The notes beneath the pieces were generated by a model, which worked only from the letters and a program-made list of their open reading frames with translations, had not been told where the DNA came from and did no database searches. Below are positions 1-64,000 of a DNA stretch of 64,000 nucleotides, one piece after another (within the stretch, counting starts at the first letter, position 1; every line of letters begins with the position of its first letter). Source of the DNA: Amphiscolops sp. MND2022. Lineage: Eukaryota. The DNA lies in contig OZ076409.1 of assembly GCA_964187785.1 (NCBI GenBank), positions 25,422,001 to 25,486,000 on the forward strand, in the 5' to 3' direction. The position numbers and the translations under genes were made by a program.

Positions 1-1516
1 CAAAAAACTGGCAACATTTTTTAAATGTCTAATTTCTCTACGAATAATTGCCACAGCTCAAATCGGTTTTCTGCTCCTGAAAGCCTTTTACCTAAGCGTT
101 CATATGCACTCTAGTGAGGCTGGGAGTTGGCGTTACTTTTTGGAGTGAGAGCGCCACCCCGGCTTCGCCTGGCCTTTCAAATGCCGGTCGAACTCTTAGC
201 TGAAGCTTCATCGAAAAAAACTTCTATATGCGTTTTCATTGGTGGCAAACTGTGTTACTAGAGTGCTGTTTTTGAGAAAAAACTATTTTCCTGAAATTGT
301 TTTTCAAATAATCACCTTTTTCCAGTTACTTTTTTGCCGGTGGTTCGAAAAACAAACTCTATTGACTCAAATAACACTTCGCCACAAATATTCCAATAGA
401 TTGTTGATAAGAAAGACAAACTTTCGTTTTCCTATATGCTTTTTGTGTTTCGTAATTTTTTATTGATTGTGAGAAAAATCGCTGTCCTCATTTGAGGACG
501 AAATCGCTAACGAGGATAAAAAAGAAACGGCAGCACATTCCATAGTGTCCAAAATATTGGCGGTTTTTCCATTACTCTTCAGTTTTTTACCACTGGGATG
601 ATGAATTTTTCAATTTTTAATCATGCTAAAAGCACTAAAGAATTCTTCTTTTAAAACACTAAAACGACAAACGTTTCAACCACGAAAGGAAAATGGTGCA
701 GAGAAGTTGGTAGGTTAGGGTTGCTTTTTGTTATTTTTGTGTTGGTCTGACCCATTTCTACGAGCTAGTTTTATCAGTTTGATTTTTAGTCGGAGCCAGT
801 AAAGACAAAAATCACCCCACTATTCCAGCTGGACTAGTGGTTACAGCGCTGGCTTCTAATTCAGTGGAACGGAGTTCATTTGCTTTTCGGGCTCAGTATT
901 AATTTACGTTCCCACTTATTTATAAAACCAAATGGTTCTCCCATTGGTTTTCTGACCAGCTCTGTTCAAAAATTTTCTATTTCACCATTTTGTTGCTTTT
1001 TGGAAAGTTTTTGTTTACTTTTCATGATGTGTTTGAATAAAAAAAATTTCGAAGCCCAAAAGGATCTACTATGAAGTTTTCGACAATGTGAGTTTTTTTT
1101 CAAAAATTCAAAAAATGCATAGAAACCACCCAGAGCAAATATAAGACTACTCTGAGTTTTTGAGCATTAAGCGGCGCTCAGACTTTGAACTTTTCTCGGC
1201 TTGCTGGTTCAACGTGGTAATATTTCTATAAATAATACTGCCATAATAAAGAATAATCAAAATGACTCTCCGCGGGAATACCGTGCTTTCAGCATGCATG
1301 AAAGTAAGTTTTCCCCACTGACCTTTACACTAGTCAAGCAAAGTTAATTTTTGAAGAAAAAGAGACACTAAGGGTTTCTTGTTCACCCCTAAAGAACCGG
1401 TACACTTGGGGAAAACCGGTTTCTCTATTTCAAAATTTTCTAGAGTCAGGAAAACGTAATACACGAAAAAAACCTTCATGTCAAAGAACTTTCTGCAGAA
1501 TAGTCAATTTTACCAT

Positions 1517-1734
1517 TGTGAAAGGCAAAGGTCAAACTGCCACCTTCTACCGAAATTGATCCAGACAGAGAGTTGTTTAAATTGTTTGTAAACAAACTCT
1601 ATCTAATTAGATTTCTGTCTATTTTATGTTTTTTATACGATGTTGATACCATAGTTCGATGAACCACGATGGAATACAGTCGAAAAGATATTTACAGACC
1701 ATATCGTTCTAACCATAGATTAGAGAACTTAACA
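1517..1734 (+). repeat. 5' LTR of degenerate Gypsy element
   Basis: Starts TGTG, ends AACA, followed by tggcgc at 1735. Aligns by eye to 4681-4901 (aaggtcaaac...caccttctaccgaa...ccatatcgtt...aaccatagattaga). Confidence 0.88.
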
Positions 1735-1819
1735 TGGCGCAAAAGGCAAGATTTGCATTTCCTTTATATTGTGTAAAATCTTTTTATCAATAAACCAACC
1801 ACCCATGGCTACAGCAACC

Positions 1820-3950
1820 AACGTAGAGCTACGGTATTCGGAGGACACGGATTCAGTTCTAACAAAATTAGAAAATGAAGGCTACAGAGCTAGTAAAAAG
1901 AAATCAAAATTCTACCAGAAAAACACTATATGACTGGGACATACATTTTGGCAAGATGGAATTAGATCAAAGAAAAAAGACGGACGCCATCAAAAACCTA
2001 AATCCACCAATGATTTCCAAAACACTGAAATCTTTTCCTGGAGTAATACAAAATTTCGCAAAAATCATACGAAATCTATCCGAAAAGACGGACAACATGA
2101 AACAGTTATTAAAAAAGGAACAAAATGGATTTGGATGGCAGAGCGGAATGCAGCTTTCAACAACCTAAAAAGAGAACTTACGCCACAACTGTGTTTAGCT
2201 CATTACAGTGTCAACAAAGTGGAACGCAGATTTCAACAACCTAAGCAGAGAACTTACGTCAGAACTGTGTTTTAGCTCATTACAGTGGCAACAGTGAACT
2301 GAAACCCATAGCTTTTGCCAGTCGTTGATTGAAAAATGCCGGAAATTTATTCCGTCGGGAAAGTGGATGTGCCAGCAGTTTCTTGGGTCTTGGATAGATT
2401 AAACCATTTCGGATATATTCTGAAAGACACAGCCGGTAAAGAAATCAAATTCACCAGTTTCGTTTGCCGTAACCCAACAAAACGCGGACTTAAAAGTCAT
2501 TTTCGAAGAAGTATTCGTCATCAACGCCAACACGCATTTTGCAACGGTAAGTGGTCGCATTGGACCAATTTTGAACCAATCAGAATGCGGGACGCGGAAA
2601 AGCCGGTAAACATACGCACGCGCCAGTAGATACGCGCAACTGCCAAACAATCAGTCACCATTCGCATTCAAGTTTCACTGCTAATTAGATCAAAACCGCA
2701 GACATTCACTGTCCTGCTCATTTTCAACACAAATTGAACGATAACAACATTAATAGTAAACCCAATTGAGATGTCATAGGGGCGCAGTCGACCAGTCACT
2801 GATCATTGGGTTGCAATTGCATAAAACACGACAGACGGAGCGAGGAAATAGCTGTCCACTATAAACCACTGTACACAGATAAACAGGGTAATCGAGAAGG
2901 ATGCAATCAGCAATCGACAACAAGAAGATAACATTTGATCCGTCCAGCTGTATTTCATGCACGACATGGAAATCCGTATCAAAGAAACGGCGGCAGACAC
3001 AGACTCGATCGAATTTCAATGTTGCCTTTAAGACAACAATATGCAACACATCCCCGAAGACTACACACAGTTGGCAAAGAATTTCACGCACTGCTCGAGA
3101 ATAACGATGGTCGAGACCCGGATCAGCGTCCCAAAGAGACTGCGTTACGCCGCACTGAATGCTTTACGTTTTGGCCATCCAGGGATCAACAAGATGTGCA
3201 GCGATGCAGTAATCTTCTGGAGGCCAAACATGCTGTCCGACATACAGAAAAACGCAAAAACCTGCCCTCACTGTTTCTATGCTGTTGAGAATTTCAAATT
3301 TCAAATCCCTAGCGCCGAAAAATCAAAAATTGAAGCAACTAAAAATCCATCAGAATTTCAAATCAATTTCAGGGGAAATTAGATAAATATTCACCTCAAT
3401 TCTTTTTTTCATACTAGTCGCCGTAGGTAAAAATAGCCACTGGCCCGTTGCAAAACACTGAACAAACACCAACCACGACACGGTAATACCATTCCTACGT
3501 GATTACAAGAATGTATACGCGTACCTAAATTACTTAAATTGGACAAAAGTAGCGCGCGCGTCTTTCTCCGAAAAGAATATGAAAGACTTTGCAGTGAACA
3601 CAAAATAATCCGAAGATACTGTACGTCAAATCTACATACAGCCACGGGATTGGATGAAAGAGCTATCCAATCAATGAAAGTCTTGGTATATTTTGAAGAC
3701 AAACAAAAACTACGATAAAGCATCATATGTCTTTCGACTCACTACCCAATCGGAGACGAAGAAAACCCTCTTTGATCTACATTTTGGACGAAAATGCAGA
3801 ACCAAATTATCTAACGTGAAAAATACTGTTTTTGTTGATTCAAAACAATTGTCGGTCTATATCACATGCAATTCAGCAGGGAAATAACGCACCATATGGT
3901 GATGTCAGAAAAGAAATCATTGATCTGAAGCATCGCCTGAAAAAGAGGCA
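1820..3950 (+). pseudogene. pol remnants (RT C-terminus/RNaseH, integrase) of degenerate Gypsy
   Basis: LKSFPGVIQNFAKIIRNLSEKTDNMKQLLKKE parallels LKSFLGSIQHLAKFINNLSKKTDRMRSLLKKE in the 15.4-kb element. HPGINKM...CPHC integrase Zn-binding motif at 3041-3382. Many stops and frameshifts. Confidence 0.85.
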
Positions 3951-4680
3951 GCAAAATTGATAAAAAACCGCTTACTCCAATCATCGGAAATGAACACACC
4001 GTAACGGACGATGAAAACAAAATTACACAAAGGAAAGTATTATCTAACCCAATACCCTTTCCAAACGCAGTTACACCGACAAAACGGATCAGCACAAGAA
4101 CGACGACGACAACGACAACAGACCGCGGCGCCCGGAAAATACTGAAAACAGAACAAGCAGACTGGTTGAAGAGAAAGGAACAACCCCGAAACGAGAAAGA
4201 CCAGTTTACAAGTCCCGACAAATCGGCAAACATCCCATGAACCTCAACTTGAGCATGATGTCAGAGGACGAAGACTGGGAATGCTACAACACTAACGGTG
4301 GAAAGCACGTCCACACCAACATCGACGACGAAGTTCAACTTTTGCCGAAGGAAACTAACCGACACTAACCGCGGAGACAGGTATAAACACAGAAAAACTA
4401 ACGAACCTCACCAAACGGTGAGAAAGTCGAAAAGATTACCTTACTCAAAGTAAACCGAAAAATAGGCGGCGTACCATACTATACCAGTAAATATAAAATA
4501 GAAAACAGATAACCGTTGTATTTTACAGGATAACCAGAGCAACCAACCACAGACATACAAATGCGGTGATCTGGAAAACTGTAAAATACGGACAATACTT
4601 GAGAAGTTTCTGCCAAACTGTGAAATACGGAATCACAACCTCAAACAAGCCCGCACAACCGATTTCATCCGGAGGGGGAA

Positions 4681-4901
4681 TTTGAAGTGCAAAGGTCAAA
4701 CGGTCACCTTCTACCGAAGTTGATCCATACAGAGGGTTGTTTAAATTATTTGTAAACACTCTAATAAGATTTCTGGTTAATTTATGTTACTTCATACGAT
4801 GTTTTTACTTTGATACCCTAGTTCGTTAAACCACGATAGAATACAGTCGAAGAGTTAATTGCATACCATATCGTTTTAACCATAGATTAGATATCCTTAG
4901 G
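4681..4901 (+). repeat. 3' LTR of degenerate Gypsy element
   Basis: Follows the polypurine tract at 4671-4680; diverged copy of 1517-1734. Confidence 0.85.
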
Positions 4902-6201
4902 CTAGATAAAAAAAGTTGAAATCTTGATTTCCATAAAAAATTAAAAACTTTTAATTGTGAGTAATGAGTACAATTTCAGATCATTGAAGTAAGTTCTATT
5001 GCAGTACGTTTGGAAGAATAGAAGCTCTACATTAGATAACAGTTACTGATCAACTAACTTGGAGAACATTTGTTTTTTATGTGAAAAAATGTTTTCGAAC
5101 TGAATCAATGGACCTGAAGAAATTCAATATGATAGAAGTTGGGCAAATAAGGGTTTATTCGAATGCGCTGTTCTAGATGTTCGAAGACCGATTTTTTATA
5201 CGCATTTTTTACACATTGCATTTTGATGCAATAAAGGAAAGTATCTTAAGACGTATCCTAATTTTTTTACCAGGACATTGCGTCAAATTGTTTCTGACTA
5301 AATTTTAAACTCAATTACTAAGCTACCATCCATTCGTGTATAATTACTAAGCTACCATTCAATGGTGTATACCAACCAATATGCGCGAGTTGCCAGCCAG
5401 TAAATGTAAAAATGTTTAGAAAATGTGAAAAAAGTGTAGAATTGGATTTTTTTCAAGGAAGTACGGAAAGTAGGGAAAATCTGGAAGCTGAATTATTTTT
5501 GAAATTTGTCTCAACGACTGATTATTAGAGCAACGAAAGAAGACTGTCAAACATAAACGGATTTTAGGCTGCTTCCTGGACTTCATCTAAGCTTTCTTTC
5601 AGTTGGCGGTTGATTAGTTTCTAACTTTTCTGAGCTGAATAGGCCAGAGTTCAAAGCATTGTATAACACATTAGGTGGGATTTGAATCAATTGCAACTCG
5701 CGGCTAACGGTTAAAAGCTCGACCAGAAAGTAGCGTAGGATTCATTTTCACGGCTGGAAAGCTATCGTAACAAAGAGACGGAACGGATTAAAAATGTGTC
5801 TTCAAAAGAACTTGATGAATTGAAATCTGAAAAAATTGGGCGAGTTTTTTGGATAGTATCTGAAAGACGCTATGAAAGATTTCCTCGGAAGGTAAAGAAC
5901 CAACTTCATGGATAACAAATGCCTCTAAGTATATTTTTTCAAAGCTTCTCTGAATCTGAAACGAAATAAAAAGTGTGGAATTTGGGCTGAAAGCTTTCTC
6001 TAGATACGTCTGTGGCACTAAAACTCTTTTGGATAAAAATCGATTGCTAAAATAATAAGCCAGGTGTTTGAGATGAATTTGTTGATAAGGTAGCTCTAAT
6101 TTTAATTGAGCAACTTTGTAGCAACATGAGCAACAGGCGCTTAACTGAATACACTACAATGCCCAGATTAACTTCATTCAGGATTATTTCACTCTCCCTT
6201 C

Positions 6202-6306
6202 AGTAGTATATGAATTGCTGATCCTGGCCAGCCGGACCATCAAAATTAAGCATATTTTCAAGGCAAACCATCAAAACCTAGCGTTTTTTCATAACTGAAA
6301 AAATTA
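6202..6306 (+). repeat. Left terminal inverted repeat of Polinton
   Basis: agtagtatatgaattgctgatcctggccagcc...caaaattaagcatattttcaaggcaaa...tagcgttttttc is the reverse complement of ~13550-13654. Confidence 0.95.
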
Positions 6307-6727
6307 ATAACTTTTTGGTATGGAGGATGAGAATGCGAAAAAAATTTTCAATGCAATAATATTAAAATTTCTTGTAAAGCTCACAGCAAAGAAAAAATAC
6401 CAGACAGTGTACCAGACAGAGCTGTCTAGTATTTTCTAATACCCGACAGAGCTGTCTAGTATTTTCCAATACCAGATAGAGATGGTTCAGTATTGAATTC
6501 AGTATTGTTTGATACGTTTTCAACAGCCAGTTCATGAAAAAATAACTGTTAAATGAAACATGCGAAGCGAACGAAGTTGTATGCGAAGCCAGTGTATTTA
6601 TCATTCAATGAATATGTTGAAAAAATTAAAAAACCTCAAATCCACAAAAGAAATATTTTTCACTTATTTCATGAAAAATATTTATTGAAAAATTTTAATT
6701 AAACTAATTTTTCTTTAATAAAAAGGA

Positions 6728-8706
6728 ATGTAAAATTGTAGAGTTTGTAATTTAAAATTTAAAAATCCTTCAAATCCGATCATTATAACTCAGTAAAACA
6801 TCTTGAAAAATAAAATCAAATATATTGTAAAAAATGTAATTTATACATGCCTCTATCAGATAAAGATTCACATTTAAGTTCAAATGATCACAGGAACAAA
6901 ACTAAACAATTACATGTTTGGTGTGAAGGTTGTGTAAAATATATATCTGATGAAACAACACACTTCCAAAGTGAAATTCGTTTACAGAAAAATCAACAAA
7001 GAAATTTTAGTGATTATGGTATGCGAAGCACCTCTGGTGTAAAAATAATGTGAAAGAAAAAACATAAATGAAATATGGATATATACTAAATAATTGTGAA
7101 TGAAAAAACATATACGAAATATGGATATATAAATAAATCCAAATATGAATACGCAGAGCGCCTACAGTAATCTTGATTATCACATAAATGAATTACTTAG
7201 TAAAAATTTTTGTTCCCGATATAATTGTCAATTGAGTTTTTTCGCTAAGGTCACAAAACACAACAACGGAAAAGAACACATGATTCACAAGTGGGTAAAA
7301 TCAGACTTTAATTATAATCACTCTATTGATTTTTATTCAAATAATAACACATTAATACAAAACCTAGACGACGAATAAATAGAAAGATCAGGTTTTCAAA
7401 TTCAAGAAATAGAAGAAGCTGTATTAGAAATATATAAAGTTAATGATATTCAAGCTAGTTTTTATGTTGAGTTACCAGAAAGTTATAAAAACAGTTAATC
7501 AATTTTAAATTTTAAAAATAATGATCAATTATGTTTTTCATGGTGTATCATAGCTCATCTTCACCCGGTTGAGGATCATAAAAATAGAACTTCAAATAAT
7601 GTTAAGTATATGCATACGTTGCATACCGAAGCCTTAGAATTCCCTATGAAAGTTAAAGATATACCTAAGTTCGAAAAAATGAATCCTAGAACTATAAATG
7701 TAATTGAACTCACTGGAACAGTTTTAACACCAATCCACATAAATACAAACTATGATTAACCACAAATAGTATTGTTATGGTCTGAAAATCACTATTGCCT
7801 AATAAAGTTGCATTGTCTAATAAATAAACATTCATACATGAAACATGTATGTAGATGTTTAACAGCATTCAGTTCACAACCGGTTCTAATTGATCATTTA
7901 GATCGTTGTCAAAAACAAAAAACAACCTATATCGCATTCAGTTGGAAGGATCACCCAAAGTTTGAAGACCACCACATGTAAGTTCCTATACCAGAAAGAG
8001 TATATGCAGATTTTAAATGTTTCGATCAACCCCAAAATACAGCAAAGCTGGCTTCGCATGCCGAACCGCATGACCCAAATAATCCCAACGTGTTGTTTAA
8101 ACAAATTCCAATTGCAGTAGGATTTTATCTTATTTCACAATTTGGAAATCAGTATTACTCATACTTCGGCGACGGTTGTGTAAAATGGTTTGTAAATGAA
8201 ATGTTGACACTAGAAAAACTTGCAAATACCTATTTCCAAACAAACTTAGAATTACAAATAACTCCTCAAGAAGAAGAATCATTTTAACTTGCAGAAGAGT
8301 GATGGCTTTGCGAAGAATCTTTTGATTCACTTACACAAAATACTAAAGTAAGAGACCACGATCATCTTACTGGACATTACCGAGGAGCAGCCCATTCTAA
8401 ATGTAACATAAATGTAAAACAAAAACAATCAAGTTTTATTCCAATATTTTTTCCTAACTTTTTTGGGTATGATTGTCATATTTTATTTGAACAGCTCTTA
8501 ACACAAGCTTTCAAAAAATTCCAAAGTCAATGGAAAATTATGTTAATGTACAAGTAGGTTGTTTAAGGTTTCCAGATTCATACCGTTTTTTAAGTAGTAG
8601 CTTGGATAACTTTGTTAGGAGTATAAACAGTTTCCCAATAATGCAAAGTGCCTTTGGAATGTATGAATTAACTAAAATGAAATTGGGTTATCCTTAAGAA
8701 TACTTT
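6728..8706 (+). pseudogene. Protein-primed family B DNA polymerase, N-terminal part only (Zn-finger-like, terminal-protein region, endonuclease VII-like insert, exonuclease start)
   Basis: Fragments NNDQLCFSWCIIAHLHP, LEFPMKVKDIPKFEKMN, KVRDHDHLTGHYRGAAHSKCN, IFFPNFFGYDCH (Exo II-like) and YP*EYF at ~8690. Sequence then becomes non-coding, with no polymerase palm motifs. Multiple stops and frameshifts. Confidence 0.85.
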
Positions 8707-8854
8707 TATTGGGTTTGATTTATTAGTTTTTCTGAGTAAAATCACTAAGCAAATTTATTAAGAGCACATATTTTCACTCGGTTTTGTTTTCTACACCTGA
8801 GAAGTTAAGCCCTTAGTGAATTTGCTCAGTGACTTATTGATTTTTTTGAAATAA

Positions 8855-9085
8855 ATGAAGTGTTTAATTTGTGATAAAAATAGCGAAACTTCGTTGTGTG
8901 ATGATTGTAGTAATAAAAAAGGGTGTAAGGACTGTAATGATTTGGAAACAGATTTTAGTAAGCATAAAAACAGTAAAATATATAGTACATGTACAGAATG
9001 TTCAATAAAAAAGCAAAATATGAATTTCGCAATGAGGAATTCAATAAAACATAATTATCAAAACATATCAAGAAGCTGCATTTAA
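8855..9085 (+). CDS. Small Cys-rich (four CxxC pairs) putative zinc-binding ORF of the Polinton; possibly the N-terminus of the ATPase gene
   Basis: CLIC, CDDC, CKDC, CTEC in a 76-aa ORF directly upstream of the ATPase. Confidence 0.5.
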   Translation: MKCLICDKNSETSLCDDCSNKKGCKDCNDLETDFSKHKNSKIYSTCTECSIKKQNMNFAMRNSIKHNYQNISRSCI

Positions 9086-9218
9086 ATGATACTAAAGTTA
9101 AAAATGTTTATAATGATGAAAATACTATAAAAAATAACAACAAAAGAATATAAATAATTATAGTGATGAAAAAATTATAATCAGCGATAATCATAATAAT
9201 GAAAATACTGAAGATGCT

Positions 9219-9818
9219 TTGCTGTCTAATAGAACATTAATAGTTGGTCCATCATTGTGTGGTAAGACCCATTTGTTAATAAACAAATTAGAAATAATGC
9301 TCTTGAATAACCCTAAAAAACAAATAAAAATAATAACTAGATCTCCGGAACAATACGAGAATACAGCTCTGCTGGCCTTCGGTATACAATTTGAAGACGT
9401 TTCAGTGAAAGACGATCTGGAAGATAGAACAATACACGATTTTCAAAACTGTTTTGTTGTGTTTGATGATATGTTGGATAGTAATAAAAAACTAATAGAT
9501 CCCTTTTTTACTAGGGGAAGACAGTGATTTAATTGTTAATTATTTATCACGGTCATATTTTGATTTACCTAAACGAACAATTAGAAACAATTCAAAAACA
9601 ATAATTTTACTTCAACAAACCTTGAAAGATATAGAGACATTGCTGGGTTTGATATGTCGTTTGATGAATTCAATGAAATATACAGAGAGGCATGGAAAGA
9701 AAAATATATTTATTTTTTAATGAACAGGTTGGAAAATAAAATTGGTAAAAAATATGGGATTTGTAATGAATCTAATCTGGAGTATAAAATATTTAATCCA
9801 CGAACTGATCCTTTCTAA
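9219..9818 (+). pseudogene. A32/FtsK-like genome-packaging ATPase
   Basis: Walker A RTLIVGPSLCGKTHLL, Walker B CFVVFDDML and FFTRGR Arg motif. After a frameshift: YLSRSYFDLPKRTIRNNS; stop TAA at 9816-9818. Confidence 0.9.
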
Positions 9819-10776
9819 CTGAAAAAGCCTGTGATGTTTTGGTGTTGATTTGTTGTAATACATTCATATTCCAGGAGTTTATCAATAACTGCTATGATTT
9901 GTTCACTAAGCATAGGATTATCATCACCTCCTATTTTTTCTAGCACGATTAACTTGAGTTGATCAGCAAGCTCATCTGGATCTGATGGAAGGAAAACAAA
10001 TTTTAATTCATTTCATAATTAGGATAGTTGATAAGGAATCTCTCGATATACATAGAGAATCAAATTTTTAATGAAATAATGTCGCTTTGATATTTTGTCT
10101 CAATAATTTATCTTATATTTCATTCAATTAAATAAATTATTAATTAGGTTCAAGTTTTGTGGTTGCGAGTCTAGCTGTGCAATACTTATAAAATATGAAA
10201 GATCCGGATCATTTAAAATATTCGTGTTACCATTCTGGTAGGTTAGTGTTGAACCTTTGACTTGTACTAGTTGCGGATTGTTGGGGTTAATTGTGAGTAA
10301 ATTTGAATAACCTTCTTCAGGTTCTAAACTATATTGACTTCTGTTTTTATCATTAAGCAAATTAGAAACTGTCCTAACTATACTAAAATTAACTGTATTT
10401 GATTTAACTAGGTTAGTAAGAACTTGATTATTACGATTTGTAATTTCATCATATTCTATTCTTTCTTTATTCGATTTCTGTGAATTTTTATTCAAAGCGT
10501 TACTCAATTCTCGTATTACTCTAGTTTGGCCTTGTATTGCTTGTGTTGTTGTTTGGGTAGAATCACGTAATGCTTGTATCTGCTTTCCAGATTCTAGCTC
10601 TGTTTGGTTTTGGCTTTGTTTCTGATTTTCAGTAATGGGTTCAAAAACTTCTTCCATGTTGTAATGAAAGTCTTGATTCCCAAGTTTCTCTTTCAATCTT
10701 TCTTGGCGGAGTAGAGATTTGTTTCTTGCAATGTTTTCAACTTTTCTAAATCATCAAGATTTTGAATTGAATACAT
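9815..10776 (-). pseudogene. Polinton-type ORF of unknown function (coiled-coil N-terminus, DPxEL..QLKL C-terminal motif)
   Basis: ORF 10124-10696 plus frameshifted ends. C-terminus LPSDPDELADQLKLIVLEKIGGDDNPMLSEQIIAVIDKLLEYECI resembles a motif I recall from Polinton accessory ORFs. Confidence 0.6.
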
Positions 10777-10829
10777 AATATATTTAGTATTCATAAGAAT
10801 TTTGAATTTAAATTTAATTATTGTGATTC

Positions 10830-11257
10830 ACTCAAATACAGGCCTTTAACCAGCAAACCTTAAAGTTTGTATAAACCATTTCCTTGATGAACAAACTTTA
10901 TAATACCAGGAGCAGTTGCAGCTATCAATCGAAGATTTTTACTAGCTGCTGCAGTTCCAATATTTGCTGCTATTTCGAGTGCTCTTCCAGGATTAATTAT
11001 TGTTTTTTTTCCGACACTTTTAGCAGATGTAGGTTTCGTAGGTGTTTAAAACAATCACCCAATCTTCCTGCTTGTATAGTTTGATCTGATACTATAAGTT
11101 ACCTATTTCTTTCACACGTTACACAAGTACCTCCAAATAGTTGAACTGGCATGCCAGTTTTTTTATTTTCAGTAATATCTCCACGAATATTTGTGGTAGC
11201 GGAACAATGTTTTCCACCAACACGATATGAAACATTTTTAAAATTACTAAAGCTCAT
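10830..11257 (-). pseudogene. Small Polinton ORF: Zn-ribbon-like N-terminus plus amphipathic LGDxFK segment (possible virion core/membrane-active protein)
   Basis: Manual translation: MSFSNFKNVSYRVGGKHCSAT...GTCVTCERNR*...QTIQAGRLGDCFKHL, frameshift, then NPGRALEIAANIGTAAAS...GNGLY. Function is inference only. Confidence 0.45.
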
Positions 11258-11332
11258 TTATTAGAAAAAGTTATTGATTTTTGTCAACTTCGCACAAACC
11301 TTTGGTTTGCAAAACTTTGGTTTGTATCAGAA

Positions 11333-12294
11333 TTAAATCTTAGCGATTTGAATTGTAAATGTTATTGTTTCGGAGTTTTAAATCAACCGGGCTATGATGC
11401 GTCCTCAAGGAAAAATTGAATATTATTCAGTCGTGTTTTGTTTATCTTTTTGTACAAAATAATATTGGGATCTTCTATAATTTCATATCCTGGAGGTGCT
11501 TCTAAAACAAAGTTTGTTCTCGTATACCATTAACATTTGAACCATCTACACTATCACACTTGAGATGAACTTTGTCTGTGGCTGTTATCATTACTGGTTT
11601 TTCTGATTTACGAGTTCCTTCTGAGTAGTCAGTGTTTAAAAATCCTAAAAAGTTGTTAAGTTCAGAATTGAAATGTATGCTAAAAGAAGTTATTGGAACT
11701 GATTTCATTGATATTGTGTCTGCTTGTATGTTAAGTTCAAAATCAAAATTAGAATCAGAAAGTATTTGTTCGATGGTATTATTTATATCAACTAATTTAA
11801 ATACTCCTGGTGTTTACTCAATTTCAAAGAAATCATTTTTAATTCCAAAATCAGGAATAATATTGGTTGTTTTGTCTTGAACAATTTGAATAATTATTTT
11901 CTTTAGTTGATCAAAATCTTTTCTAGTAAATTTCTTATTTTCAGAAGAACTATCAACTATAAAATTATTACTTGTTTTATACAGAGGTTTTATATAAACA
12001 CTCAACATTCATTACTAAATGAGTGTCAACGTTTAATGATTTGAGTTATTCATCTTTTAGAAGAATTTTGAGTTAATTGTTGATGGGAGTTTTTTTATAA
12101 ACTGGATTATATACTTCTAAACTTGTTACTCCCATCATCCATTGTTCTGGCAGCTCCAAGGGAACATCGGATGAAAAAGATTCTTTTTGTTTAGTCATTT
12201 TGCATTCTAGAGTTTCCTGAGGTTTTGAATGTGTTGACTCAACAAATTCTTGATTAGATTTTGCAATACTCAATATAAGATTCTTTTTTATCAA
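11333..12294 (-). pseudogene. Minor capsid (penton-like) protein of Polinton
   Basis: N-terminal PQETLECKMTK..VPLELPEQWMMGVTSLEVYN and C-terminal TDKVHLKCDSVDGSNVNGIRE..PPGYEIIEDPNIILYKKIN..IQFFLED..PVD match the Polinton minor-capsid pattern as I recall it. Frameshifted. Confidence 0.65.
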
Positions 12295-12393
12295 TAATTA
12301 CAAAATTTGATAGATCCATTTATTAAGAAAAAAAATTGTTTGAATCCAGTAGCGGATATGTTATTTATAAATTCTTGGTTGTGTTTTGATAAT

Positions 12394-12916
12394 TTATTTT
12401 GGAAAACTTTTCGGATTTTTTTTGTTATCTTTATTATTTTCAATCTCATGCGGGTCCAGCTTTGCTGTATTCGGATAATCTGGTTGTACCGGGGGGCAGC
12501 TTATTTGTATAATTTTGAATTGAGCTGAATAAGTTTTAATTTTTTCAATTTTTAAATTTAAATTTTGATGATATAGATTCAAAACTGCGTTTTTAAAACC
12601 TAAAGTTTGAGTGAGATATAACACATACAAACAATACGCTGCACAAAAACTATCATTTTTCTGAATTTGATATTCTGAAAAAAGACCTTTTTTTATTTGT
12701 TTCATTAAGTTTACTGGAGGTGGGCATCCATATTAACGAAATAATTTTGATTTGAATACATAACCCAATGTGTTCCTTTAGTTGAATGTAAGTTAACTAT
12801 TTCACAAGAATCATGAATATTTACTTCATTAAGTATTTCTTTCATTTTTACATTAGAACTTGCTTCATTTTCAATCCATATTTAGCAACAAAATCTTTGA
12901 ATGATAAATATTTCAT
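12394..12916 (-). pseudogene. Adenain-like cysteine maturation protease
   Basis: KGTHWVMY (catalytic His), YF..YGCPPP, and QIQKNDSFCAAYCLYVL (oxyanion Gln and catalytic Cys). Frameshifts at ~12735 and ~12870. Confidence 0.85.
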
Positions 12917-13549
12917 TCAAGAAAAAAAATTTTGATGAAGTTTTTTTCTACGCTTTGCTTGTAATAGTTATTTTTCATCGATTTCAATTTTTTTAATATT
13001 GTTAAAATGGGAAAAACCGATTTTTACACCTGTTTTGACACCTGGTATTTAGTTGGTTGATTGTATAAAAAGCCCTCAGAACCAAAATTTGTGTAACTTT
13101 TAATTATCTACTACTTTTGTTTCTAACGTTTTTCATTAAAACTATTTCCTGTTGAGACATTGAACAATGTTATTTTTCCCATGTTGAATATGTCTGCATT
13201 AACATTAAGTATAAACGAATTTGTTTTAAAATTTATCGAGATATTTGTATCAGTTTTCTCAAGTTTGAGATTTCTGTATCGGTTTTTTCATTTGTCTCGG
13301 AAAATTCATATTTCTCGAAAAATTCAACATGTGACGCACTTGGTTCGACTTGATGTTATTCCAGTTTTTTATTAATACCAAGCACTTGTTTCCACTTGAA
13401 TGCTACTTTCATTCCAAAAATTGTTGCTACACAAATTTTTTCTATTACCATCCACAGCAACATAGAGGTTGGTTAGTTTATTACTTCTTGTGACAAACAT
13501 TTTCAAAATTTGCGTAATGAAAATTTTTGTTCAGTGATTTTTGATTGTG

Positions 13550-13654
13550 TTAAATTTTTAGTTGCGAAAAAACGCTAATTTTTGATGATTTGCCTTGAAA
13601 ATATGCTTAATTTTGTTGGTCTGGCTGGCCAGGATCAGCAATTCATATACTACT
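13550..13654 (-). repeat. Right terminal inverted repeat of Polinton
   Basis: ...ggctggccaggatcagcaattcatatactact followed by TSD cccttc. Confidence 0.95.
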
Positions 13655-13920
13655 CCCTTCCACCAAAAATTTAACCAAAAAAGGGCAAAAACTTTCTCGA
13701 CACATTAGGTGACGTTAGTTAAGACATGGTACAGTCTCGAAGATAAAGTCCTGAAACAAATCTCAGAAGACAAAACAGGATCCCCAATAAACAGAAAGAT
13801 GCGAACTTTCTTTCAGTGGGATTAGAAAAAAAGGCGCACTTAATTGAAAAGGACGATCCTAGTATTGGACGGATTCATGATCTTGAATAATACTCTAATG
13901 TTCTGAGCATTGTTGAGCAG

Positions 13921-14377
13921 AACAAGCCGGAAACGGCATGCCATATCCAAGGCTCAAAAATAGCGAAAGGTAAAATGAAAGTGTCAAAAAACTCAAAGTA
14001 TCAAACTCACAAAAAGAGTTCCGAAACACTTTCGAAAAACCGAAACGACCGAACTGCGCGCTAAAAGGGGGGGTATTTCGGATTTTTAAACATCCATTGT
14101 TGCAAAACATCAAAAAATAGAAGGGACCCTTTGGAATTTTTCAACAACCATTCTGTGACAATGCCAAAAAACTGAAAAGTGGGAACCTTTGATCTTCCCC
14201 GGTATTGTATAGAACGAGGAAAAAAACTTTTTTGATTCTGTTCGCTAGGCCAAATGGTTCAATTTGACACCGTAAACTTTTGTAGAACTTCGTAGATCTA
14301 TTTTGGTCAGTTCGGGTGGGTTGAAAAAAAGAGTCACTATATTATTCGCGTTTCACTTGATGAAGTGCCGACTAAAA
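13921..14377 (-). mobile_element. HINE/Helentron-like non-autonomous repeat, copy A (reverse orientation)
   Basis: Ends gccgactaaaa (reverse complement of the 5' end ttttagtcggc) and begins aacaagccggaaacggc (reverse complement of the 3' hairpin end). 14240-14377 is the reverse complement of ~23822-23955. Confidence 0.7.
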
Positions 14378-15141
14378 CTGCGACGCTTTAGGTTTGAAAA
14401 ATAATTAGCAAATCCTTTTTTTTTGCAAAAGCAATTACAGTGAATAAGTCGCTAAGTCATTTCGGAGTTTTGTCATTAGTATACTAACGTGGAGCCCATT
14501 AGAAGATTGATCTTCCAATTAGGAATTCCTAAATGTCGGCAATGAGGGAGATTTTGAAATACATAAATATTCACATACCTCCACAGTCGTCCAAGGGCCC
14601 CTGAAAGTTCTAGTTTCCATGAAAAAAAAACAGGCTTGATCTATTTTCCAACAAAAAAAGTTCATTGCAATGCACGCTAGGAGCCAGGAAAGTTCCAGGA
14701 GCGTACACGGAAAAACTTTGCAGAATTACATGATGATCGTTTTTTTTTCAGTTTCAATCGAAATAATTGAAAAAGTATTCACTTTTTTATTGATTTTGTT
14801 GACTCGATGACATTGTTTTATTGTTTTCATGCTGTCGGGCCTCAATTTCTTAGTTGTCATTATCACCGTCATTCAGATGTAATCGTGATGCAATCGTGAT
14901 GCAATCGTGATTTAATTGTGCACTCGGAAAGTGATACCAGTTTGAAGTTGAAGTAGCAGAACCTAAATTTGCTTTACATGGGAATGATAGTAGACTTGGT
15001 AAGGTCTCAGTTGCCCATACAAATATGAAAAATGCTAACAACTCTCACAAAACTTCAAAGGTTCAAATTAATTCCGCGTTTAGAAGGCATTATCCAGTTT
15101 GCTGGATAGAAAATTATTGCAACTGGGAACTTTTGACCTCG

Positions 15142-15225
15142 GTCGTTTGGTTGAACGTTTTATAAACTCATAAAGAGGCTTGGTTAAGTTTGAAAAAAAC
15201 GCTCAAAAAGTTTAAGACGTTTCAG
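15142..15225 (+). repeat. Left copy of 84-bp flanking duplication of the Gypsy element
   Basis: gtcgtttggttgaacg...gacgtttcag is identical to 21147-21230 except for one substitution (gctc/cctc). Confidence 0.95.
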
Positions 15226-15429
15226 GAGAAGAAGATGCCACTAAGAGGATGAACCTGCCATAGTACCTGCCAGTTGTCTATCGTAAAAAGCCTTACAGTA
15301 TGAACATTAGTTGAAGTTGTATTCTATGATACAGTATAGCTAACAGTTCGTATGTTAACGATCATTACTTTGTGTTGATTTGAATTACTTTTATTCCATT
15401 CTTCTTACTCCAAGTTCTCCGTAATAACA
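15226..15429 (+). repeat. 5' LTR (lacks the terminal T of TG)
   Basis: gagaagaagatgcc...ccgtaataaca; the 3' LTR starts tgagaagaagatgcc. Confidence 0.95.
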
Positions 15430-15448
15430 TGGCGCAGTCAGCAATCTA

Positions 15449-18400
15449 ATGGACAACCCAGACCCAAACACCTCAGAACGATCCGACCAACAAGCCGCAA
15501 ACCAGACGATAATGAACCAGACGACGGCAAATAGACTGGAGAAGAACAAATATAAAATTCCGATTTTATCGGATAGAGAAACGGATCTCACCAAAATAAA
15601 CCCACGAATGTGGTGGGAGCAGATTTCGGAATATATACACCTCACATATAACCGAAATCTAGAAGAACTGATGGATCAAGGCGTTGACCAAATGGACCCG
15701 CATACGGTGTATCATATCAAAGGAGACGTCATCTGGGCTCTAGGCCCCAAGGCCAAACATGAAATTATGAGAGGACAATGGGGCAAAGAGCTAAAAGACA
15801 TTGATCTCCCAGAAATGCTGAAGCTATTCAAGAAAACATTCATACCAGCAAGGAATGTATTCCACAGCCGGGCACAATTCTTCAATATCCAACAAGATGA
15901 CAACGAAACTTTAGACGAGTACTGGAAAAGATTAGTGGACATCGAGCGGAAATGTGAATTCAACAGCATCACACCGGAAGAAATTATTACATACAAGTTT
16001 GCAGCAACAATTAACGACAAAAAAGCCCGAGACAAATTTAGAAAAGGACCGCTGAAACTTCGAATGGTACTCGAAACCATCGAACAAGACAATTACAACC
16101 GCAAATACGGAGACAAAAAAGCAAACAAACGACCCCGAAAAATCAAACTGGAAAGTTCATCAAGTGAAGAACAAGTCGCCCACACACAACCAATACGGAA
16201 ACAAAAAACCGCCGAAACGTGGAAGAAGAAAATGCCAAACCGTATTTGTCGCTTTTGCCGTAAACCCAATTGGTCAATGGAACATATTTGTCCAACACGG
16301 AGAGCACAGTGTAATAAATGTAAGAAGATGGGCCACTTCGCCAAAGTGTGCAAATCCAAAACCGTCAGCCTGATACAAAAAGAACTGCCAACGGACAGCG
16401 ACACCGAATCATGGCCTGAAATTGACCACATCCAATCCGTCAACGGCATAAATCGGATCGATTTCTACAAAGCGATACTATTGGTCCAAGGACAGCCAAT
16501 AGAATTCAATATTGACACTGCCTCTCCGATAACGATAATACCGCCTATAATTATTACAGCGGAAATACACAAAACCACAAAAAGTTTTGTAGATGTAAAT
16601 AAAAACCCGATAAAGTTCAAAGGCGAAACCATGGTTGAAGTAAAAACGGAGAAAAGCAAAATAACACTTCCCATATTAATAACCGAGAACAAAAACACCC
16701 AACCCTTATTGGGACTGGATTGGCTGGACAAACTAGAAATCGGGCTACAAAGGAACACGAACACGAACATTATCAGACACATCGAAACATACGAAAGAAG
16801 ACAGAAGATCGTAAAAGAATATGAAGACCTATTCAAAAACAACCAAACGATCAAAGATTTGGCTATCGACATCCAACTGAAAAAAGACACAAAGCCGATA
16901 CAACAAAAAGGACGACCAGTACAGATACATTTTCAAAAAACGGTCAAAAATGAGTTGAAGAAACTAATCGAAACTGAACACCTGGAAAAAACAAACAATA
17001 CCACAGAAAATTGTTTTGTCTCACCGGCTGTCATAACAATGAAGAAAGACAAGTCCGTGAAAATTGCTCTCGATTCAAGAAAACTGAATGAGGCATGTGT
17101 CAAAAGAAAAGCGACAATGCCAAATATGGAAGAACTGATCAGCAAAATATCAGCGGAAATCACCCGAAGCGACGGAGAAATCTGGATGTCAAAGATCGAC
17201 TTGGATTACGCTTACGGACAAGCAAAACTAACCGCGGAGGCAGCCAGACAATGTGTATTTTCGATAATTGGCGGTGATTTCACCGGCCATTACCGTTTCA
17301 AGAAAGGATTCTACGGACTGTCGGATATTCCCACCGTTTTCCAGGAACACATCAACAAAGTGCTAGAATTTAAAACACCGGTCTGGCTAGATGACATTAT
17401 ATGTGTAACAAACGGAACAATCGATGATCACGAACGAGAAATTCGGGAAGTACTCACAAAGCTACAAAACGCCGGTTACAGGGCAAGTGAGAGGAAAACT
17501 GAACTATTCAAACCGGAGCTAACTTGGCTGGGTTATCACATCGATCAAAAAGGAGTGAAACCGATAAAAGATAGAACGGAAGCAATAACAAAATTGACGG
17601 CTCCAAAGAATGCTAAAGAACTAAAATCTTTTCTCGGCTCAATACAACACCTAGCGAAGTTCATCAATAACCTGTCCAAGAAAACAGACAGAATGAGGAG
17701 TCTGTTGAAGAAAGAAACCCGCTGGGAATGGACACCCGAAATTGACGAAGACTTCGAGAGTTTAAAGAAAGAAATAACTGAACCCCCATGCCTGGCCCAC
17801 TTTGACCCGAAGAAAGAAAATTACGTGACGACAGATGCATGCAACACGAGGCTCGGAGCGACACTATAGCAGAAGGAAGGAAAAATTTTCAGACCAGTCG
17901 CGTTTGCTAGCAGATTTCTCACCGACTGTGAAAGAAAATATGCTATCAATGAGTTAGAACTGCTAGGGGCATTATGGGGGCTAGAATACTTCAGGTATTT
18001 TGTGTACGGAAAAAGGGTAAATTTGCTAACAGATCATCAAGCGCTGCAGACTCTGTTAAAACGGAACAGGGCACATAAACAATATAGCGCCAGGTTAACA
18101 CGGTGGTTAGACAGATTAAGCCATTTTGATGTAAATGTTCATTATACCGCTGGTAAAAACATCCCATTGACGGACTACTTAAGCCGGCATCCGATCGTAA
18201 ACACCGATGAAAGCGCAGCGGAGAAAAACATAAGCGGTCAAAACGAAGCGGAATCCGAAGAAGAGTTCGTAATAAACCAAAAACACGGCTTATTTGATTT
18301 CATTCAAACGAACGGAAGCATAAAACGATTCACAGAACGAACCAAGCCGAGACAGAAAATCGACCAATCACAACGTGTAAACGTGAACAAAATAGACAAA

Positions 18401-20734
18401 CTCATTTGCTCAAAATTTCGAAAACCACTGAACAGTGTTAATCAAATCACATCCGTAAATTTTTCAAATAGACTCGCAAAACCATCAAATATGGACAAAG
18501 TAAACGGAATCGACATGCACTTCATATTCAAGAAAAGAGGGCACTCACCAGACACTCTCAAACTCTGGACAGAGAGAAAAAGACTACTGAAACCTGAAAA
18601 AATGAGAATCGTGGGAAAGGGGACAGACAATGAAAGACTTCAAGCATGCCGACCCTCACAGCAAGTACGAAAAAGAATTGTTGAACTAAACGTGCAAATA
18701 TACAACAGATTCTTTAATTTCTGCGAAACGCTGGGTACGACGCCGCTGAAAGAGTTCCAGCAAAACAACTACGAATCCTGGATAACACAGTCATCTGACA
18801 CCGAAAGCCAAACGAGCAATGTCAGACAAGAAAAATGTCCCACAAACGCCATCAAAAAGTTTCGGAAACACGAAACAATAAACTTAATCCGACTGAAACC
18901 AACCGTCAAGACAAACATCCTAGACGATGAACACAACGAGCGGACAGAGGAAACCATCAAAAAGGCCGAAAAAGATTTTGCACTCGACTTGCCGATGTTA
19001 GTAGAAGAAACGGCGAGAGACACAAAAATTCTGAATGCTATCACTGCCGTCGAAAAGAACCAGATTGAGGAGTTTTTTTACCCTTATCGGCCACACAGAC
19101 ATCACCTGACAACCTGATTTGGCCTACTTTTCTATAACGACAAGATCGTTATACCTGAAGCAATGAGAAGCACAATCATCGCCATGCTCCATCAAGGCCA
19201 CCCATCAGCCACAAAGATGGACCAATCGTCCGCAGCCTTCTGGTGGCGCGGTCTATATCGGGAGATAAAGGAGAAAGCAGAAAACTGTCCCAGCTGCAGA
19301 TCGTCAGGTAAGAATCTAACAACGCAATTACCGTCAACGGAAAAAAAAACCATTTAGAAATTTTGTCTGAACCGAATCGAGAAATACAATTGGACTTTGC
19401 TGGTCCAATAAAATCAAAGTCTCGCGGCGATGTATATTTTTTAGTCGCAGTCGACCATTTTAGCAAGTGGCCAACCGCCAAAATTTGTAAAAACACCGAC
19501 ACACGGACAGTTTTAAAATTTTTAACGGAATATTGTTCAGATAACGGAACACCGCGGAGCGTACGCACCGATAACGATAGCTGTTTTAAAAGTAACGAAT
19601 TCGAAGAATTTTGTAACCAAGAAATAATAAAACGCATTAGATGTACAACGAATCTACACACAGGTACCGGCCAAGTAGAAAGAACGATACGGACAATTAA
19701 ATCATTAACTAGAGTAAATATGGCGGACGGCCTAACATTTGAAGAAGGTGTTAAATTGGCGATTAAAACAATTAGACAAACTCCGCATAGCAAATTGAAT
19801 ATGACGCCATTCCAAATGCATTACGGACGTAAGCCACGCACGGCAATAACCAATTTGATCGGCCGACCAGAATGTCTTCTCTCTAATTGGAAAAAAATTA
19901 TTGACCAATTACGTTTCAGCACAACCCACTGAGCTACAGATGTTCACAATTAATGACTCAGAGGGAGAATTGGCAGATTATCTGATCCTTAACGACTCGA
20001 AGAAAAGAAATAGATCGGTAAGCAAGGAATTTAAACAGTATCAATTTTTCGAAAAAGAAAACAAACCAAATGCAATGAAATGCAGATTTAAAACCAACAA
20101 AATACTGACGGCCGTGAATGAAACTAAACACACTATAACAACGTCAGATGGAAAAATAATCCATAAAAAATTAGCGTCGAAACCGATAAAATTTCAGTTG
20201 CCGAAAAAGCCGGAGGAAAAGAAGAAACCAACAAATCGCTGTGTCAGATGCGGAAAATTTAGCCAAGGAAAGTACTGTGACACCCACAAACGAGTGTACG
20301 GTACCACTGACGAAACAAATGAACCGGGATGCAGCTACACCCTTCCAACAATGCCAGAGAAAAGGTCAACTTACAGCGATGTCATAGAGCCGAGCAACGG
20401 ACAAGACGTATCGACGGAAGAAAAGGAACCGCAAGCAAGCAACACCACCGCCACAGCGGAAACGCAACGGCACGAAGAAGAAACCGCACCCGGGATACAT
20501 ACGCCACCACCGTCTACGCCGGTACAGTGTAGCACCAGTTATGGTACGCAACCAACACAACAGGAAGGCGATCAGCAGACGCCAATACGAGCCACCGCAA
20601 GTACCGAAGCTACTTCGAAGAAAAGGACAGCAAGCCCTAGAAGAGGTAACTTAAAAATAGTAGACAAAAAGGAACCAAAAAACACCATAAAATACAAACA
20701 GAGTCACCAGACCTTCGTAGATCAAATAGAATAA
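15449..20734 (+). pseudogene. gag-pol polyprotein with two premature stops and at least two frameshifts
   Basis: Zn knuckle CNKCKKMGHFAKVC; protease IDTAS; RT SKIDL..AY, FYGL, WLDD; RNaseH TDAC; integrase HQGH..CPSC, LDFAGP, DHFSKW, RTDN, VER. Stops at 17867 (TAG) and 19115 (TGA); frameshifts at poly-A runs near 19345 and 19895. Confidence 0.95.
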
Positions 20735-20936
20735 AAGACGCTAAGCGAACCGTAAAATTAGGAGGGGTAGAGTATTTCTAATTGGTTAGGTCGTTTAGAG
20801 TTCTCCAGCCCACTACAACGATTTATGCGACAGCCCTTTCCGAAAATCAAAAAGGAAAACCCAACGACTGATGTCAAGGTCAAGTGGGAGCCCACAGAAG
20901 CTGAACAATGGCTTCCCTGAATTACAAAGGGGGGAA

Positions 20937-21146
20937 TGAGAAGAAGATGCCACTAAGAAGATGAACTTATTAGTTCATAGTACCTGCCAGTTGTCTATCG
21001 TAAAAAACCTTACAGTATGAACATTAGTTGAAGTTGTATTCTATGATACAGTATAGCTAACAGTTCGTATGTTAACGATCATTACTTTGTGTTGATTTGT
21101 TTTACTTTTAATTCATTCTTCTTACTCCAAGTTTTCCGTAATAACA
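20937..21146 (+). repeat. 3' LTR
   Basis: TG...CA, preceded by PPT; near-identical to the 5' LTR. Confidence 0.96.
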
Positions 21147-21230
21147 GTCGTTTGGTTGAACGTTTTATAAACTCATAAAGAGGCTTGGTTAAGTTTGAAA
21201 AAAACCCTCAAAAAGTTTAAGACGTTTCAG
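21147..21230 (+). repeat. Right copy of 84-bp flanking duplication
   Basis: Starts immediately after the LTR-terminal CA; matches 15142-15225. Confidence 0.95.
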
Positions 21231-22677
21231 GTGGGCTTCTCGCCCATTTACAAAAACCAAGTCTTCACCAAAAAGACAGCTAATATTACAGTCGAAGGCT
21301 TTGAAAGCGCTTTTTTTCTTAGTCATGCATATGACAAAAAAGTCACGTGAGCAAAAGTTTTGATCTAAAATTTTGATCAGAACTACAGCACCAATTTTTG
21401 TTTTAAAAACCAATGATTTCGAAAGTCTGGCTCTTTTCTGTCCACCCCACCACCAATTTTTTTGAAAGTAAATTTCCTTTAAAACTTTATGCTAGCCTAA
21501 TCAAAAGTAAAACCTTCTTTCATAACGGGAAGTTAACGTCTATTAGACATTTTTTGCTTGAACAAAACATTGTTCACGCATTTTGACTATACTTATGCCC
21601 GTATTAAGTGTTTTTCGATGACTCAAAACAGGACGCTGTTGATTTCTTCATCCAAAATGCGTGACTACATATTGAAAAAGTGTGAACAAAGTTTGTATCT
21701 GAATTCTAAATTGTCACACTGAGAATAAATGTAAAATTGAAGCTTTATGGTTTGTATTCGAAACATTTTGTTATAAGATTTTCACTAATTTTTCAAAAAC
21801 AAATTGGTGGTGGGGGGGGGCAGAAAAGAGCCAAAAGTCTTTCAAATCGCATGTTATCTTGAGAAATTTTGGAGTTTTGTGAAGTTTATTACACGATATC
21901 TCGAAAACTACTGGTCAGGAGACAAACCATCAATCATTTTTGTAGTCTTGATAACAATCTTTAATTTTCATTTTGTTATATACTTTTTGTTTATTTTGTG
22001 TTATACCTTCTGTAAATTAATTCCGATCAAAAGTACCCCTGTAATTCTGAGCAAAACATTAGAAAATTTTGCACTTTGGACGTGTGTCAATTGACTACGG
22101 AAAAATATTTTGCGATTTGAATTATTTCGGATGTGAAATCGTGTGTTTTTGCGTTTTGGTACCCTGGTGTAATATTTATGTAAACTGTAGCCTAAGCAAT
22201 TATTTCACTCAATTTTGTTGAAGTCACATATAATCATACAAGCAGGTCCTAGGTAACCAAATTGTTCAATTTTCAAACAAAACTTCATGGGGACAAAGAC
22301 CGTTTAAGCAACCTCGACTACTACGATGCTTCGCAATCAATGCATGAAATGTTTTTGATGCATTTTTGCAAGTATTTCGTTCTTTTTTACGTTCCTTTCT
22401 AACCTGGATATCGAATCATTCGAACGAATCATATTTTTCAAGAAGCGTTGTTGAATCAGCAAGGTTGAGGAACATTTCCCGATTTGACCTACATACGAAA
22501 GCATTCAGCTCAAGAAATGTCATATAGATTGACGTATTTAATCAATTCAGTCAAAGAATTACTAAACAAAAAATAGCTCTATACGAAACATACAATTACC
22601 ATGGTATGTTTATTGTATGGCAACCATGATTTTCCTATTATTGTTTTTGGGGGAACACATTATGTCGATGGTGTACG

Positions 22678-23368
22678 TTCATCTCACCCCACGTTCATTT
22701 TACCAAACATTTAATTTATTCAATTCTCAAGTTTTTTTACTACTGTCAGACAATGTCAATCTTTGTGACCAATTATCCGATTAGATGATCAAAAAGTGCC
22801 TGCTGTGTGAACCACGAAAACGGACAATCTTTTCTTTTTCTCGTTTAAATTTACTCGTGTGAAACGGAGCTCTCTTTGGGCAATCGAATATTCAACCACT
22901 GCTGGTGTGCATCTTGAGTAAAAAATTTCCTGAACAGCTTGTTCACTCAACTTGAGTGAAATTACGAGAAATTACGTGTTCCGTTTTTTCACTCACGTAT
23001 GGTTTGTCTAGGCATACTTGAAGTATGCCTAGACAAACCATACGTGAGTGAAAAAACGGAACACGTAATTTCTAGCTGAAACTTCGGACCATCCATAGTT
23101 GACGATTCGATTATGACACGAGAGCGCTCATTTGCGCGATATAAAAAAGGTTAAAAATGTCAGTATTACTTCTTTTACAAGTATTACAAGTCCGATTAGT
23201 GGAAAGTTTGTGCTGTGTTTTCGTGTTTCACATGGCAGGCTTCGTTTGAATATCTAATCGTTTGAATATCTAATTGGATAATTGGTCACTAAGAGTGAAA
23301 TTGTGCGGCAGTGGTGATTGATTTCAATAATTAAATTGTGGGGTTAAATGAATGTGGGGTGAAATGAA
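22678..23368. mobile_element. Fold-back/MITE-like element with long degenerate inverted arms
   Basis: ~22678-22830 is an imperfect reverse complement of ~23205-23368 (tcaccccacgttcattt/aaatgaatgtggggtga; gtgaccaattatcc/ggataattggtcac; tgtgaaccacgaaaac/gttttcgtgtttcaca). Confidence 0.65.
22967..23073. repeat. Perfect palindrome: 53-bp arms, 1-nt spacer (G23020)
   Basis: agaaattacgtgttcc...ggcatactt-g-aagtatgcc...ggaacacgtaatttct, no mismatches seen. Confidence 0.97.
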
Positions 23369-23821
23369 AGTGTGGAGAAATGATATGGGGTGAAATGATT
23401 TGTGAAATTTTTTGATACGCATCATCTTTAGAACTAAAAAGCAAAGCCTAGTCAAGTAATACAGACTTTGATGACTTCATTAGATATTCCTCAACCAATC
23501 GAAACTTGAAAACAATACCACAATTTTCAATTTTGGTATTCGATGATGAATTATCTATTAATGATCTACATTGAAGCAAAATTTGGTGGAGTGTAACCAA
23601 AGAGTTAAGGCTGATTGTAAAAAGAGTTGGAAGGTTTTGTGTTCTTTTTGTGCTTTCCCTACTCATAGAAGATCAATGTGTTCGTTGTAAATGCCGGAGG
23701 TCAAAGTGGCGATTTTGCCGGTTTCACGTTGAGGTCATGCAGCCGTTTATCATGTACCATTTACCATTCACCATTTAAAATTTTAGGAAAAAATATGCAT
23801 TATCGGAAACATGAAAGTTTA

Positions 23822-24130
23822 TTAGTCGGCGCTTTATGAAGTGAAACGTGACTATTGTAGTGACTCTTTTTTTTCAATCCACACGAACTGACCAAAATAG
23901 ATCTACGAAGTTCTACAAAATTTTATGTTGTCAAATTGAACCATTTGGCCTAGGGAATTGAACCAAAATGGTTTTCCTTTTCTCTGTGTAACATACAATA
24001 CCGGGCAAGACTAAGGGGTTCGACATTGTGACTTTTTTTCGAAAAAAATTTTCCAAAGGGTCTCCCATTCAGTTGTTTGATGTTTTTCAACAAAGTTTGT
24101 TGAAAAATCCGAAATCCCTTTAGCGCGCCA
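23822..24130 (+). mobile_element. HINE/Helentron-like repeat, copy B (3'-truncated)
   Basis: Starts ttagtcggcgct; homologous to copy A. Confidence 0.65.
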
Positions 24131-24186
24131 GGGGAACGTAAAAGAATAGTTGACATTTTGAACTCGACTATTACAGTGAATAGTTA

Positions 24187-24691
24187 TTTTTAGTCGGCGC
24201 TTTTCTAGTGAAAAGAGCCCGACTATTACATTGGCTAGTTTTTTTCTTTTTTTTCGTCAGACTACAATCTCACTCTGATTGGTCCACATTTCTTACAATA
24301 GAAACTACTAAAACTACTAAGGCCATAAGGCCAAGTCCGGTCAGCGGAAATTAGTGCAAAAGGGTCCCTCCTTTCATTTTTTTTTACTTTTTTAACGTAA
24401 CCTACAAAACCGGACGAGACTAAAGGGTCCCCCTTCCGATTTTTTTAAGCATGTGTGCGACTTTTTTCGAAAATTTTTAACTGTCTCAAAAGAGTCCCTC
24501 TTTCGAGTTTTTTGATATTTTGCAACAGAATATATGTTAATAAAGCCCAAAGGGTCCCCCCTTTTACATTTTTTGGCACTATGCGACATTTTCCGAAAGA
24601 AAAAAATTCAAAAATTTCAAGTTTAAAAAAAAATGTTTTGCGCTTTTTGAGCCTTAGATATAGCGCCGACTTTAGACGTTCCCGTCTTGTT
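24187..24691 (+). mobile_element. HINE/Helentron-like repeat, copy C
   Basis: 5' tttttagtcggcgc with nearby inverted ccgact; 3' gcgccgact, hairpin agacg-ttcc-cgtct, then tgtt. Confidence 0.75.
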
Positions 24692-24829
24692 TATTTTTTT
24701 CGTCCGACCAAAGCGCTCACCCTGTATGTACCACTTTTTGTGCATCATACACTTTTACCAAAAGTACTTAGTACTTGTATTGGAACGCGTCCAAAAGCCC
24801 CTAACATTAAATACAAAACCATTACAAAG

Positions 24830-25192
24830 CAGAAGGGATTCCCCCTTTTCAATTTTTTCGGCACTATGAGTCTTTCCCGGCCCCTTTTTCGACTTTGTGA
24901 GATTTTTTTGAAATTTTTAAATGTCTCTAAAGGGTCCCCTTTTCAATTTTTTGATATTTTGCAACTGAATGGATGTTGAAAAGCCCAAAGTGTCCCCTTT
25001 TACATTTTTCGGCACTGTGAAACTGTTCAAAATTCTCATTTTTCGTTTTTTGTTCGAAAATTTTTTAATGTATCCAAAGGGTCCCTCCTTCAATTTTTTT
25101 ATACTTTGCAACAAACTGGACTTTCAAAAAGCTCAGAGGGTCCCCCTTTCACAATTTCAAAAACTTTTTGAGCCTAGACGTTCAGTCTTGTT
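24830..25192 (+). mobile_element. HINE/Helentron-like repeat, copy D (5'-truncated)
   Basis: Same internal aagggtcccc/ttttgcaac subrepeats as copy C; degenerate 3' end gagcctagacgttcagtcttgtt. Confidence 0.55.
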
Positions 25193-26177
25193 TTTTAGTT
25201 TATGGAAACTAGTATAATCTAACCCAGGAACGTTTAATTTAAATGAATGACGAACATTGACGAAACTACACCAATATGAGAAATGAATACTCGTTTCGCG
25301 ACAACCGACGATTATAGTCCTTATCTGACTTGACATTTTTCGACATTATGAAAACTTTTGGAAAGTTTTCAAAGACGTCTCTTGACCTAATTGGAATGAT
25401 TTGGGCATTTTGGAGCCTAGATTTTATAGAAATTCTGATCAGATACAAGCTACGGTTTTTTTTGTGTGTGATAGAGAAAGAATTGATGGAAATATTCATC
25501 TTTTCATGCAACAAACAGAAACGGCTGATTGTACCCTCCACCACAGTAACCGCATGAGTCATTCTGAATTGTTGAAAGTTAACAGAAGATCCGGTTTTTA
25601 GGCCGCCCTTCTGTTCGCTCAGACTGTGTCTTCCGTTGCATCGTCATCCATGAATTCCCGAAAAAATATTGTTATCAAGCTGAGAACGAATATCTACTTG
25701 CTAAAACAATGCGAGACTCATATTATATCATTATATTGTTATATATTCTACATTTATCATATTGTAATTTTACCCCGACGAACCATTGTTGGAACTCTCA
25801 CTAGTTGTGCAACAACAGTCTATGGAGCATGTGCGATCATTCGTTTTTGGTTGTTTCTATTGAGGAATTTTTTCAAATTTTTCATTTAAAGTTTCGAAAA
25901 AATTCTTTAATCAGGAATATACAGAACAATGAAAACTGGATAATACCTAGAAAACTTTCGAAAACAAAAACCTCCTATTGTAATTTAGGCCAATTTGAGA
26001 CTTTCTGCAAAATTTTTTGTAGAAAATATACAAGAAAACAACGTGCGTTGAATTCTGCTAATGAAATCAGCTACCTTCAAAAGGTTATCCCTTTTTAGAT
26101 ACAGTACCTCTGGCAATAGTACCATCTTTGGAAATAGAACGCGTGACTGGCTCTATGGTATGAAAGAGTAACGAACC

Positions 26178-26449
26178 TCAACGAGACCCGGAACATTTTT
26201 TGCAGTTACAGTTTTTTATGTTGGGCAAAACGAGTTCTGTCGATGACTCGTCATCACAAGTGACGTCACGATATACCAAGTATTTCTTTCCCGTGCAACA
26301 TTTGCAGTCCTGGTCCAGGGGCCACTTAGCAGTGTACTTGCTCTTAACTGCCACGTAGAAGTTGTCGTTGGGGAAAAACATGGCAGACGAGGGTCCACAA
26401 CTGCCCACACATCTTTGTACAGTCACGTTGCGTTCTCCACAGTAGATAC
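26178..26449 (-). CDS. Mucin last coding exon: C-terminal cystine knot (CTCK)
   Basis: YCGERNVTVQRCVGSC...DCKCC...VTCDD...IKNCNCKKCSGSR*. CxGxC, CKCC and CxC spacing typical of CTCK. Acceptor tttag at 26450-51. Confidence 0.92.
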
Positions 26450-26893
26450 CTAAATTTTCAAGAAATTAGGATTTTTAAATAACTTTTTTGTCAAAATGGC
26501 GTGAAGTACTGGAAAAAATCAAACTTTATCATTTGACTGTCACACGACAGGAATGGCTGTATGACATTTATTTGACCGAATTTACAAAAGTTCCAATATC
26601 AACCATGATCCAAACAATAGTGCCGAATCTTTCGAGACGCTGGAATGTACTGATTGAAATAATTCTACACATTCATATGAAAATCAATTTTCTCCAAAAA
26701 ATCTTAGAGCCAATCTAAATCTTTGACCATCAAAGTGCGCTCTGCAGCTTTTGCGAAACCTTTTATCGGCAAATATTGATAATCAGCCGTGACCCGGAAA
26801 ATGTTGAATGAAAACGGCAGAAATAGTGAAAAAAACGCGCTTCGATAAAAATTCGAATCAAATTTAGTAATAGGTTCAGAAAAGGGGGAAAAC

Positions 26894-27017
26894 CTCCTGG
26901 TTTGGTTATGGATAGGGTGACAGAGACGTCTTCAGACCGACATGGTTTCTTTTCACACCTTCCACAGCAATTTTGACTCAGTGCTTCACTCTCATTGGCC
27001 GGGGGAATGTAGATCTC
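26894..27017 (-). CDS. Mucin exon: end of VWC-like domain, start of CTCK
   Basis: EIYIPPANESEALSQNCCGRCEKKPCRSEDVSVTLSITKPG; acceptor ttttttaag, phase 0 in, phase 1 out. Confidence 0.85.
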
Positions 27018-27310
27018 CTTAAAAAAGCTCATAAAAATCATGTATTCATAATGTTTCTGTGAATCTCGAATTTGTTAGGATTCTTTTTTTGCTACACGGT
27101 TTGCGAAAACAAGCTCACCTCGACTAACAGAATAAACTCATTTGCAAGCCCAGATCATGAAAAACCACTACTACGCAACAATAAATCAATAATTGCCGCC
27201 CGAAAAATTGTTGGGAGATCCTTTTTATTACTGTTTCTATGTTGTCAAAAAGGAGTTTGATTTTTCATCATGCTATGCGTTCAACGTGGACAAGGGAGTG
27301 TCTTTCTTAC

Positions 27311-27551
27311 ATCATCGTTACAATGCATGGCACTGGATGGGCCCTGGTCGCATCTGAGTTCTACTCTGGTCTGATTGTCGACACAGAGGGTCTGGAAACA
27401 CTGGGTACTCTCGATGACGTCATTGTTCCGGTACTCCACCCCATCGTAGACACAGACTGCACATCTCTCAGTGTCTGAGTCACACTCTTCTTCCTGGTAC
27501 TCACTCCCGTCGCATTCCCTGCCTCCATGGTCCCCGTGCACCAAAATACAC
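27311..27551 (-). CDS. Mucin exon: end of TSP1 plus VWC-like domain
   Basis: CILVHGDHGGRECDGSEYQEEEC...CVYDGVEYRNND...QCFQTLCVD...C; acceptor ttcttgcag, donor gtaaga. Confidence 0.9.
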
Positions 27552-28189
27552 CTGCAAGAAGAAAAGTTATGTTCCCCCATTACTACGGGGTGGACGCCGA
27601 ATAAGCGCCCTTATCCCCCATAGAAAGCTATGGGACCATATTTCCAGTCAAATGTCCAAGCAAGGGTAGGTTTGAAGCTGTGACTTCAGAGTGACTTGCT
27701 CAAAATGACCTGCAACCAAAAGATAGAATTTATTACTTTTCGGTTTCGTAACAACAAATGATATGTTTTAACCGGGGATTTTAAAAAAATCTTGATAAAA
27801 AATTCATCCCCTTTTAAAACTTTTGCCCATTATGAGCTTCAATCGAAGCGCAGACTTTTAGATCCGGTTTTGTAGCGCTTAAATAGAATTATTCAAATCA
27901 AACATAGGTTTACTAAATACTAATACTTTTCTTATTCTATGTCGTAATTCAAATATCGATTTCGAAGCCTGACAACTTTTCTTCCGCAGGGTTGTCTGGG
28001 GAGGGCCATTTTTCGCAATATCTTGAAATTCTTACCGACTTTGCGTGGATCTGTTGAATGACAAATAATGCCAAATAGTTTGAACAGCAATACATGTAGT
28101 GTTACGTGTGTGAACATTCAACATTACCTAAATCTGGATCGAATACACTGGCTTACCTGAACCTGCATGCATCGGATGCTCTGGCTTAC

Positions 28190-28303
28190 CTGAACCTGGA
28201 TCGGATGCACTGGCTATCACAGGATGTCCACTCACTCCACTCGGTTGCCACACAATCCACTGGACAATCCCCCTCACAACTCAGCACACCATTCACACAA
28301 GAG
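28190..28303 (-). CDS. Mucin exon: end of post-TIL Cys module and start of second TSP1 repeat
   Basis: SCVNGVLSCEGDCPVDCVATEWSEWTSCDSQCIRSRFR; acceptor ttttcag, donor gtaagc, phase 2-2. Confidence 0.92.
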
Positions 28304-28726
28304 CTGAAAAATGTTCAAGAATAATACTTAAAATATTCATTTTTTGCAATAGTTCTCCTTTCCTCATTCTTCAACTCCAGTTGGACTGACGTTCTGTTTC
28401 GTATTGGTGAAGAATTATCTGATAGACTACGAGGTATATAAAAGTTTGATGGTATATAAAAGAAAGATGACACCAGTTTTCTCTGAGAATGAAGAAAGTT
28501 TAAATTTTCTCAATTCTCTAGGTGGACGCCGAATAAGCAGTTCTGTTTCTCTTCCCGGATCTTAGTTCACGAAGCTTCCATGCGATTCCATGCGTGGAAT
28601 CATGACGTTCTTGATTTCCATATGATTTCATGCATGGAATCGCATGGAATGGAAAAGCAAAAATTCTAAAAAGTTGAAACGAGTTTCGAATTCGACCTTA
28701 TCTTTTTCAGCAGAACAACAAGTAAG

Positions 28727-28885
28727 AGGCGAGCGGAACTAACGTCTAAGGAATAGCATCTAAATGCAAAACGGGAATAACGTCTAAAGTCAAATCATCC
28801 TCATTCTCTATTTTAAAATATTGCTTTTTGGACGTCAATCAAATACACTTTTAGACGTTATTCCTTAGACGTTTTTCGCGCCACT
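28727..28885. mobile_element. Small MITE with possible 9-bp TSD (Mutator-like)
   Basis: Inverted arms aacgtctaaggaata / tattccttagacgtt; direct repeat acaagtaag at 28718-28726 and 28886-28894. Confidence 0.55.
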
Positions 28886-28999
28886 ACAAGTAAGGCCGTT
28901 CGATATGGGAGCATTCGCGAGCTACCAGAGAGCCTCCAAATTTCCAGCATAAGTACTTCGGTTCCAGACCGTGTCCGGTATCTTCAACGAACATGTCAC

Positions 29000-29355
29000 T
29001 TTTTTTAATCGACACTTTTCTAGAGAAAAGAGTCGACTATAGTCATGGCTTTTCGTCAGTGGTTTTTAATTTTTTTTCGATACACCTGAAGTGACCAGAA
29101 TAGTTCTACCAAAAGTTATACAAAATTTTAAATTGCCCCTGTTGGCCCAGGGAACTGAACCAAAAAGGTTTCCCACGTAACATACAATACAGGACGAGAC
29201 CAAAGAGTCCCCCTTTCAATTTTTTTTTCGGCATTGTGAGACTTTTTCAAAAAAACTTTCGGGTGCTGTAGATGAGAATACTCCGACACTTTGAAGTCCT
29301 TTCGCTATTTTTGAGGCTTAGATATGGCGCCGACTTGGGCCGGTCCCGGCTTGTT
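29000..29355 (+). mobile_element. HINE/Helentron-like repeat, copy E
   Basis: 5' ttttaatcgacacttttctagagaaaagagtcgacta; 3' ttagatatggcgccgacttgggccggtcccggcttgtt. Confidence 0.75.
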
Positions 29356-31774
29356 ATTACTTTGCTTTTCTCTGTTGCGATGTTGAACAAGAGTATTTTG
29401 CACGTTCCCATCGTGGGTTCTGTCACGTGAAACATTTTCGGTTTCACTAGACCTCTCATTAGGGCAACCAAACTGCCAGGATGAGGATTTCTGTTCCAAA
29501 TATCTGCGAACTCTGTGTCCGGCATCTCCAATGAATGTTTCACTTTTTATTATTTCTAAGTTTACCGTTTGTCTGACTGATTAATTTTGTGCTCTTTTAA
29601 TTGAGATTTAATGTGCTTTTTCAAAGGGTTTTGCACAGGGCACCATATGATTCTTTCGGATTACATGCATGAAAACGTGTGGAATAGTTTGATTCCATAC
29701 AATTTTATGCCTAGAAACATGCATGGAAATGACATGAAACAATCGTATGGAATGTGGCGTTGGATCCGGGTAAGTCGTTGCCCTTTTTTGGATACTTTCG
29801 CCCCACAGCAAGCCATGGTTGCTGTCACAGCCCGCTCCAGGTTGTTATCGCATTGAACGCGATTACAATAAAATTTACTCTGATGAACTAATTAGAATGA
29901 CTTTTGTGACGTCATCAAGACAGCTATGTTAGCAATACGTTGTTATTTGGAATGATTTTTGTGACGTCATTAGTAAGAGAATTGGAATGATTGCTGAGAT
30001 TGCCGTAATCCCTCCGTCAATCGCTGCTCAGCTATAGCTAATCCTAATACACACAGAGACGTTACAGAGCGATTCTAAAATTGTAAGCTATTAAATTAGG
30101 GACTTGAACACAATTCAGTAGGACATTTCCCTAGAAATTGATGAATGGAACTTGTTTGACAAAAACTGTGTTGTAAGATAGGGCTATTGTAATTTTTCCA
30201 TTGATGAAAGGTTGGAAAAGAAGGAAGTTTCATTTTCCTATCTTATGTGAAAAAATCACTATCTTTTTTGAACTTGACATGAAAATCTTTCAGCTTGCCA
30301 TTTGTTCTAAGTTTGAAAATAAATAGAATGCAACGTAAGGGCAACGTCATATCAACGGATTTTTTCTTTTGAATGAAAATTATACTAATGTTTTCCTAGA
30401 GTGTTCAGAATTTATAGTATGAAATCGCAATAGTCAATCAATGTATTAACGTGTTTATGTTATTAACCGATGTTCTGATTGGCATTTCTAAAGTGGGAAA
30501 TTTGTTGACCGAAAAGTTTCTGCTGCATCAGTATTAATTTATTTGAATGCTTAATTAGACGTGATTGCATCGTTTTATGTTTGTACCAATAAAGATGATA
30601 ATAACTGGAATGTGTTATTCCAGCATCATTATATCCTTTTTATCAGTTTTCAGACATTTCCGTTCTTAGAATTATTGCTCCGTTTCAGTTGTGTTGTCAT
30701 TGTTGCGAGTCATACTTTTGTCTCAAATTCATAAATCCTTAGTTGGAAAGTTGACTAATTGTTCACGTCAGGGTGCCTTCATCGCTAGGAATTCAAGTAG
30801 ACTTTTATTTTGCCGCCATTTTAACAACTAAACAGGCAATGATTTTGTCTGAACAATACTGATTTCAACAAGAAGTGACGAATCAGCGACACAACTAGGA
30901 GTTTCGATACTTGAATTGAAGACGCCAGACTGGGTTTTTGTGTGAACAAACCCGTCGTTTTTAATGATACCTAGGAACTTTTAGGTGAGAAACAAATTGT
31001 GCTAGGAAAGTATAATAATGTTGGTTTTGTAAATTAAATCAGTTAGTTAGTGATCATTGTTGCACTGTTTTACACCGCTGTTAAAACGATTTTCTCTTCG
31101 AAATTTAAATTCTTTCAAACTCCTTGTTTCAACTCGTTTTCGAAAACTCGAAGTCAGAAAAGCCTGAAAATATATTCATTGCACCTACATCAACTGACAT
31201 AAAAACCAAAACGACTACTCAAAATAACACTCCGTTAGGTAGTCGTAACGGTAGCATATTTGCAGCCAAGTAGTCAAGCAGTGATTTCAAAGTGACTTGT
31301 TTAATTCCCAAAGCTCTGACAGATCGCCGTTGTTTTCGTTAATTTTTGTTTTGTTCTTTCCAGCAAATATGTTTTTTTGTCAATAACCTTGCCACTAAGC
31401 TAGACATTGAGGACTTGCATAATGTTCAAAAATGGTGAGTTGAGACTTTTTTGATGATATTCTTCATTCATTTTGGTGACATTTTGTTCCCACATTATTT
31501 GTGAATACCCTTTCTGCAAAATGTTAGCAATCTATTCAAGTGTTTCAAAATTAGAACTGGTGTTTATTGTCACTCTAAAAATTTAGAATACAGACTTTGA
31601 AATTGTTGGTTTGAATTCTTCGAAAAATTGTTTTAGTCAACGTTTTAATAATCTTTAGGAACTGTTTGAGAATCAGTTGATTTAAGTTCAGTAAATATAC
31701 ATCTATAGCTAGAATCAGACTGTTTTTGGTAATTTTCTCATCTAAACTTTAATTTTTCTCTTTGATAAAAATGG

Positions 31775-32255
31775 TTTTTTAGTCGGCGCTTTTTGAAGAA
31801 AAACGCAGACTATAGTAGTGACTTTTTTTAAAACCAACAAACTGACAGATTTTATAAATTTTATAAGTAAGCACTAACACTGCTGTCTGGCACTAACACT
31901 AAACCACACTGGCATAGAGGTTACGGCTTTTTGAGGTCTGCCAAGCGGAAGGACATGGGTTCGAGTCCCGCCCTTGACCAAATTTTTTTGTGTAGATTTT
32001 TTCGGCTTTGTGAGACTTTTTTTCGCAATTTTTTTAATATCTCCGAAGGGTCCACCCTTCATTTTTTTTCCTATTTTGCAAAAGAATGGATGTTGAAAAA
32101 CAGCCAAAGGGCCCCTTTTACATTTTTCGGTACAATGCGACTTACCAGAAACTTCAAAAAAATTCAAAAAATTTTTGGAAATTTTTTTTGGGTACTGTAG
32201 AGGAGAGTACTTGAGCCTTAGATATGGCGCCGACTTGGGCCGTTCCCGGCTTGTT
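31775..32255 (+). mobile_element. HINE/Helentron-like repeat, copy F, with tRNA-like insert
   Basis: Starts ttttttagtcggcgct, ends ggcgccgacttgggccgttcccggcttgtt; A/B-box segment at 31910-31980. Confidence 0.8.
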
Positions 32256-32327
32256 GATATGAGAAGTGGCTATAAAGAAGTTTTAATCCAGCGGTAAATT
32301 TGAAACCAAGGTCAAGTTCTGGATTAC

Positions 32328-32586
32328 CATTGTCTATCCGGACAACAGGTGGACGCATTGACACTTCCACTGGGTATGTCGACATCGCACACTGGATCAT
32401 AGCAGGAACAAGCCTCTGGCAGAACACAGGAGGCACTGCTGATGTCGAACACCATGCCCATTTGACAGGTACACCCGTAGGCACACACACTGTCATCGTC
32501 ATTGCACACCTCCGGGGAAGCAAGGGTCAAACATGTATGGCCACACTGGTTCGCACAACTGGACAAGAAAGTGTTTGCGATCACGC
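32328..32586 (-). CDS. Mucin exon: TIL (trypsin-inhibitor-like Cys-rich) domain
   Basis: SSCANQCGHTCLTL..EVC....VCAYGCTCQMGMVFD....CVLPEACSC shows TIL cysteine spacing; acceptor tttcag, donor gtaatc. Confidence 0.92.
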
Positions 32587-33049
32587 CTGAAACGAGGAGC
32601 TTGGTTCTCTTCACTTGTTTCAATAGATCCTTTTCTCAGAACCGCCTGCTGAGATGTTATTTTTGAATAGAATAGAATAGAATGATAGTTAATTTAATTG
32701 GGTATTCAAAACAGCAAGGTCAATAATGTATCTACAAAGATTTCCCAATTGGGGCGAGAAAGGAGTAGTACTGCTCTTCTTGTCCTCGCCCTAGAGAGCC
32801 AACTTTGGCACATTTATTTTATCAATTTTTTTTCGCCTGGCGTTTTTTTACAAACTCTGCCAAATCTCCACGATCTCCATCCACTTGACTATTTTATATT
32901 GTTACTTAAATATTTTAGCTACTTGAACTCAGTAACTCAACTCATCATTACTCACTACTCCACTTACCAAATCCCCATTTGCCAAGTCTCCAGTTGCCAA
33001 ATCTCCACCTGGCAGACACGAGGTCGTGGGTTCCAACCAGGACTGATGT

Positions 33050-33440
33050 TACATTTTTAGCGGAAAATATCCCGGTGCTTAGAGGGTGTCTTGTTGAGAG
33101 TGAAACGTTTTTGATATCAGGCAAAAATTGCACAGGGGCTTCGTGGCCTAATTGTGGTAAAACTTCCTTCAGCAATTCACTGAGATACAGTTCGAAATTA
33201 GCAAGAATTCCGTTGTCAAGTAGGATGTCATTGATAGGATCCAGTTTTGTTTTGAAAACGATTTCTCTCAATATTCGACGCTGCACACTTTCAATCTTTC
33301 TTAAACTAGTTTTGGCCGTGGAAACATAAATCAGTAAGCCATAACTTTTTCGCGAACGAGTGGTAATTTTGATTTCCTTTATGAAATTTATGAGCGGAAA
33401 ATGAATAATCATCGCTTTCATTCACTTGAATATGTGACAC
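33050..33440 (-). mobile_element. Non-LTR retrotransposon (LINE) RT C-terminal remnant in intron
   Basis: YGLLIYVSTAKTSLRKIESVQRRILREI...NGILANFELYLSELLK resembles the post-RT region of LINE ORF2. Confidence 0.6.
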
Positions 33441-34089
33441 TTTATCAGAGCTTGAATATTTTGTCTGATTAATTAAAGCTTCAAGCTGTCAAGTTCTTGC
33501 AATCAGGCAAAAAACATCTGATTTATTCAACATCTGATAAAGCGTGACAAATTCAAGGGAAGGAAAGTGATGATTATAAACTTCATAAATTTCATAAAGA
33601 AATTAACCAAAATTAACCTCTCATCAGGCGGCTCTTACAAAGCTTGCCATAGTCTAATTCATGCTCAAAAAAGGTTCTTTAACACAAATTATTCCTGTAA
33701 AATAGGTTCTTAGAATACGTAGTTATAAAAATGTTCTTGAAGTAAACACCCAAATTGAAAAAGTGCCAACTCCAATTCCTAGTTGGTGCATTTTATGAGA
33801 GAATGTGTCCAATTTTTACGGTGATTTTTACAGTTTTTCTCTGGATCACAGATCTCACACTAAACAAACTGAATTGAAGTCTCGCTACTTGTCTTAGTGG
33901 TTAGGATGTGTGCTTCGCAAGCAGAAGGTCGAAAAAGATCCCGGTGTTCAGATGGGTCTTGTTGCAATATCGAAACATTACAGGATTCAAGTACCAAAGA
34001 ATCCATTCTTAATGTTAGATGAATCATTTGAGAATATTTAGTTTTGCAACACTGATTTCTATTCTTAAAAACCTTATTCGGTAACTTAC

Positions 34090-34287
34090 AGTTAGCGGAA
34101 GAGATATTTGCGCAAGTAACAGCATCAACACTGCAGTCTCGGAATTCTTCGTCGGATCCAATACAGAAATCGCTGCCAATGCCGTACTGCAGAGCCTCAT
34201 TGGAACACGAACGGGTTCTGGTCTGAATGCCCAGCTGACCGCAATCGGCAAAACCACAGTTGCCCCAATCAGACCAAGGGGACCATT
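34090..34287 (-). CDS. Mucin exon: thrombospondin type-1 (TSP1) repeat
   Basis: WSPWSDWGNC...CGQLGIQTRTRSC...FCIGSDEEFRDC; acceptor tttcag, donor gtaagt, phase 1-1. Confidence 0.93.
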
Positions 34288-34865
34288 CTGAAACGGGTCG
34301 AAAAATGATGAGCTTCTCGAAATGAGGGACCGCATTGAAACTTTGTACTAGCAAAAGCGAAGCAACGAAATATGCATTCTGAGTAAGTTCAGGAATCCTA
34401 TGTTGAAATCATTCATTATTTCGGATGCTTCTTAGAATAAAATGCTTTCGCTGAGTTAAAAAAATTCTTCTCACAAGAATGTTCAAGGGAACGATAATGT
34501 TTGACATGAGAACTATTCTCGGAGGTCGTTTACATAGCAAGTGATGAACTAAGGAAAGTTCGTGTTTGAAGTATTGTACGTACAATACTTCCAACACGAA
34601 CTTTCCTGATCTTTCCTGAGCTTTTTCCAAAAATTACTTTTTCCTCATAAAGTTTTTGAAAAAAACTGGCAGACAAGAAGTGAGTACTATAACGGTTCAA
34701 GCTCATTCTCATCTCAAATCAGAGAATTGTTGTAATTGCTTGGAGCTACTCATATTTTCTTGGCCCATTCAGAATGACGTGTCTTATTTCCGAATTTATG
34801 ATCGTACTTTGAATTGAGGCCAATACGGTAGAAGGGGTTCTGTTCATGTTGTGCTAAAAACATAC

Positions 34866-35411
34866 CTGGAATAATGATATTTTCTGGAATAAGCACCACA
34901 GCTTCGCATTCACAGTTGGGGCCCATTACAGAACCGAGTGCAAACCGGTTAGACCCAACAACAGCATAAGTGACAGGTCCTTCACTTACATTTCCCGCAA
35001 TTGAGATATTATAGAACCCAAAAGAGTCAGAAGGCTGCGAATAATTGAAAACTATGCCATTCACACAAGTGTCCTCATCAACTTGTGCTGGTTCATCGGA
35101 CCCCATGTCGAGAATATCTGGTATCCCATTGGAGTCAAATGTGCGGACAGAAAACGTAGACGCTTGCAAACACTTTTCAATGCCTAAAACGAATGAGATC
35201 AATGCTTCCGCAGGCGACCCGCCGCTGTTAGGTTTAAAGGGATCCACTGAAACACGATACGAGAAAGTTGTTTCATTCAAGACATTGTCATACATATTGC
35301 CAAGATAGTCCACCGACCACTCCGCGTCACAAATGGGCACCGTCGCATTTGCTTGGTAGTCCGATGAAGAAGTAACACAGGTGTAATTTTGCGCAGGAAC
35401 TTCTTCGCATC
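34866..35411 (-). CDS. Mucin exon encoding an unassigned ~180-aa beta-rich domain
   Basis: 546-nt open phase 1-1 exon with acceptor tttttatag and donor gtatgt. GC higher than flanking introns; joins in frame to the TSP1 exon. Confidence 0.85.
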
Positions 35412-35426
35412 CTATAAAAATCATCA

Positions 35427-35971
35427 TTTTTAGTCGGCGCTTTTTGTAGAAAACGCAGACTGTAGCAGTGACTTTTCTTTTTTTAAGACCAACGAAGTGA
35501 CAGATTTTATAAGTTTTATAAGCTGACTTGCACTAACACTAACTGCCATACTACTTCTACTGGCACTTGGCATAGAGGTTAATTAGGCGTTTTTGAGGTC
35601 TGCCAAGCAGAAGGACGTGGGTTTGAGTCCCGCCCTTGGCCAATTTTTTTTGTGCAGGTTATTTCGGCTTTGTGAGACTTTTTTTCGCAAATTTTTTAAA
35701 TCTCTCCACCTTCATTTTTTTTCTATTTTGCAAAAGAATGGATGTTCAGAAACTCCCAAACAGCCCCCCTTTTACATTTTTGGGCACTATGCGACTTACC
35801 GGAGACCAAAAAAATTTCAACGAAAATTTCGAAAAAAAAATTCAATTCGGAATTTTTTTTCATATTTTTCCTCACGCGGGTACTGTAGAAGAGAATACTT
35901 GACACATTGAAGTCCTTTTGCTATTTTTGAGCTTTAGATATGGCGGTGACTTGGGCCGTTCCCGGCTTGTT
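35427..35971 (+). mobile_element. HINE/Helentron-like repeat, copy G, with tRNA-like insert
   Basis: Starts tttttagtcggcgct, ends gacttgggccgttcccggcttgtt; closely similar to copy F; 14 nt from a splice acceptor. Confidence 0.8.
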
Positions 35972-36380
35972 TTAAATGGCAAGCGAACTGCCCGATCAAA
36001 AGCGGATGAAGGTGCGTGGTACAGTCTTACGAGGCTACGAAACTCACTTTGAGAACAAACGAAAAGATTGAAAAAGCTTGATGAAAATTTGACAGGTACG
36101 GATAAAGATTTATCCGTGGAAATTTTGCCGAAAGATCATCAAACCTGTTCTGTAAGTTTTGCTAGATTCGTGAATTGTTGTCAAGACTTTGATAGGCTTT
36201 CAAAATTTTAACTTCCTTTGTCAGGGGTGGTTTTTCATCATGGTTAATGTTTGAGCAGTCAAAAAACAAGACCTGAATAAGAACAGGGTTAGAGTACGGA
36301 GAATTCATACCAAGATGGAAACATTAAAACCAAGGATTCGAAAAAAAACAAGACACAGACCAAAAACGTTTATACCTGAC

Positions 36381-39300
36381 CTGGAAAAATTCGTGTGAAA
36401 GAGCAACGAAGCTCGACAGTAGAGCTAGTGCTAAAAGATGTTGCAGGCGAAGACGTGCTGCTTGTGATTGAGCTAGTCGTCGACGAGGTTGTATATGATG
36501 AAGTTCTGCTTGTGGTAGAGCTGGTTGTTGAGGAGGTGGTTGGTGATGATGTGCTACTGGTTGTAGAAGATGTTGTTGACGAAGTCGTGGACGAAGTTGT
36601 AGGTGACGAAGTGCTGCTTGTGGTGGAGCTGGTTGTTGAGGATGTGGTTGGTGATGATGTGCTACTGGTTGTAGAAGATGTTGTTGACGAAGTCGTGGAA
36701 GACGTTGTGGGTGATGAAGTACTGCTTGTGGTAGAGCTGGTTGTCGAGGATGTGGTTGGTGAAGATGTGCTACTGGTTGTAGAAGATGTTGTTGACGAAG
36801 TCGTGGACGAAGTTGTAGGTGATGAAGTGCTGCTTGTGGTGAAGCTGGTTGTTGAGGATGTGGTTGGTGAAGATGTGCTACTGGTTGTAGAAGATGTTGT
36901 TGACGAAGTCGTGGACGAAGTTGTAGGCGATGAAGTGCTGCTTGTTGTGGAGCTGGTAGTTGAGGATGTTGTTGGTGATGATGTGCTACTTGTTGTTGAA
37001 CTTGTTGTTGATGAAGTTGTGGGCGATGAAGTGCTGCTTGTGGTGGAGCTGGTTGTTGAGGATGTCGTTGGTGATGATGTGCTACTGGTTGTAGAAGATG
37101 TTGTTGACGAAGTCGTGGACGAAGTTGTAGGTGATGAAGTGCTGCTTGTGGTGGAGCTCGTAGTTGAGGATGTGGTTGGCGATGATGTGCTACTTGTTGT
37201 TGAACTTGTTGTTGAAGATGTAATTGATGAAGTTGTTGGCGAAGAAGTGCTGCTTGTGGTGGAGCTGGTTGTTGAGGATGTGGTTGGTGATGACGTGCTA
37301 CTGGTTGTAGAAGATGTTGTTGGCGAAGTCGTGGACGAAGTTGTAGGTGACGAAGTGCTGCTTGTGGTGGAGCTGGTTGTTGAGGATGTGGTTGGTGATG
37401 ATGTGCTACTGGTTGTAGAAGATGTTGTTGACGAAGTCGTGGAAGACGTTGTGGGTGATGAAGTACTGCTTGTGGTAGAGCTGGTTGTCGAGGATGTGGT
37501 TGGTGAAGATGTGCTACTGGTTGTAGAAGATGTTGTTGACGAAGTCGTGGACGAAGTTGTAGGTGATGAAGTGCTGCTTGTGGTGAAGCTGGTTGTTGAG
37601 GATGTGGTTGGTGAAGATGTGCTACTTGTTGTAGAAGATGTTGTTGACGAAGTCGTGGACGAAGTTGTAGGCGATGAAGTGCTGCTTGTTGTGGAGCTGG
37701 TAGTTGAGGATGTTGTTGGTGATGATGTGCTACTTGTTGTTGAACTTGTTGTTGATGAAGTTGTGGGCGATGAAGTGCTGCTTGTGGTGGAGCTGGTTGT
37801 TGAGGATGTCGTTGGTGATGATGTGCTACTGGTTGTAGAAGATGTTGTTGACGAAGTCGTGGACGAAGTTGTAGGTGATGAAGTGCTGCTTGTGGTGGAG
37901 CTCGTAGTTGAGGATGTGGTTGGCGATGATGTGCTACTTGTTGTTGAACTTGTTGTTGAAGATGTAATTGATGAAGTTGTTGGCGAAGAAGTGCTGCTTG
38001 TGGTGGAGCTGGTTGTTGAGGATGTGGTTGGTGATGACGTGCTACTGGTTGTAGAAGATGTTGTTGGCGAAGTCGTGGACGAAGTTGTAGGTGACGATGT
38101 GCTGCTTGAAGTGGAGCTGGTTGTTGAGGATGTGGTTGGTGAAGATGTGCTACTGGTTGTAGAAGATGTTGTTGGCGAAGTCGTGGACGAAGTTGTAGGT
38201 GATGAAGTGCTGCTTGTGGTGGAGCTCGTTGTTGAGGATGTGGTTGGTGATGATGTGCTGCTTGTGATTGAACTTGTTGTTGAAGATGTAGTTGATGAAG
38301 TTGTTGGCGAAGAAGTGCTGCTTGTTGTGGAGCTGGTTGTTGAGGATGTGGTTGGTGATGATGTGCTACTGGTGGTAGAAGATGTTGTTGACGAAGTCGT
38401 GGACGACGTTGTGGGTGATGAAGTACTGCTTGTGGTAGAGCTGGTAGTTGAGGATGTTGTTGGTGATGATGTGCTACTTGTTGTTGAACTTGTTGTTGAT
38501 GAAGTTGTGGGAGATGAAGTGCTGCTAGTGGTGGAGCTGGTTGTTGAGGATGTGGTTGGTGATGACGTGCTACTGGTTGTAGAAGATGTTGTTGGCGAAG
38601 TCGTGGACGAAGTTGTAGGTGACGATGTGCTGCTTGTGGTGGAGCTGGTTGTTGAGGATGTGGTTGGTGAAGATGTGCTACTGGTTGTAGAAGATGTTGT
38701 TGGCGAAGTCGTGGACGAAGTTGTAGGTGATGAAGTGCTGCTTGTAGTGGAGCTGGTTGTTGAGGATGTGGTTGGTGATGATGTGCTGCTTGTGATTGAA
38801 CTTGTTGTTGAAGATGTAGTTGATGAAGTTGTTGGCGAAGAAGTGCTGCTTGTGGTGGAGCTGGTTGTTGAGGATGTTGTTGGTGATGATGTGCTACTGG
38901 TTGTTGAACTTGTTGTTGAAGATGTAGTTGACGAAGTTGTAGGTGACGAAGTGCTGCTTGTGGTGGAGCTGGTTGTTGAGGATGTGGTTGGTGAAGATGT
39001 GCTACTGGTTGTAGAAGATGTTGTTGACGAAGTCGTGGAAGACGTTGTGGGTGATGAAGTACTGCTTGTGGTAGAGCTGGTAGTTGAGGATGTTGTTGGT
39101 GATGATGTGCTACTTGTTGTTGAACTTGTTGTTGATGAAGTTGTGGGAGATGAAGTGCTGCTAGTGGTGGAGCTGGTTGTTGAGGATGTGGTTGGTGATG
39201 ATGTGCTACTGGTGGTAGAAGATGTCGTTGACGAAGTCGTGGACGAAGTTGTAGGTGACGAAGTGCTGCTTGTGGTGGAGCTGGTTGTTGAGGATGTGGT

Positions 39301-42300
39301 TGGTGAAGATGTGCTACTGGTTGTAGAAGATGTTGTTGACGAAGTCGTGGAAGACGTTGTGGGTGATGAAGTACTGCTTGTGGTAGAGCTGGTTGTTGAG
39401 GATGTGGTTGGTGATGATGTGCTGCTTGTGATTGAACTTGTTGTTGAAGATGTAGTTGATGAGGTTGTTGGCGAAGAAGTGCTGCTTGTGGTGGAGCTGG
39501 TAGTTGAGGATGTTGTTGGTGATGATGTGCTACTGGTTGTTGAACTTGTTGTTGAAGATGTAGTTGATGAAGTTGTTGGCGAAGAAGTGCTGCTTGTGGT
39601 GGAGCTGGTTGTTGAGGATGTGGTTGGTGATGATGTGCTACTGGTGGTAGAAGATGTCGTTGACGAAGTCGTGGACGAAGTTGTAGGTGACGAAGTGCTG
39701 CTTGTGGTGGAGCTGGTTGTTGAGGATGTGGTTGGTGAAGATGTGCTACTGGTTGTAGAAGATGTTGTTGACGAAGTCGTGGAAGACGTTGTGGGTGATG
39801 AAGTACTGCTTGTGGTAGAGCTGGTAGTTGAGGATGTTGTTGGTGATGATGTGCTACTTGTTGTTGAACTTGTTGTTGATGAAGTTGTGGGAGATGAAGT
39901 GCTGCTAGTGGTGGAGCTGGTTGTTGAGGATGTGGTTGGTGATGATGTGCTACTGGTGGTAGAAGATGTCGTTGACGAAGTCGTGGACGAAGTTGTAGGT
40001 GACGAAGTGCTGCTTGTGGTGGAGCTGGTTGTTGAGGATGTGGTTGGTGAAGATGTGCTACTGGTTGTAGAAGATGTTGTTGACGAAGTCGTGGAAGACG
40101 TTGTGGGTGATGAAGTACTGCTTGTGGTAGAGCTGGTAGTTGAGGATGTTGTTGGTGATGATGTGCTACTGGTGGTAGAAGATGTCGTTGACGAAGTCGT
40201 GGACGAAGTTGTAGGTGACGAAGTGCTGCTTGTGGTGGAGCTGGTTGTTGAGGATGTGGTTGGTGAAGATGTGCTGCTGGTTGTAGAAGATGTTGTTGAC
40301 GAAGTCGTGGAAGACGTTGTGGGTGATGAAGTACTGCTTGTGGTAGAGCTGGTAGTTGAGGATGTTGTTGGTGATGATGTGCTACTTGTGGTTGAACTTG
40401 TTGTTGATGAAGTTGTAGGTGATGAAGTGCTGCTTGTGGTGGAGCTCGTTGTTGAGGATGTGGTTGGTGATGATGTGCTGCTTGTGATTGAACTTGTTGT
40501 TGAAGATGTAGTTGATGAAGTTGTTGGCGAAGAAGTGCTGCTTGTGGTGGAGCTGGTTGTTGAGGATGTCGTTGGTGATGATGTGCTACTGGTTGTAAAA
40601 GATGTCGTTGACGAAGTCGTGGACGAAGTTGTAGGTGATGAAGTGCTGCTTGTGGTGGAGCTCGTTGTTGAGGATGTGGTTGGTGATGATGTGCTACTTG
40701 TTGTTGAACTTGTTGTTGAAGATGTAGTTGATGAAGTTGTTGGCGAAGAAGTGCTGCTTGTGGTGGAGCTGGTTGTTGAGGATGTGGTTGGTGATGATGT
40801 GCTACTGGTGGTAGCAGATGTCGTTGACGAAGTCGTGGACGAAGTTGTAGGTGACGAAGTGCTGCTTGTGGTGGAGCTGGTTGTTGAGGATGTGGTTGGT
40901 GAAGATGTGCTACTTGTGGTTGAACTTGTTGTTGATGAAGTTGTAGGTGATGAAGTGCTGCTTGTGGTGGAGCTCGTTGTTGAGGATGTGGTTGGTGATG
41001 ATGTGCTGCTTGTGATTGAACTTGTTGTTGAAGATGTAGTTGATGAAGTTGTTGGCGAAGAAGTGCTGCTTGTGGTGGAGCTGGTTGTTGAGGATGTCGT
41101 TGGTGATGATGTGCTACTGGTTGTAAAAGATGTCGTTGACGAAGTCGTGGACGAAGTTGTAGGTGATGAAGTGCTGCTTGTGGTGGAGCTCGTTGTTGAG
41201 GATGTGGTTGGTGATGATGTGCTACTTGTTGTTGAACTTGTTGTTGAAGATGTAGTTGATGAAGTTGTTGGCGAAGAAGTGCTGCTTGTGGTGGAGCTGG
41301 TTGTTGAGGATGTGGTTGGTGAAGATGTGCTACTGGTTGTTGAACTTGTTGTTGATGAAGTTATGGGCGACGAAGTGCTGCTTGTGGTGGAGCTGGTTGT
41401 TGAGGATGTGGTTGGTGAAGATGTGCTACTGGTTGTAGAAGATGTTGTTGACGAAGTCGTGGAAGACGTTGTGGGTGATGAAGTACTGCTTGTGGTAGAA
41501 CTGGTAGTTGAGGATGTTGTTGGTGATGATGTGCTACTTGTTGTTGAACTTGTTGTTGATGAAGTTATGGGCGACGAAGTGCTGCTTGTGGTGGAGCTGG
41601 TTGTTGAGGATGTGGTTGGTGAAGATGTGCTACTGGTTGTAGAAGATGTTGTTGACGAAGTCGTGGAAGACGTTGTGGGTGATGAAGTACTGCTTGTGGT
41701 AGAGCTGGTAGTTGAGGATGTTGTTGGTGATGTTGTGCTACTTGTTGTTGAACTTGTTGTTGATGAAGTTGTAGGTGACGAAGTGCTGCTTGTGGTGGAG
41801 CTGCTTGTTGAGGATGTGGTTGGTGATGATGTGCTACTGGTTGTAGAAGATGTTGTCGATGAAGTCGTGGACGAAGTTGTGGGCGATGAAGTGCTGCTTG
41901 TAGTAGAGCTAGTCGTCGACGATGTTGTTGGTGACGAAGTGCTGCTTGTTGTAGAGCTAGTCGTAGATGACGTCGTTGGTGATGAAGTGCTGCTTGTTGT
42001 CGAGCTCGTCGTGGATGATGTCGTTGGTGATGAAGTACTGCTTGTTGTAGAGCTAGTCGTAGATGATGTCGTTGGTGACGAAGTGCTGCTTGTTGTAGAG
42101 CTAGTCGTAGATGATGTCGTTGATGACGAAGTGCTGCTTGTTGTAGAGCTAGTCGTAGATGATGTCGTTGGTGACGAAGTGCTGCTTGTTGTAGAGCTGG
42201 TTGTTGATGAAGTTGTTGGCGAGGAAGTACTGCTTGTTGTAGAGCTAGTCGTAGATGATGTCGTTGGTGACGAAGTGCTGCTTGTTGTAGAGCTAGTCGT

Positions 42301-42961
42301 AGATGATGTTGTTGGTGATGAAGTACTGCTTGTTGTAGAGCTAGTCGTAGATGATGTCGTTGGTGACGAAGTGCTGCTTGTTGTAGAGCTAGTCGTAGAT
42401 GATGTCGTTGGTGATGAAGTACTGCTTGTTGTAGAGCTAGTCGTAGATGATGTCGTTGGTGACGAAGTGCTGCTTGTTGTAGAGCTAGTCGTAGATGATG
42501 TCGTAGGTGACGAAGTGCTGCTTGTTGTAGAGCTAGTCGTAGATGATGTCGTAGGTGACGAAGTGCTGCTTGTTGTAGAGCTAGTCGTAGATGATGTCGT
42601 TGCTGACGAAGTGCTGCTTGTTGTAGAGCTAGTCGTAGATGATGTCGTTGGTGATGAAGTACTGCTGGTTGTAGAGCTAGTCGTAGATGATGTCGTTGGT
42701 GACGAAGTGCTGCTTGTTGTAGAGCTAGTCGTAGATGATGTCGTTGGTGACGAAGTGCTACTTGTTGTAGAGCTAGTCGTAGATGATGTCGTTGGTGACG
42801 AAGTGCTGCTTGTTGTAGAGCTATTCGTAGATGATGTCGTTGGTGATGAAGTACTGCTTGTCGTAGAACTTGTCGTGGATGAAGTGGTTGGTGATGATGT
42901 GTTGCTTGTAGATGGTGGGGTTGTTGGTAAACGTGAAGCCGTTGAAATGCTGTTCGTTGAT
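36381..42961 (-). CDS. Mucin PTS exon 2 (6,581 nt; ~2,190 aa Ser/Thr/Pro repeats)
   Basis: Acceptor ttttctag at 42962-63, then STNSISTASRLPTTPP, (TTSSTTSSTSSP)n, and TVELRCSFTRIFP. Phase-1 donor G|gtcagg chosen because it matches the next exon; an alternative donor at 36376 is phase 0. Confidence 0.88.
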
Positions 42962-43076
42962 CTAGAAAAAACTCAAGTGTACCCGGCTGCAGAATTATAG
43001 GTATGTTACGTGTGACCGTTTTGCAGTTACCCACGTTTTCAAAAATGGCTGTTTTTGCGCACAAATTATTACTTAC

Positions 43077-43130
43077 GATTGAGATGATGACGAGGATTGC
43101 AGTGTCGGAATACGAGGTTCCTCGGTTGGG
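43077..43130 (-). CDS. Mucin 54-nt linker mini-exon
   Basis: PTEEPRIPTLQSSSSQS; acceptor ttttttag, donor gtaagt, phase 2-2. Confidence 0.85.
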
Positions 43131-45818
43131 CTAAAAAATAAATGTTCCTCAAAACTTGCGAAGTCTCAGTGTACCCTCTTGGTGATACAAATTTCACTAG
43201 CTTTCAATATTCTCCGTGAGTAGTGTTTTCGCGAGTAATCAGCGATATATTATGAAGATGTTTTTCAAACCGCTAGTGTTCACTGTTTTGATAACAAAAG
43301 ATAAAGAGATGCATTACAGCAGCTGAACTGGCAACGTTTTCAGTGCTAAAATTTTCCGATTAGCCATATTACCTAAATCCTGAATCGTTTTTATTACAAC
43401 TTTACCGATTTAGGTCTCACTGCTGAAAATCAAAAATATGCTGAATTAGTTAGTTTCTCTTTAAAATGTGCATTCGGATCACGCTCAAGACTTTGTAAAT
43501 GTTTTCAAATTAAACTATACTGTCGGAGTTTTCGTCAGTCATATTGAAGTTTTCGTCGAAGGAATGGCAAAAATTGACCAAAAATAAACGTTACATCCGA
43601 ATTAAATGTCATGAAGATGATGGGAATGGAACATCCGAATCTAACCGGAGTCAAACGTTTGTATCTTTTCCAAGTTTTGGAAAACTAATTCATGCATTTA
43701 CTGCATTAAGAGTTCCAAAATTACTGTTCGAAGAAGCATCCGTCGTGCATTCGTCCTCGCAAGATATAATACAGTTCGGGAAGGACGTTAACTATTCAGA
43801 TATGGGGCATTTTTATCGTTATATAATAAAATAAAAACGGTAATATTGTTCATCTGGAAACTACTGACCACACTGACCAATCCAACACACATTCTGGCGA
43901 AACGTAAAATGATACGAACATGACATGACGTCAAAAACTTGGGCTCAACGCGTTTCCCACTGTTATGCACGTTTGATTGGAAAAAGGGCAACTTTATTGT
44001 TGCAATTGAAAAGATACAAAAGCTCGACATAGATCTTATTCGATTTTTTTATTATTTCTGGCAACACCTAAAACAACTTCGGGTGAAATTTTGAATAAAA
44101 CTTGGATACAAAGTAATCGATTCGGTTAGAGAACGTTTTTTATCGAAACAGGCATTGTGCCGGTGACCAACATTTTTATGTAAATTCGAACAGATACAGA
44201 ATCTAGACACTCAAGAGGTACGAAATCCCACCATGCGCGACACAATTTGATTGAACCAATATCAAAAACGCGCACGTCGGAAAAAGTCTTAAGTGGGAAC
44301 TTTTCAGGTCAAAAACACGTTTCTTTCCGAAAACCTTGAGAAAAGAAAAGACCCTTCAGTACCAAAACATTTGCCCATGAATGTAGCACAATGCCCAAAT
44401 AAACCAAAATAACGAATTTCTTCAGCAAAAAACTTTTGCAATTACTGAGTTAACAATTCTGCGACCTTGTTTTGATGCTGGCAAAAGCGTTCTCGCTTTT
44501 TTGGTTTTTAAAGTTCAGGGAAAATTACCTTTTGAGTGGGCTCAAGGTCTAAATTACCTCCAAATATGCCAGAAGGCTGTTTTTGATACTTTTACATTAG
44601 TAGTTGAACTTCGAGAAAAATGTTTCTGAACAAAACTTGTTCGTTTAACTGCCGCAAAACCAAAGCACGTTTTTAGCTAGCAAACGGGGGATGCATTACG
44701 ATACATATGCCGCAAAAGTGGAATTTACCATCAAGTGTCAAATGTATTTTCCGTAAAACGAGAGCGAACCGTATTCTAGTCAAACAGTGCAGTGTGTTCA
44801 TTGTGAACTTTGATGCACAGTGTAATCAGAAATTGCGGATTGTGGTCATTGAGCGTAATTAGAGAAAAGTGGAAACCAGTCAAGAATTTTCAACTTACAA
44901 TTGGCTCAATTCTGTAACGTGTATAAAGCGTAAATTAGTCAATCTTTGACTAGAATTCACTTTTCGAGTACTTAGAAATATCATTCACTGAAAACAGTGA
45001 AAGTGATCAAAGTTTGACTACTTTACACCAAACAAACGATTCAAAAACGATTTATTTAACAAAAACAATTCACATTGTAATTACAGTCGGTTATTGGTGT
45101 GACTGCTTTACACTATTCGCTTTGACTGGTTTTGAATAATTTCACTAATTTACATAATTGCATTCGTGAACTCACATGGGTAGGAATAGAAAAGAGCCTT
45201 AATGTGTTATGTTTTGTGTCAAAAATGTTGCGCAGTGCTTAATAAACCCAAAGACCTTTCGTCTCTTTTCTCTTTTTGCAAACAAAAAATTTTTGGTCTG
45301 GGGCGTCACTCGAACCCACATACTCCTGCTGTCCCCAGCCGGATCACCAGTTATATAACTCCACGGTAACCTCCAGGCCAAGTGGAGAGTACTTTCTAGC
45401 CTTCCACCAGCATATGGTAGTTAGTTGCAAAAATTGTGAAAAAAGTTCCCGTGCTGAAGGTATTTTTTTTTCAAAAGAAAACGAGAAAATATTGCAATAC
45501 CAGTGCGCATCTCAATTTTGGTCTTTCCTTTATCTTTGCAAGCATAAAAACATGAATTGATGTCGGAATCGAACCCACGTACTCTTGTTTCTCAGGCCCC
45601 GTCACCTGAACTGCTAAACCAAAATGAGCGGAGCAAGTTAGCAAGTTAGTTACAAGATATCATAGAAAGAACTTATTGAACTTTTGGAAACGTGTCAAGA
45701 CGCCAGTCTTTGGAAACGAATAAAGCCGCCTACAAAAACTTGCTGGGAGATCGATGCTCATTGTCTAAGCTATCTACTTTAAACAACAATGAGTTAAAGT
45801 GATTTAGGAACATAATAC

Positions 45819-48800
45819 CTTGTGGTGGGCGATGAGGTGCTGCTGCTTGTTGAAGATGTTGTAGGTGATGAAGTGCTGCTTGTTGTAGAGCTTGTCGTTA
45901 ATGACGTCGTCGGTGATGATGTGCTGCTTGTTGTTGACGATGTCGTCGACGATGTTGTACTGCTTGTTGTCGAGCTCGTCGTGGATGAGGTTGTTGGCGA
46001 TGATGTGCTGCTTGTCGTAGAGCTTGTCGTAGAGCTTGTCGTAGAGGATGTCGTTGGTGATGAAGTACTGCTTGTTGTAGAGCTTGTCGTCGACGATGTC
46101 GTTGGTGATGAAGTGCTGCTTGTTGTCGAGCTCGTTGTGGATGATGTTGTTGGTGATGAAGTGCTGCTTGTTGTAGAGCTAGTCGTAGAGGATGTCGTTG
46201 GTGATGAAGTACTGCTGCTTGTTGAAGATGTTGTAGGTGATGAAGTGCTGCTTGTTGTGAAGCTTGTCGTTGATGACGTCGTCGGTGATGATGTGCTGCT
46301 TGTTGTTGACGATGTCGTCGAAGATGTTGTACTGCTTGTTGTTGAGCTCGTCGTGGATGATGTTGTTGGTGATGAAGTGCTGCTTGTCGTAGATGATGTC
46401 GTTGGTGATGAAGTGCTGCTTGTTGTGGAGCTTGTCGTAGACGACGTGGTCGGTGATGAAGTGCTGCTTGTTGTGGGCGATGTCGTCGATGATGTTGTAC
46501 TGCTTGTGGTGGAGCTAGTCGTAGATGAAGTTGTGGGTGATGATGTGCTGCTTGTTGTAGAGCTTGTCGTCGACGATGTCGTTGGTGACGAAGTGCTGCT
46601 TGTTGTAGAGCTAGTCGTAGAGGATGTTGTTGGTGATGAAGTACTGCTGGTTGTTGATGATGTTGTAGGTGATGAAGTACTGCTTGTTGTGGAGCTTGTC
46701 GTAGACGACGTGGTCGGTGATGAAGTGCTGCTGGTTGTGGACGATGTCGTCGAAGATGTTGTACTGCTTGTTGTTGAGCTCGTCGTGGATGATGTTGTTG
46801 GTGATGAAGTGCTGCTTGTCGTAGATGATGTCGTTGGTGATGAAGTGCTGCTTGTTGTGGAGCTTGTCGTAGACGACGTGGTCGGTGATGAAGTGCTGCT
46901 TGTTGTTGGCGATGTCGTCGATGATGTTGTACTGCTTGTGGTGGAGCTAGTCGTAGATGAAGTTGTGGGTGATGTTGTACTGCTTGTGGTGGAGCTAGTC
47001 GTAGATGAAGTTGTTGGTGATGAAGTGCTGCTTGTCGTAGAGCTTGTCGTAGAGCTTGTCGTAGAGGATGTCGTTGGTGATGAAGTACTGCTTGTTGTAG
47101 AGCTTGTCGTCGACGATGTCGTTGGTGATGAAGTGCTGCTTGTTGTCGAGCTCGTTGTGGATGATGTTGTTGGTGATGAAGTGCTGCTTGTTGTAGAGCT
47201 AGTCGTAGAGGATGTCGTTGGTGATGAAGTACTGCTGCTTGTTGAAGATGTTGTAGGTGATGAAGTGCTGCTTGTTGTGAAGCTTGTCGTTGATGACGTC
47301 GTCGGTGATGATGTGCTGCTTGTTGTTGACGATGTCGTCGAAGATGTTGTACTGCTTGTTGTTGAGCTCGTCGTGGATGATGTTGTTGGTGATGAAGTGC
47401 TGCTTGTCGTAGATGATGTCGTTGGTGATGAAGTGCTGCTTGTTGTGGAGCTTGTCGTAGACGACGTGGTCGGTGATGAAGTGCTGCTTGTTGTGGGCGA
47501 TGTCGTCGATGATGTTGTACTGCTTGTTGTTGAGCTCGTCGTGGATGATGTTGTTGGTGATGAAGTGCTGCTTGTCGTAGATGATGTCGTTGGTGATGAA
47601 GTGCTGCTTGTTGTGGAGCTTGTCGTAGACGACGTGGTCGGTGATGAAGTGCTGCTTGTTGTGGGCGATGTCGTCGATGATGTTGTACTGCTTGTGGTGG
47701 AGCTAGTCGTAGATGAAGTTGTGGGTGATGATGTGCTGCTTGTTGTAGAGCTTGTCGTCGACGATGTCGTTGGTGACGAAGTGCTGCTTGTTGTAGAGCT
47801 AGTCGTAGAGGATGTTGTTGGTGATGAAGTACTGCTGGTTGTTGATGATGTTGTAGGTGATGAAGTACTGCTTGTTGTGGAGCTTGTCGTTGATGACGTC
47901 GTCGGTGATGATGTGCTGCTTGTTGTTGACGATGTCGTCGAAGATGTTGTACTGCTTGTTGTTGAGCTCGTCGTGGATGATGTTGTTGGTGATGAAGTGC
48001 TGCTTGTCGTAGATGATGTCGTTGGTGATGAAGTGCTGCTTGTTGTGGATCTTGTCGTAGACGACGTGGTCGGTGATGAAGTGCTGCTTGTTGTGGGCGA
48101 TGTCGTCGATGATGTTGTACTGCTTGTGGTGGAGCTAGTCGTAGATGAAGTTGTGGGTGATGATGTGCTGCTTGTTGTAGAGCTTGTCGTCGACGATGTC
48201 GTTGGTGACGAAGTGCTGCTTGTTGTAGAGCTAGTCGTAGAGGATGTTGTTGGTGATGAAGTTCTGCTGGTTGTTGATGATGTTGTAGGTGATGAAGTAC
48301 TGCTTGTTGTGGAGCTTGTCGTAGACGACGTGGTCGGTGATGAAGTGCTGCTGGTTGTGGACGATGTCGTCGAAGATGTTGTACTGCTTGTTGTTGAGCT
48401 CGTCGTGGATGATGTTGTTGGTGATGAAGTGCTGCTTGTCGTAGATGATGTCGTTGGTGATGAAGTGCTGCTTGTTGTGGAGCTTGTCGTAGACGACGTG
48501 GTCGGTGATGAAGTGCTGCTTGTTGTGGGCGATGTCGTCGATGATGTTGTACTGCTTGTGGTGGAGCTAGTCGTAGATGAAGTTGTGGGTGATGTTGTAC
48601 TGCTTGTGGTGGAGCTAGTCGTAGATGAAGTTGTTGGTGATGAAGTGCTGCTTGTTGTCGAGCTTGTCGTGGAGGATGTCGTTGGTGATGAAGTACTGCT
48701 GGTTGTTGATGATGTTGTAGGTGATGAAGTACTGCTTGTTGTGGAGCTAGTCGTAGAGGATGTCGTTGGTGATGAAGTACTGCTTGTTGTGAAGCTTGTC

Positions 48801-51800
48801 GTAGACGACGTGGTCGGTGATGAAGTGCTGCTTGTTGTGGATGATGTCGTCGATGATGTTGTACTGCTTGTAGTGGAGCTAGTCGTAGATGAAGTTGTGG
48901 GTGATGTTGTACTGCTTGTGGTGGAGCTAGTCGTAGATGAAGTTGTTGGTGATGAAGTGCTGCTTGTTGTCGAGCTTGTCGTGGAGGATGTTGTTGGTGA
49001 TGAAGTGCTGCTTGTTGTTGAGCTTGTCGTTGAGGATGTTGTTGGTGATGATGTGCTGCTTGTTGTAGAGCTTGTCGTCGACGATGTCGTTAGTGATGAA
49101 GTGCTGCTTGTTGTCGAGCTTGTCGTGGAGGATGTTGTTGGTGATGAAGTGCTGCTTGTGGTGGAGCTAGTCGTAGATGATGTCGTTGGTGATGAAGTAC
49201 TGCTTGTTGTGGAGCTTGTCGTAGACGACGTGGTCGGTGATGATGTGCTGCTTGTTGTCGAGCTTGTTGTGGATGATGTCGTTGGTGATGAAGTACTACT
49301 TGTTGTGGAGCTTGTCGTAGACGACGTGGTCGGTGATGAAGTGCTGCTTGTTGTAGAGCTAGTCGTAGAGGATGTCGTTGGTGATGAAGTACTGCTGCTT
49401 GTTGAAGATGTTGTAGGTGATGAAGTGCTGCTTGTTGTGAAGCTTGTCGTTGATGACGTCGTCGGTGATGATGTGCTGCTTGTTGTTGACGATGTCGTCG
49501 AAGATGTTGTACTGCTTGTTGTTGAGCTCGTCGTGGATGATGTTGTTGGCGATGAAGTGCTGCTTGATGTCGAGCTCGTCGTGGATGATGTTGTTGGCGA
49601 TGAAGTGCTGCTTGTTGTCGAGCTCGTCGTGGATGATGTTGTTGGTGATGAAGTGCTGCTTGTTGTAGAGCTTGACGTCGACGATGTCGTTGGTGATGAA
49701 GTACTGCTGGTTGTTGATGATGTTGTAGGTGATGAAGTGCTGCTTGTTGTTGAGCTAGTTGTAGATGATGTCGTTGGTGATGACGTACTGCTCGTGGTAG
49801 AGCTGGTTGTGAAGGAACTTGTTGACGAGGAAGTCCTGCTTGTTGTAGAGCTGGTCGTTGGTGAAGTTGTTGGCGAGGAAGTGCTACTTGTTGTCGATGA
49901 TGTCGTTGGTGATGATGTGCTGCTTGTGATAGAACTGGTTGTAGATGAAGTTGTTGATGATGACGTGCTGCTCGTTGTAGAGCTTGTGGTAGATGATGTT
50001 GTCGGTGATGAAGTACTGCTTGTTGTGGAGCTTGTGGTAGACGACGTGGTCGGCGATGAAGTGCTGCTTGTTGTTGAGCTAGTTGTAGATGATGTCGTTG
50101 GAGATGATGTACTGCTCGTGGTAGAGCTGGTTGTTGAGGAAGTTGTTGGCGAGGAAGTACTGCTTGTTGTAGAGCTGGTTGTTGATGAAGTTGTTGGCGA
50201 GGAAGTGCTACTTGTTGTCGATGATGTCGTTGGTGATGACGTGCTACTTGTGATAGAACTGGTTGTCGATGACGTCGTTGGTGATGATGTGCTGCTTGTG
50301 ATAGAACTGGTTGTAGATGAAGTTGTTGATGATGACGTGCTGCTCGTGGTAGAGCTTGTCGTAGATGATGTCGTCGGTGATGATGTGCTGCTTGTTGTTG
50401 AGCTAGTTGTAGATGATGTCGTTGGTGATGAAGTACTGCTCGTGGTAGAGCTGGTTGTTGAAGAAGTTGTTGGCGATGAAGTACTGCTTGTTGTAGAGCT
50501 GGTTGTTGATGAAGTTGTTGGCGAGGAAGTGCTACTTGTTGTAGAGCTGGTTGTTGATGAAGTTGTTGGCGAGGAAGTGGTACTTGTTGTCGATGATGTC
50601 GTTGGTGAAGACGTGCTGCTTGTGATAGAACTGGTTGTCGATGATGTCGTTGGTGATGATGTGCTGCTAGTGATAGAACTGGTTGTAGATGAAGTTGTTG
50701 ATGATGACGTGCTGCTCGTGGTAGAGCTTGTCGTAGATGATGTCGTCGGTGATGATGTGCTGCTTGTTGTGGAGCTAGTTGTAGATGATGTCGTTGGTGA
50801 TGAAGTACTGCTCGTGGTAGAGCTGGTTGTTGAGGAAGTTGTTGGCGATGAAGAACTGCTTGTTGTAGAGCTGGTTGTTGATGAAGTTGTTGGCGAGGAA
50901 GTGGTACTTGTTGTCGATGATGTCGTTGGTGACGACGTGCTGCTTGTGATAGAACTGGTTGTCGATGATGTCGTTGGTGATGATGTGCTGCTAGTGATAG
51001 AACTGGTTGTAGATGAAGTTGTTGATGATGACGTGCTGCTCGTGGTAGAGCTTGTCGTAGATGATGTCGTCGGTGATGATGTGCTGCTTGTTGTTGAGCT
51101 AGTTGTAGATGATGTCGTTGGCGATGAAGTACTGCTCGTGGTAGAGCTGGTTGTTGAGGAAGTTGTTGGCGATGAAGTACTGCTTGTTGTAGAGCTGGTT
51201 GTTGATGAAGTTGTTGGCGAGGAAGTGCTACTTGTTGTCGATGATGTCGTTGGTGACGACGTGCTGCTTGTGATAGAACTGGTTGTCGATGATGTCGTTG
51301 GTGATGAAGTGCTGCTAGTGATAGAACTGGTTGTAGATGAAGTTGTTGATGATGACGTGCTGCTCGTGGTAGAGCTTGTCGTAAATGATGTCGTCGGTGA
51401 TGATGTGCTGCTTGTTGTTGAGCTAGTTGTAGATGATGTCGTTGGTGATGAAGTACTGCTCGTGGTAGAGCTGGTTGTTGAGGAAGTTGTTGGCGATGAA
51501 GTACTGCTTGTTGTAGAGCTGGTTGTTGATGAAGTTGTTGGCGAGGAAGTGGTACTTGTTGTCGATGATGTCGTTGGTGACGACGTGCTGCTTGTGATAG
51601 AACTGGTTGTCGATGATGTCGTTGGTGATGATGTGCTGCTAGTGATAGAACTGGTTGTAGATGAAGTTGTTGATGATGACGTGCTGCTCGTTGTGGAGCT
51701 TGAGGTAGACGACGTGGTCGGCGATGAAGTGCTGCTTGTTGTTGAGCTAGTTGTAGATGATGTCGTTGGTGATGAAGTACTGCTCGTGGTAGAGCTGGTT

Positions 51801-54800
51801 GTTGAGGAAGTTGTTGGCGAGGAAGTACTGCTTGTTGTAGAGCTGGTTGTTGATGAAGTTGTCGGCGAGGAAGTGCTACTTGTTGTCGATGATGTCGTTG
51901 GTGATGACGTGCTGCTTGTGATAGAACTCGTTGTAGATGAAGTCGTTGATGATGACGTGCTGCTCGTTGTAGCGCTTGTGGTAGATGATGTGGTCGGTGA
52001 TGAAGTACTGCTTGTAGTGGAGCTTGTGGTAGACGACGTGGTCGGTGATGATGTGCTGCTTGTTGTTGAGCTAGTTGTAGATGATGTCGTTGGCGATGAA
52101 GTACTGCTTGTTGTAGAGCTGGTTGTTGAAGAAGTTGTTGGCGAGGAAGTGCTACTTGTTGTCGATGATGTCGTTGGTGATGACGTGCTGCTTGTGATAG
52201 AACTGGTTGTTGATGATGTCGTTGGTGATGATGTGCTGCTTGTGATAGAACTGGTTGTAGATGAAGTTGTTGATGATGACGTGCTGCTCGTGGTAGAGCT
52301 TGTCGTAGATGATGTCGTCGGTGACGATGTGCTGCTTGTTGTTGAGCTAGTTGTAGATGATGTTGTTGGTGATGAAGTACTGCTCGTGGTAGAGCTGGTT
52401 GTTGAGGAAGTTGTTGGCGAGGAAGTACTGCTTGTTGTAGAGCTGGTTGTTGATGAAGTTGTTGGCGAGGAAGTGCTACTTGTTGTCGATGATGTCGTTG
52501 GTGATGACGTGCTGCTTGTGATAGAACTCGTTGTAGATGATGACGTGCTGCTCGTTGTAGAGCTTGTGGTAGATGATGTTGTCGGTGATGAAGTACTGCT
52601 TGTAGTGGAGCTTGTGGTAGACGACGTGGTCGGTGATGATGTGCTGCTTGTTGTTGAGCTAGTTGTAGATGATGTCGTTGGTGATGATGTACTGCTCGTG
52701 GTAGAGCTGGTTGTTGAGGAAGTTGTTGGCGATGAAGTACTGCTTGTTGTAGAGCTGGTTGTTGAGGAAGTTGTTGGCGAGGAAGTGCTACTTGTTGTCG
52801 ATGATGTCGTTGGTGATGACGTGCTGCTTGTGATAGAACTGGTTGTCGATGATGTCGTTGGTGATGATGTGCTGCTTGTGATAGAACTGGTTGTAGATGA
52901 AGTTGTTGATGATGACGTGCTGCTCGTGGTAGAGCTTGTCGTAGATGATGTCGTCGGTGACGATGTGCTGCTTGTTGTTGAGCTAGTTGTAGATGATGTT
53001 GTTGGTGATGAAGTACTGCTCGTGGTAGAGCTGGTTGTTGAGGAAGTTGTTGGCGAGGAAGTACTGCTTGTTGTAGAGCTGGTTGTTGATGAAGTTGTTG
53101 GCGAGGAAGTGCTACTTGTTGTGGATGATGTCGTTGGTGATGACGTGCTGCTTGTGATAGAACTCGTTGTAGATGATGACGTGCTGCTCGTTGTAGAGCT
53201 TGTGGTAGATGATGTTGTCGGTGATGAAGTACTGCTCGTGGTAGAGCTGGTTGTTGAGGAAGTTGTTGGCGATGAAGTACTGCTTGTTGTAGAGCTGGTT
53301 GTTGAGGAAGTTGTTGGCGAGGAAGTGCTACTTGTTGTCGATGATGTCGTTGGTGATGACGTGCTGCTTGTGATAGAACTGGTTGTCGATGATGTCGTTG
53401 GTGATGATGTGCTGCTTGTGATAGAACTGGTTGTAGATGAAGTTGTTGATGATGACGTGCTGCTCGTGGTAGAGCTTGTCGTAGATGATATCGTCGGTGA
53501 TGGTGTGCTGCTTGTTGTTGAGCTAGTTGTAGATGATGTCGTTGGTGATGATGTACTGCTCGTGGTAGAGCTGGTTGTTGTGGAAGTTGTTGGCGAGGAA
53601 GTGCTGCTTGTTGTAGAGCTAGTTGTTGATGAGGTTGTAGGCGATGATGTGCTGCTTGTCGTAGAGCTTGTCGAAGATGAGGTTGTAGGTGATGATGTGC
53701 TGCTTGTCGTAGAACTTGTCGTGGATGAAGTTGTTGGTGACGAAGTACTGCTGGTTGTCGAGCTCGTCGTGGATGAAGTTGTTGGTGACGAAGTACTGCT
53801 GGTTGTTGACGATGTTGTGGGCGATGAGGTGCTGCTTGTTGTAGAGCTTGTCGTAGATGAAGTTGTGGGGGATGATGTGCTGCTTGTTGTAGAGCTTGTG
53901 GTAGATGAGGTCGTTGGTGATGATGTGCTACTTGTTGTCGAGCTCGTCGTAGATGATGTCGTTGGCGACGAAGTGCTGCTTGTTGTAGAGCTAGTCGTAA
54001 ATGATGTCGTTGGTGATGAAGTACTGCTTGTTGTATAGCTGGTTGTTGAAGATGTTGTTGGTGATGATGTGCTGCTTGTTGTAGAGCTCGTCGTAGATGA
54101 AGTTGTGGGGGATGATGTGCTGCTTGTTGTAGAGCTTGTCGTAGATGAAGTTGTGGGGGATGATGTGCTGCTTGTTGTAGAGCTTGTCGTAGATGAAGTT
54201 GTGGGGGATGATGTGCTGCTTGTTGTCGAGCTCGTCGTGGATGATGTTGTTGGTGACGAAGTACTGCTGGTTGTGGACGATGTTGTAGGTGATGATGTGC
54301 TGCTTGTTGTAGAGCTTGTTGTAGAGCTTGTCGTAGATGAAGTTGTGGGGGATGATGTGCTGCTTGTTGTAGAGCTTGTGGTAGATGAGGTCGTTGGTGA
54401 TGATGTACTGCTTGTTGTCGAGCTCGTCGTGGATGAAGTTGTGGGTGATGATGTGCTGCTTGTTGTAGAGCTTGTGGTAGACGAGGTCGTTGGTGATGAT
54501 GTACTGCTTGTTGTCGAGCTCGTCGTGGATGAAGTTGTGGGTGATGATGTGCTGCTTGTCGTAGAACTTGTCGTGGATGAAGTTGTTGGTGACGAAGTGC
54601 TGCTTGTTGTAGAGCTAGTCGTAAATGATGTCGTTGGTGATGAAGTACTGCTTGTTGTATAGCTGGTTGTTGAAGATGTTGTTGGTGATGATGTGCTGCT
54701 TGTTGTAGAGCTTGTCGTAGATGAAGTTGTGGGGGATGATGTGCTGCTTGTTGTCGAGCTTGTCGTGGACGAAGTTGTAGGTGATGTTGTGCTGCTTGTT

Positions 54801-57800
54801 GTAGAGCTTGTGGTAGATGAGGTTGTTGGTGATGATGTGCTGCTTGTTGTCAAGCTTGTCGTGGATGAAGTTGTTGGTGACGAAGTACTGCTGGTTGTTG
54901 ACGATGTTGTGGGCGATGAGGTGCTGCTTGTTGTAGAGCTTGTGGAAGATGAGGTCGTTGGTGATGATGTGCTGCTTGTTGTCGAGCTCGTCGTAGATGA
55001 TGTCGTTGGCGACGAAGTGCTGCTTGTTGTAGAGCTAGTCGTAAATGATGTCGTTGGTGATGAAGTACTGCTTGTTGTATAGCTGGTTGTTGAAGATGTT
55101 GTTGGTGATGATGTGCTGCTTGTTGTAGAGCTTGTCGTAGATGAAGTTGTAGGTGATGATGTGCTGCTTGTCGTAGAACTTGTCGTGGATGAAGTTGTTG
55201 GTGACGAAGTACTGCTGGTTGTGGACGATGTTGTGGGCGATGAGGTGCTGCTTGTTGTAGAGCTTGTGGTAGATGAGGTCGTTGGTGATGATGTGCTGCT
55301 TGTTGTCGAGCTCGTCGTAGATGAAGTCGTTGGTGACGAAGTGCTGCTTGTTGTAGAGCTAGTCGTAAATGATGTCGTTGGTGATGAAGTACTGCTTGTT
55401 GTATAGCTGGTTGTTGAAGATGTTGTTGGTGATGATGTGCTGCTTGTTGTAGAGCTTGTCGTAGATGAAGTTGTGGGGGATGATGTGCTGCTTGTTGTAG
55501 AGCTTGTGGTAGATGAGGTCGTTGGTGATGATGTGCTGCTTGATGTCGAGCTCGTCGTAGATGATGTTGTTGGTGACGAAGTACTGCTGGTTGTGGACGA
55601 TGTTGTAGGTGATGATGTGCTGCTTGATGTAGAGCTTGTCGTAGATGAAGTTGTGGGGGATGATGTGCTGCTTGTCGTAGAACTTGTCGTGGATGAAGTT
55701 GTTGGTGACGAAGTACTGCTGGTTGTGGACGATGTTGTGGGCGATGAGGTGCTGCTTGTTGTAGAGCTTGTGGTAGATGAGGTCGTTGGTGATGATGTGC
55801 TGCTTGTTGTCGAGCTCGACGTAGATGATGTCGTTGGTGACGAAGTGCTGCTTGTTGTAGAGCTAGTCGTAAATGATGTCGTTGGTGATGAAGTACTGCT
55901 TGTTGTATAGCTGGTTGTTGAAGATGTTGTTGGTGATGATGTGCTGCTTGTTGTAGAGCTTGTCGTAGATGAAGTTGTGGGGGATGATGTGCTGCTTGTT
56001 GTAGAGCTTGTGGTAGATGAGGTCGTTGGTGATGATGTGCTGCTTGTTGTCGAGCTCGTCGTGGATGATGTTGTTGGTGACGAAGTACTGCTGGTTGTGG
56101 ACGATGTTGTAGGTGATGATGTGCTGCTTGTTGTAGAGCTTGTGGTAGATGAGGTCGTTGGTGATGATGTACTGCTTGTTGTCGAGCTCGTCGTGGATGA
56201 AGTTGTAGGTGATGATGTGCTGCTTGTCGTAGAACTTGTCGTGGATGAAGTTGTTGGTGACGAAGTACTGCTGGTTGTGGACGATGTTGTGGGCGATGAG
56301 GTGCTGCTTGTTGTAGAGCTTGTGGTAGATGAGGTCGTTGGTGATGATGTGCTGCTTGTTGTCGAGCTCGTCGTAGATGAAGTCGTTGGTGACGAAGTGC
56401 TGCTTGTTGTAGAGCTAGTCGTAAATGATGTCGTTGGTGATGAAGTACTGCTTGTTGTATAGCTGGTTGTTGAAGATGTTGTTGGTGATGATGTGCTGCT
56501 TGTTGTAGAGCTTGTCGTAGATGAAGTTGTGGGGGATGATGTGCTGCTTGTTGTAGAGCTTGTGGTAGATGAGGTCGTTGGTGATGATGTGCTGCTTGAT
56601 GTCGAGCTCGTCGTAGATGATGTTGTTGGTGACGAAGTACTGCTGGTTGTGGACGATGTTGTAGGTGATGATGTGCTGCTTGTTGTAGAGCTTGTCGTAG
56701 ATGAAGTTGTGGGGGATGATGTGCTGCTTGTCGTAGAACTTGTCGTGGATGAAGTTGTTGGTGACGAAGTACTGCTGGTTGTGGACGATGTTGTGGGCGA
56801 TGAGGTGCTGCTTGTTGTAGAGCTTGTGGTAGATGAGGTCGTTGGTGATGATGTGCTGCTTGTTGTCGAGCTCGACGTAGATGATGTCGTTGGTGACGAA
56901 GTGCTGCTTGTTGTAGAGCTAGTCGTAAATGATGTCGTTGGTGATGAAGTACTGCTTGTTGTATAGCTGGTTGTTGAAGATGTTGTTGGTGATGATGTGC
57001 TGCTTGTTGTAGAGCTTGTCGTAGATGAAGTTGTGGGGGATGATGTGCTGCTTGTTGTAGAGCTTGTGGTAGATGAGGTCGTTGGTGATGATGTGCTGCT
57101 TGTTGTCGAGCTCGTCGTGGATGATGTTGTTGGTGACGAAGTACTGCTGGTTGTGGACGATGTTGTAGGTGATGATGTGCTGCTTGTTGTAGAACTTGTC
57201 GTGGATGAAGTTGTTGGTGACGAAGTACTGCTGGTTGTCGAGCTCGTCGTGGATGAAGTTGTGGGTGATGATGTGCTGCTTGTTGTAGAGCTGGTCGTAG
57301 ATGATGTCGTTGGTGATGAAGTGCTGCTTGTTGTGGAGCTAGTCGTAGATGATGTCGTTGGTGACGAAGTGCTGCTTGTTGTAGAGCTAGTCGTAAATGA
57401 TGTCGTTGGTGATGAAGTACTGCTTGTTGTATAACTGGTTGTTGAAGATGTTGTTGGTGATGATGTGCTGCTTGTCGTAGAACTTGTCGTGGATGAAGTT
57501 GTTGGTGACGAAGTACTGCTGCTTGTGGACGATGTTGTAGGTGATGATGTGCTGCTTGTTGTAGAGCTTGTCGTAGATGAAGTTGTGAGGGATGATGTGC
57601 TGCTTGTTGTAGAGCTTGTGGTAGATGAGGTCGTTGGTGATGATGTGCTGCTTGTTGTCGAGCTTGTCGTGGACGAAGTTGTAGGTGATGATGTGCTGCT
57701 TGTCGTGGATGAAGTTGTTGGTGATGATGTGCTGCTTGTCGTGGATGAAGTTGTTGGTGATGAAGTACTACTAGTTGTATAGCTGGTTGTTGAGGATGTT

Positions 57801-57929
57801 GTTGAAGATGTTGTAGGGGATGAAGTGCTACTGGTTGTAAAACTAGTTGTGTGTGATGTGGTAGGTGGTGTGCTACTGGTAGATGGAGGCGTTGGAAATC
57901 TTGATCCAGTCGAGGTGGTTCCTATGGAG
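45819..57929 (-). CDS. Mucin PTS exon 1 (12,111 nt; 4,037 codons of Ser/Thr/Pro repeats)
   Basis: Acceptor ttttag at 57930-31, donor ag|gtatta. Same frame as the 3019-aa ORF. All antisense ORF fragments share one frame, implying no frameshift. Confidence 0.92.
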
Positions 57930-58419
57930 CTAAAATTGTTTTGTTAACTGTTTCATCGTTGTTTCTTCATTTTGATGTGGAGTTCTGTCAAAAAGACTGG
58001 TTTTGAAATAACTTTTGTTTTGTTATTGGTGGTAGTAAATACGGCAGTACCTAGGTGAACTCAGGATAAATGATAAATATGATAATATAAACAATCCTAG
58101 CAGATGTTCAGTAGGCTTTTTCAAGAGCAAGTACTTGTGCCTAGTCAACTTTTTGGAAGTAAGCTGCTCACAATTTGAAGGCTTTCCTACAGTTTTGGTT
58201 GCTTCTATGATTCAAAAAGATTCCCATTCAAAATTTTTAGAAAGAAATAAAAATTGTAAAATATGTCAAACAAGCATTAGTTCAAAAAGTCATTAGTCGT
58301 TAATTTTGCAAGCCATTGATGTGTTACCAGACAGAAGCGTCCCAGACAAAGACTACATGGGATTTGGTTGAAACACGAAACTAAACACTTTGAAAGCTAT
58401 TTAAAATGATGTTACTTAC

Positions 58420-58473
58420 GATTTAGACGACGATGTTCGAAACGTTGGGATCCGAGTCTCAGGAGTTGTTGAA
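58420..58473 (-). CDS. Mucin 54-nt linker mini-exon
   Basis: STTPETRIPTFRTSSSKS; acceptor ttctag, donor gtaagt; paralog of 61773-61826. Confidence 0.85.
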
Positions 58474-58650
58474 CTAGAATGATTAGACAAGAAATTACTT
58501 TCCACAATATTTGATCATGTAACCTCCCCATTGTTTAATTCAGCGAACGCATTTCTAATTCAAATTTTTCTTCTTTTTTTCAACCTTTGAAGACGATGCG
58601 ACCCGGAAGCTTATTTCACATGTTGATGTTCTGAAGCATGTATTACGGAC

Positions 58651-59085
58651 CTGGTCGTTCCCGAGCTGGTAGAACTAGTCGTGAATGAAGTTGTCGGCGA
58701 AGAGGTACTACGTTTCGTTGAACTAGTTGTTGATGACGTAGATGATGACGTAGTTGAGGACGTAGTTGATGACATAGTTGAGGACGTAGTTGAGGACGTA
58801 GTTGATGACGTAGTTGACGAAGTAGTGGGTGAAGATGTGCTACTTGTTTTCGATGATGTCGTCGAAGATGTTGTACTGCTTGCTGTCGAACTTGTCGTGG
58901 ACGAAGTTGTTGGTGATGAAGTACTACTAGTTGTATAGCTGGTTGTTGAGGATAATGTTGAAGATGTTGTAGGGGATGAAGTGCTACTGGTTGTAAAATT
59001 GGTTGTTGACGAGGTGGTTGGTGGTGTGCTACTGGTTGGAGGCGTTGGAAGTTCTCTTGTTCCAATCGAGGTGGTTCCGGTGGAT
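58651..59085 (-). CDS. Mucin short PTS exon (435 nt)
   Basis: STGTTSIGTRELPTPP...S/T repeats; acceptor ttttag. Donor ag|gtccgt is weak but phase-compatible. Confidence 0.78.
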
Positions 59086-59103
59086 CTAAAATTGTTTTGT
59101 TAA

Positions 59104-59625
59104 CCCTGGTTGGAACTGCTTGAACGTTTTACAAGTTTTTGTTGGCTACAAAGCTAATTTTTCAAGATTTAATAAAAGTCTCAAGGAAACGTCCATGCAT
59201 TAAAACTTCACTGATTCAATTTAATTTTATCAAACTGCCTATAAGATGCATCCTAAATTTGGCGGCAATTCCGAGCCGCAAGTTCTGCAGATTTTAGGAA
59301 GCAGCTTAGACCTTCATCAATTTTACCGCGCTTTCAATGCAACTAATTTTCAGTCACATTATAAGTTTCAAAGTAGCGTCATATTCAGCGTGCTACTTGA
59401 CTAATGGTGTTTACATAAGGTAGTTGCTTGAGAAACTTACGCGTGAAAACAAAGTGATCGCGGTTGTGAAGAAGTGGAAATGTTTTCAGTTTTAACTCAA
59501 ATAGTGAAAGCTGCAAATTCTACAGTGTTTCCATACATGGTCCCTGAATTTTCCATGTTTTCTAAAAAAACTAGCCGGCATTTTTTGAAGATGCCTGTAA
59601 AACTTCGCGGCAACTTTGACTAGGG
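59104..59625. mobile_element. CCCT...AGGG MITE (piggyBac-like) inserted at TTAA
   Basis: TTAA at 59100-59103 then ccctggttggaactgcttgaac. Second copy at 62846-63361. The paralogous intron has an empty TTAA at ~57944. Confidence 0.65.
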
Positions 59626-60489
59626 AACTCATTGTTCTTTTTTTCAAGAGTTGCATTTTTTTTCTGTTTTTCATCGTTCGATCGATTGATTTTGGTTTAT
59701 ATGTTTTGGCAGTGGCGTTCTCTATAAACACTTTCGTTAAGCCAACCGGAGGCACTGTTTTGTTTCTGCTTGTTTATCCGACGAAAAAATGGCACAGGCC
59801 AGGAATTGGTGTCTTGTTATTGGGGGTAGTAAATATGGCCGTACCTAGGTGACTTCAGGATAACTGACAGATTCGATAATTCAATCAACTATAGCAGATG
59901 CTCAGGAAGCTGTTACCAGAAAACGTTCGTGACCATTATGTCAAGTAAACATTAGTTCAAACGAAAGATCAGACTCTTTTCCGCCATTAACTTTAAGTTC
60001 ATCACTTCATTTGAATAACTAGCAGAAAATACCAAAATTATTAATATAAATTTTGGCAGCAAAACTAAAATTAACAAATGAAAATGTTAAACATGGTATT
60101 ACCAGGGAATTCTTATTTTGATCGAACACCTTCAATAATTAGATTTACTTATAGGCGATGAAATCGTCTCAAAAATTAGCGAGCTTTTTTGTATTTGAGC
60201 GTTTTTGATTGGTACGCTTATAACTGTCTGAATTGGGCCCTTTTGACTGGGTCGCTTTTGTCTGTACACGCAGCTTAAATCACAGCTTAAACCACAGACG
60301 ATTGTTGTTTTTCGCCCCATAATTTATTGCTTTGGGGAGGAAAATTATAATCTGTGTCGCGTTTTTTTCCGAAATATGCCAAATCTCCATAATCTCCATA
60401 TTTGTTAACGTGGATCTCAAGATAGAATGGAAACGAACTGAGGCGATAATTGTAAATTGATGAAGATGATGAATTATTTAGAATAAGTA

Positions 60490-61128
60490 CAGTAGCGTTC
60501 TAAAATATCGCAACCTCATAGCATAAAATGGCAAAATTCAAAACCAAATATCTCATAAACTGTTACGAATACAAAATTTTGCCAGCTAGGAAAGTTTCTT
60601 AGAATTTTATCTAGTTTACAAAAATGTTTGTTTGAAATTTCTACGACCGTTACCAAAAAAGTTAGAAATTGCAAATTTTAGTAAATTTTAATTGAAATTT
60701 GAGTTTTTTTGAAAATTGAGTAACTTAGAATAAATTTTTTTTGGAGTTTTTTCATTGGCTATAAGAATTGTATTTAGAAAATTGATGATTTTTATTTGAA
60801 ATCGAAAAAATTTTCCAATCAAATTATATCAGCATCCTCAGGAGATTTGGGGGCAAATGATTGACTGAAAATTTTTCAAAAATATATTTTCAACTTTGTG
60901 AAAATCCAGAAAAAGTACAAATTTCATTAAATTTTGTCAAAATTTCCAATTTCTAACTTTTGTAAATTTTGTCGCAGAAATTTCAAACGAACATTTTTGT
61001 AAACTAGATAAAATTCTAAGAAACTTTCCTAGCTGACACTTTTTCGTATTTGTGACAGTTTTCAAGAAATTTGGATTTGAAATTTGCAATTTTAAGCATT
61101 GGAGTTGCGATATTTTAGAACGCTACTG
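60490..61128. mobile_element. Tc1/mariner-type MITE with ~200-bp TIRs and TA TSD
   Basis: TA|cagtagcgttctaaaatatcgcaac ... gttgcgatattttagaacgctactg|TA; the internal block agctaggaaagtttcttagaattttatctagtttacaaaaatgtt is mirrored exactly. Confidence 0.9.
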
Positions 61129-61772
61129 TAGACTGTTTCTTTTAACAAGGCTTTACGCAATGAAGCATAGAATCTCAGAGTTTAGGCAATTAGTACCAGT
61201 ACTTATTTACAAACACGTTACATCATTTCAATCGCTCTATCACAATATTAGTTGCTTTCTGTTAGTTACTTATTAAGGTACGATGGCTCAGTTGGTGACA
61301 TGACAATCATTCAATGATCATACATATAGAAACCTCTAAGTTATAGCATGGTCATAAAATGTTGTCATTTCATGTCATGTCTGGAACTAATAAGTTCCAT
61401 GCTGTTCAGGGTGACAGTTTTGGATTCATATATGAATTTTGTTCACTCTATTTCTCTTCATAAAGTCAACGTATTCTTTGTTGAATCAACAGCTTCAATT
61501 TTTGAGTCACAAAATCAGTTAACTCGAACATAATCACCGTCAGAATGTGTGAAAAATGTTTTTTTTTTCAAACTGAAAAATAGTTCCCAAATAGAGGTTA
61601 TCTTTCAGTTTTGATTAGGCCAGTGTGGAAGCTTTTTTGTAAACTTCTTTCAAAATCTACTTATGGCGGGAGGACAGAAAAAAGCCAAGCCACCTAATTT
61701 AACAGTACCAAGCTGTTTGGTTGAAACACAAAACTAAACACTTTGAAAGCTATTTAAAATGATGTCACTTAC

Positions 61773-61826
61773 GATTGAGACGACGATGTTCGAAACGTTG
61801 GGATCCGAGACTCAGGAGTTGTTGAA
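61773..61826 (-). CDS. Mucin 54-nt linker mini-exon
   Basis: STTPESRIPTFRTSSSQS; donor gtaagt, phase 2-2. Confidence 0.85.
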
Positions 61827-62123
61827 CTAGAATGTTTAGACAAAAATTACTTTCCACGATATTTGATCATGTAACCTCCCCATTGTTGGATTCAGCGGGG
61901 GGGGGGGTGTTGATTCTAACTCTTGATCGTATTCTGCTTTTCATTTGCCGAATAGAAGTTCCTAGAGGAAGTGGTCTAAACTTTGAGTTCGTTCAGACCA
62001 TGCTCGTTCTGATTTCAAAATAATACAGTACTTTCATTTGAATTTTACTTCGTGTTTTCATGAACAGTTTCCTAAGACATTTTTCATAAGTAGTCTCAAT
62101 TACACGTCAGATAAGAAACTTAC

Positions 62124-62186
62124 GTTGATGGTATTGACGACGATGAAAACGAAAATGTTGGAGGTCTCGGTTCAGAGGTTGGCAAA
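62124..62186 (-). CDS. Mucin 63-nt linker mini-exon
   Basis: LPTSEPRPPTFSFSSSSIPS; acceptor atttcag, donor gtaagt, phase 2-2. Confidence 0.82.
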
Positions 62187-62845
62187 CTGAAATAATCCAT
62201 CATTGTGGCACTTTAACACAAAAAGTGTTTCTTCTGAGAAAAATATACGATGAAGAGATATTCAATAAGTTTTGAAACGGGCTTAATTGGGCCACGTACA
62301 TCTATGAAACTTCGTTACTCTGAATATACAAGCACAGTTGCGTCATCAAATAACAGACGAAAAATGCTTTCTTGAAAAATGAATTGCCAAAAACGTTATA
62401 ATTCCGTGGAAACCAATTTTTACGGAGGACTATTGAAAAATTAGCATTTTGTGATCATTTTGCTGCGTAAATTTTTGAATATTGAATATTGCGTTTTCAG
62501 AAAACGTGTTTTAAGTCCGAAGTTAGAGATCTGAATCAAATGTACAACATTTGTTTGATGCCTTTTTTGTTACGAACAGCGGTTTTCGAGATGGATGATA
62601 ACATCCGAGAATGCTGGATGTCGCCATCAGACGGAATGATAGATTTTGTAATGTTGTTTGATTTCGAAAATACCGGTAATTCGGCTCGGAATTTGGAAAA
62701 ATTTGGCTCCTGGTAATTTTGTTTCTATTGGTCAAGTATTTTTCTTGAAATTTAATTGAAGGGAGTTTAAATTTTTGTCAGCAAAATTGATTGTCTTTAG
62801 CCATTTGGCACCCTAATGTGTCAAAAATACTTGAAAGAATCTATT

Positions 62846-63361
62846 CCCTGGTTGAAACTGCTTGAACTTTTCATTTTGTGAAAATTATGAAAGAAAAGTC
62901 CATTCATTAAAACGTCACTGATGATTTACCTTTATAAAGTTGCTTTTAAAGAGCATCCTAAATTTGGCGGCAATTCTGCGCCGCAAAATTTTGCAGGTTT
63001 CATTAACACGCCATTCTAATTTTGAAAGCAGCTGAGACCTTCGTCAATTTTACCGCGGTTTCAATGCAAATAAACTTCAGTCACATTATAAGCTTCAAAG
63101 TAGCGTCATATTCAACGTGCTATTTGACTAACGGTGATTACAGAAGGTAGTTGCTTGAGAAACTTACCCGTGAAAACAAAGTGATCGCAACGGTGAAGAA
63201 GTGGAAATGTTTTCAGTTTTAATTCAAATAATAGAGGCTGCATTGTAATCCCACAAAATGTTTCCATGCAGGCTCCCGGAATTTTCCATGTTTTGTAAAC
63301 AAAAAATTTGCCTGCATGTTTCCATGCAGCATGTAAAAAGTTCAAGCAATCTCGACTAGGG
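62846..63361. mobile_element. Second copy of CCCT...AGGG MITE
   Basis: Imperfect 22-bp TIRs ccctggttgaaactgcttgaac / gttcaagcaatctcgactaggg; body aligns with 59104-59625. Confidence 0.7.
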
Positions 63362-63966
63362 TTGAGCACAAATCTGTGACCTCATTAAATAGCTGGTAAT
63401 CACAGCTTGTCAACTGACCATTGTTCGAATGACTACGTGTTGGGAAGTATGAAATCATGACGTGTAAAGTTTCCAAAAAAAATTGACAACCAAGAAAAGA
63501 ATAATTGCGAAATGGGTAAAATTACATAGATGTCAATTGGGGTCGCATTCCATCATCTTTCTCAGTAAAAAGTATATCGAAACGGCCTGACAGAAAACAT
63601 CCATTGTCGATTGCTATTGTCGACCTCTTCAAAGTTAATGGAAAATCTTTTTGGCTACTTCGATATATGACATGATACATATCACTACTGTTAGCGCTAC
63701 TGTTAATCGAATATGCATCATGATATATAGGGAAGCTATAAATAATGCACTCAAAATAATTTATTGGGTACCAGAAATCAACGTACACCATTCTTAATTC
63801 AAACTTTTAGAATTTGAGGCTTCAATTTTGTTTCGGATGTTTCCAAAATTTTTGACCTTACGGGTTGCCTTAGTTTATCTATTCTACTCTTCTATAGTCA
63901 AGAAAGCGCTTCAAAACAATACGCAGGCCATATTTTCCCTAATTAAAATTCAGCAAATTTTCTTAC

Positions 63967-64000
63967 CTTTCTGTAGCAGAGGTGGTTGTGTGTTTCGTTG
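63967..64000 (-). CDS. Mucin exon (partial, continues beyond window)
   Basis: TKHTTTSATE followed by strong donor ag|gtaaga, phase 2 matching the next exon. Confidence 0.7.

Follow-up and report, generated by a model that had tools for sequence, protein, structure and literature searches.

The Polinton/Maverick elements of animals are described as ending in the motif (AGT)2//(ACT)2 (PMC8097293) and as inserting with a 6-bp duplication made by an rve integrase, a feature given as established for Polintons (PMC8097293, PMC8502044), and intact vertebrate elements are reported to span 12.7-24.6 kb (PMC8097293, PMC8502044 and PMC4028283, cited together). Among vertebrate Maverick loci, 96% of 3,511 are recorded as degraded (PMC8097293). 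A preprint also describes polintons of Lepidoptera that lack polB and are apparently still mobile (10.1101/2025.02.07.637071), and a literature search of limited scope turned up no paper with non-autonomous Polinton families as its subject.

The locus described here lies in a stretch of 64,000 nucleotides (G000:C1:25,422,001-25,486,000, hereafter the window) of a 1.07-Gb genome. It is best read as the decayed remnant of a single ~14-kb Polinton, which would have inserted full-length with a 6-bp duplication, decayed neutrally and lost its centre later, a reading to which we give a probability of about 0.85.

Preserved outer ends and broken genes

As read from the sequence, the element occupies positions 6202-13654 (7,453 bp), with AGTAGT at its 5' end and ACTACT at its 3' end. 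Both ends are directly abutted by CCCTTC, an exact 6-bp target-site duplication (TSD) whose occurrence at a fixed flank has a chance of about 7e-5 and which, at the estimated substitution rates, would remain intact with a chance of 43-63%. The outer TIR arms are identical at 97 of 105 aligned bases with 1 gap, the GC content is 27-31% inside the element versus 35-42% beside it, and the left flank is single-copy. The features are as follows.

6196..6201, no strand: left TSD, CCCTTC, from the sequence
6202..6307, plus strand: left outer TIR, starting AGTAGT (386 candidates genome-wide with the TIR as query, best 40 scored)
6342..6560, plus strand: left inner-TIR module b with a 30-bp tandem repeat (6410-6481), not in the right arm
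6763..8706, plus strand: protein-primed PolB, broken N-terminal half, aa 1-620 of a 1,256-aa relative (tblastn)
8706..8707, no strand: deletion junction, where relatives carry 6.4-6.9 kb
8855..9818, plus strand: zinc-finger and P-loop (A32-like) ATPase, broken, one of two family paralogues (tblastn)
9812..10737, minus strand: homologue of a ~311-aa ORF, broken (tblastn; no family found)
10869..11257, minus strand: homologue of a 133-aa basic ORF, broken (tblastn; no family found)
11336..12319, minus strand: predicted penton (minor capsid) gene, broken, 342-aa relative (tblastn; fold of the relative)
12559..12916, minus strand: adenain-like cysteine protease gene, broken, 131-aa relative (tblastn; atlas neighbours of the relative)
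13004..13549, no strand: right inner-TIR modules a, c2 and c, found at both ends of several relatives and here on the right only
13550..13654, minus strand: right outer TIR, ending ACTACT (arm comparison)
13655..13660, no strand: right TSD, CCCTTC, from the sequence

The AGTAGT...ACTACT termini, ~105-bp TIRs and exact TSD reported in the initial annotation are thus all present, and its description of the ends as intact holds for the outer 105 bp and the TSD but not for the inner TIR modules, which differ between the arms. Symmetry is limited to the outer ~105 bp; in a relative with paired TIRs (C2:41.29 Mb) the TIR measures ~706 bp at 87%, and the TIRs of the family are modular, reaching about 0.7-0.9 kb. 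On the left, module b shares 91% identity with copies at C5:57.97 and C2:80.08 Mb, which belong to another TIR type; the identity to these copies falls again past about 6600, and the switch in TIR type lies near 6560-6600. The asymmetry suggests that recombination or conversion took place close to the left end, or else that the two arms reciprocally lost parts of a longer TIR of the kind seen at C1:62.25 Mb; the switch does not involve the 8706/8707 junction.

Searches by tblastn with the frames of one full-length relative (about 50-79% amino acid identity) found remnants of six genes in two convergent blocks, in agreement with the pPolB N-terminus, protease, penton and small ORFs noticed earlier. 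Pfam searches on the 22 short fragments of the window gave only weak matches (endonuclease VII, 1.6e-4; zf_UBZ, 8e-4), and the gene names therefore rest on the relatives. The PolB remnant includes a zinc finger and an endonuclease-VII-like stretch. PolB-like polymerase motifs in the relative's 1,256-aa ORF lie at aa 769-1044, in the part missing from the window copy; Pfam DNA_pol_B_2 gave no match to this ORF at E<=0.1. Neither the penton nor the protease had a useful Pfam or PDB sequence match. The predicted fold of the penton relative, computed from 60 sequences (pLDDT 66; a single-sequence fold of pLDDT 35 was set aside), has the mavirus penton as its best PDB match, with an E-value of 4.7e-6 and a TM of only 0.2, and its top viral matches are minor capsid proteins, so that the 342-aa family is predicted to fold like a penton. 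For the protease, atlas neighbours of the 131-aa relative carry PF00770 Peptidase_C5 (11% and 62% of members).

The remaining assignment, that of a packaging ATPase, stands only in so far as a remnant of an A32-like ATPase is present: the remnant is that of the zinc-finger paralogue, and the ATPase that passes Pox_A32 lies in the missing part. The kept ATPase shares 29% identity over 118 aa with the lost Pox_A32 paralogue, and the label of packaging ATPase is uncertain because the kept, zinc-finger-fused form has no Pox_A32 match of its own at E<=0.01.

Stops or frameshifts occur in 6/6 retained genes tested; the totals, which vary with the alignment, are about 17 stops and 19 frameshifting indels. 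Private changes of the window copy, scored at columns where 22-28 other copies are conserved, were found at 77/1,036 first, 82/1,184 second and 46/798 third codon positions (7.4/6.9/5.8%, p=0.36; 6.8% as the private substitution rate), whereas 30/19/45% of columns at codon positions 1/2/3 are variable among the relatives (p=1e-52). By these alignments, purifying selection acted on the family as it diverged but not on the window copy's own branch; with all six genes broken and no codon-position bias in the private changes, the retained genes are neither open nor under purifying selection. Such decay is at the median of the sampled copies, the private rate ranking 16 of 29 for PolB and 12 of 25 for the penton. 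The two TIRs differ at 8/105 positions versus 13.8 expected if all private change were post-insertion (p=0.11), or 3.8% per arm, somewhat below the private rate. These values are compatible with most private change having followed insertion, the lower point estimate for the TIRs leaving room for some change before it.

The missing centre in full-length relatives

The initial annotation had listed integrase, major capsid and polymerase core as absent, and this gene loss is upheld by the profile search. No remnant of integrase, major capsid, second ATPase or PolB core was found in the window copy by tblastn (best E 0.22), and profiles built from the family for the missing genes reached at best 2.6 bits there versus 230 bits for a penton control. 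In relatives, the interval corresponding to the gap holds the C-terminal half of PolB, a double jelly-roll capsid of 409 aa (PF21738, 2.2e-22), two accessory ORFs, an rve integrase (PF00665, 4.2e-9) and a Pox_A32 ATPase (1.8e-8, Pfam on open frames); both the rve integrase and the double jelly-roll capsid are absent from the window copy. Programmed frameshifts in the ATPase, integrase or capsid were ruled out, each being in one open frame in other copies.

Besides the TIR candidates listed above, internal pieces of 0.5-1 kb gave 1,387-2,137 candidates genome-wide; looser TIR patterns gave 11 matches each, too few for a census. Copies with paired TIRs are about 14.8 kb (C2:41.29 Mb), 13.7 kb (C2:58.25) and 12.0 kb (C2:43.50) long, with a further copy (C4:33.07) at 16.6 kb, inflated by a 1,173-bp tandem repeat. 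To either side of 8706/8707, these paired-TIR copies and the window copy are collinear. Where both flanks of the junction were present (n=10 loci), the interval between them was 6,401-6,922 bp in 8/10, 2,669 bp in one and 8,425 bp in one, and in 13/20 loci fetched around the best flank matches the integrase and the C-part of the capsid were both found at a coverage of at least 80%. The 7.45 kb of the window copy plus the gap therefore gives 13.9-14.4 kb, the normal size of the family. The nearest copies to the window copy are only about 80-90% identical to it.

A single junction and its possible origins

The TIR was searched genome-wide (best 40 of 386 candidates scored) and recurrence of the junction was assessed, both being checks named in the initial annotation, which had asked whether the PolB breakpoint near 8706 recurs at independent loci. 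The junction was found once and the relatives are full-length, an outcome that the annotation had named as pointing to simple decay after insertion. With a 550-bp cross-junction query (best 40 of 2,137 candidates) as with a 96-bp one (best 40 of 204), the window alone spans the junction and the other 39 match one side, so that, among the best 40 candidates scored per search, the junction has one occurrence only rather than several with different TSDs. A degenerate junction pattern, exact outside its N positions so that a diverged second copy could escape it, matched 1 time in the whole genome. In 78 other stretches that were fetched, 13 different collinear gaps of 0.7-6.9 kb occur in 10 stretches, and none of these gaps has both window breakpoints together. 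The closest, at C10:24.16 Mb, is a central gap of 6.9 kb with a similar gene set lost and breakpoints about 190 and 570 bp away; the TIR of that copy and that of the window copy share only ~73% identity, and trees do not consistently place the two as sisters. In one other copy a gap starts no more than about 10 bp from the right breakpoint of the window copy (reference coordinates), leaves 112 unaligned bases and stops 5.5 kb short of the other breakpoint.

At the junction itself, PolB is cut mid-gene, and one breakpoint coincides with the end of the second ATPase gene, so that the region upstream of the next gene is whole. No clear microhomology was seen at 8706/8707 in comparison with relatives. 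Trees of two segments to the left and three to the right of the junction, which used 15-22 of 27 rows and in which support near the window copy was mostly weak, place it in the same older, long-branched cohort (e.g. C2:41.29 Mb), separate from a younger short-branched group and with end branches of 0.06-0.09. Both arms being closest to the same cohort, the junction is not a join between two subfamilies, and a chimera of this kind was ruled out.

Two origins had been offered for the locus, and the evidence separates them. Deletion of a full element after insertion is supported by the unique junction, by relatives that carry the missing 6.4-6.9 kb and by retained genes that are pseudogenes. The other, a true non-autonomous or satellite family whose virion-maturation genes (penton, protease and ATPase) would be kept by selection and which would spread by means of a helper, could appeal to the survival of just these genes, one ATPase among them, between intact ends; it is nevertheless very improbable, since no second copy and no amplified non-autonomous family were seen among the best 40 candidates per search, the 6/6 genes are broken with no third-position excess in private changes, PolB is cut mid-gene and the kept genes are merely those contiguous with the ends. 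An assembly artefact in which the centre was collapsed or mis-joined is about equally hard to credit: the family is highly repetitive and the junction was seen once, but the nearest copies are too distant for collapse, no repeat lies at the junction and the left flank is single-copy.

A less remote, though still unlikely, origin is a one-off defective genome: an active element would have lost its centre while replicating, and the shortened genome would have been inserted a single time by an integrase acting in trans, to decay afterwards. The intact cis-acting ends and TSD would fit it, as would the breakpoint at a gene end and the inner TIRs of different family types, which are consistent with recombination among replicating copies, and seemingly mobile polB-less polintons are described in insects (10.1101/2025.02.07.637071). 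The copy is single, however, the switch in TIR type lies away from the junction, both sides of which belong to one cohort, and old copies often have large internal gaps, so that a host deletion calls for no further assumption. In a more particular form, to which we would give little credence, a recombinant defective Polinton with inner TIRs from two lineages, its outer 105 bp homogenised and 6.5-6.9 kb with the replication, integration and capsid genes already lost, would have been integrated by the integrase of a helper; if true, the locus would be a record of a particle of the defective-interfering kind in an animal germline.

We thus favour insertion followed by deletion, an order that we infer from parsimony, given that the junction was found once, that old copies often have gaps of this kind and that there is no sign of selection. 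A full ~14-kb Polinton would have integrated by its own rve integrase, leaving the 6-bp duplication; about 4-7% substitution would then have accumulated without selection, and one host deletion, probably through end-joining repair after insertion, would have removed about 6.5-6.9 kb of the centre, the resulting copy presumably doing nothing now. No second haplotype of the locus was found in the assembly searched, and no longer allele was seen. Pointing the other way are the junction at a gene end, the similar gap at C10:24.16 Mb, the asymmetric inner TIR and the lower TIR divergence.

Comparison with described Polintons

By its sequence, the window copy derives from the Polinton/Maverick (adintovirus) group. 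It fails the tests of an autonomous Polinton, of a non-autonomous family and of a satellite, because it has no integrase or capsid, its junction did not recur among the best 40 candidates scored per search and its genes are not open and selected. Being a fossil like hundreds of other decayed copies, it matters little by itself; it does show clearly how an element whose interior is deleted and whose ends survive can be mistaken for a satellite. A recurring junction would have shown trans-mobilisation of Polintons without integrase and polymerase, for which the preprint on Lepidoptera describes a partial precedent (10.1101/2025.02.07.637071).

The likeness to animal Polinton/Maverick elements, as these are described, lies in the (AGT)2//(ACT)2 ends, the TIRs, the 6-bp TSD and a family size of ~14 kb within the reported range, and members of the family encode pPolB, rve integrase, double jelly-roll capsid, penton, adenain-like protease and A32-type ATPase. 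Unlike them, the window copy is without integrase, major capsid, PolB core and one ATPase, its remaining tested genes being broken, and the family in this genome has two A32-like ATPase paralogues and a gene order that departs from the two-module plan described for vertebrates. The polB-lacking polintons of Lepidoptera are likewise bounded by TIRs without a complete polB, but are described as several highly similar recent insertions, whereas the window copy is single and old and also lacks integrase and capsid (10.1101/2025.02.07.637071). With the degraded "genomic fossil" Mavericks of vertebrates (PMC8097293) it shares stops, frameshifts and lost coding capacity, and it differs from them, as described there, in that its outer TIRs and TSD survive, so that the deletion is easily mapped.

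Surroundings of the Polinton element

Other features occur in the window on the right side of the decayed Polinton copy and are located as follows.

window 15428-20734, + strand: remnant of an LTR retrotransposon with gag, protease, RT, RNase H and rve integrase
window 36370-42972, - strand: very long open frame of 2,200 aa
window 45794-57943, - strand: very long open frame of 4,049 aa

The retrotransposon remnant lies 1.8 kb downstream of the Polinton element and its integrase bears no relation to the gap at 8706/8707 of that element. Both long open frames are made up of 12/36/108-bp repeats, with Ser and Thr accounting for 92% of their residues, and probably correspond to exons of a giant mucin-like gene.

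Termini and A32-like ATPases

In the element, the outer 105 bp of the two TIR arms match each other, in contrast to the inner modules, which differ between the left (window 6342-6560) and right (window 13004-13549) arms. TIRs across the family are modular, and some elements carry the terminal core in tandem copies. Family-wide, there are two A32-like ATPases of ca. 340 aa that lie side by side, as exemplified by two loci.

L069:5266-6294: A32-like ATPase
L067:5648-6676: A32-like ATPase

The paralogue having a hydrophobic segment at its N-terminus is the one that passes Pox_A32, while the other is a fusion with a C2HC zinc finger and a linker rich in Asn.

Rearranged copies, cohorts and recombination

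Several copies (L002, L015/L016, L055, L062 and L078) contain units of 1.2-3.7 kb that are repeated 2-5 times in tandem. Two further variants are located as follows.

C2:58,256,300-58,257,640 of the comparison copy: gap common to L016 and L038
G000:C2:38,793,500-38,796,000: short copy L049

The nearly identical gap of ca. 1.34 kb in L016 and L038 falls between integrase and capsid and removes two accessory ORFs, and these two copies possibly represent a lineage variant in gene content. L049, of ca. 2 kb, has long inverted arms that enclose only sequence of the protease/penton end.

In the tree of copies, a younger cohort with long open frames and short branches (0.003-0.05 for most) coexists with an older one that includes the window's element. 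The topology varies from segment to segment and, because trees of different segments disagree, this suggests that Polinton copies have recombined with one another.

Follow-up and report, generated by a model that had tools for sequence, protein, structure and literature searches.

In this work, we have examined a Ty3/Gypsy LTR retrotransposon whose insertion is bordered on both sides by the same 84 bp of host DNA, and whose 5΄ LTR has lost its first base. Gypsy elements usually make target site duplications (TSDs) of 4–6 bp. We propose that the long duplication and the defective LTR end were probably produced together, by one aberrant integration of the element's cDNA that was one-ended and was completed by host repair. 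The event appears to have been a one-off accident and not a property of the family to which the element belongs.

Anatomy and family of the element

The element occupies positions 15226–21146 of the window, the whole 64-kb stretch of DNA that was analysed, and all its features given here lie on the plus strand. It keeps the features of the Ty3/Gypsy elements (Metaviridae), namely LTRs, a primer binding site (PBS), a polypurine tract (PPT), the order gag-PR-RT-RH-IN and a DD(35)E integrase; what is missing from the Ty3/Gypsy norm in this copy is the TSD of 4–6 bp and the first base of the 5΄ LTR. The 5΄ LTR (15226–15429, 204 nt) begins without the T of the TG that opens the 3΄ LTR, and ends in CA, while the 3΄ LTR (20937–21146, 210 nt) runs from TG to CA. 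Directly after the 5΄ LTR there is a PBS-like site that starts with TGG (15430–15447), and the PPT, a run of 11 purines (20926–20936), is separated by one T, with which the LTR starts, from 10 further purines (20938–20947).

The interior is taken up by a decayed single gag-pol ORF (15449–20781, a span set by comparison with natural relatives), in which gag, a zinc knuckle, protease, RT, RNase H, integrase and a long C-terminal tail can be recognised. It is damaged by in-frame stops at 17867 and 19115 and by frame changes near 19345, 19900 and 20680. Pfam searches with pieces of the window and with the natural relatives P0137 and P0126 placed gag first, then protease, RT, RNase H and integrase. 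In a similarity search with P0126, the top hit among solved relatives was the Ty3-G Gag-Pol (PDB 7q5b, E 5.6e-62). The element is a decayed single-ORF Ty3/Gypsy LTR retrotransposon, and it is a member of a multi-copy family. Its best family match, 94% identical over the RT, stands at the head of a 90%-identity cluster of 106 protein fragments, a number that counts protein fragments and not element copies, of which the family has many. DNA of closely related copies was found in none of 10 viral contigs and none of 513 genome contigs. A probe made from the LTR had no match (0) in viral contigs, and the RT piece, compared with metagenome contigs, gave 4 loci from 139 pattern matches, which at 28–39% identity were too distant for use.

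The two LTRs differ by 7 substitutions in 200 aligned sites and by one complex block, which measures 4 nt in the 5΄ LTR (15255–15258) and 9 nt in the 3΄ LTR (20967–20975). In the 5΄ LTR, where the block lies about 30 nt inside the element, it gives rise to an 8-nt direct repeat (starting at 15253 and 15265, in the region 15253–15272), and the version of the 3΄ LTR (20961–20978) is a 7-bp hairpin that resembles a motif 56 nt downstream. The block has the appearance of a templated insertion into one LTR or the other, and either state could be the derived one. Should the 5΄ LTR carry the derived state, both lesions of its 5΄ part could stem from a single faulty end. An earlier note on this DNA had omitted both the broken ORF and these differences between the LTRs.

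The duplicated host segment, its junctions and its surroundings

In the assembled sequence, positions 15142–15226 and 21147–21231 form a direct repeat of 85 nt with a single mismatch (G15201 in the left copy, C21206 in the right one). The 85th base of the repeat, G15226, doubles as the second base of the LTR, which leaves three equivalent readings of the left junction: 84 bp of host DNA followed by an LTR without its T, 85 bp followed by an LTR without TG, or 83 bp followed by an LTR that carries G in place of T. With the duplication taken as 84 bp, the left copy spans 15142–15225 and the right copy 21147–21230. The description given in the earlier note, of an 84-bp repeat outside the LTRs with one mismatch, a left end without its T and a right end with a clean CA, is borne out by the assembled sequence. 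That the 84 bp might be a part of the LTR was considered and rejected; both copies sit outside both LTRs.

The two junctions are of different quality. At the right one the 3΄ LTR ends exactly at CA and joins the host DNA with 0 nt of homology, either to the host or to the PBS. At the left one the U3 end is short by 1–2 nt and is joined across the single shared G, so the homology at the aberrant junction amounts to 1 nt, which is the chance level. No remnant of a short TSD of 4–6 bp was found at the left junction, the flanking repeat being of 84–85 bp only. When up to 3 mismatches were allowed, two probes taken from the two ends of the repeat (24 and 22 nt) each hit exactly 2 sites in the 64-kb window, against a chance expectation of 0.00 obtained from 100 shuffles, and the 84-bp unit was not found elsewhere within the window as a dispersed or as a tandem repeat. 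The junctions showed no significant DNA hairpin, the z values of the 4 pieces examined lying between −1.73 and +1.97, and no Rfam match was obtained within 13500–23500. The flank contains two open stretches in the same frame, of 76 and 59 codons, separated by a stop that lies in the 84-bp unit. Homologues of this frame might have revealed an ancestral site with a single copy; neither stretch has a match in Pfam, and a comparison of the 76-codon piece with 1.84 billion proteins brought up one match only, to a spurious repeat protein.

When did the duplication arise in relation to the element? A three-point estimate, in which a stop-free piece of 806 residues was compared with 14 relatives in 70 triples that shared 200 columns or more, gave a terminal protein branch of 3.6% at the amino acid level, which corresponds to at most about 1.7% per nucleotide site. 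The decay of the protein predicts 6.7 differences between the LTRs, of which 7 were seen, and the corresponding figures are 2.8 predicted and 1 seen for the duplicated copies (P 0.22) and 3.9 predicted and 2 seen for the stops (P 0.25). The duplicated copies are less diverged than the LTRs (1/85 versus 7/200), although the difference is not significant (Fisher P 0.44). A single event of a single age is compatible with the counts for the LTRs, the duplication and the stops.

On one side of the insertion site lies a relic of 7.45 kb (6202–13654) that is Polinton/Maverick-like in its hallmarks, and on the other a large mucin-like gene (about 26100–59100), which is encoded on the minus strand and has its 3΄ end towards the element. 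The terminal inverted repeats of the relic start with AGTAGT, are about 106 nt long and 91.5% alike, and an exact 6-bp TSD (6196–6201 and 13655–13660) bounds it. Viewed by eye, what is left of its ORFs is reminiscent of a protein-primed polymerase and of a Walker-A ATPase, a likeness for which Pfam searches gave no support. The mucin-like gene contains open frames of 4049 and 2200 codons with 92% Thr and Ser, TSP1 and TIL exons, and weak matches to VWC and cystine-knot domains; its domains suggest that the host is an animal. A second Gypsy-type element (about 1517–4900) is older and internally deleted, with LTRs that are 81% alike, PBS-like and PPT sites, and remnants of RT/RNase H and integrase about 30% identical to the family of the element at 15226–21146; its 3΄ end is decayed and no TSD of it is recognisable, so it provides no control. 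To the right of the element under study there are MITE-like inverted repeats (21386–21467 and 21782–21848) and, at 22675–23371, longer degenerate inverted arms that enclose a perfect 53-bp palindrome (22967–23073). A direct repeat of 183 nt, 95% alike, has its copies 3.35 kb apart (58363–58545 and 61716–61897).

A proposed one-ended integration and the alternatives

We propose that the integrase would have joined the U5 end alone, at G15142 of the empty site. The terminal CA would have been missing from the U3 end, either because it was lost before integration, for example through imprecise cleavage at the PPT or nibbling of the end, or because it was trimmed during repair, and this end would have been joined about 84 bp downstream by a host polymerase and the repair machinery. 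A cut just past the T that follows the PPT is a plausible, though hypothetical, source of the short end. The synthesis carried out by the host would have copied the intervening DNA, so that the 84 bp would come to stand on both sides of the element, and the inserted copy would then have undergone neutral decay of about 1.7% per site. As described in passages of PMC5618025, removal of the PPT primer defines the U3 end separately, and a fault at this end can for this reason be confined to the 5΄ LTR. A break suffered later would usually be expected to delete far more of a 6-kb element than 1–2 nt at its terminus. The same kind of event, one-ended and with the defective end joined by host repair, had been suggested in the earlier note; the clean U5 end and the defective U3 end speak for it, and they stop short of proving it. 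Some observations run against a one-ended integration: at the inferred empty site GGT stands at each end of the unit, which is the mark of a tandem duplication driven by microhomology, the duplicated copies are closer to each other than the LTRs are, as would be expected of a younger duplication, and the precedents for the mechanism are all retroviral.

The GGT ends lead to the possibility that the duplication and the integration were separate events. The element could first have gone in as usual; if its 5΄ edge then suffered a break or a template switch, repair from the empty homologue or from the sister could have copied the 84 bp and trimmed the T. Alternatively, it could have inserted into the junction of a tandem 84-bp unit that microhomology had made beforehand, a small later deletion removing the short TSD together with the T. 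Of 200,000 random flank pairs, 7.7% share a run of at least 3 nt (P about 0.08). The second complex lesion, only 30 nt within the 5΄ LTR and with its templated-looking 8-nt repeat, also fits such a history, and models of this pseudo-TSD kind are discussed for HERV-K in passages of PMC5488345. However, a second event would be required that stopped 1–2 nt from the terminus of the LTR and erased the short TSD, and the clock does not demand that the duplication be younger than the element. It is the lower divergence of the duplicated copies, together with the GGT ends, that leads us to keep a later repair or a pre-existing duplication in consideration as an unlikely origin. That the repeat was created by the assembly, through a duplicated flank or through haplotypes mis-joined around a heterozygous or repetitive insertion, is suggested by the fact that the element comes from a multi-copy family, as the 106-fragment cluster indicates. 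We consider this quite improbable, since the window contains neither N nor gap, both junctions fall at LTR termini, the neighbouring element retains its exact 6-bp TSD, and the two copies differ at one base, whereas a copied overlap would be identical unless the haplotypes differ. Moreover, the tandem-repeat frames of 12 kb (4049 codons) and 6.6 kb (2200 codons) are unbroken, which suggests a high base accuracy. A recombinant, formed in vivo or as a chimera of the assembly from two family insertions in the same orientation, 84 bp apart on two haplotypes, would yield exactly a long direct duplication, with the 5΄ and 3΄ LTRs derived from different copies; the divergence of the LTRs (3.5%) is close to what separates family members from one another (a median of 4% at the amino acid level). 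Yet the chance of two such neighbours under random targeting is about 1e-5 to 2e-4 (with assumed copy numbers of 50–300 and assumed genome sizes of 0.3–1 Gb), compared with long duplications at about 1% of HERV-K loci. A recombinant would moreover leave the missing T unexplained, and the ages already fit one event, all of which makes this origin very unlikely.

The remaining alternatives concern the enzyme. An integrase family that routinely makes long TSDs, by strand transfers that are widely spaced or uncoupled, had been offered in the earlier note as the second possible cause, and it found no support in our analysis. For such a family trait there is this single copy, and passages of PMC8090852 describe somatic insertions of three LTR families in Drosophila with TSDs of 23–26 bp, the meaning of which is uncertain; likewise, according to the part of PMC6911290 on which we draw, the plant tallies of 4–6 bp were pre-filtered for short TSDs and are no bar to long ones. 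Judged from the spacing of its motifs, the integrase is an ordinary one: the E of the DD(35)E motif stands at D2+36 in this copy and in 7 of the 9 relatives (the other 2 end upstream of this position), HHCC is present in 8 of the 9, and the nearest solved relatives are the Ty3 Gag-Pol and the integrase of foamy virus. A defective end accounts for the long repeat without any new enzyme, and we regard a routinely long TSD as extremely improbable. Insertion could also have proceeded without the integrase, either by annealing of PBS/PPT tails, a route of the Tf1 type such as that described in passages of PMC11042837, or from a 2-LTR circle with 84 bp of captured DNA, circles that carry host inserts being described in passages of PMC5041404. 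The right junction, exactly at CA and with 0 nt of homology, bears instead the signature of an integrase. Neither a PBS match in the flank past the 3΄ LTR nor, on inspection by eye, homology on the PPT side was found, and the Tf1 route would be expected to truncate the element. Annealing at the PBS is largely refuted by these observations, and the circle is indistinguishable from a one-ended integration by sequence alone; taken together, insertion without the integrase is highly improbable.

Retroviral parallels and meaning for the family

One-ended integration has close parallels among the retroviruses. In passages of the work of Kim et al. 2010 (PMC2857682), one of 15 XMRV integration sites, that of clone C-3, carried a 273-bp duplication and a 5-bp deletion of the U3 end in the left LTR. 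As at our locus, a long host duplication accompanies the loss of bases, the conserved CA included, from the U3 end of the left LTR; the dimensions differ (273 bp and 5 nt in clone C-3, 84–85 bp and 1–2 nt here), and clone C-3 represents a fresh infection of cultured cells, whereas the element in this window is an old and decayed Ty3/Gypsy copy. For one-ended integrations of ASLV/RSV and of HIV-1, passages of Varadarajan et al. 2016 (PMC5041404) describe that host enzymes insert the second end, often in truncated form, and that the most common outcome for the neighbouring host DNA is a duplication, hundreds to thousands of bp long. The likeness to our locus is again clear: one end is normal and made by the integrase, the other is truncated, and host DNA is duplicated. 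Those events were, however, provoked by mutated ends, inhibitors or a weak integrase, while the copy studied here is natural, and homology was usual at their aberrant junctions, in contrast with the 1 nt of this element.

A natural counterpart is found in HERV-K (HML-2), another inherited LTR element with long and slightly diverged duplications, at about 1% of its loci. Of 451 putative TSDs, 6 measured 61–450 bp, and the empty allele was sequenced for two of them, according to passages of PMC5488345; aberrant integration is offered as the cause of the long TSDs in the part of PMC4422153 that deals with them. HERV-K is a primate element resembling betaretroviruses, and its long duplication is backed at two loci by empty alleles, whereas here it is read from the filled site. 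Set against this retroviral literature, the surprise that the earlier note attached to the insertion was overstated. A natural long duplication with a defective end was not found for any Ty3/Gypsy element in the literature searched, most subscription papers lying outside the reach of the search. This is most likely a failure of integration of a known retroviral type, whose natural Ty3/Gypsy cases are possibly under-reported.

A further question is whether this family has an unusually high rate of failure at the U3 end, so that a sizeable share of its copies are one-ended and carry long host duplications. We consider this distinctly unlikely. It would find an explanation in the sequence around the PPT, where RNase H may often cut past the lone T that stands between 11 and 10 purines, so that plus-strand synthesis would start at GAGAAG, as seen at the left end of the element. 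Purine-rich starts of U3 are not rare. If the family were prone to such failures, it would be a natural source of tandem-like duplications, and many of its copies would be invisible to any annotation that requires TG...CA and a TSD of 4–6 bp. The lone copy described here carries little weight, and it would carry more if the rate proved high or if the long duplication were a trait of the family.

As a one-ended integration, this locus would be a clean natural Ty3/Gypsy example, in an animal genome, of a failure whose workings are understood from retroviruses. It suggests that the rescue of half-integrated cDNA by the host also takes place for retrotransposons in inherited DNA, and that such copies escape any structural annotation with a filter for short TSDs.

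What the first reader, a model, noticed from the sequence alone, without database searches (positions are those of the whole stretch)
26178..64000. Over 7,000-aa mucin with an SCO-spondin-like TSP1/TIL/CTCK tail instead of a C-terminal VWD assembly
Seen: ~6,400 aa of nearly pure S/T/P followed by an unassigned domain, TSP1, TIL, a Cys module, TSP1, VWC-like and CTCK. Established: vertebrate gel-forming mucins typically end VWD-C8-TIL-VWC-CTCK without TSP1, whereas TSP1/TIL alternation with CTCK typifies SCO-spondin. Inference: a hybrid polymer-forming mucus or adhesive glycoprotein that dimerises through CTCK, possibly an undescribed lineage-specific architecture.
Basis: partly seen in the sequence, partly recalled or inferred. 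Interest (0 to 1): 0.75.

Follow-up and report, generated by a model that had tools for sequence, protein, structure and literature searches.

The report
Giant acoel mucin with microbe-like domain
This is the back end of a huge secreted mucus or glue protein, probably from an acoel worm; its overall plan has relatives in other invertebrates, but where many mucins carry a VWD module it carries an unclassified domain otherwise seen in surface proteins of microbes.

Summary
Observation confirmed. Thirteen minus-strand GT-AG exons (61826 to 26178) give one 7,013-aa frame that lacks its 5' end: 6,418 aa of 98% S/T/P, then a 182-aa domain X, TSP1, TIL, a Cys module, TSP1, VWC-like and an 11-Cys cystine knot. 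An intronless record from another animal (L007) carries PTS, X and the same tail collinearly (56 of 58 Cys aligned, largest indel 9 aa), so the PTS and the tail are one gene with no hidden VWD exon. The nearest named relative is a RefSeq 'SCO-spondin-like' fragment of the acoel Symsagittifera roscoffensis. A glycosylated repeat with a TSP1 or cystine-knot end has precedents (Mlig-ap2, limpet P-vulgata_6, SCO-spondin-like invertebrate mucins; MUC6 also lacks VWD4). The new element is X. It has no Pfam or NCBIfam family, folds as an all-beta sandwich (pLDDT 85) and is homologous to a sparse domain of bacterial surface proteins and of unnamed proteins. A link to algal pherophorins is only a weak lead. 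Transfer from a microbe is plausible but unproven, and the N-terminus lies outside the window. New variant of a known kind; interest 0.55.

The parts
61773..61826 (-). 54-nt phase 2-2 mini-exon (S/T/P-rich linker, copy 1); most 5' exon found in the window
   Evidence: AG/GT, open frame, lies in a 183-bp block 95% identical to the one around 58420-58473; inclusion not shown by any transcript
58651..59085 (-). 435-nt PTS exon, phase 2-2
   Evidence: donor site weak; its start is 86% identical to the start of the 12-kb exon
58420..58473 (-). 54-nt phase 2-2 mini-exon (copy 2)
45819..57929 (-). 12,111-nt PTS exon (about 4,037 aa of S/T/P repeats), phase 2-2
43077..43130 (-). 54-nt phase 2-2 mini-exon (copy 3, diverged)
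36381..42961 (-). 6,581-nt PTS exon ending in an 11-aa Cys-bearing linker, phase 2-1
   Evidence: the PTS-to-X junction is matched in L007
34866..35411 (-). Domain X: single phase 1-1 exon, 182 codons, 7 Cys, predicted all-beta sandwich; homologous to a domain of bacterial surface proteins and unnamed proteins
34090..34287 (-). TSP1 repeat 1 (phase 1-1 exon) with two overlapping WxxW motifs
   Evidence: Pfam TSP_1 E 3e-7; motifs; 52% identical to L007
32328..32586 (-). TIL domain and first half of a Cys module (VWC/TILa-like by my reading)
   Evidence: Pfam TIL E 4e-8; 61% identical to the S. roscoffensis protein
28190..28303 (-). End of the Cys module and start of TSP1 repeat 2
   Evidence: Pfam TSP1_spondin E 1e-3; 76% identical to P0021, 71% to L007
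27311..27551 (-). End of TSP1 repeat 2 and VWC-like domain
   Evidence: Pfam VWC E 0.011, below cut-off; 70% identical to L007
26894..27017 (-). End of the VWC-like part and first Cys of the cystine knot
   Evidence: 59% identical to L007; weak donor supported by collinearity with L007
26178..26449 (-). Cystine-knot (CTCK-like) exon with stop codon
   Evidence: Pfam Cys_knot E 0.007, below cut-off; 11 Cys with a C-x-C-C core, all kept in L007

Best explanation
The locus is the 3' part of a secreted, polymer-forming mucin of the SCO-spondin-like branch of the VWF/mucin superfamily, probably in an acoel worm. Shown: one reading frame of PTS, X, TSP1, TIL, Cys module, TSP1, VWC-like and cystine knot, with no VWD after the PTS; the same order in L007 and, from X to the start of the VWC-like part, in S. 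roscoffensis. Inferred from established mucin and VWF biology: the roughly 5,900 Ser/Thr residues are O-glycosylated into a stiff hydrated rod, about 1.5 micrometres long at the recalled 0.25 nm per residue; two chains join tail to tail by disulfides in the knot; longer polymers form through an N-terminal VWD region that I predict (about 65%) lies upstream of the window; the product leaves epidermal gland cells as gliding or protective mucus. Domain X sits where MUC2 and MUC5 carry VWCN-VWD4, at the head of the C-terminal stalk. I think it is most likely a binding module (for glycans, neighbouring chains or microbial and algal surfaces; about 40%). It probably came into the acoel lineage from a microbe as a phase 1-1 exon (about 50%).
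For: Gene model and composition. Pfam domains. L007 is intronless, has the same type of Thr/Ser repeat, and is 49% identical over 547 columns with 56 of 58 Cys aligned and no indel above 9 aa. S. roscoffensis XP_063713885.1 'SCO-spondin-like' hits five tail exons in order at 32-76% identity. The knot has 11 Cys with a C-x-C-C core; mucin and VWF knots dimerise through three disulfides (PMC10082768, passages). In the acoel Isodiametra, 'SCO-Spondin 3' marks scattered secretory cells of the superficial layer (PMC8097308, passages), and S. roscoffensis secretes abundant mucus that holds bacteria (PMC4183113, passages). Domain X: phmmer over 1.84 billion representatives gave 22 hits at E<=1e-3, of which 20 score on the domain profile, including Acidobacteria (E 2e-8) and Anaerolineae clusters. 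Six GTDB loci from four phyla carry it, in five of six behind a visible signal-peptide-like start, ahead of an SdrD_B-like region (SdrD_B scored on the equivalent P0006, P0019 and P0022). The AlphaFold model has pLDDT 85 and ten strands; its tied best fold matches include bacterial adhesin and glycosidase Ig-like domains (Z 7-8). The mucin copies form one clade apart from the named bacteria (97/52 with 41 rows; 97/94 with 37 rows).
Against: There are no transcript data for this species, and the upstream PTS exons and the N-terminus are unverified. Scores for the VWC-like domain, the second TSP1 and the knot are below Pfam cut-offs on single exons. Fold matches for X are middling (best Z 8.2, rmsd 3.2, 109 aligned) and show no function. 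The tree does not name a donor: the sister rows P0013 and P0003 (96/86) and the in-clade row P0007 are unnamed. X is the fastest-evolving tail part (37% to L007, against 43-71% for the other exons) and the acoel P0021 hit only at E 4e-4, so divergent copies in other animals could have been missed. A P. naikaiensis cell cluster expressing SCO-spondin and mucin was read as neurosecretory (10.64898/2026.09.27.754747, one passage).
Confidence: 0.7

Rival explanations
1. It is a glue or cocoon protein of the Mlig-ap2 type (adhesive gland or egg capsule), not a gliding-mucus gel former.
For: Mlig-ap2 has a central repeat region and C-terminal TSP1 repeats and carries Gal-GalNAc (PMC6410801, passages). 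TSP1 plus cystine knot occurs in limpet adhesive mucus (PMC7333891). The bacterial carriers of X resemble surface adhesins.
Against: The repeat here is 98% S/T/P in units of about 12-20 aa, a mucin PTS, whereas Mlig-ap2 has 221- and 255-aa repeats. The two roles are not exclusive.
Confidence: 0.2
2. It is a neural or sensory matrix protein, a true SCO-spondin counterpart forming an internal fibre or statocyst matrix.
For: The tail uses SCO-spondin domain types (PMC8487547, passages) and the RefSeq name of the nearest named relative is 'SCO-spondin-like'. A cluster read as neurosecretory expresses SCO-spondin and mucin in P. naikaiensis (preprint passage).
Against: Only two TSP1 and one TIL follow the PTS, against 27 TSR and 12 TIL in chick SCO-spondin, whose listed domains include no PTS. 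A 6,400-aa PTS fits bulk mucus. The Isodiametra SCO-spondin marker is in superficial secretory cells.
Confidence: 0.08
3. On the origin of X only: it is an old eukaryotic extracellular module (possibly of a pherophorin-like superfamily) kept in acoels and lost or diverged beyond detection in other animals; it may act as a spacer and no transfer took place.
For: The nearest rows are unnamed proteins, some with eukaryote-like features such as a signal peptide, extra Cys or a hydrophobic C-terminus. ESM features put X near chlorophyte clusters in which 17% and 27% of members carry PF12499 (0.94 and 0.93). The phase 1-1 exon is typical of old animal modules (recalled). Fast divergence limits detection.
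Against: No other animal appears among the 20 of 22 hits whose source was looked up, apart from a tick repeat that fails the domain profile, while bacteria from several phyla do. ESM recognition was low (1653), so that lead is weak. PF12499 did not score on any of the 20 members of alignment A5.
Confidence: 0.4
4. The model is an artefact: the PTS frames are satellite DNA or a separate gene, or the repeat length is an assembly error.
For: Some donor sites are weak, exact repeats reach about 500 nt, and one frame shift lies inside X in L007.
Against: Synonymous diversity with no stops; all 12 introns keep phase; L007 runs from PTS into X in one frame, and its shift lies within X, not at the junction.
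Confidence: 0.04

Closest known systems
Symsagittifera roscoffensis XP_063713885.1 'SCO-spondin-like' (P0021, 375 aa)
   Same: C-terminal half of X, TSP1, TIL, Cys module, TSP1 and start of the VWC-like part, in the same order, 32-76% identical per exon.
   Different: An automatic fragment model without PTS or knot; X is not named in it.
Vertebrate gel-forming mucins MUC2, MUC5AC, MUC5B (and MUC6)
   Same: Large PTS region, VWC-type stalk and terminal cystine knot (PMC10082768, PMC4948705, passages).
   Different: No VWCN-VWD4-C8 after the PTS; X and two TSP1 instead. MUC6 also lacks VWD4 and VWC, so the loss alone is not new. N-terminal VWDs cannot be tested here.
SCO-spondin, and the invertebrate mucin-like proteins that cluster nearest it (Lang et al. 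2016)
   Same: TSP1, TIL and VWC followed by a terminal CTCK (domain types from PMC8487547; the exact terminal order is recalled).
   Different: Chick SCO-spondin has 27 TSR, 12 TIL, 13 LDLrA and no listed PTS; here two TSP1 and one TIL follow a 6,418-aa PTS and X.
Macrostomum lignano adhesive protein Mlig-ap2; limpet P-vulgata_6
   Same: Secreted giant with a central repeat region and C-terminal TSP1 (PMC6410801); four TSP1 plus cystine knot in pedal mucus (PMC7333891).
   Different: Mlig-ap2 repeats are 221-255 aa, not short S/T/P units; no X-like domain is described in the passages read.
Unnamed bacterial surface-protein domain (L001-L006, P0006, P0015, P0051 and others)
   Same: Sequence homology over about 130 aa of X.
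   Different: In bacteria it sits at the N-terminus, before SdrD_B-like or DUF7507 repeats, or in tandem copies. The mucin copies carry extra paired Cys and a longer central loop.
Pherophorin domain (PF12499, DUF3707; the name pherophorin is recalled) of volvocine algal matrix proteins
   Same: ESM feature likeness 0.93-0.94; a globular domain next to a glycosylated rod, postulated to bind carbohydrate and cross-link (PMC9200674, passages).
   Different: No HMMER link: 0 of 20 aligned members scored PF12499. A lead only.

Membership tests
Gel-forming mucin (MUC2/MUC5 type) | Long PTS region | tested here: met
   6,418 aa, 98.1% S/T/P, no Cys
Gel-forming mucin (MUC2/MUC5 type) | Three N-terminal VWD-C8-TIL units and a signal peptide | not testable with these tools
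   The 5' end lies outside the window; no genome is held; L007 and P0021 are also 5'-incomplete
Gel-forming mucin (MUC2/MUC5 type) | C-terminal VWD4-C8-TIL assembly after the PTS | tested here: not met
   No VWD or C8 in Pfam scans of the exons or of the L007 frames; L007 is collinear with no indel above 9 aa
Gel-forming mucin (MUC2/MUC5 type) | Terminal cystine knot able to dimerise | tested here: inconclusive
   Cys_knot E 0.007, below cut-off; bursicon E 0.033 for the L007 knot; 11 Cys with C-x-C-C conserved, matching the recalled VWF pattern; dimer formation not tested
SCO-spondin | TSP1 and TIL, then VWC and CTCK at the C-terminus | tested here: met
   (VWC and knot scores weak)
SCO-spondin | Long array of TSR/TIL repeats (27 TSR and 12 TIL in chick) with no PTS rod | tested here: not met
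   Two TSP1 and one TIL after a 6,418-aa PTS; counts from PMC8487547
SCO-spondin | N-terminal EMI, three VWD, FA5/8C and LDLrA array | not testable with these tools
   Outside the window
Mlig-ap2-type adhesive protein | Central long repeats with C-terminal TSP1; expression in adhesive glands | tested here: inconclusive
   Plan similar, repeat type different; expression not testable
VWD domain (as the identity of X) | Pfam VWD match or VWD fold | tested here: inconclusive
   No Pfam family for X at E<=10 and no VWD chain among PDB sequence hits of X profiles; the fold lists do not exclude an unlisted family
Pherophorin domain PF12499 (as the identity of X) | Match to PF12499 | tested here: inconclusive
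   HMMER: 0 of 20 members, 0 of 5 carrier genomes. ESM features 0.94 and 0.93 to clusters with 17% and 27% PF12499 at low recognition; 0.89 for P0010. No pherophorin alignment was available for a profile-profile test

The most novel reading that the evidence does not exclude
Acoel worms built a mucin in which the C-terminal VWD assembly was replaced by a domain taken from a microbe or alga, a member of an unnamed superfamily spanning bacterial adhesins, protist surface proteins and algal pherophorins. This domain acts as a lectin that cross-links the gel or binds the algal symbiont and the mucus bacteria.
Probability: 0.15. Interest if true: 0.85.

Novelty: new variant of a known kind. Interest (0 to 1): 0.55.

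Why it matters
It gives a concrete molecular candidate for acoel mucus, which is central to their gliding, adhesion and microbial and algal associations but is described mostly by cell markers. It also adds a branch to the mucin/SCO-spondin family that joins a true PTS rod to a TSP1-type tail, which bears on the proposal that SCO-spondin grew out of an adhesive mucus protein. Domain X defines an unclassified, foldable protein family shared by an animal mucin and bacterial surface proteins. It is small (about 20 kDa) and easy to express, so its ligand, structure and origin can be tested directly. If X came from a microbe, this is a case of a foreign module entering an animal mucin by exon shuffling.

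Tried and rejected
No whole genome is held, so the N-terminus could not be reached. No RNA holder was listed for 34000-35500; this is not evidence on expression. Word-index searches were poor for X: none among 415 longer candidates, 4 among 4,542 with alignment A2, and for P0021 only 2 unrelated LRR/TSP1/trypsin proteins among 949. Two of the 22 phmmer hits (ankyrin protein P0011, tick repeat P0014) and locus L008 were dropped as false because they do not score on the domain profile. No family for X in Pfam, NCBIfam or PHROGs; no PDB sequence hit for X below E 0.4; no match in plasmids; 0 of 16 candidate stretches confirmed in viral contigs. Fold searches gave no standout: Foldseek best E 1e-4 with TM 0.40; VIA-align had 1 of 48,161 chains at Z>=8; the viral library best had rmsd 12; no VWD chain was among the rows shown, which does not exclude it. 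PF12499 was found in 0 of 5 carrier genomes and in 1 of 301 Planctomycetota-sample genomes, below cut-off and with a stop inside. A single-sequence fold of the L007 knot failed (pLDDT 36), and the window's knot exon had no PDB sequence hit. A two-copy prediction of X gave no answer (0.02) and is not used either way. A scan for extra exons in the long introns found only the 54-nt exon plus four candidate readings at three sites, rejected because their phases do not fit (filter: S/T/P- or Cys-rich, common donor patterns). Five look-ups of earlier findings returned nothing. Ten literature searches showed no description of this architecture or of X in the listings and passages I read; most listed papers were seen only as listings, and most subscription papers are outside the library.

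Full report
Observation. The feature is on the minus strand. Two stop-free S/T/P frames of 4,049 and 2,200 codons and a short one dominate 59-36 kb, made of tandem repeats with higher-order periods. Reading the flanks in three frames gave 12 exons with AG/GT ends and consistent phases (6,995 aa). A search for further exons added a 54-nt exon at 61826-61773, for 13 exons and 7,013 aa ending at the stop at 26178. No start codon or signal peptide lies in the window. The PTS part is 6,418 aa (S 49.1%, T 42.8%, P 6.1%, no Cys); the tail is 595 aa with 58 Cys, 11 N-glycosylation sequons and WxxW motifs in both TSP1 repeats. The PTS is under coding constraint: 223 copies of one identical 16-aa unit are written in 112 DNA forms, 18% different on average, and none of 1,341 TCA/TCG codons has become a stop. 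It is built from a unit of one 54-nt mini-exon plus one PTS exon, present three times; all of these exons except the last PTS exon (phase 2-1) are phase 2-2, so they can be duplicated or skipped in frame.

Tail domains. Pfam on single exons gives TSP_1 (E 3e-7) and TIL (E 4e-8) above cut-off, a second TSP1, VWC (E 0.011) and Cys_knot (E 0.007) below cut-off, and nothing for the 182-codon exon X. The knot has 11 Cys spaced 18, 9, 3, 30, 1, 0, 12, 15, 1, 2, which fits the VWF-type pattern as I recall it. Its fold could not be predicted from one sequence.

One gene, no hidden VWD. A scan of the JGI collection with an X alignment confirmed 2 of 42 candidate stretches. One, L008, is false. The other, L007, is a 3,241-nt intronless record that runs from 284 residues of the same kind of Thr/Ser repeat into X, TSP1, TIL, the Cys module, TSP1, VWC-like, the knot and a stop, with one frame shift inside X. 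It is 49% identical to the predicted tail over 547 columns; 56 of 58 Cys align and no indel exceeds 9 aa. Pfam finds two TSP1 and one TIL and no VWD or C8 in it. I read L007 as transcript-derived because it lacks the introns; this is inference. Independently, P0021 is XP_063713885.1 'SCO-spondin-like' of the acoel Symsagittifera roscoffensis and hits five tail exons in order. That the window comes from an acoel is inferred from this nearest named relative. The upstream PTS exons and the total length are not covered by either relative.

Domain X. phmmer against 1.84 billion representatives gave 22 hits at E<=1e-3. One is this locus; two fail a profile built from the rest. Of the 20 hits looked up, names exist for the acoel protein, an Acidobacteria protein, an Anaerolineae/Chloroflexota cluster and the false tick hit; the others are unnamed. 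In GTDB, 6 of 20 pattern matches were confirmed, in Shewanella jiangmenensis, Marinobacterium maritimum, Sulfurovum, and Planctomycetales, Verrucomicrobiota and Gammaproteobacteria MAGs. There the domain lies at the start of the protein, ahead of an SdrD_B-like region. It is sparse: 3 of 301, 4 of 301 and 1 of 401 genomes in three phylum samples, each count including the seed genome. No Pfam, NCBIfam or PHROGs family covers it. AlphaFold2 on a 20-row alignment gives an all-beta model (pLDDT 85, pTM 0.79). Its best matches are tied, middling Ig-like sandwiches of adhesins and glycosidases (best Z 8.2, rmsd 3.2, 109 aligned; SdrD Z 7.2, rmsd 3.9, 119 aligned), which show a fold class and no function. 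ESM features place X near two chlorophyte clusters with 17% and 27% PF12499 and a Bacillota cluster (0.93-0.94, recognition low), and a second member scores 0.89 to two of the same clusters. HMMER gives no such link, so the pherophorin relation is a lead. In a tree of 41 domain copies, the four mucin-type copies (window, P0002, P0021, L007) and unnamed P0007 group at 97/52. After dropping four long or divergent rows (P0016, P0051, L010, L011) they group at 97/94, sister to unnamed P0013 and P0003 at 96/86, with all named bacteria outside. P0002 is treated as an animal exon by inference only. The tree is unrooted and names no donor. X diverges faster than the rest of the tail (37% against 43-71%), so absence from other animals is not established.

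How it most likely works. Shown: the architecture and its conservation in at least two other records. From established biology: a PTS region is O-glycosylated into an extended hydrated rod, and mucins and VWF dimerise tail to tail through the knot and polymerise through N-terminal VWD units (PMC10082768, PMC8487547, passages). Inferred: this protein is secreted by epidermal glands and forms mucus strands in the same way, with VWD units probably upstream of the window. Acoel data fit: 'SCO-Spondin 3' marks scattered superficial secretory cells in Isodiametra (PMC8097308, passages), and S. roscoffensis is wrapped in mucus that holds bacteria (PMC4183113, passages). One preprint passage points to a neurosecretory cluster instead. 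None of these markers was shown to be this gene. X occupies the place of VWCN-VWD4 in MUC2. Given its bacterial setting and fold class I favour a binding role (about 40%) and a microbial origin (about 50%).

Comparison with what is known. It works like a gel-forming mucin but fails the MUC2/MUC5 plan at VWD4, and it fails SCO-spondin membership on the repeat array. The mixed plan has precedents: invertebrate mucin-like proteins fall nearest SCO-spondins (PMC4948705; abstract, passages and section 15 read), Mlig-ap2 has a central repeat region and terminal TSP1 (PMC6410801, passages), limpet P-vulgata_6 has four TSP1 and a knot (PMC7333891, passages), and MUC6 lacks VWD4. The pherophorin lectin idea is from PMC9200674 (passages), where it is called postulated. 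I did not read the supplements of these papers; supplementary figure S4 and the online architecture lists of PMC4948705 could hold a PTS-TSP1-knot example. Ten searches showed no account of this architecture or of X in what I read.

Verdict. The SCO-spondin-like tail on a mucin is a new variant of a known kind. The unclassified domain shared with microbial surface proteins is what deserves follow-up. Interest 0.55; the boldest reading (a transferred lectin-like module replacing VWD4) has a probability of about 0.15 and would deserve 0.85.

Noticed in passing
window 15428-20731 (+): Ty3/Gypsy-type LTR retrotransposon: gag, protease, RT, RNase H and integrase domains; the frame is broken by an in-frame stop and a frame change.
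   Followed up: partly
window about 1870-4370 (+): A second, decayed Gypsy-like copy (Integrase_H2C2 E 3.5e-6, weak RNase H).
   Followed up: partly
window about 6000-14000: AT-rich stretch (GC about 30%) with ORF fragments bearing a P-loop-like and a cysteine-protease-like motif. By recall these look like Polinton or adintovirus remnants, but Pfam and PHROGs gave no support.
   Followed up: partly
window 60488-61130: Imperfect palindrome of about 640 bp (75% self-complementary), MITE-like, in the first intron.
   Followed up: no
window 58363-58545 and 61716-61897: 183-bp block duplicated at 95% identity; each copy carries a 54-nt mini-exon, a sign of recent exon-unit duplication.
   Followed up: yes
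window 28124-28215: A 29-bp unit repeated three times copies the splice donor of the exon at 28190-28303 into the intron, giving possible decoy donors.
   Followed up: no
window about 35990-35430 and 32270-31780: Two copies of a dispersed repeat in tail introns, seen by eye; ARAGORN finds no tRNA gene in the window.
   Followed up: no
P0049, P0017 and P0021: P0049 and P0017 stop matching, and the RefSeq P0021 model starts, near the same point in the middle of X, which suggests an intron inside X in those lineages, whereas the window has X on one exon.
   Followed up: no
L001, L002, L005, L006, P0006, P0019, P0022: A conserved bacterial protein family of about 420-440 aa (X, SdrD_B-like, then a conserved C-terminal region) scattered over unrelated phyla, with no family model for two of its parts.
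   Followed up: partly
P0012, P0018, P0003: Unnamed proteins with a signal peptide and two X copies; P0012 and P0018 end in a hydrophobic, GPI-signal-like tail and may be protist surface proteins.
   Followed up: partly
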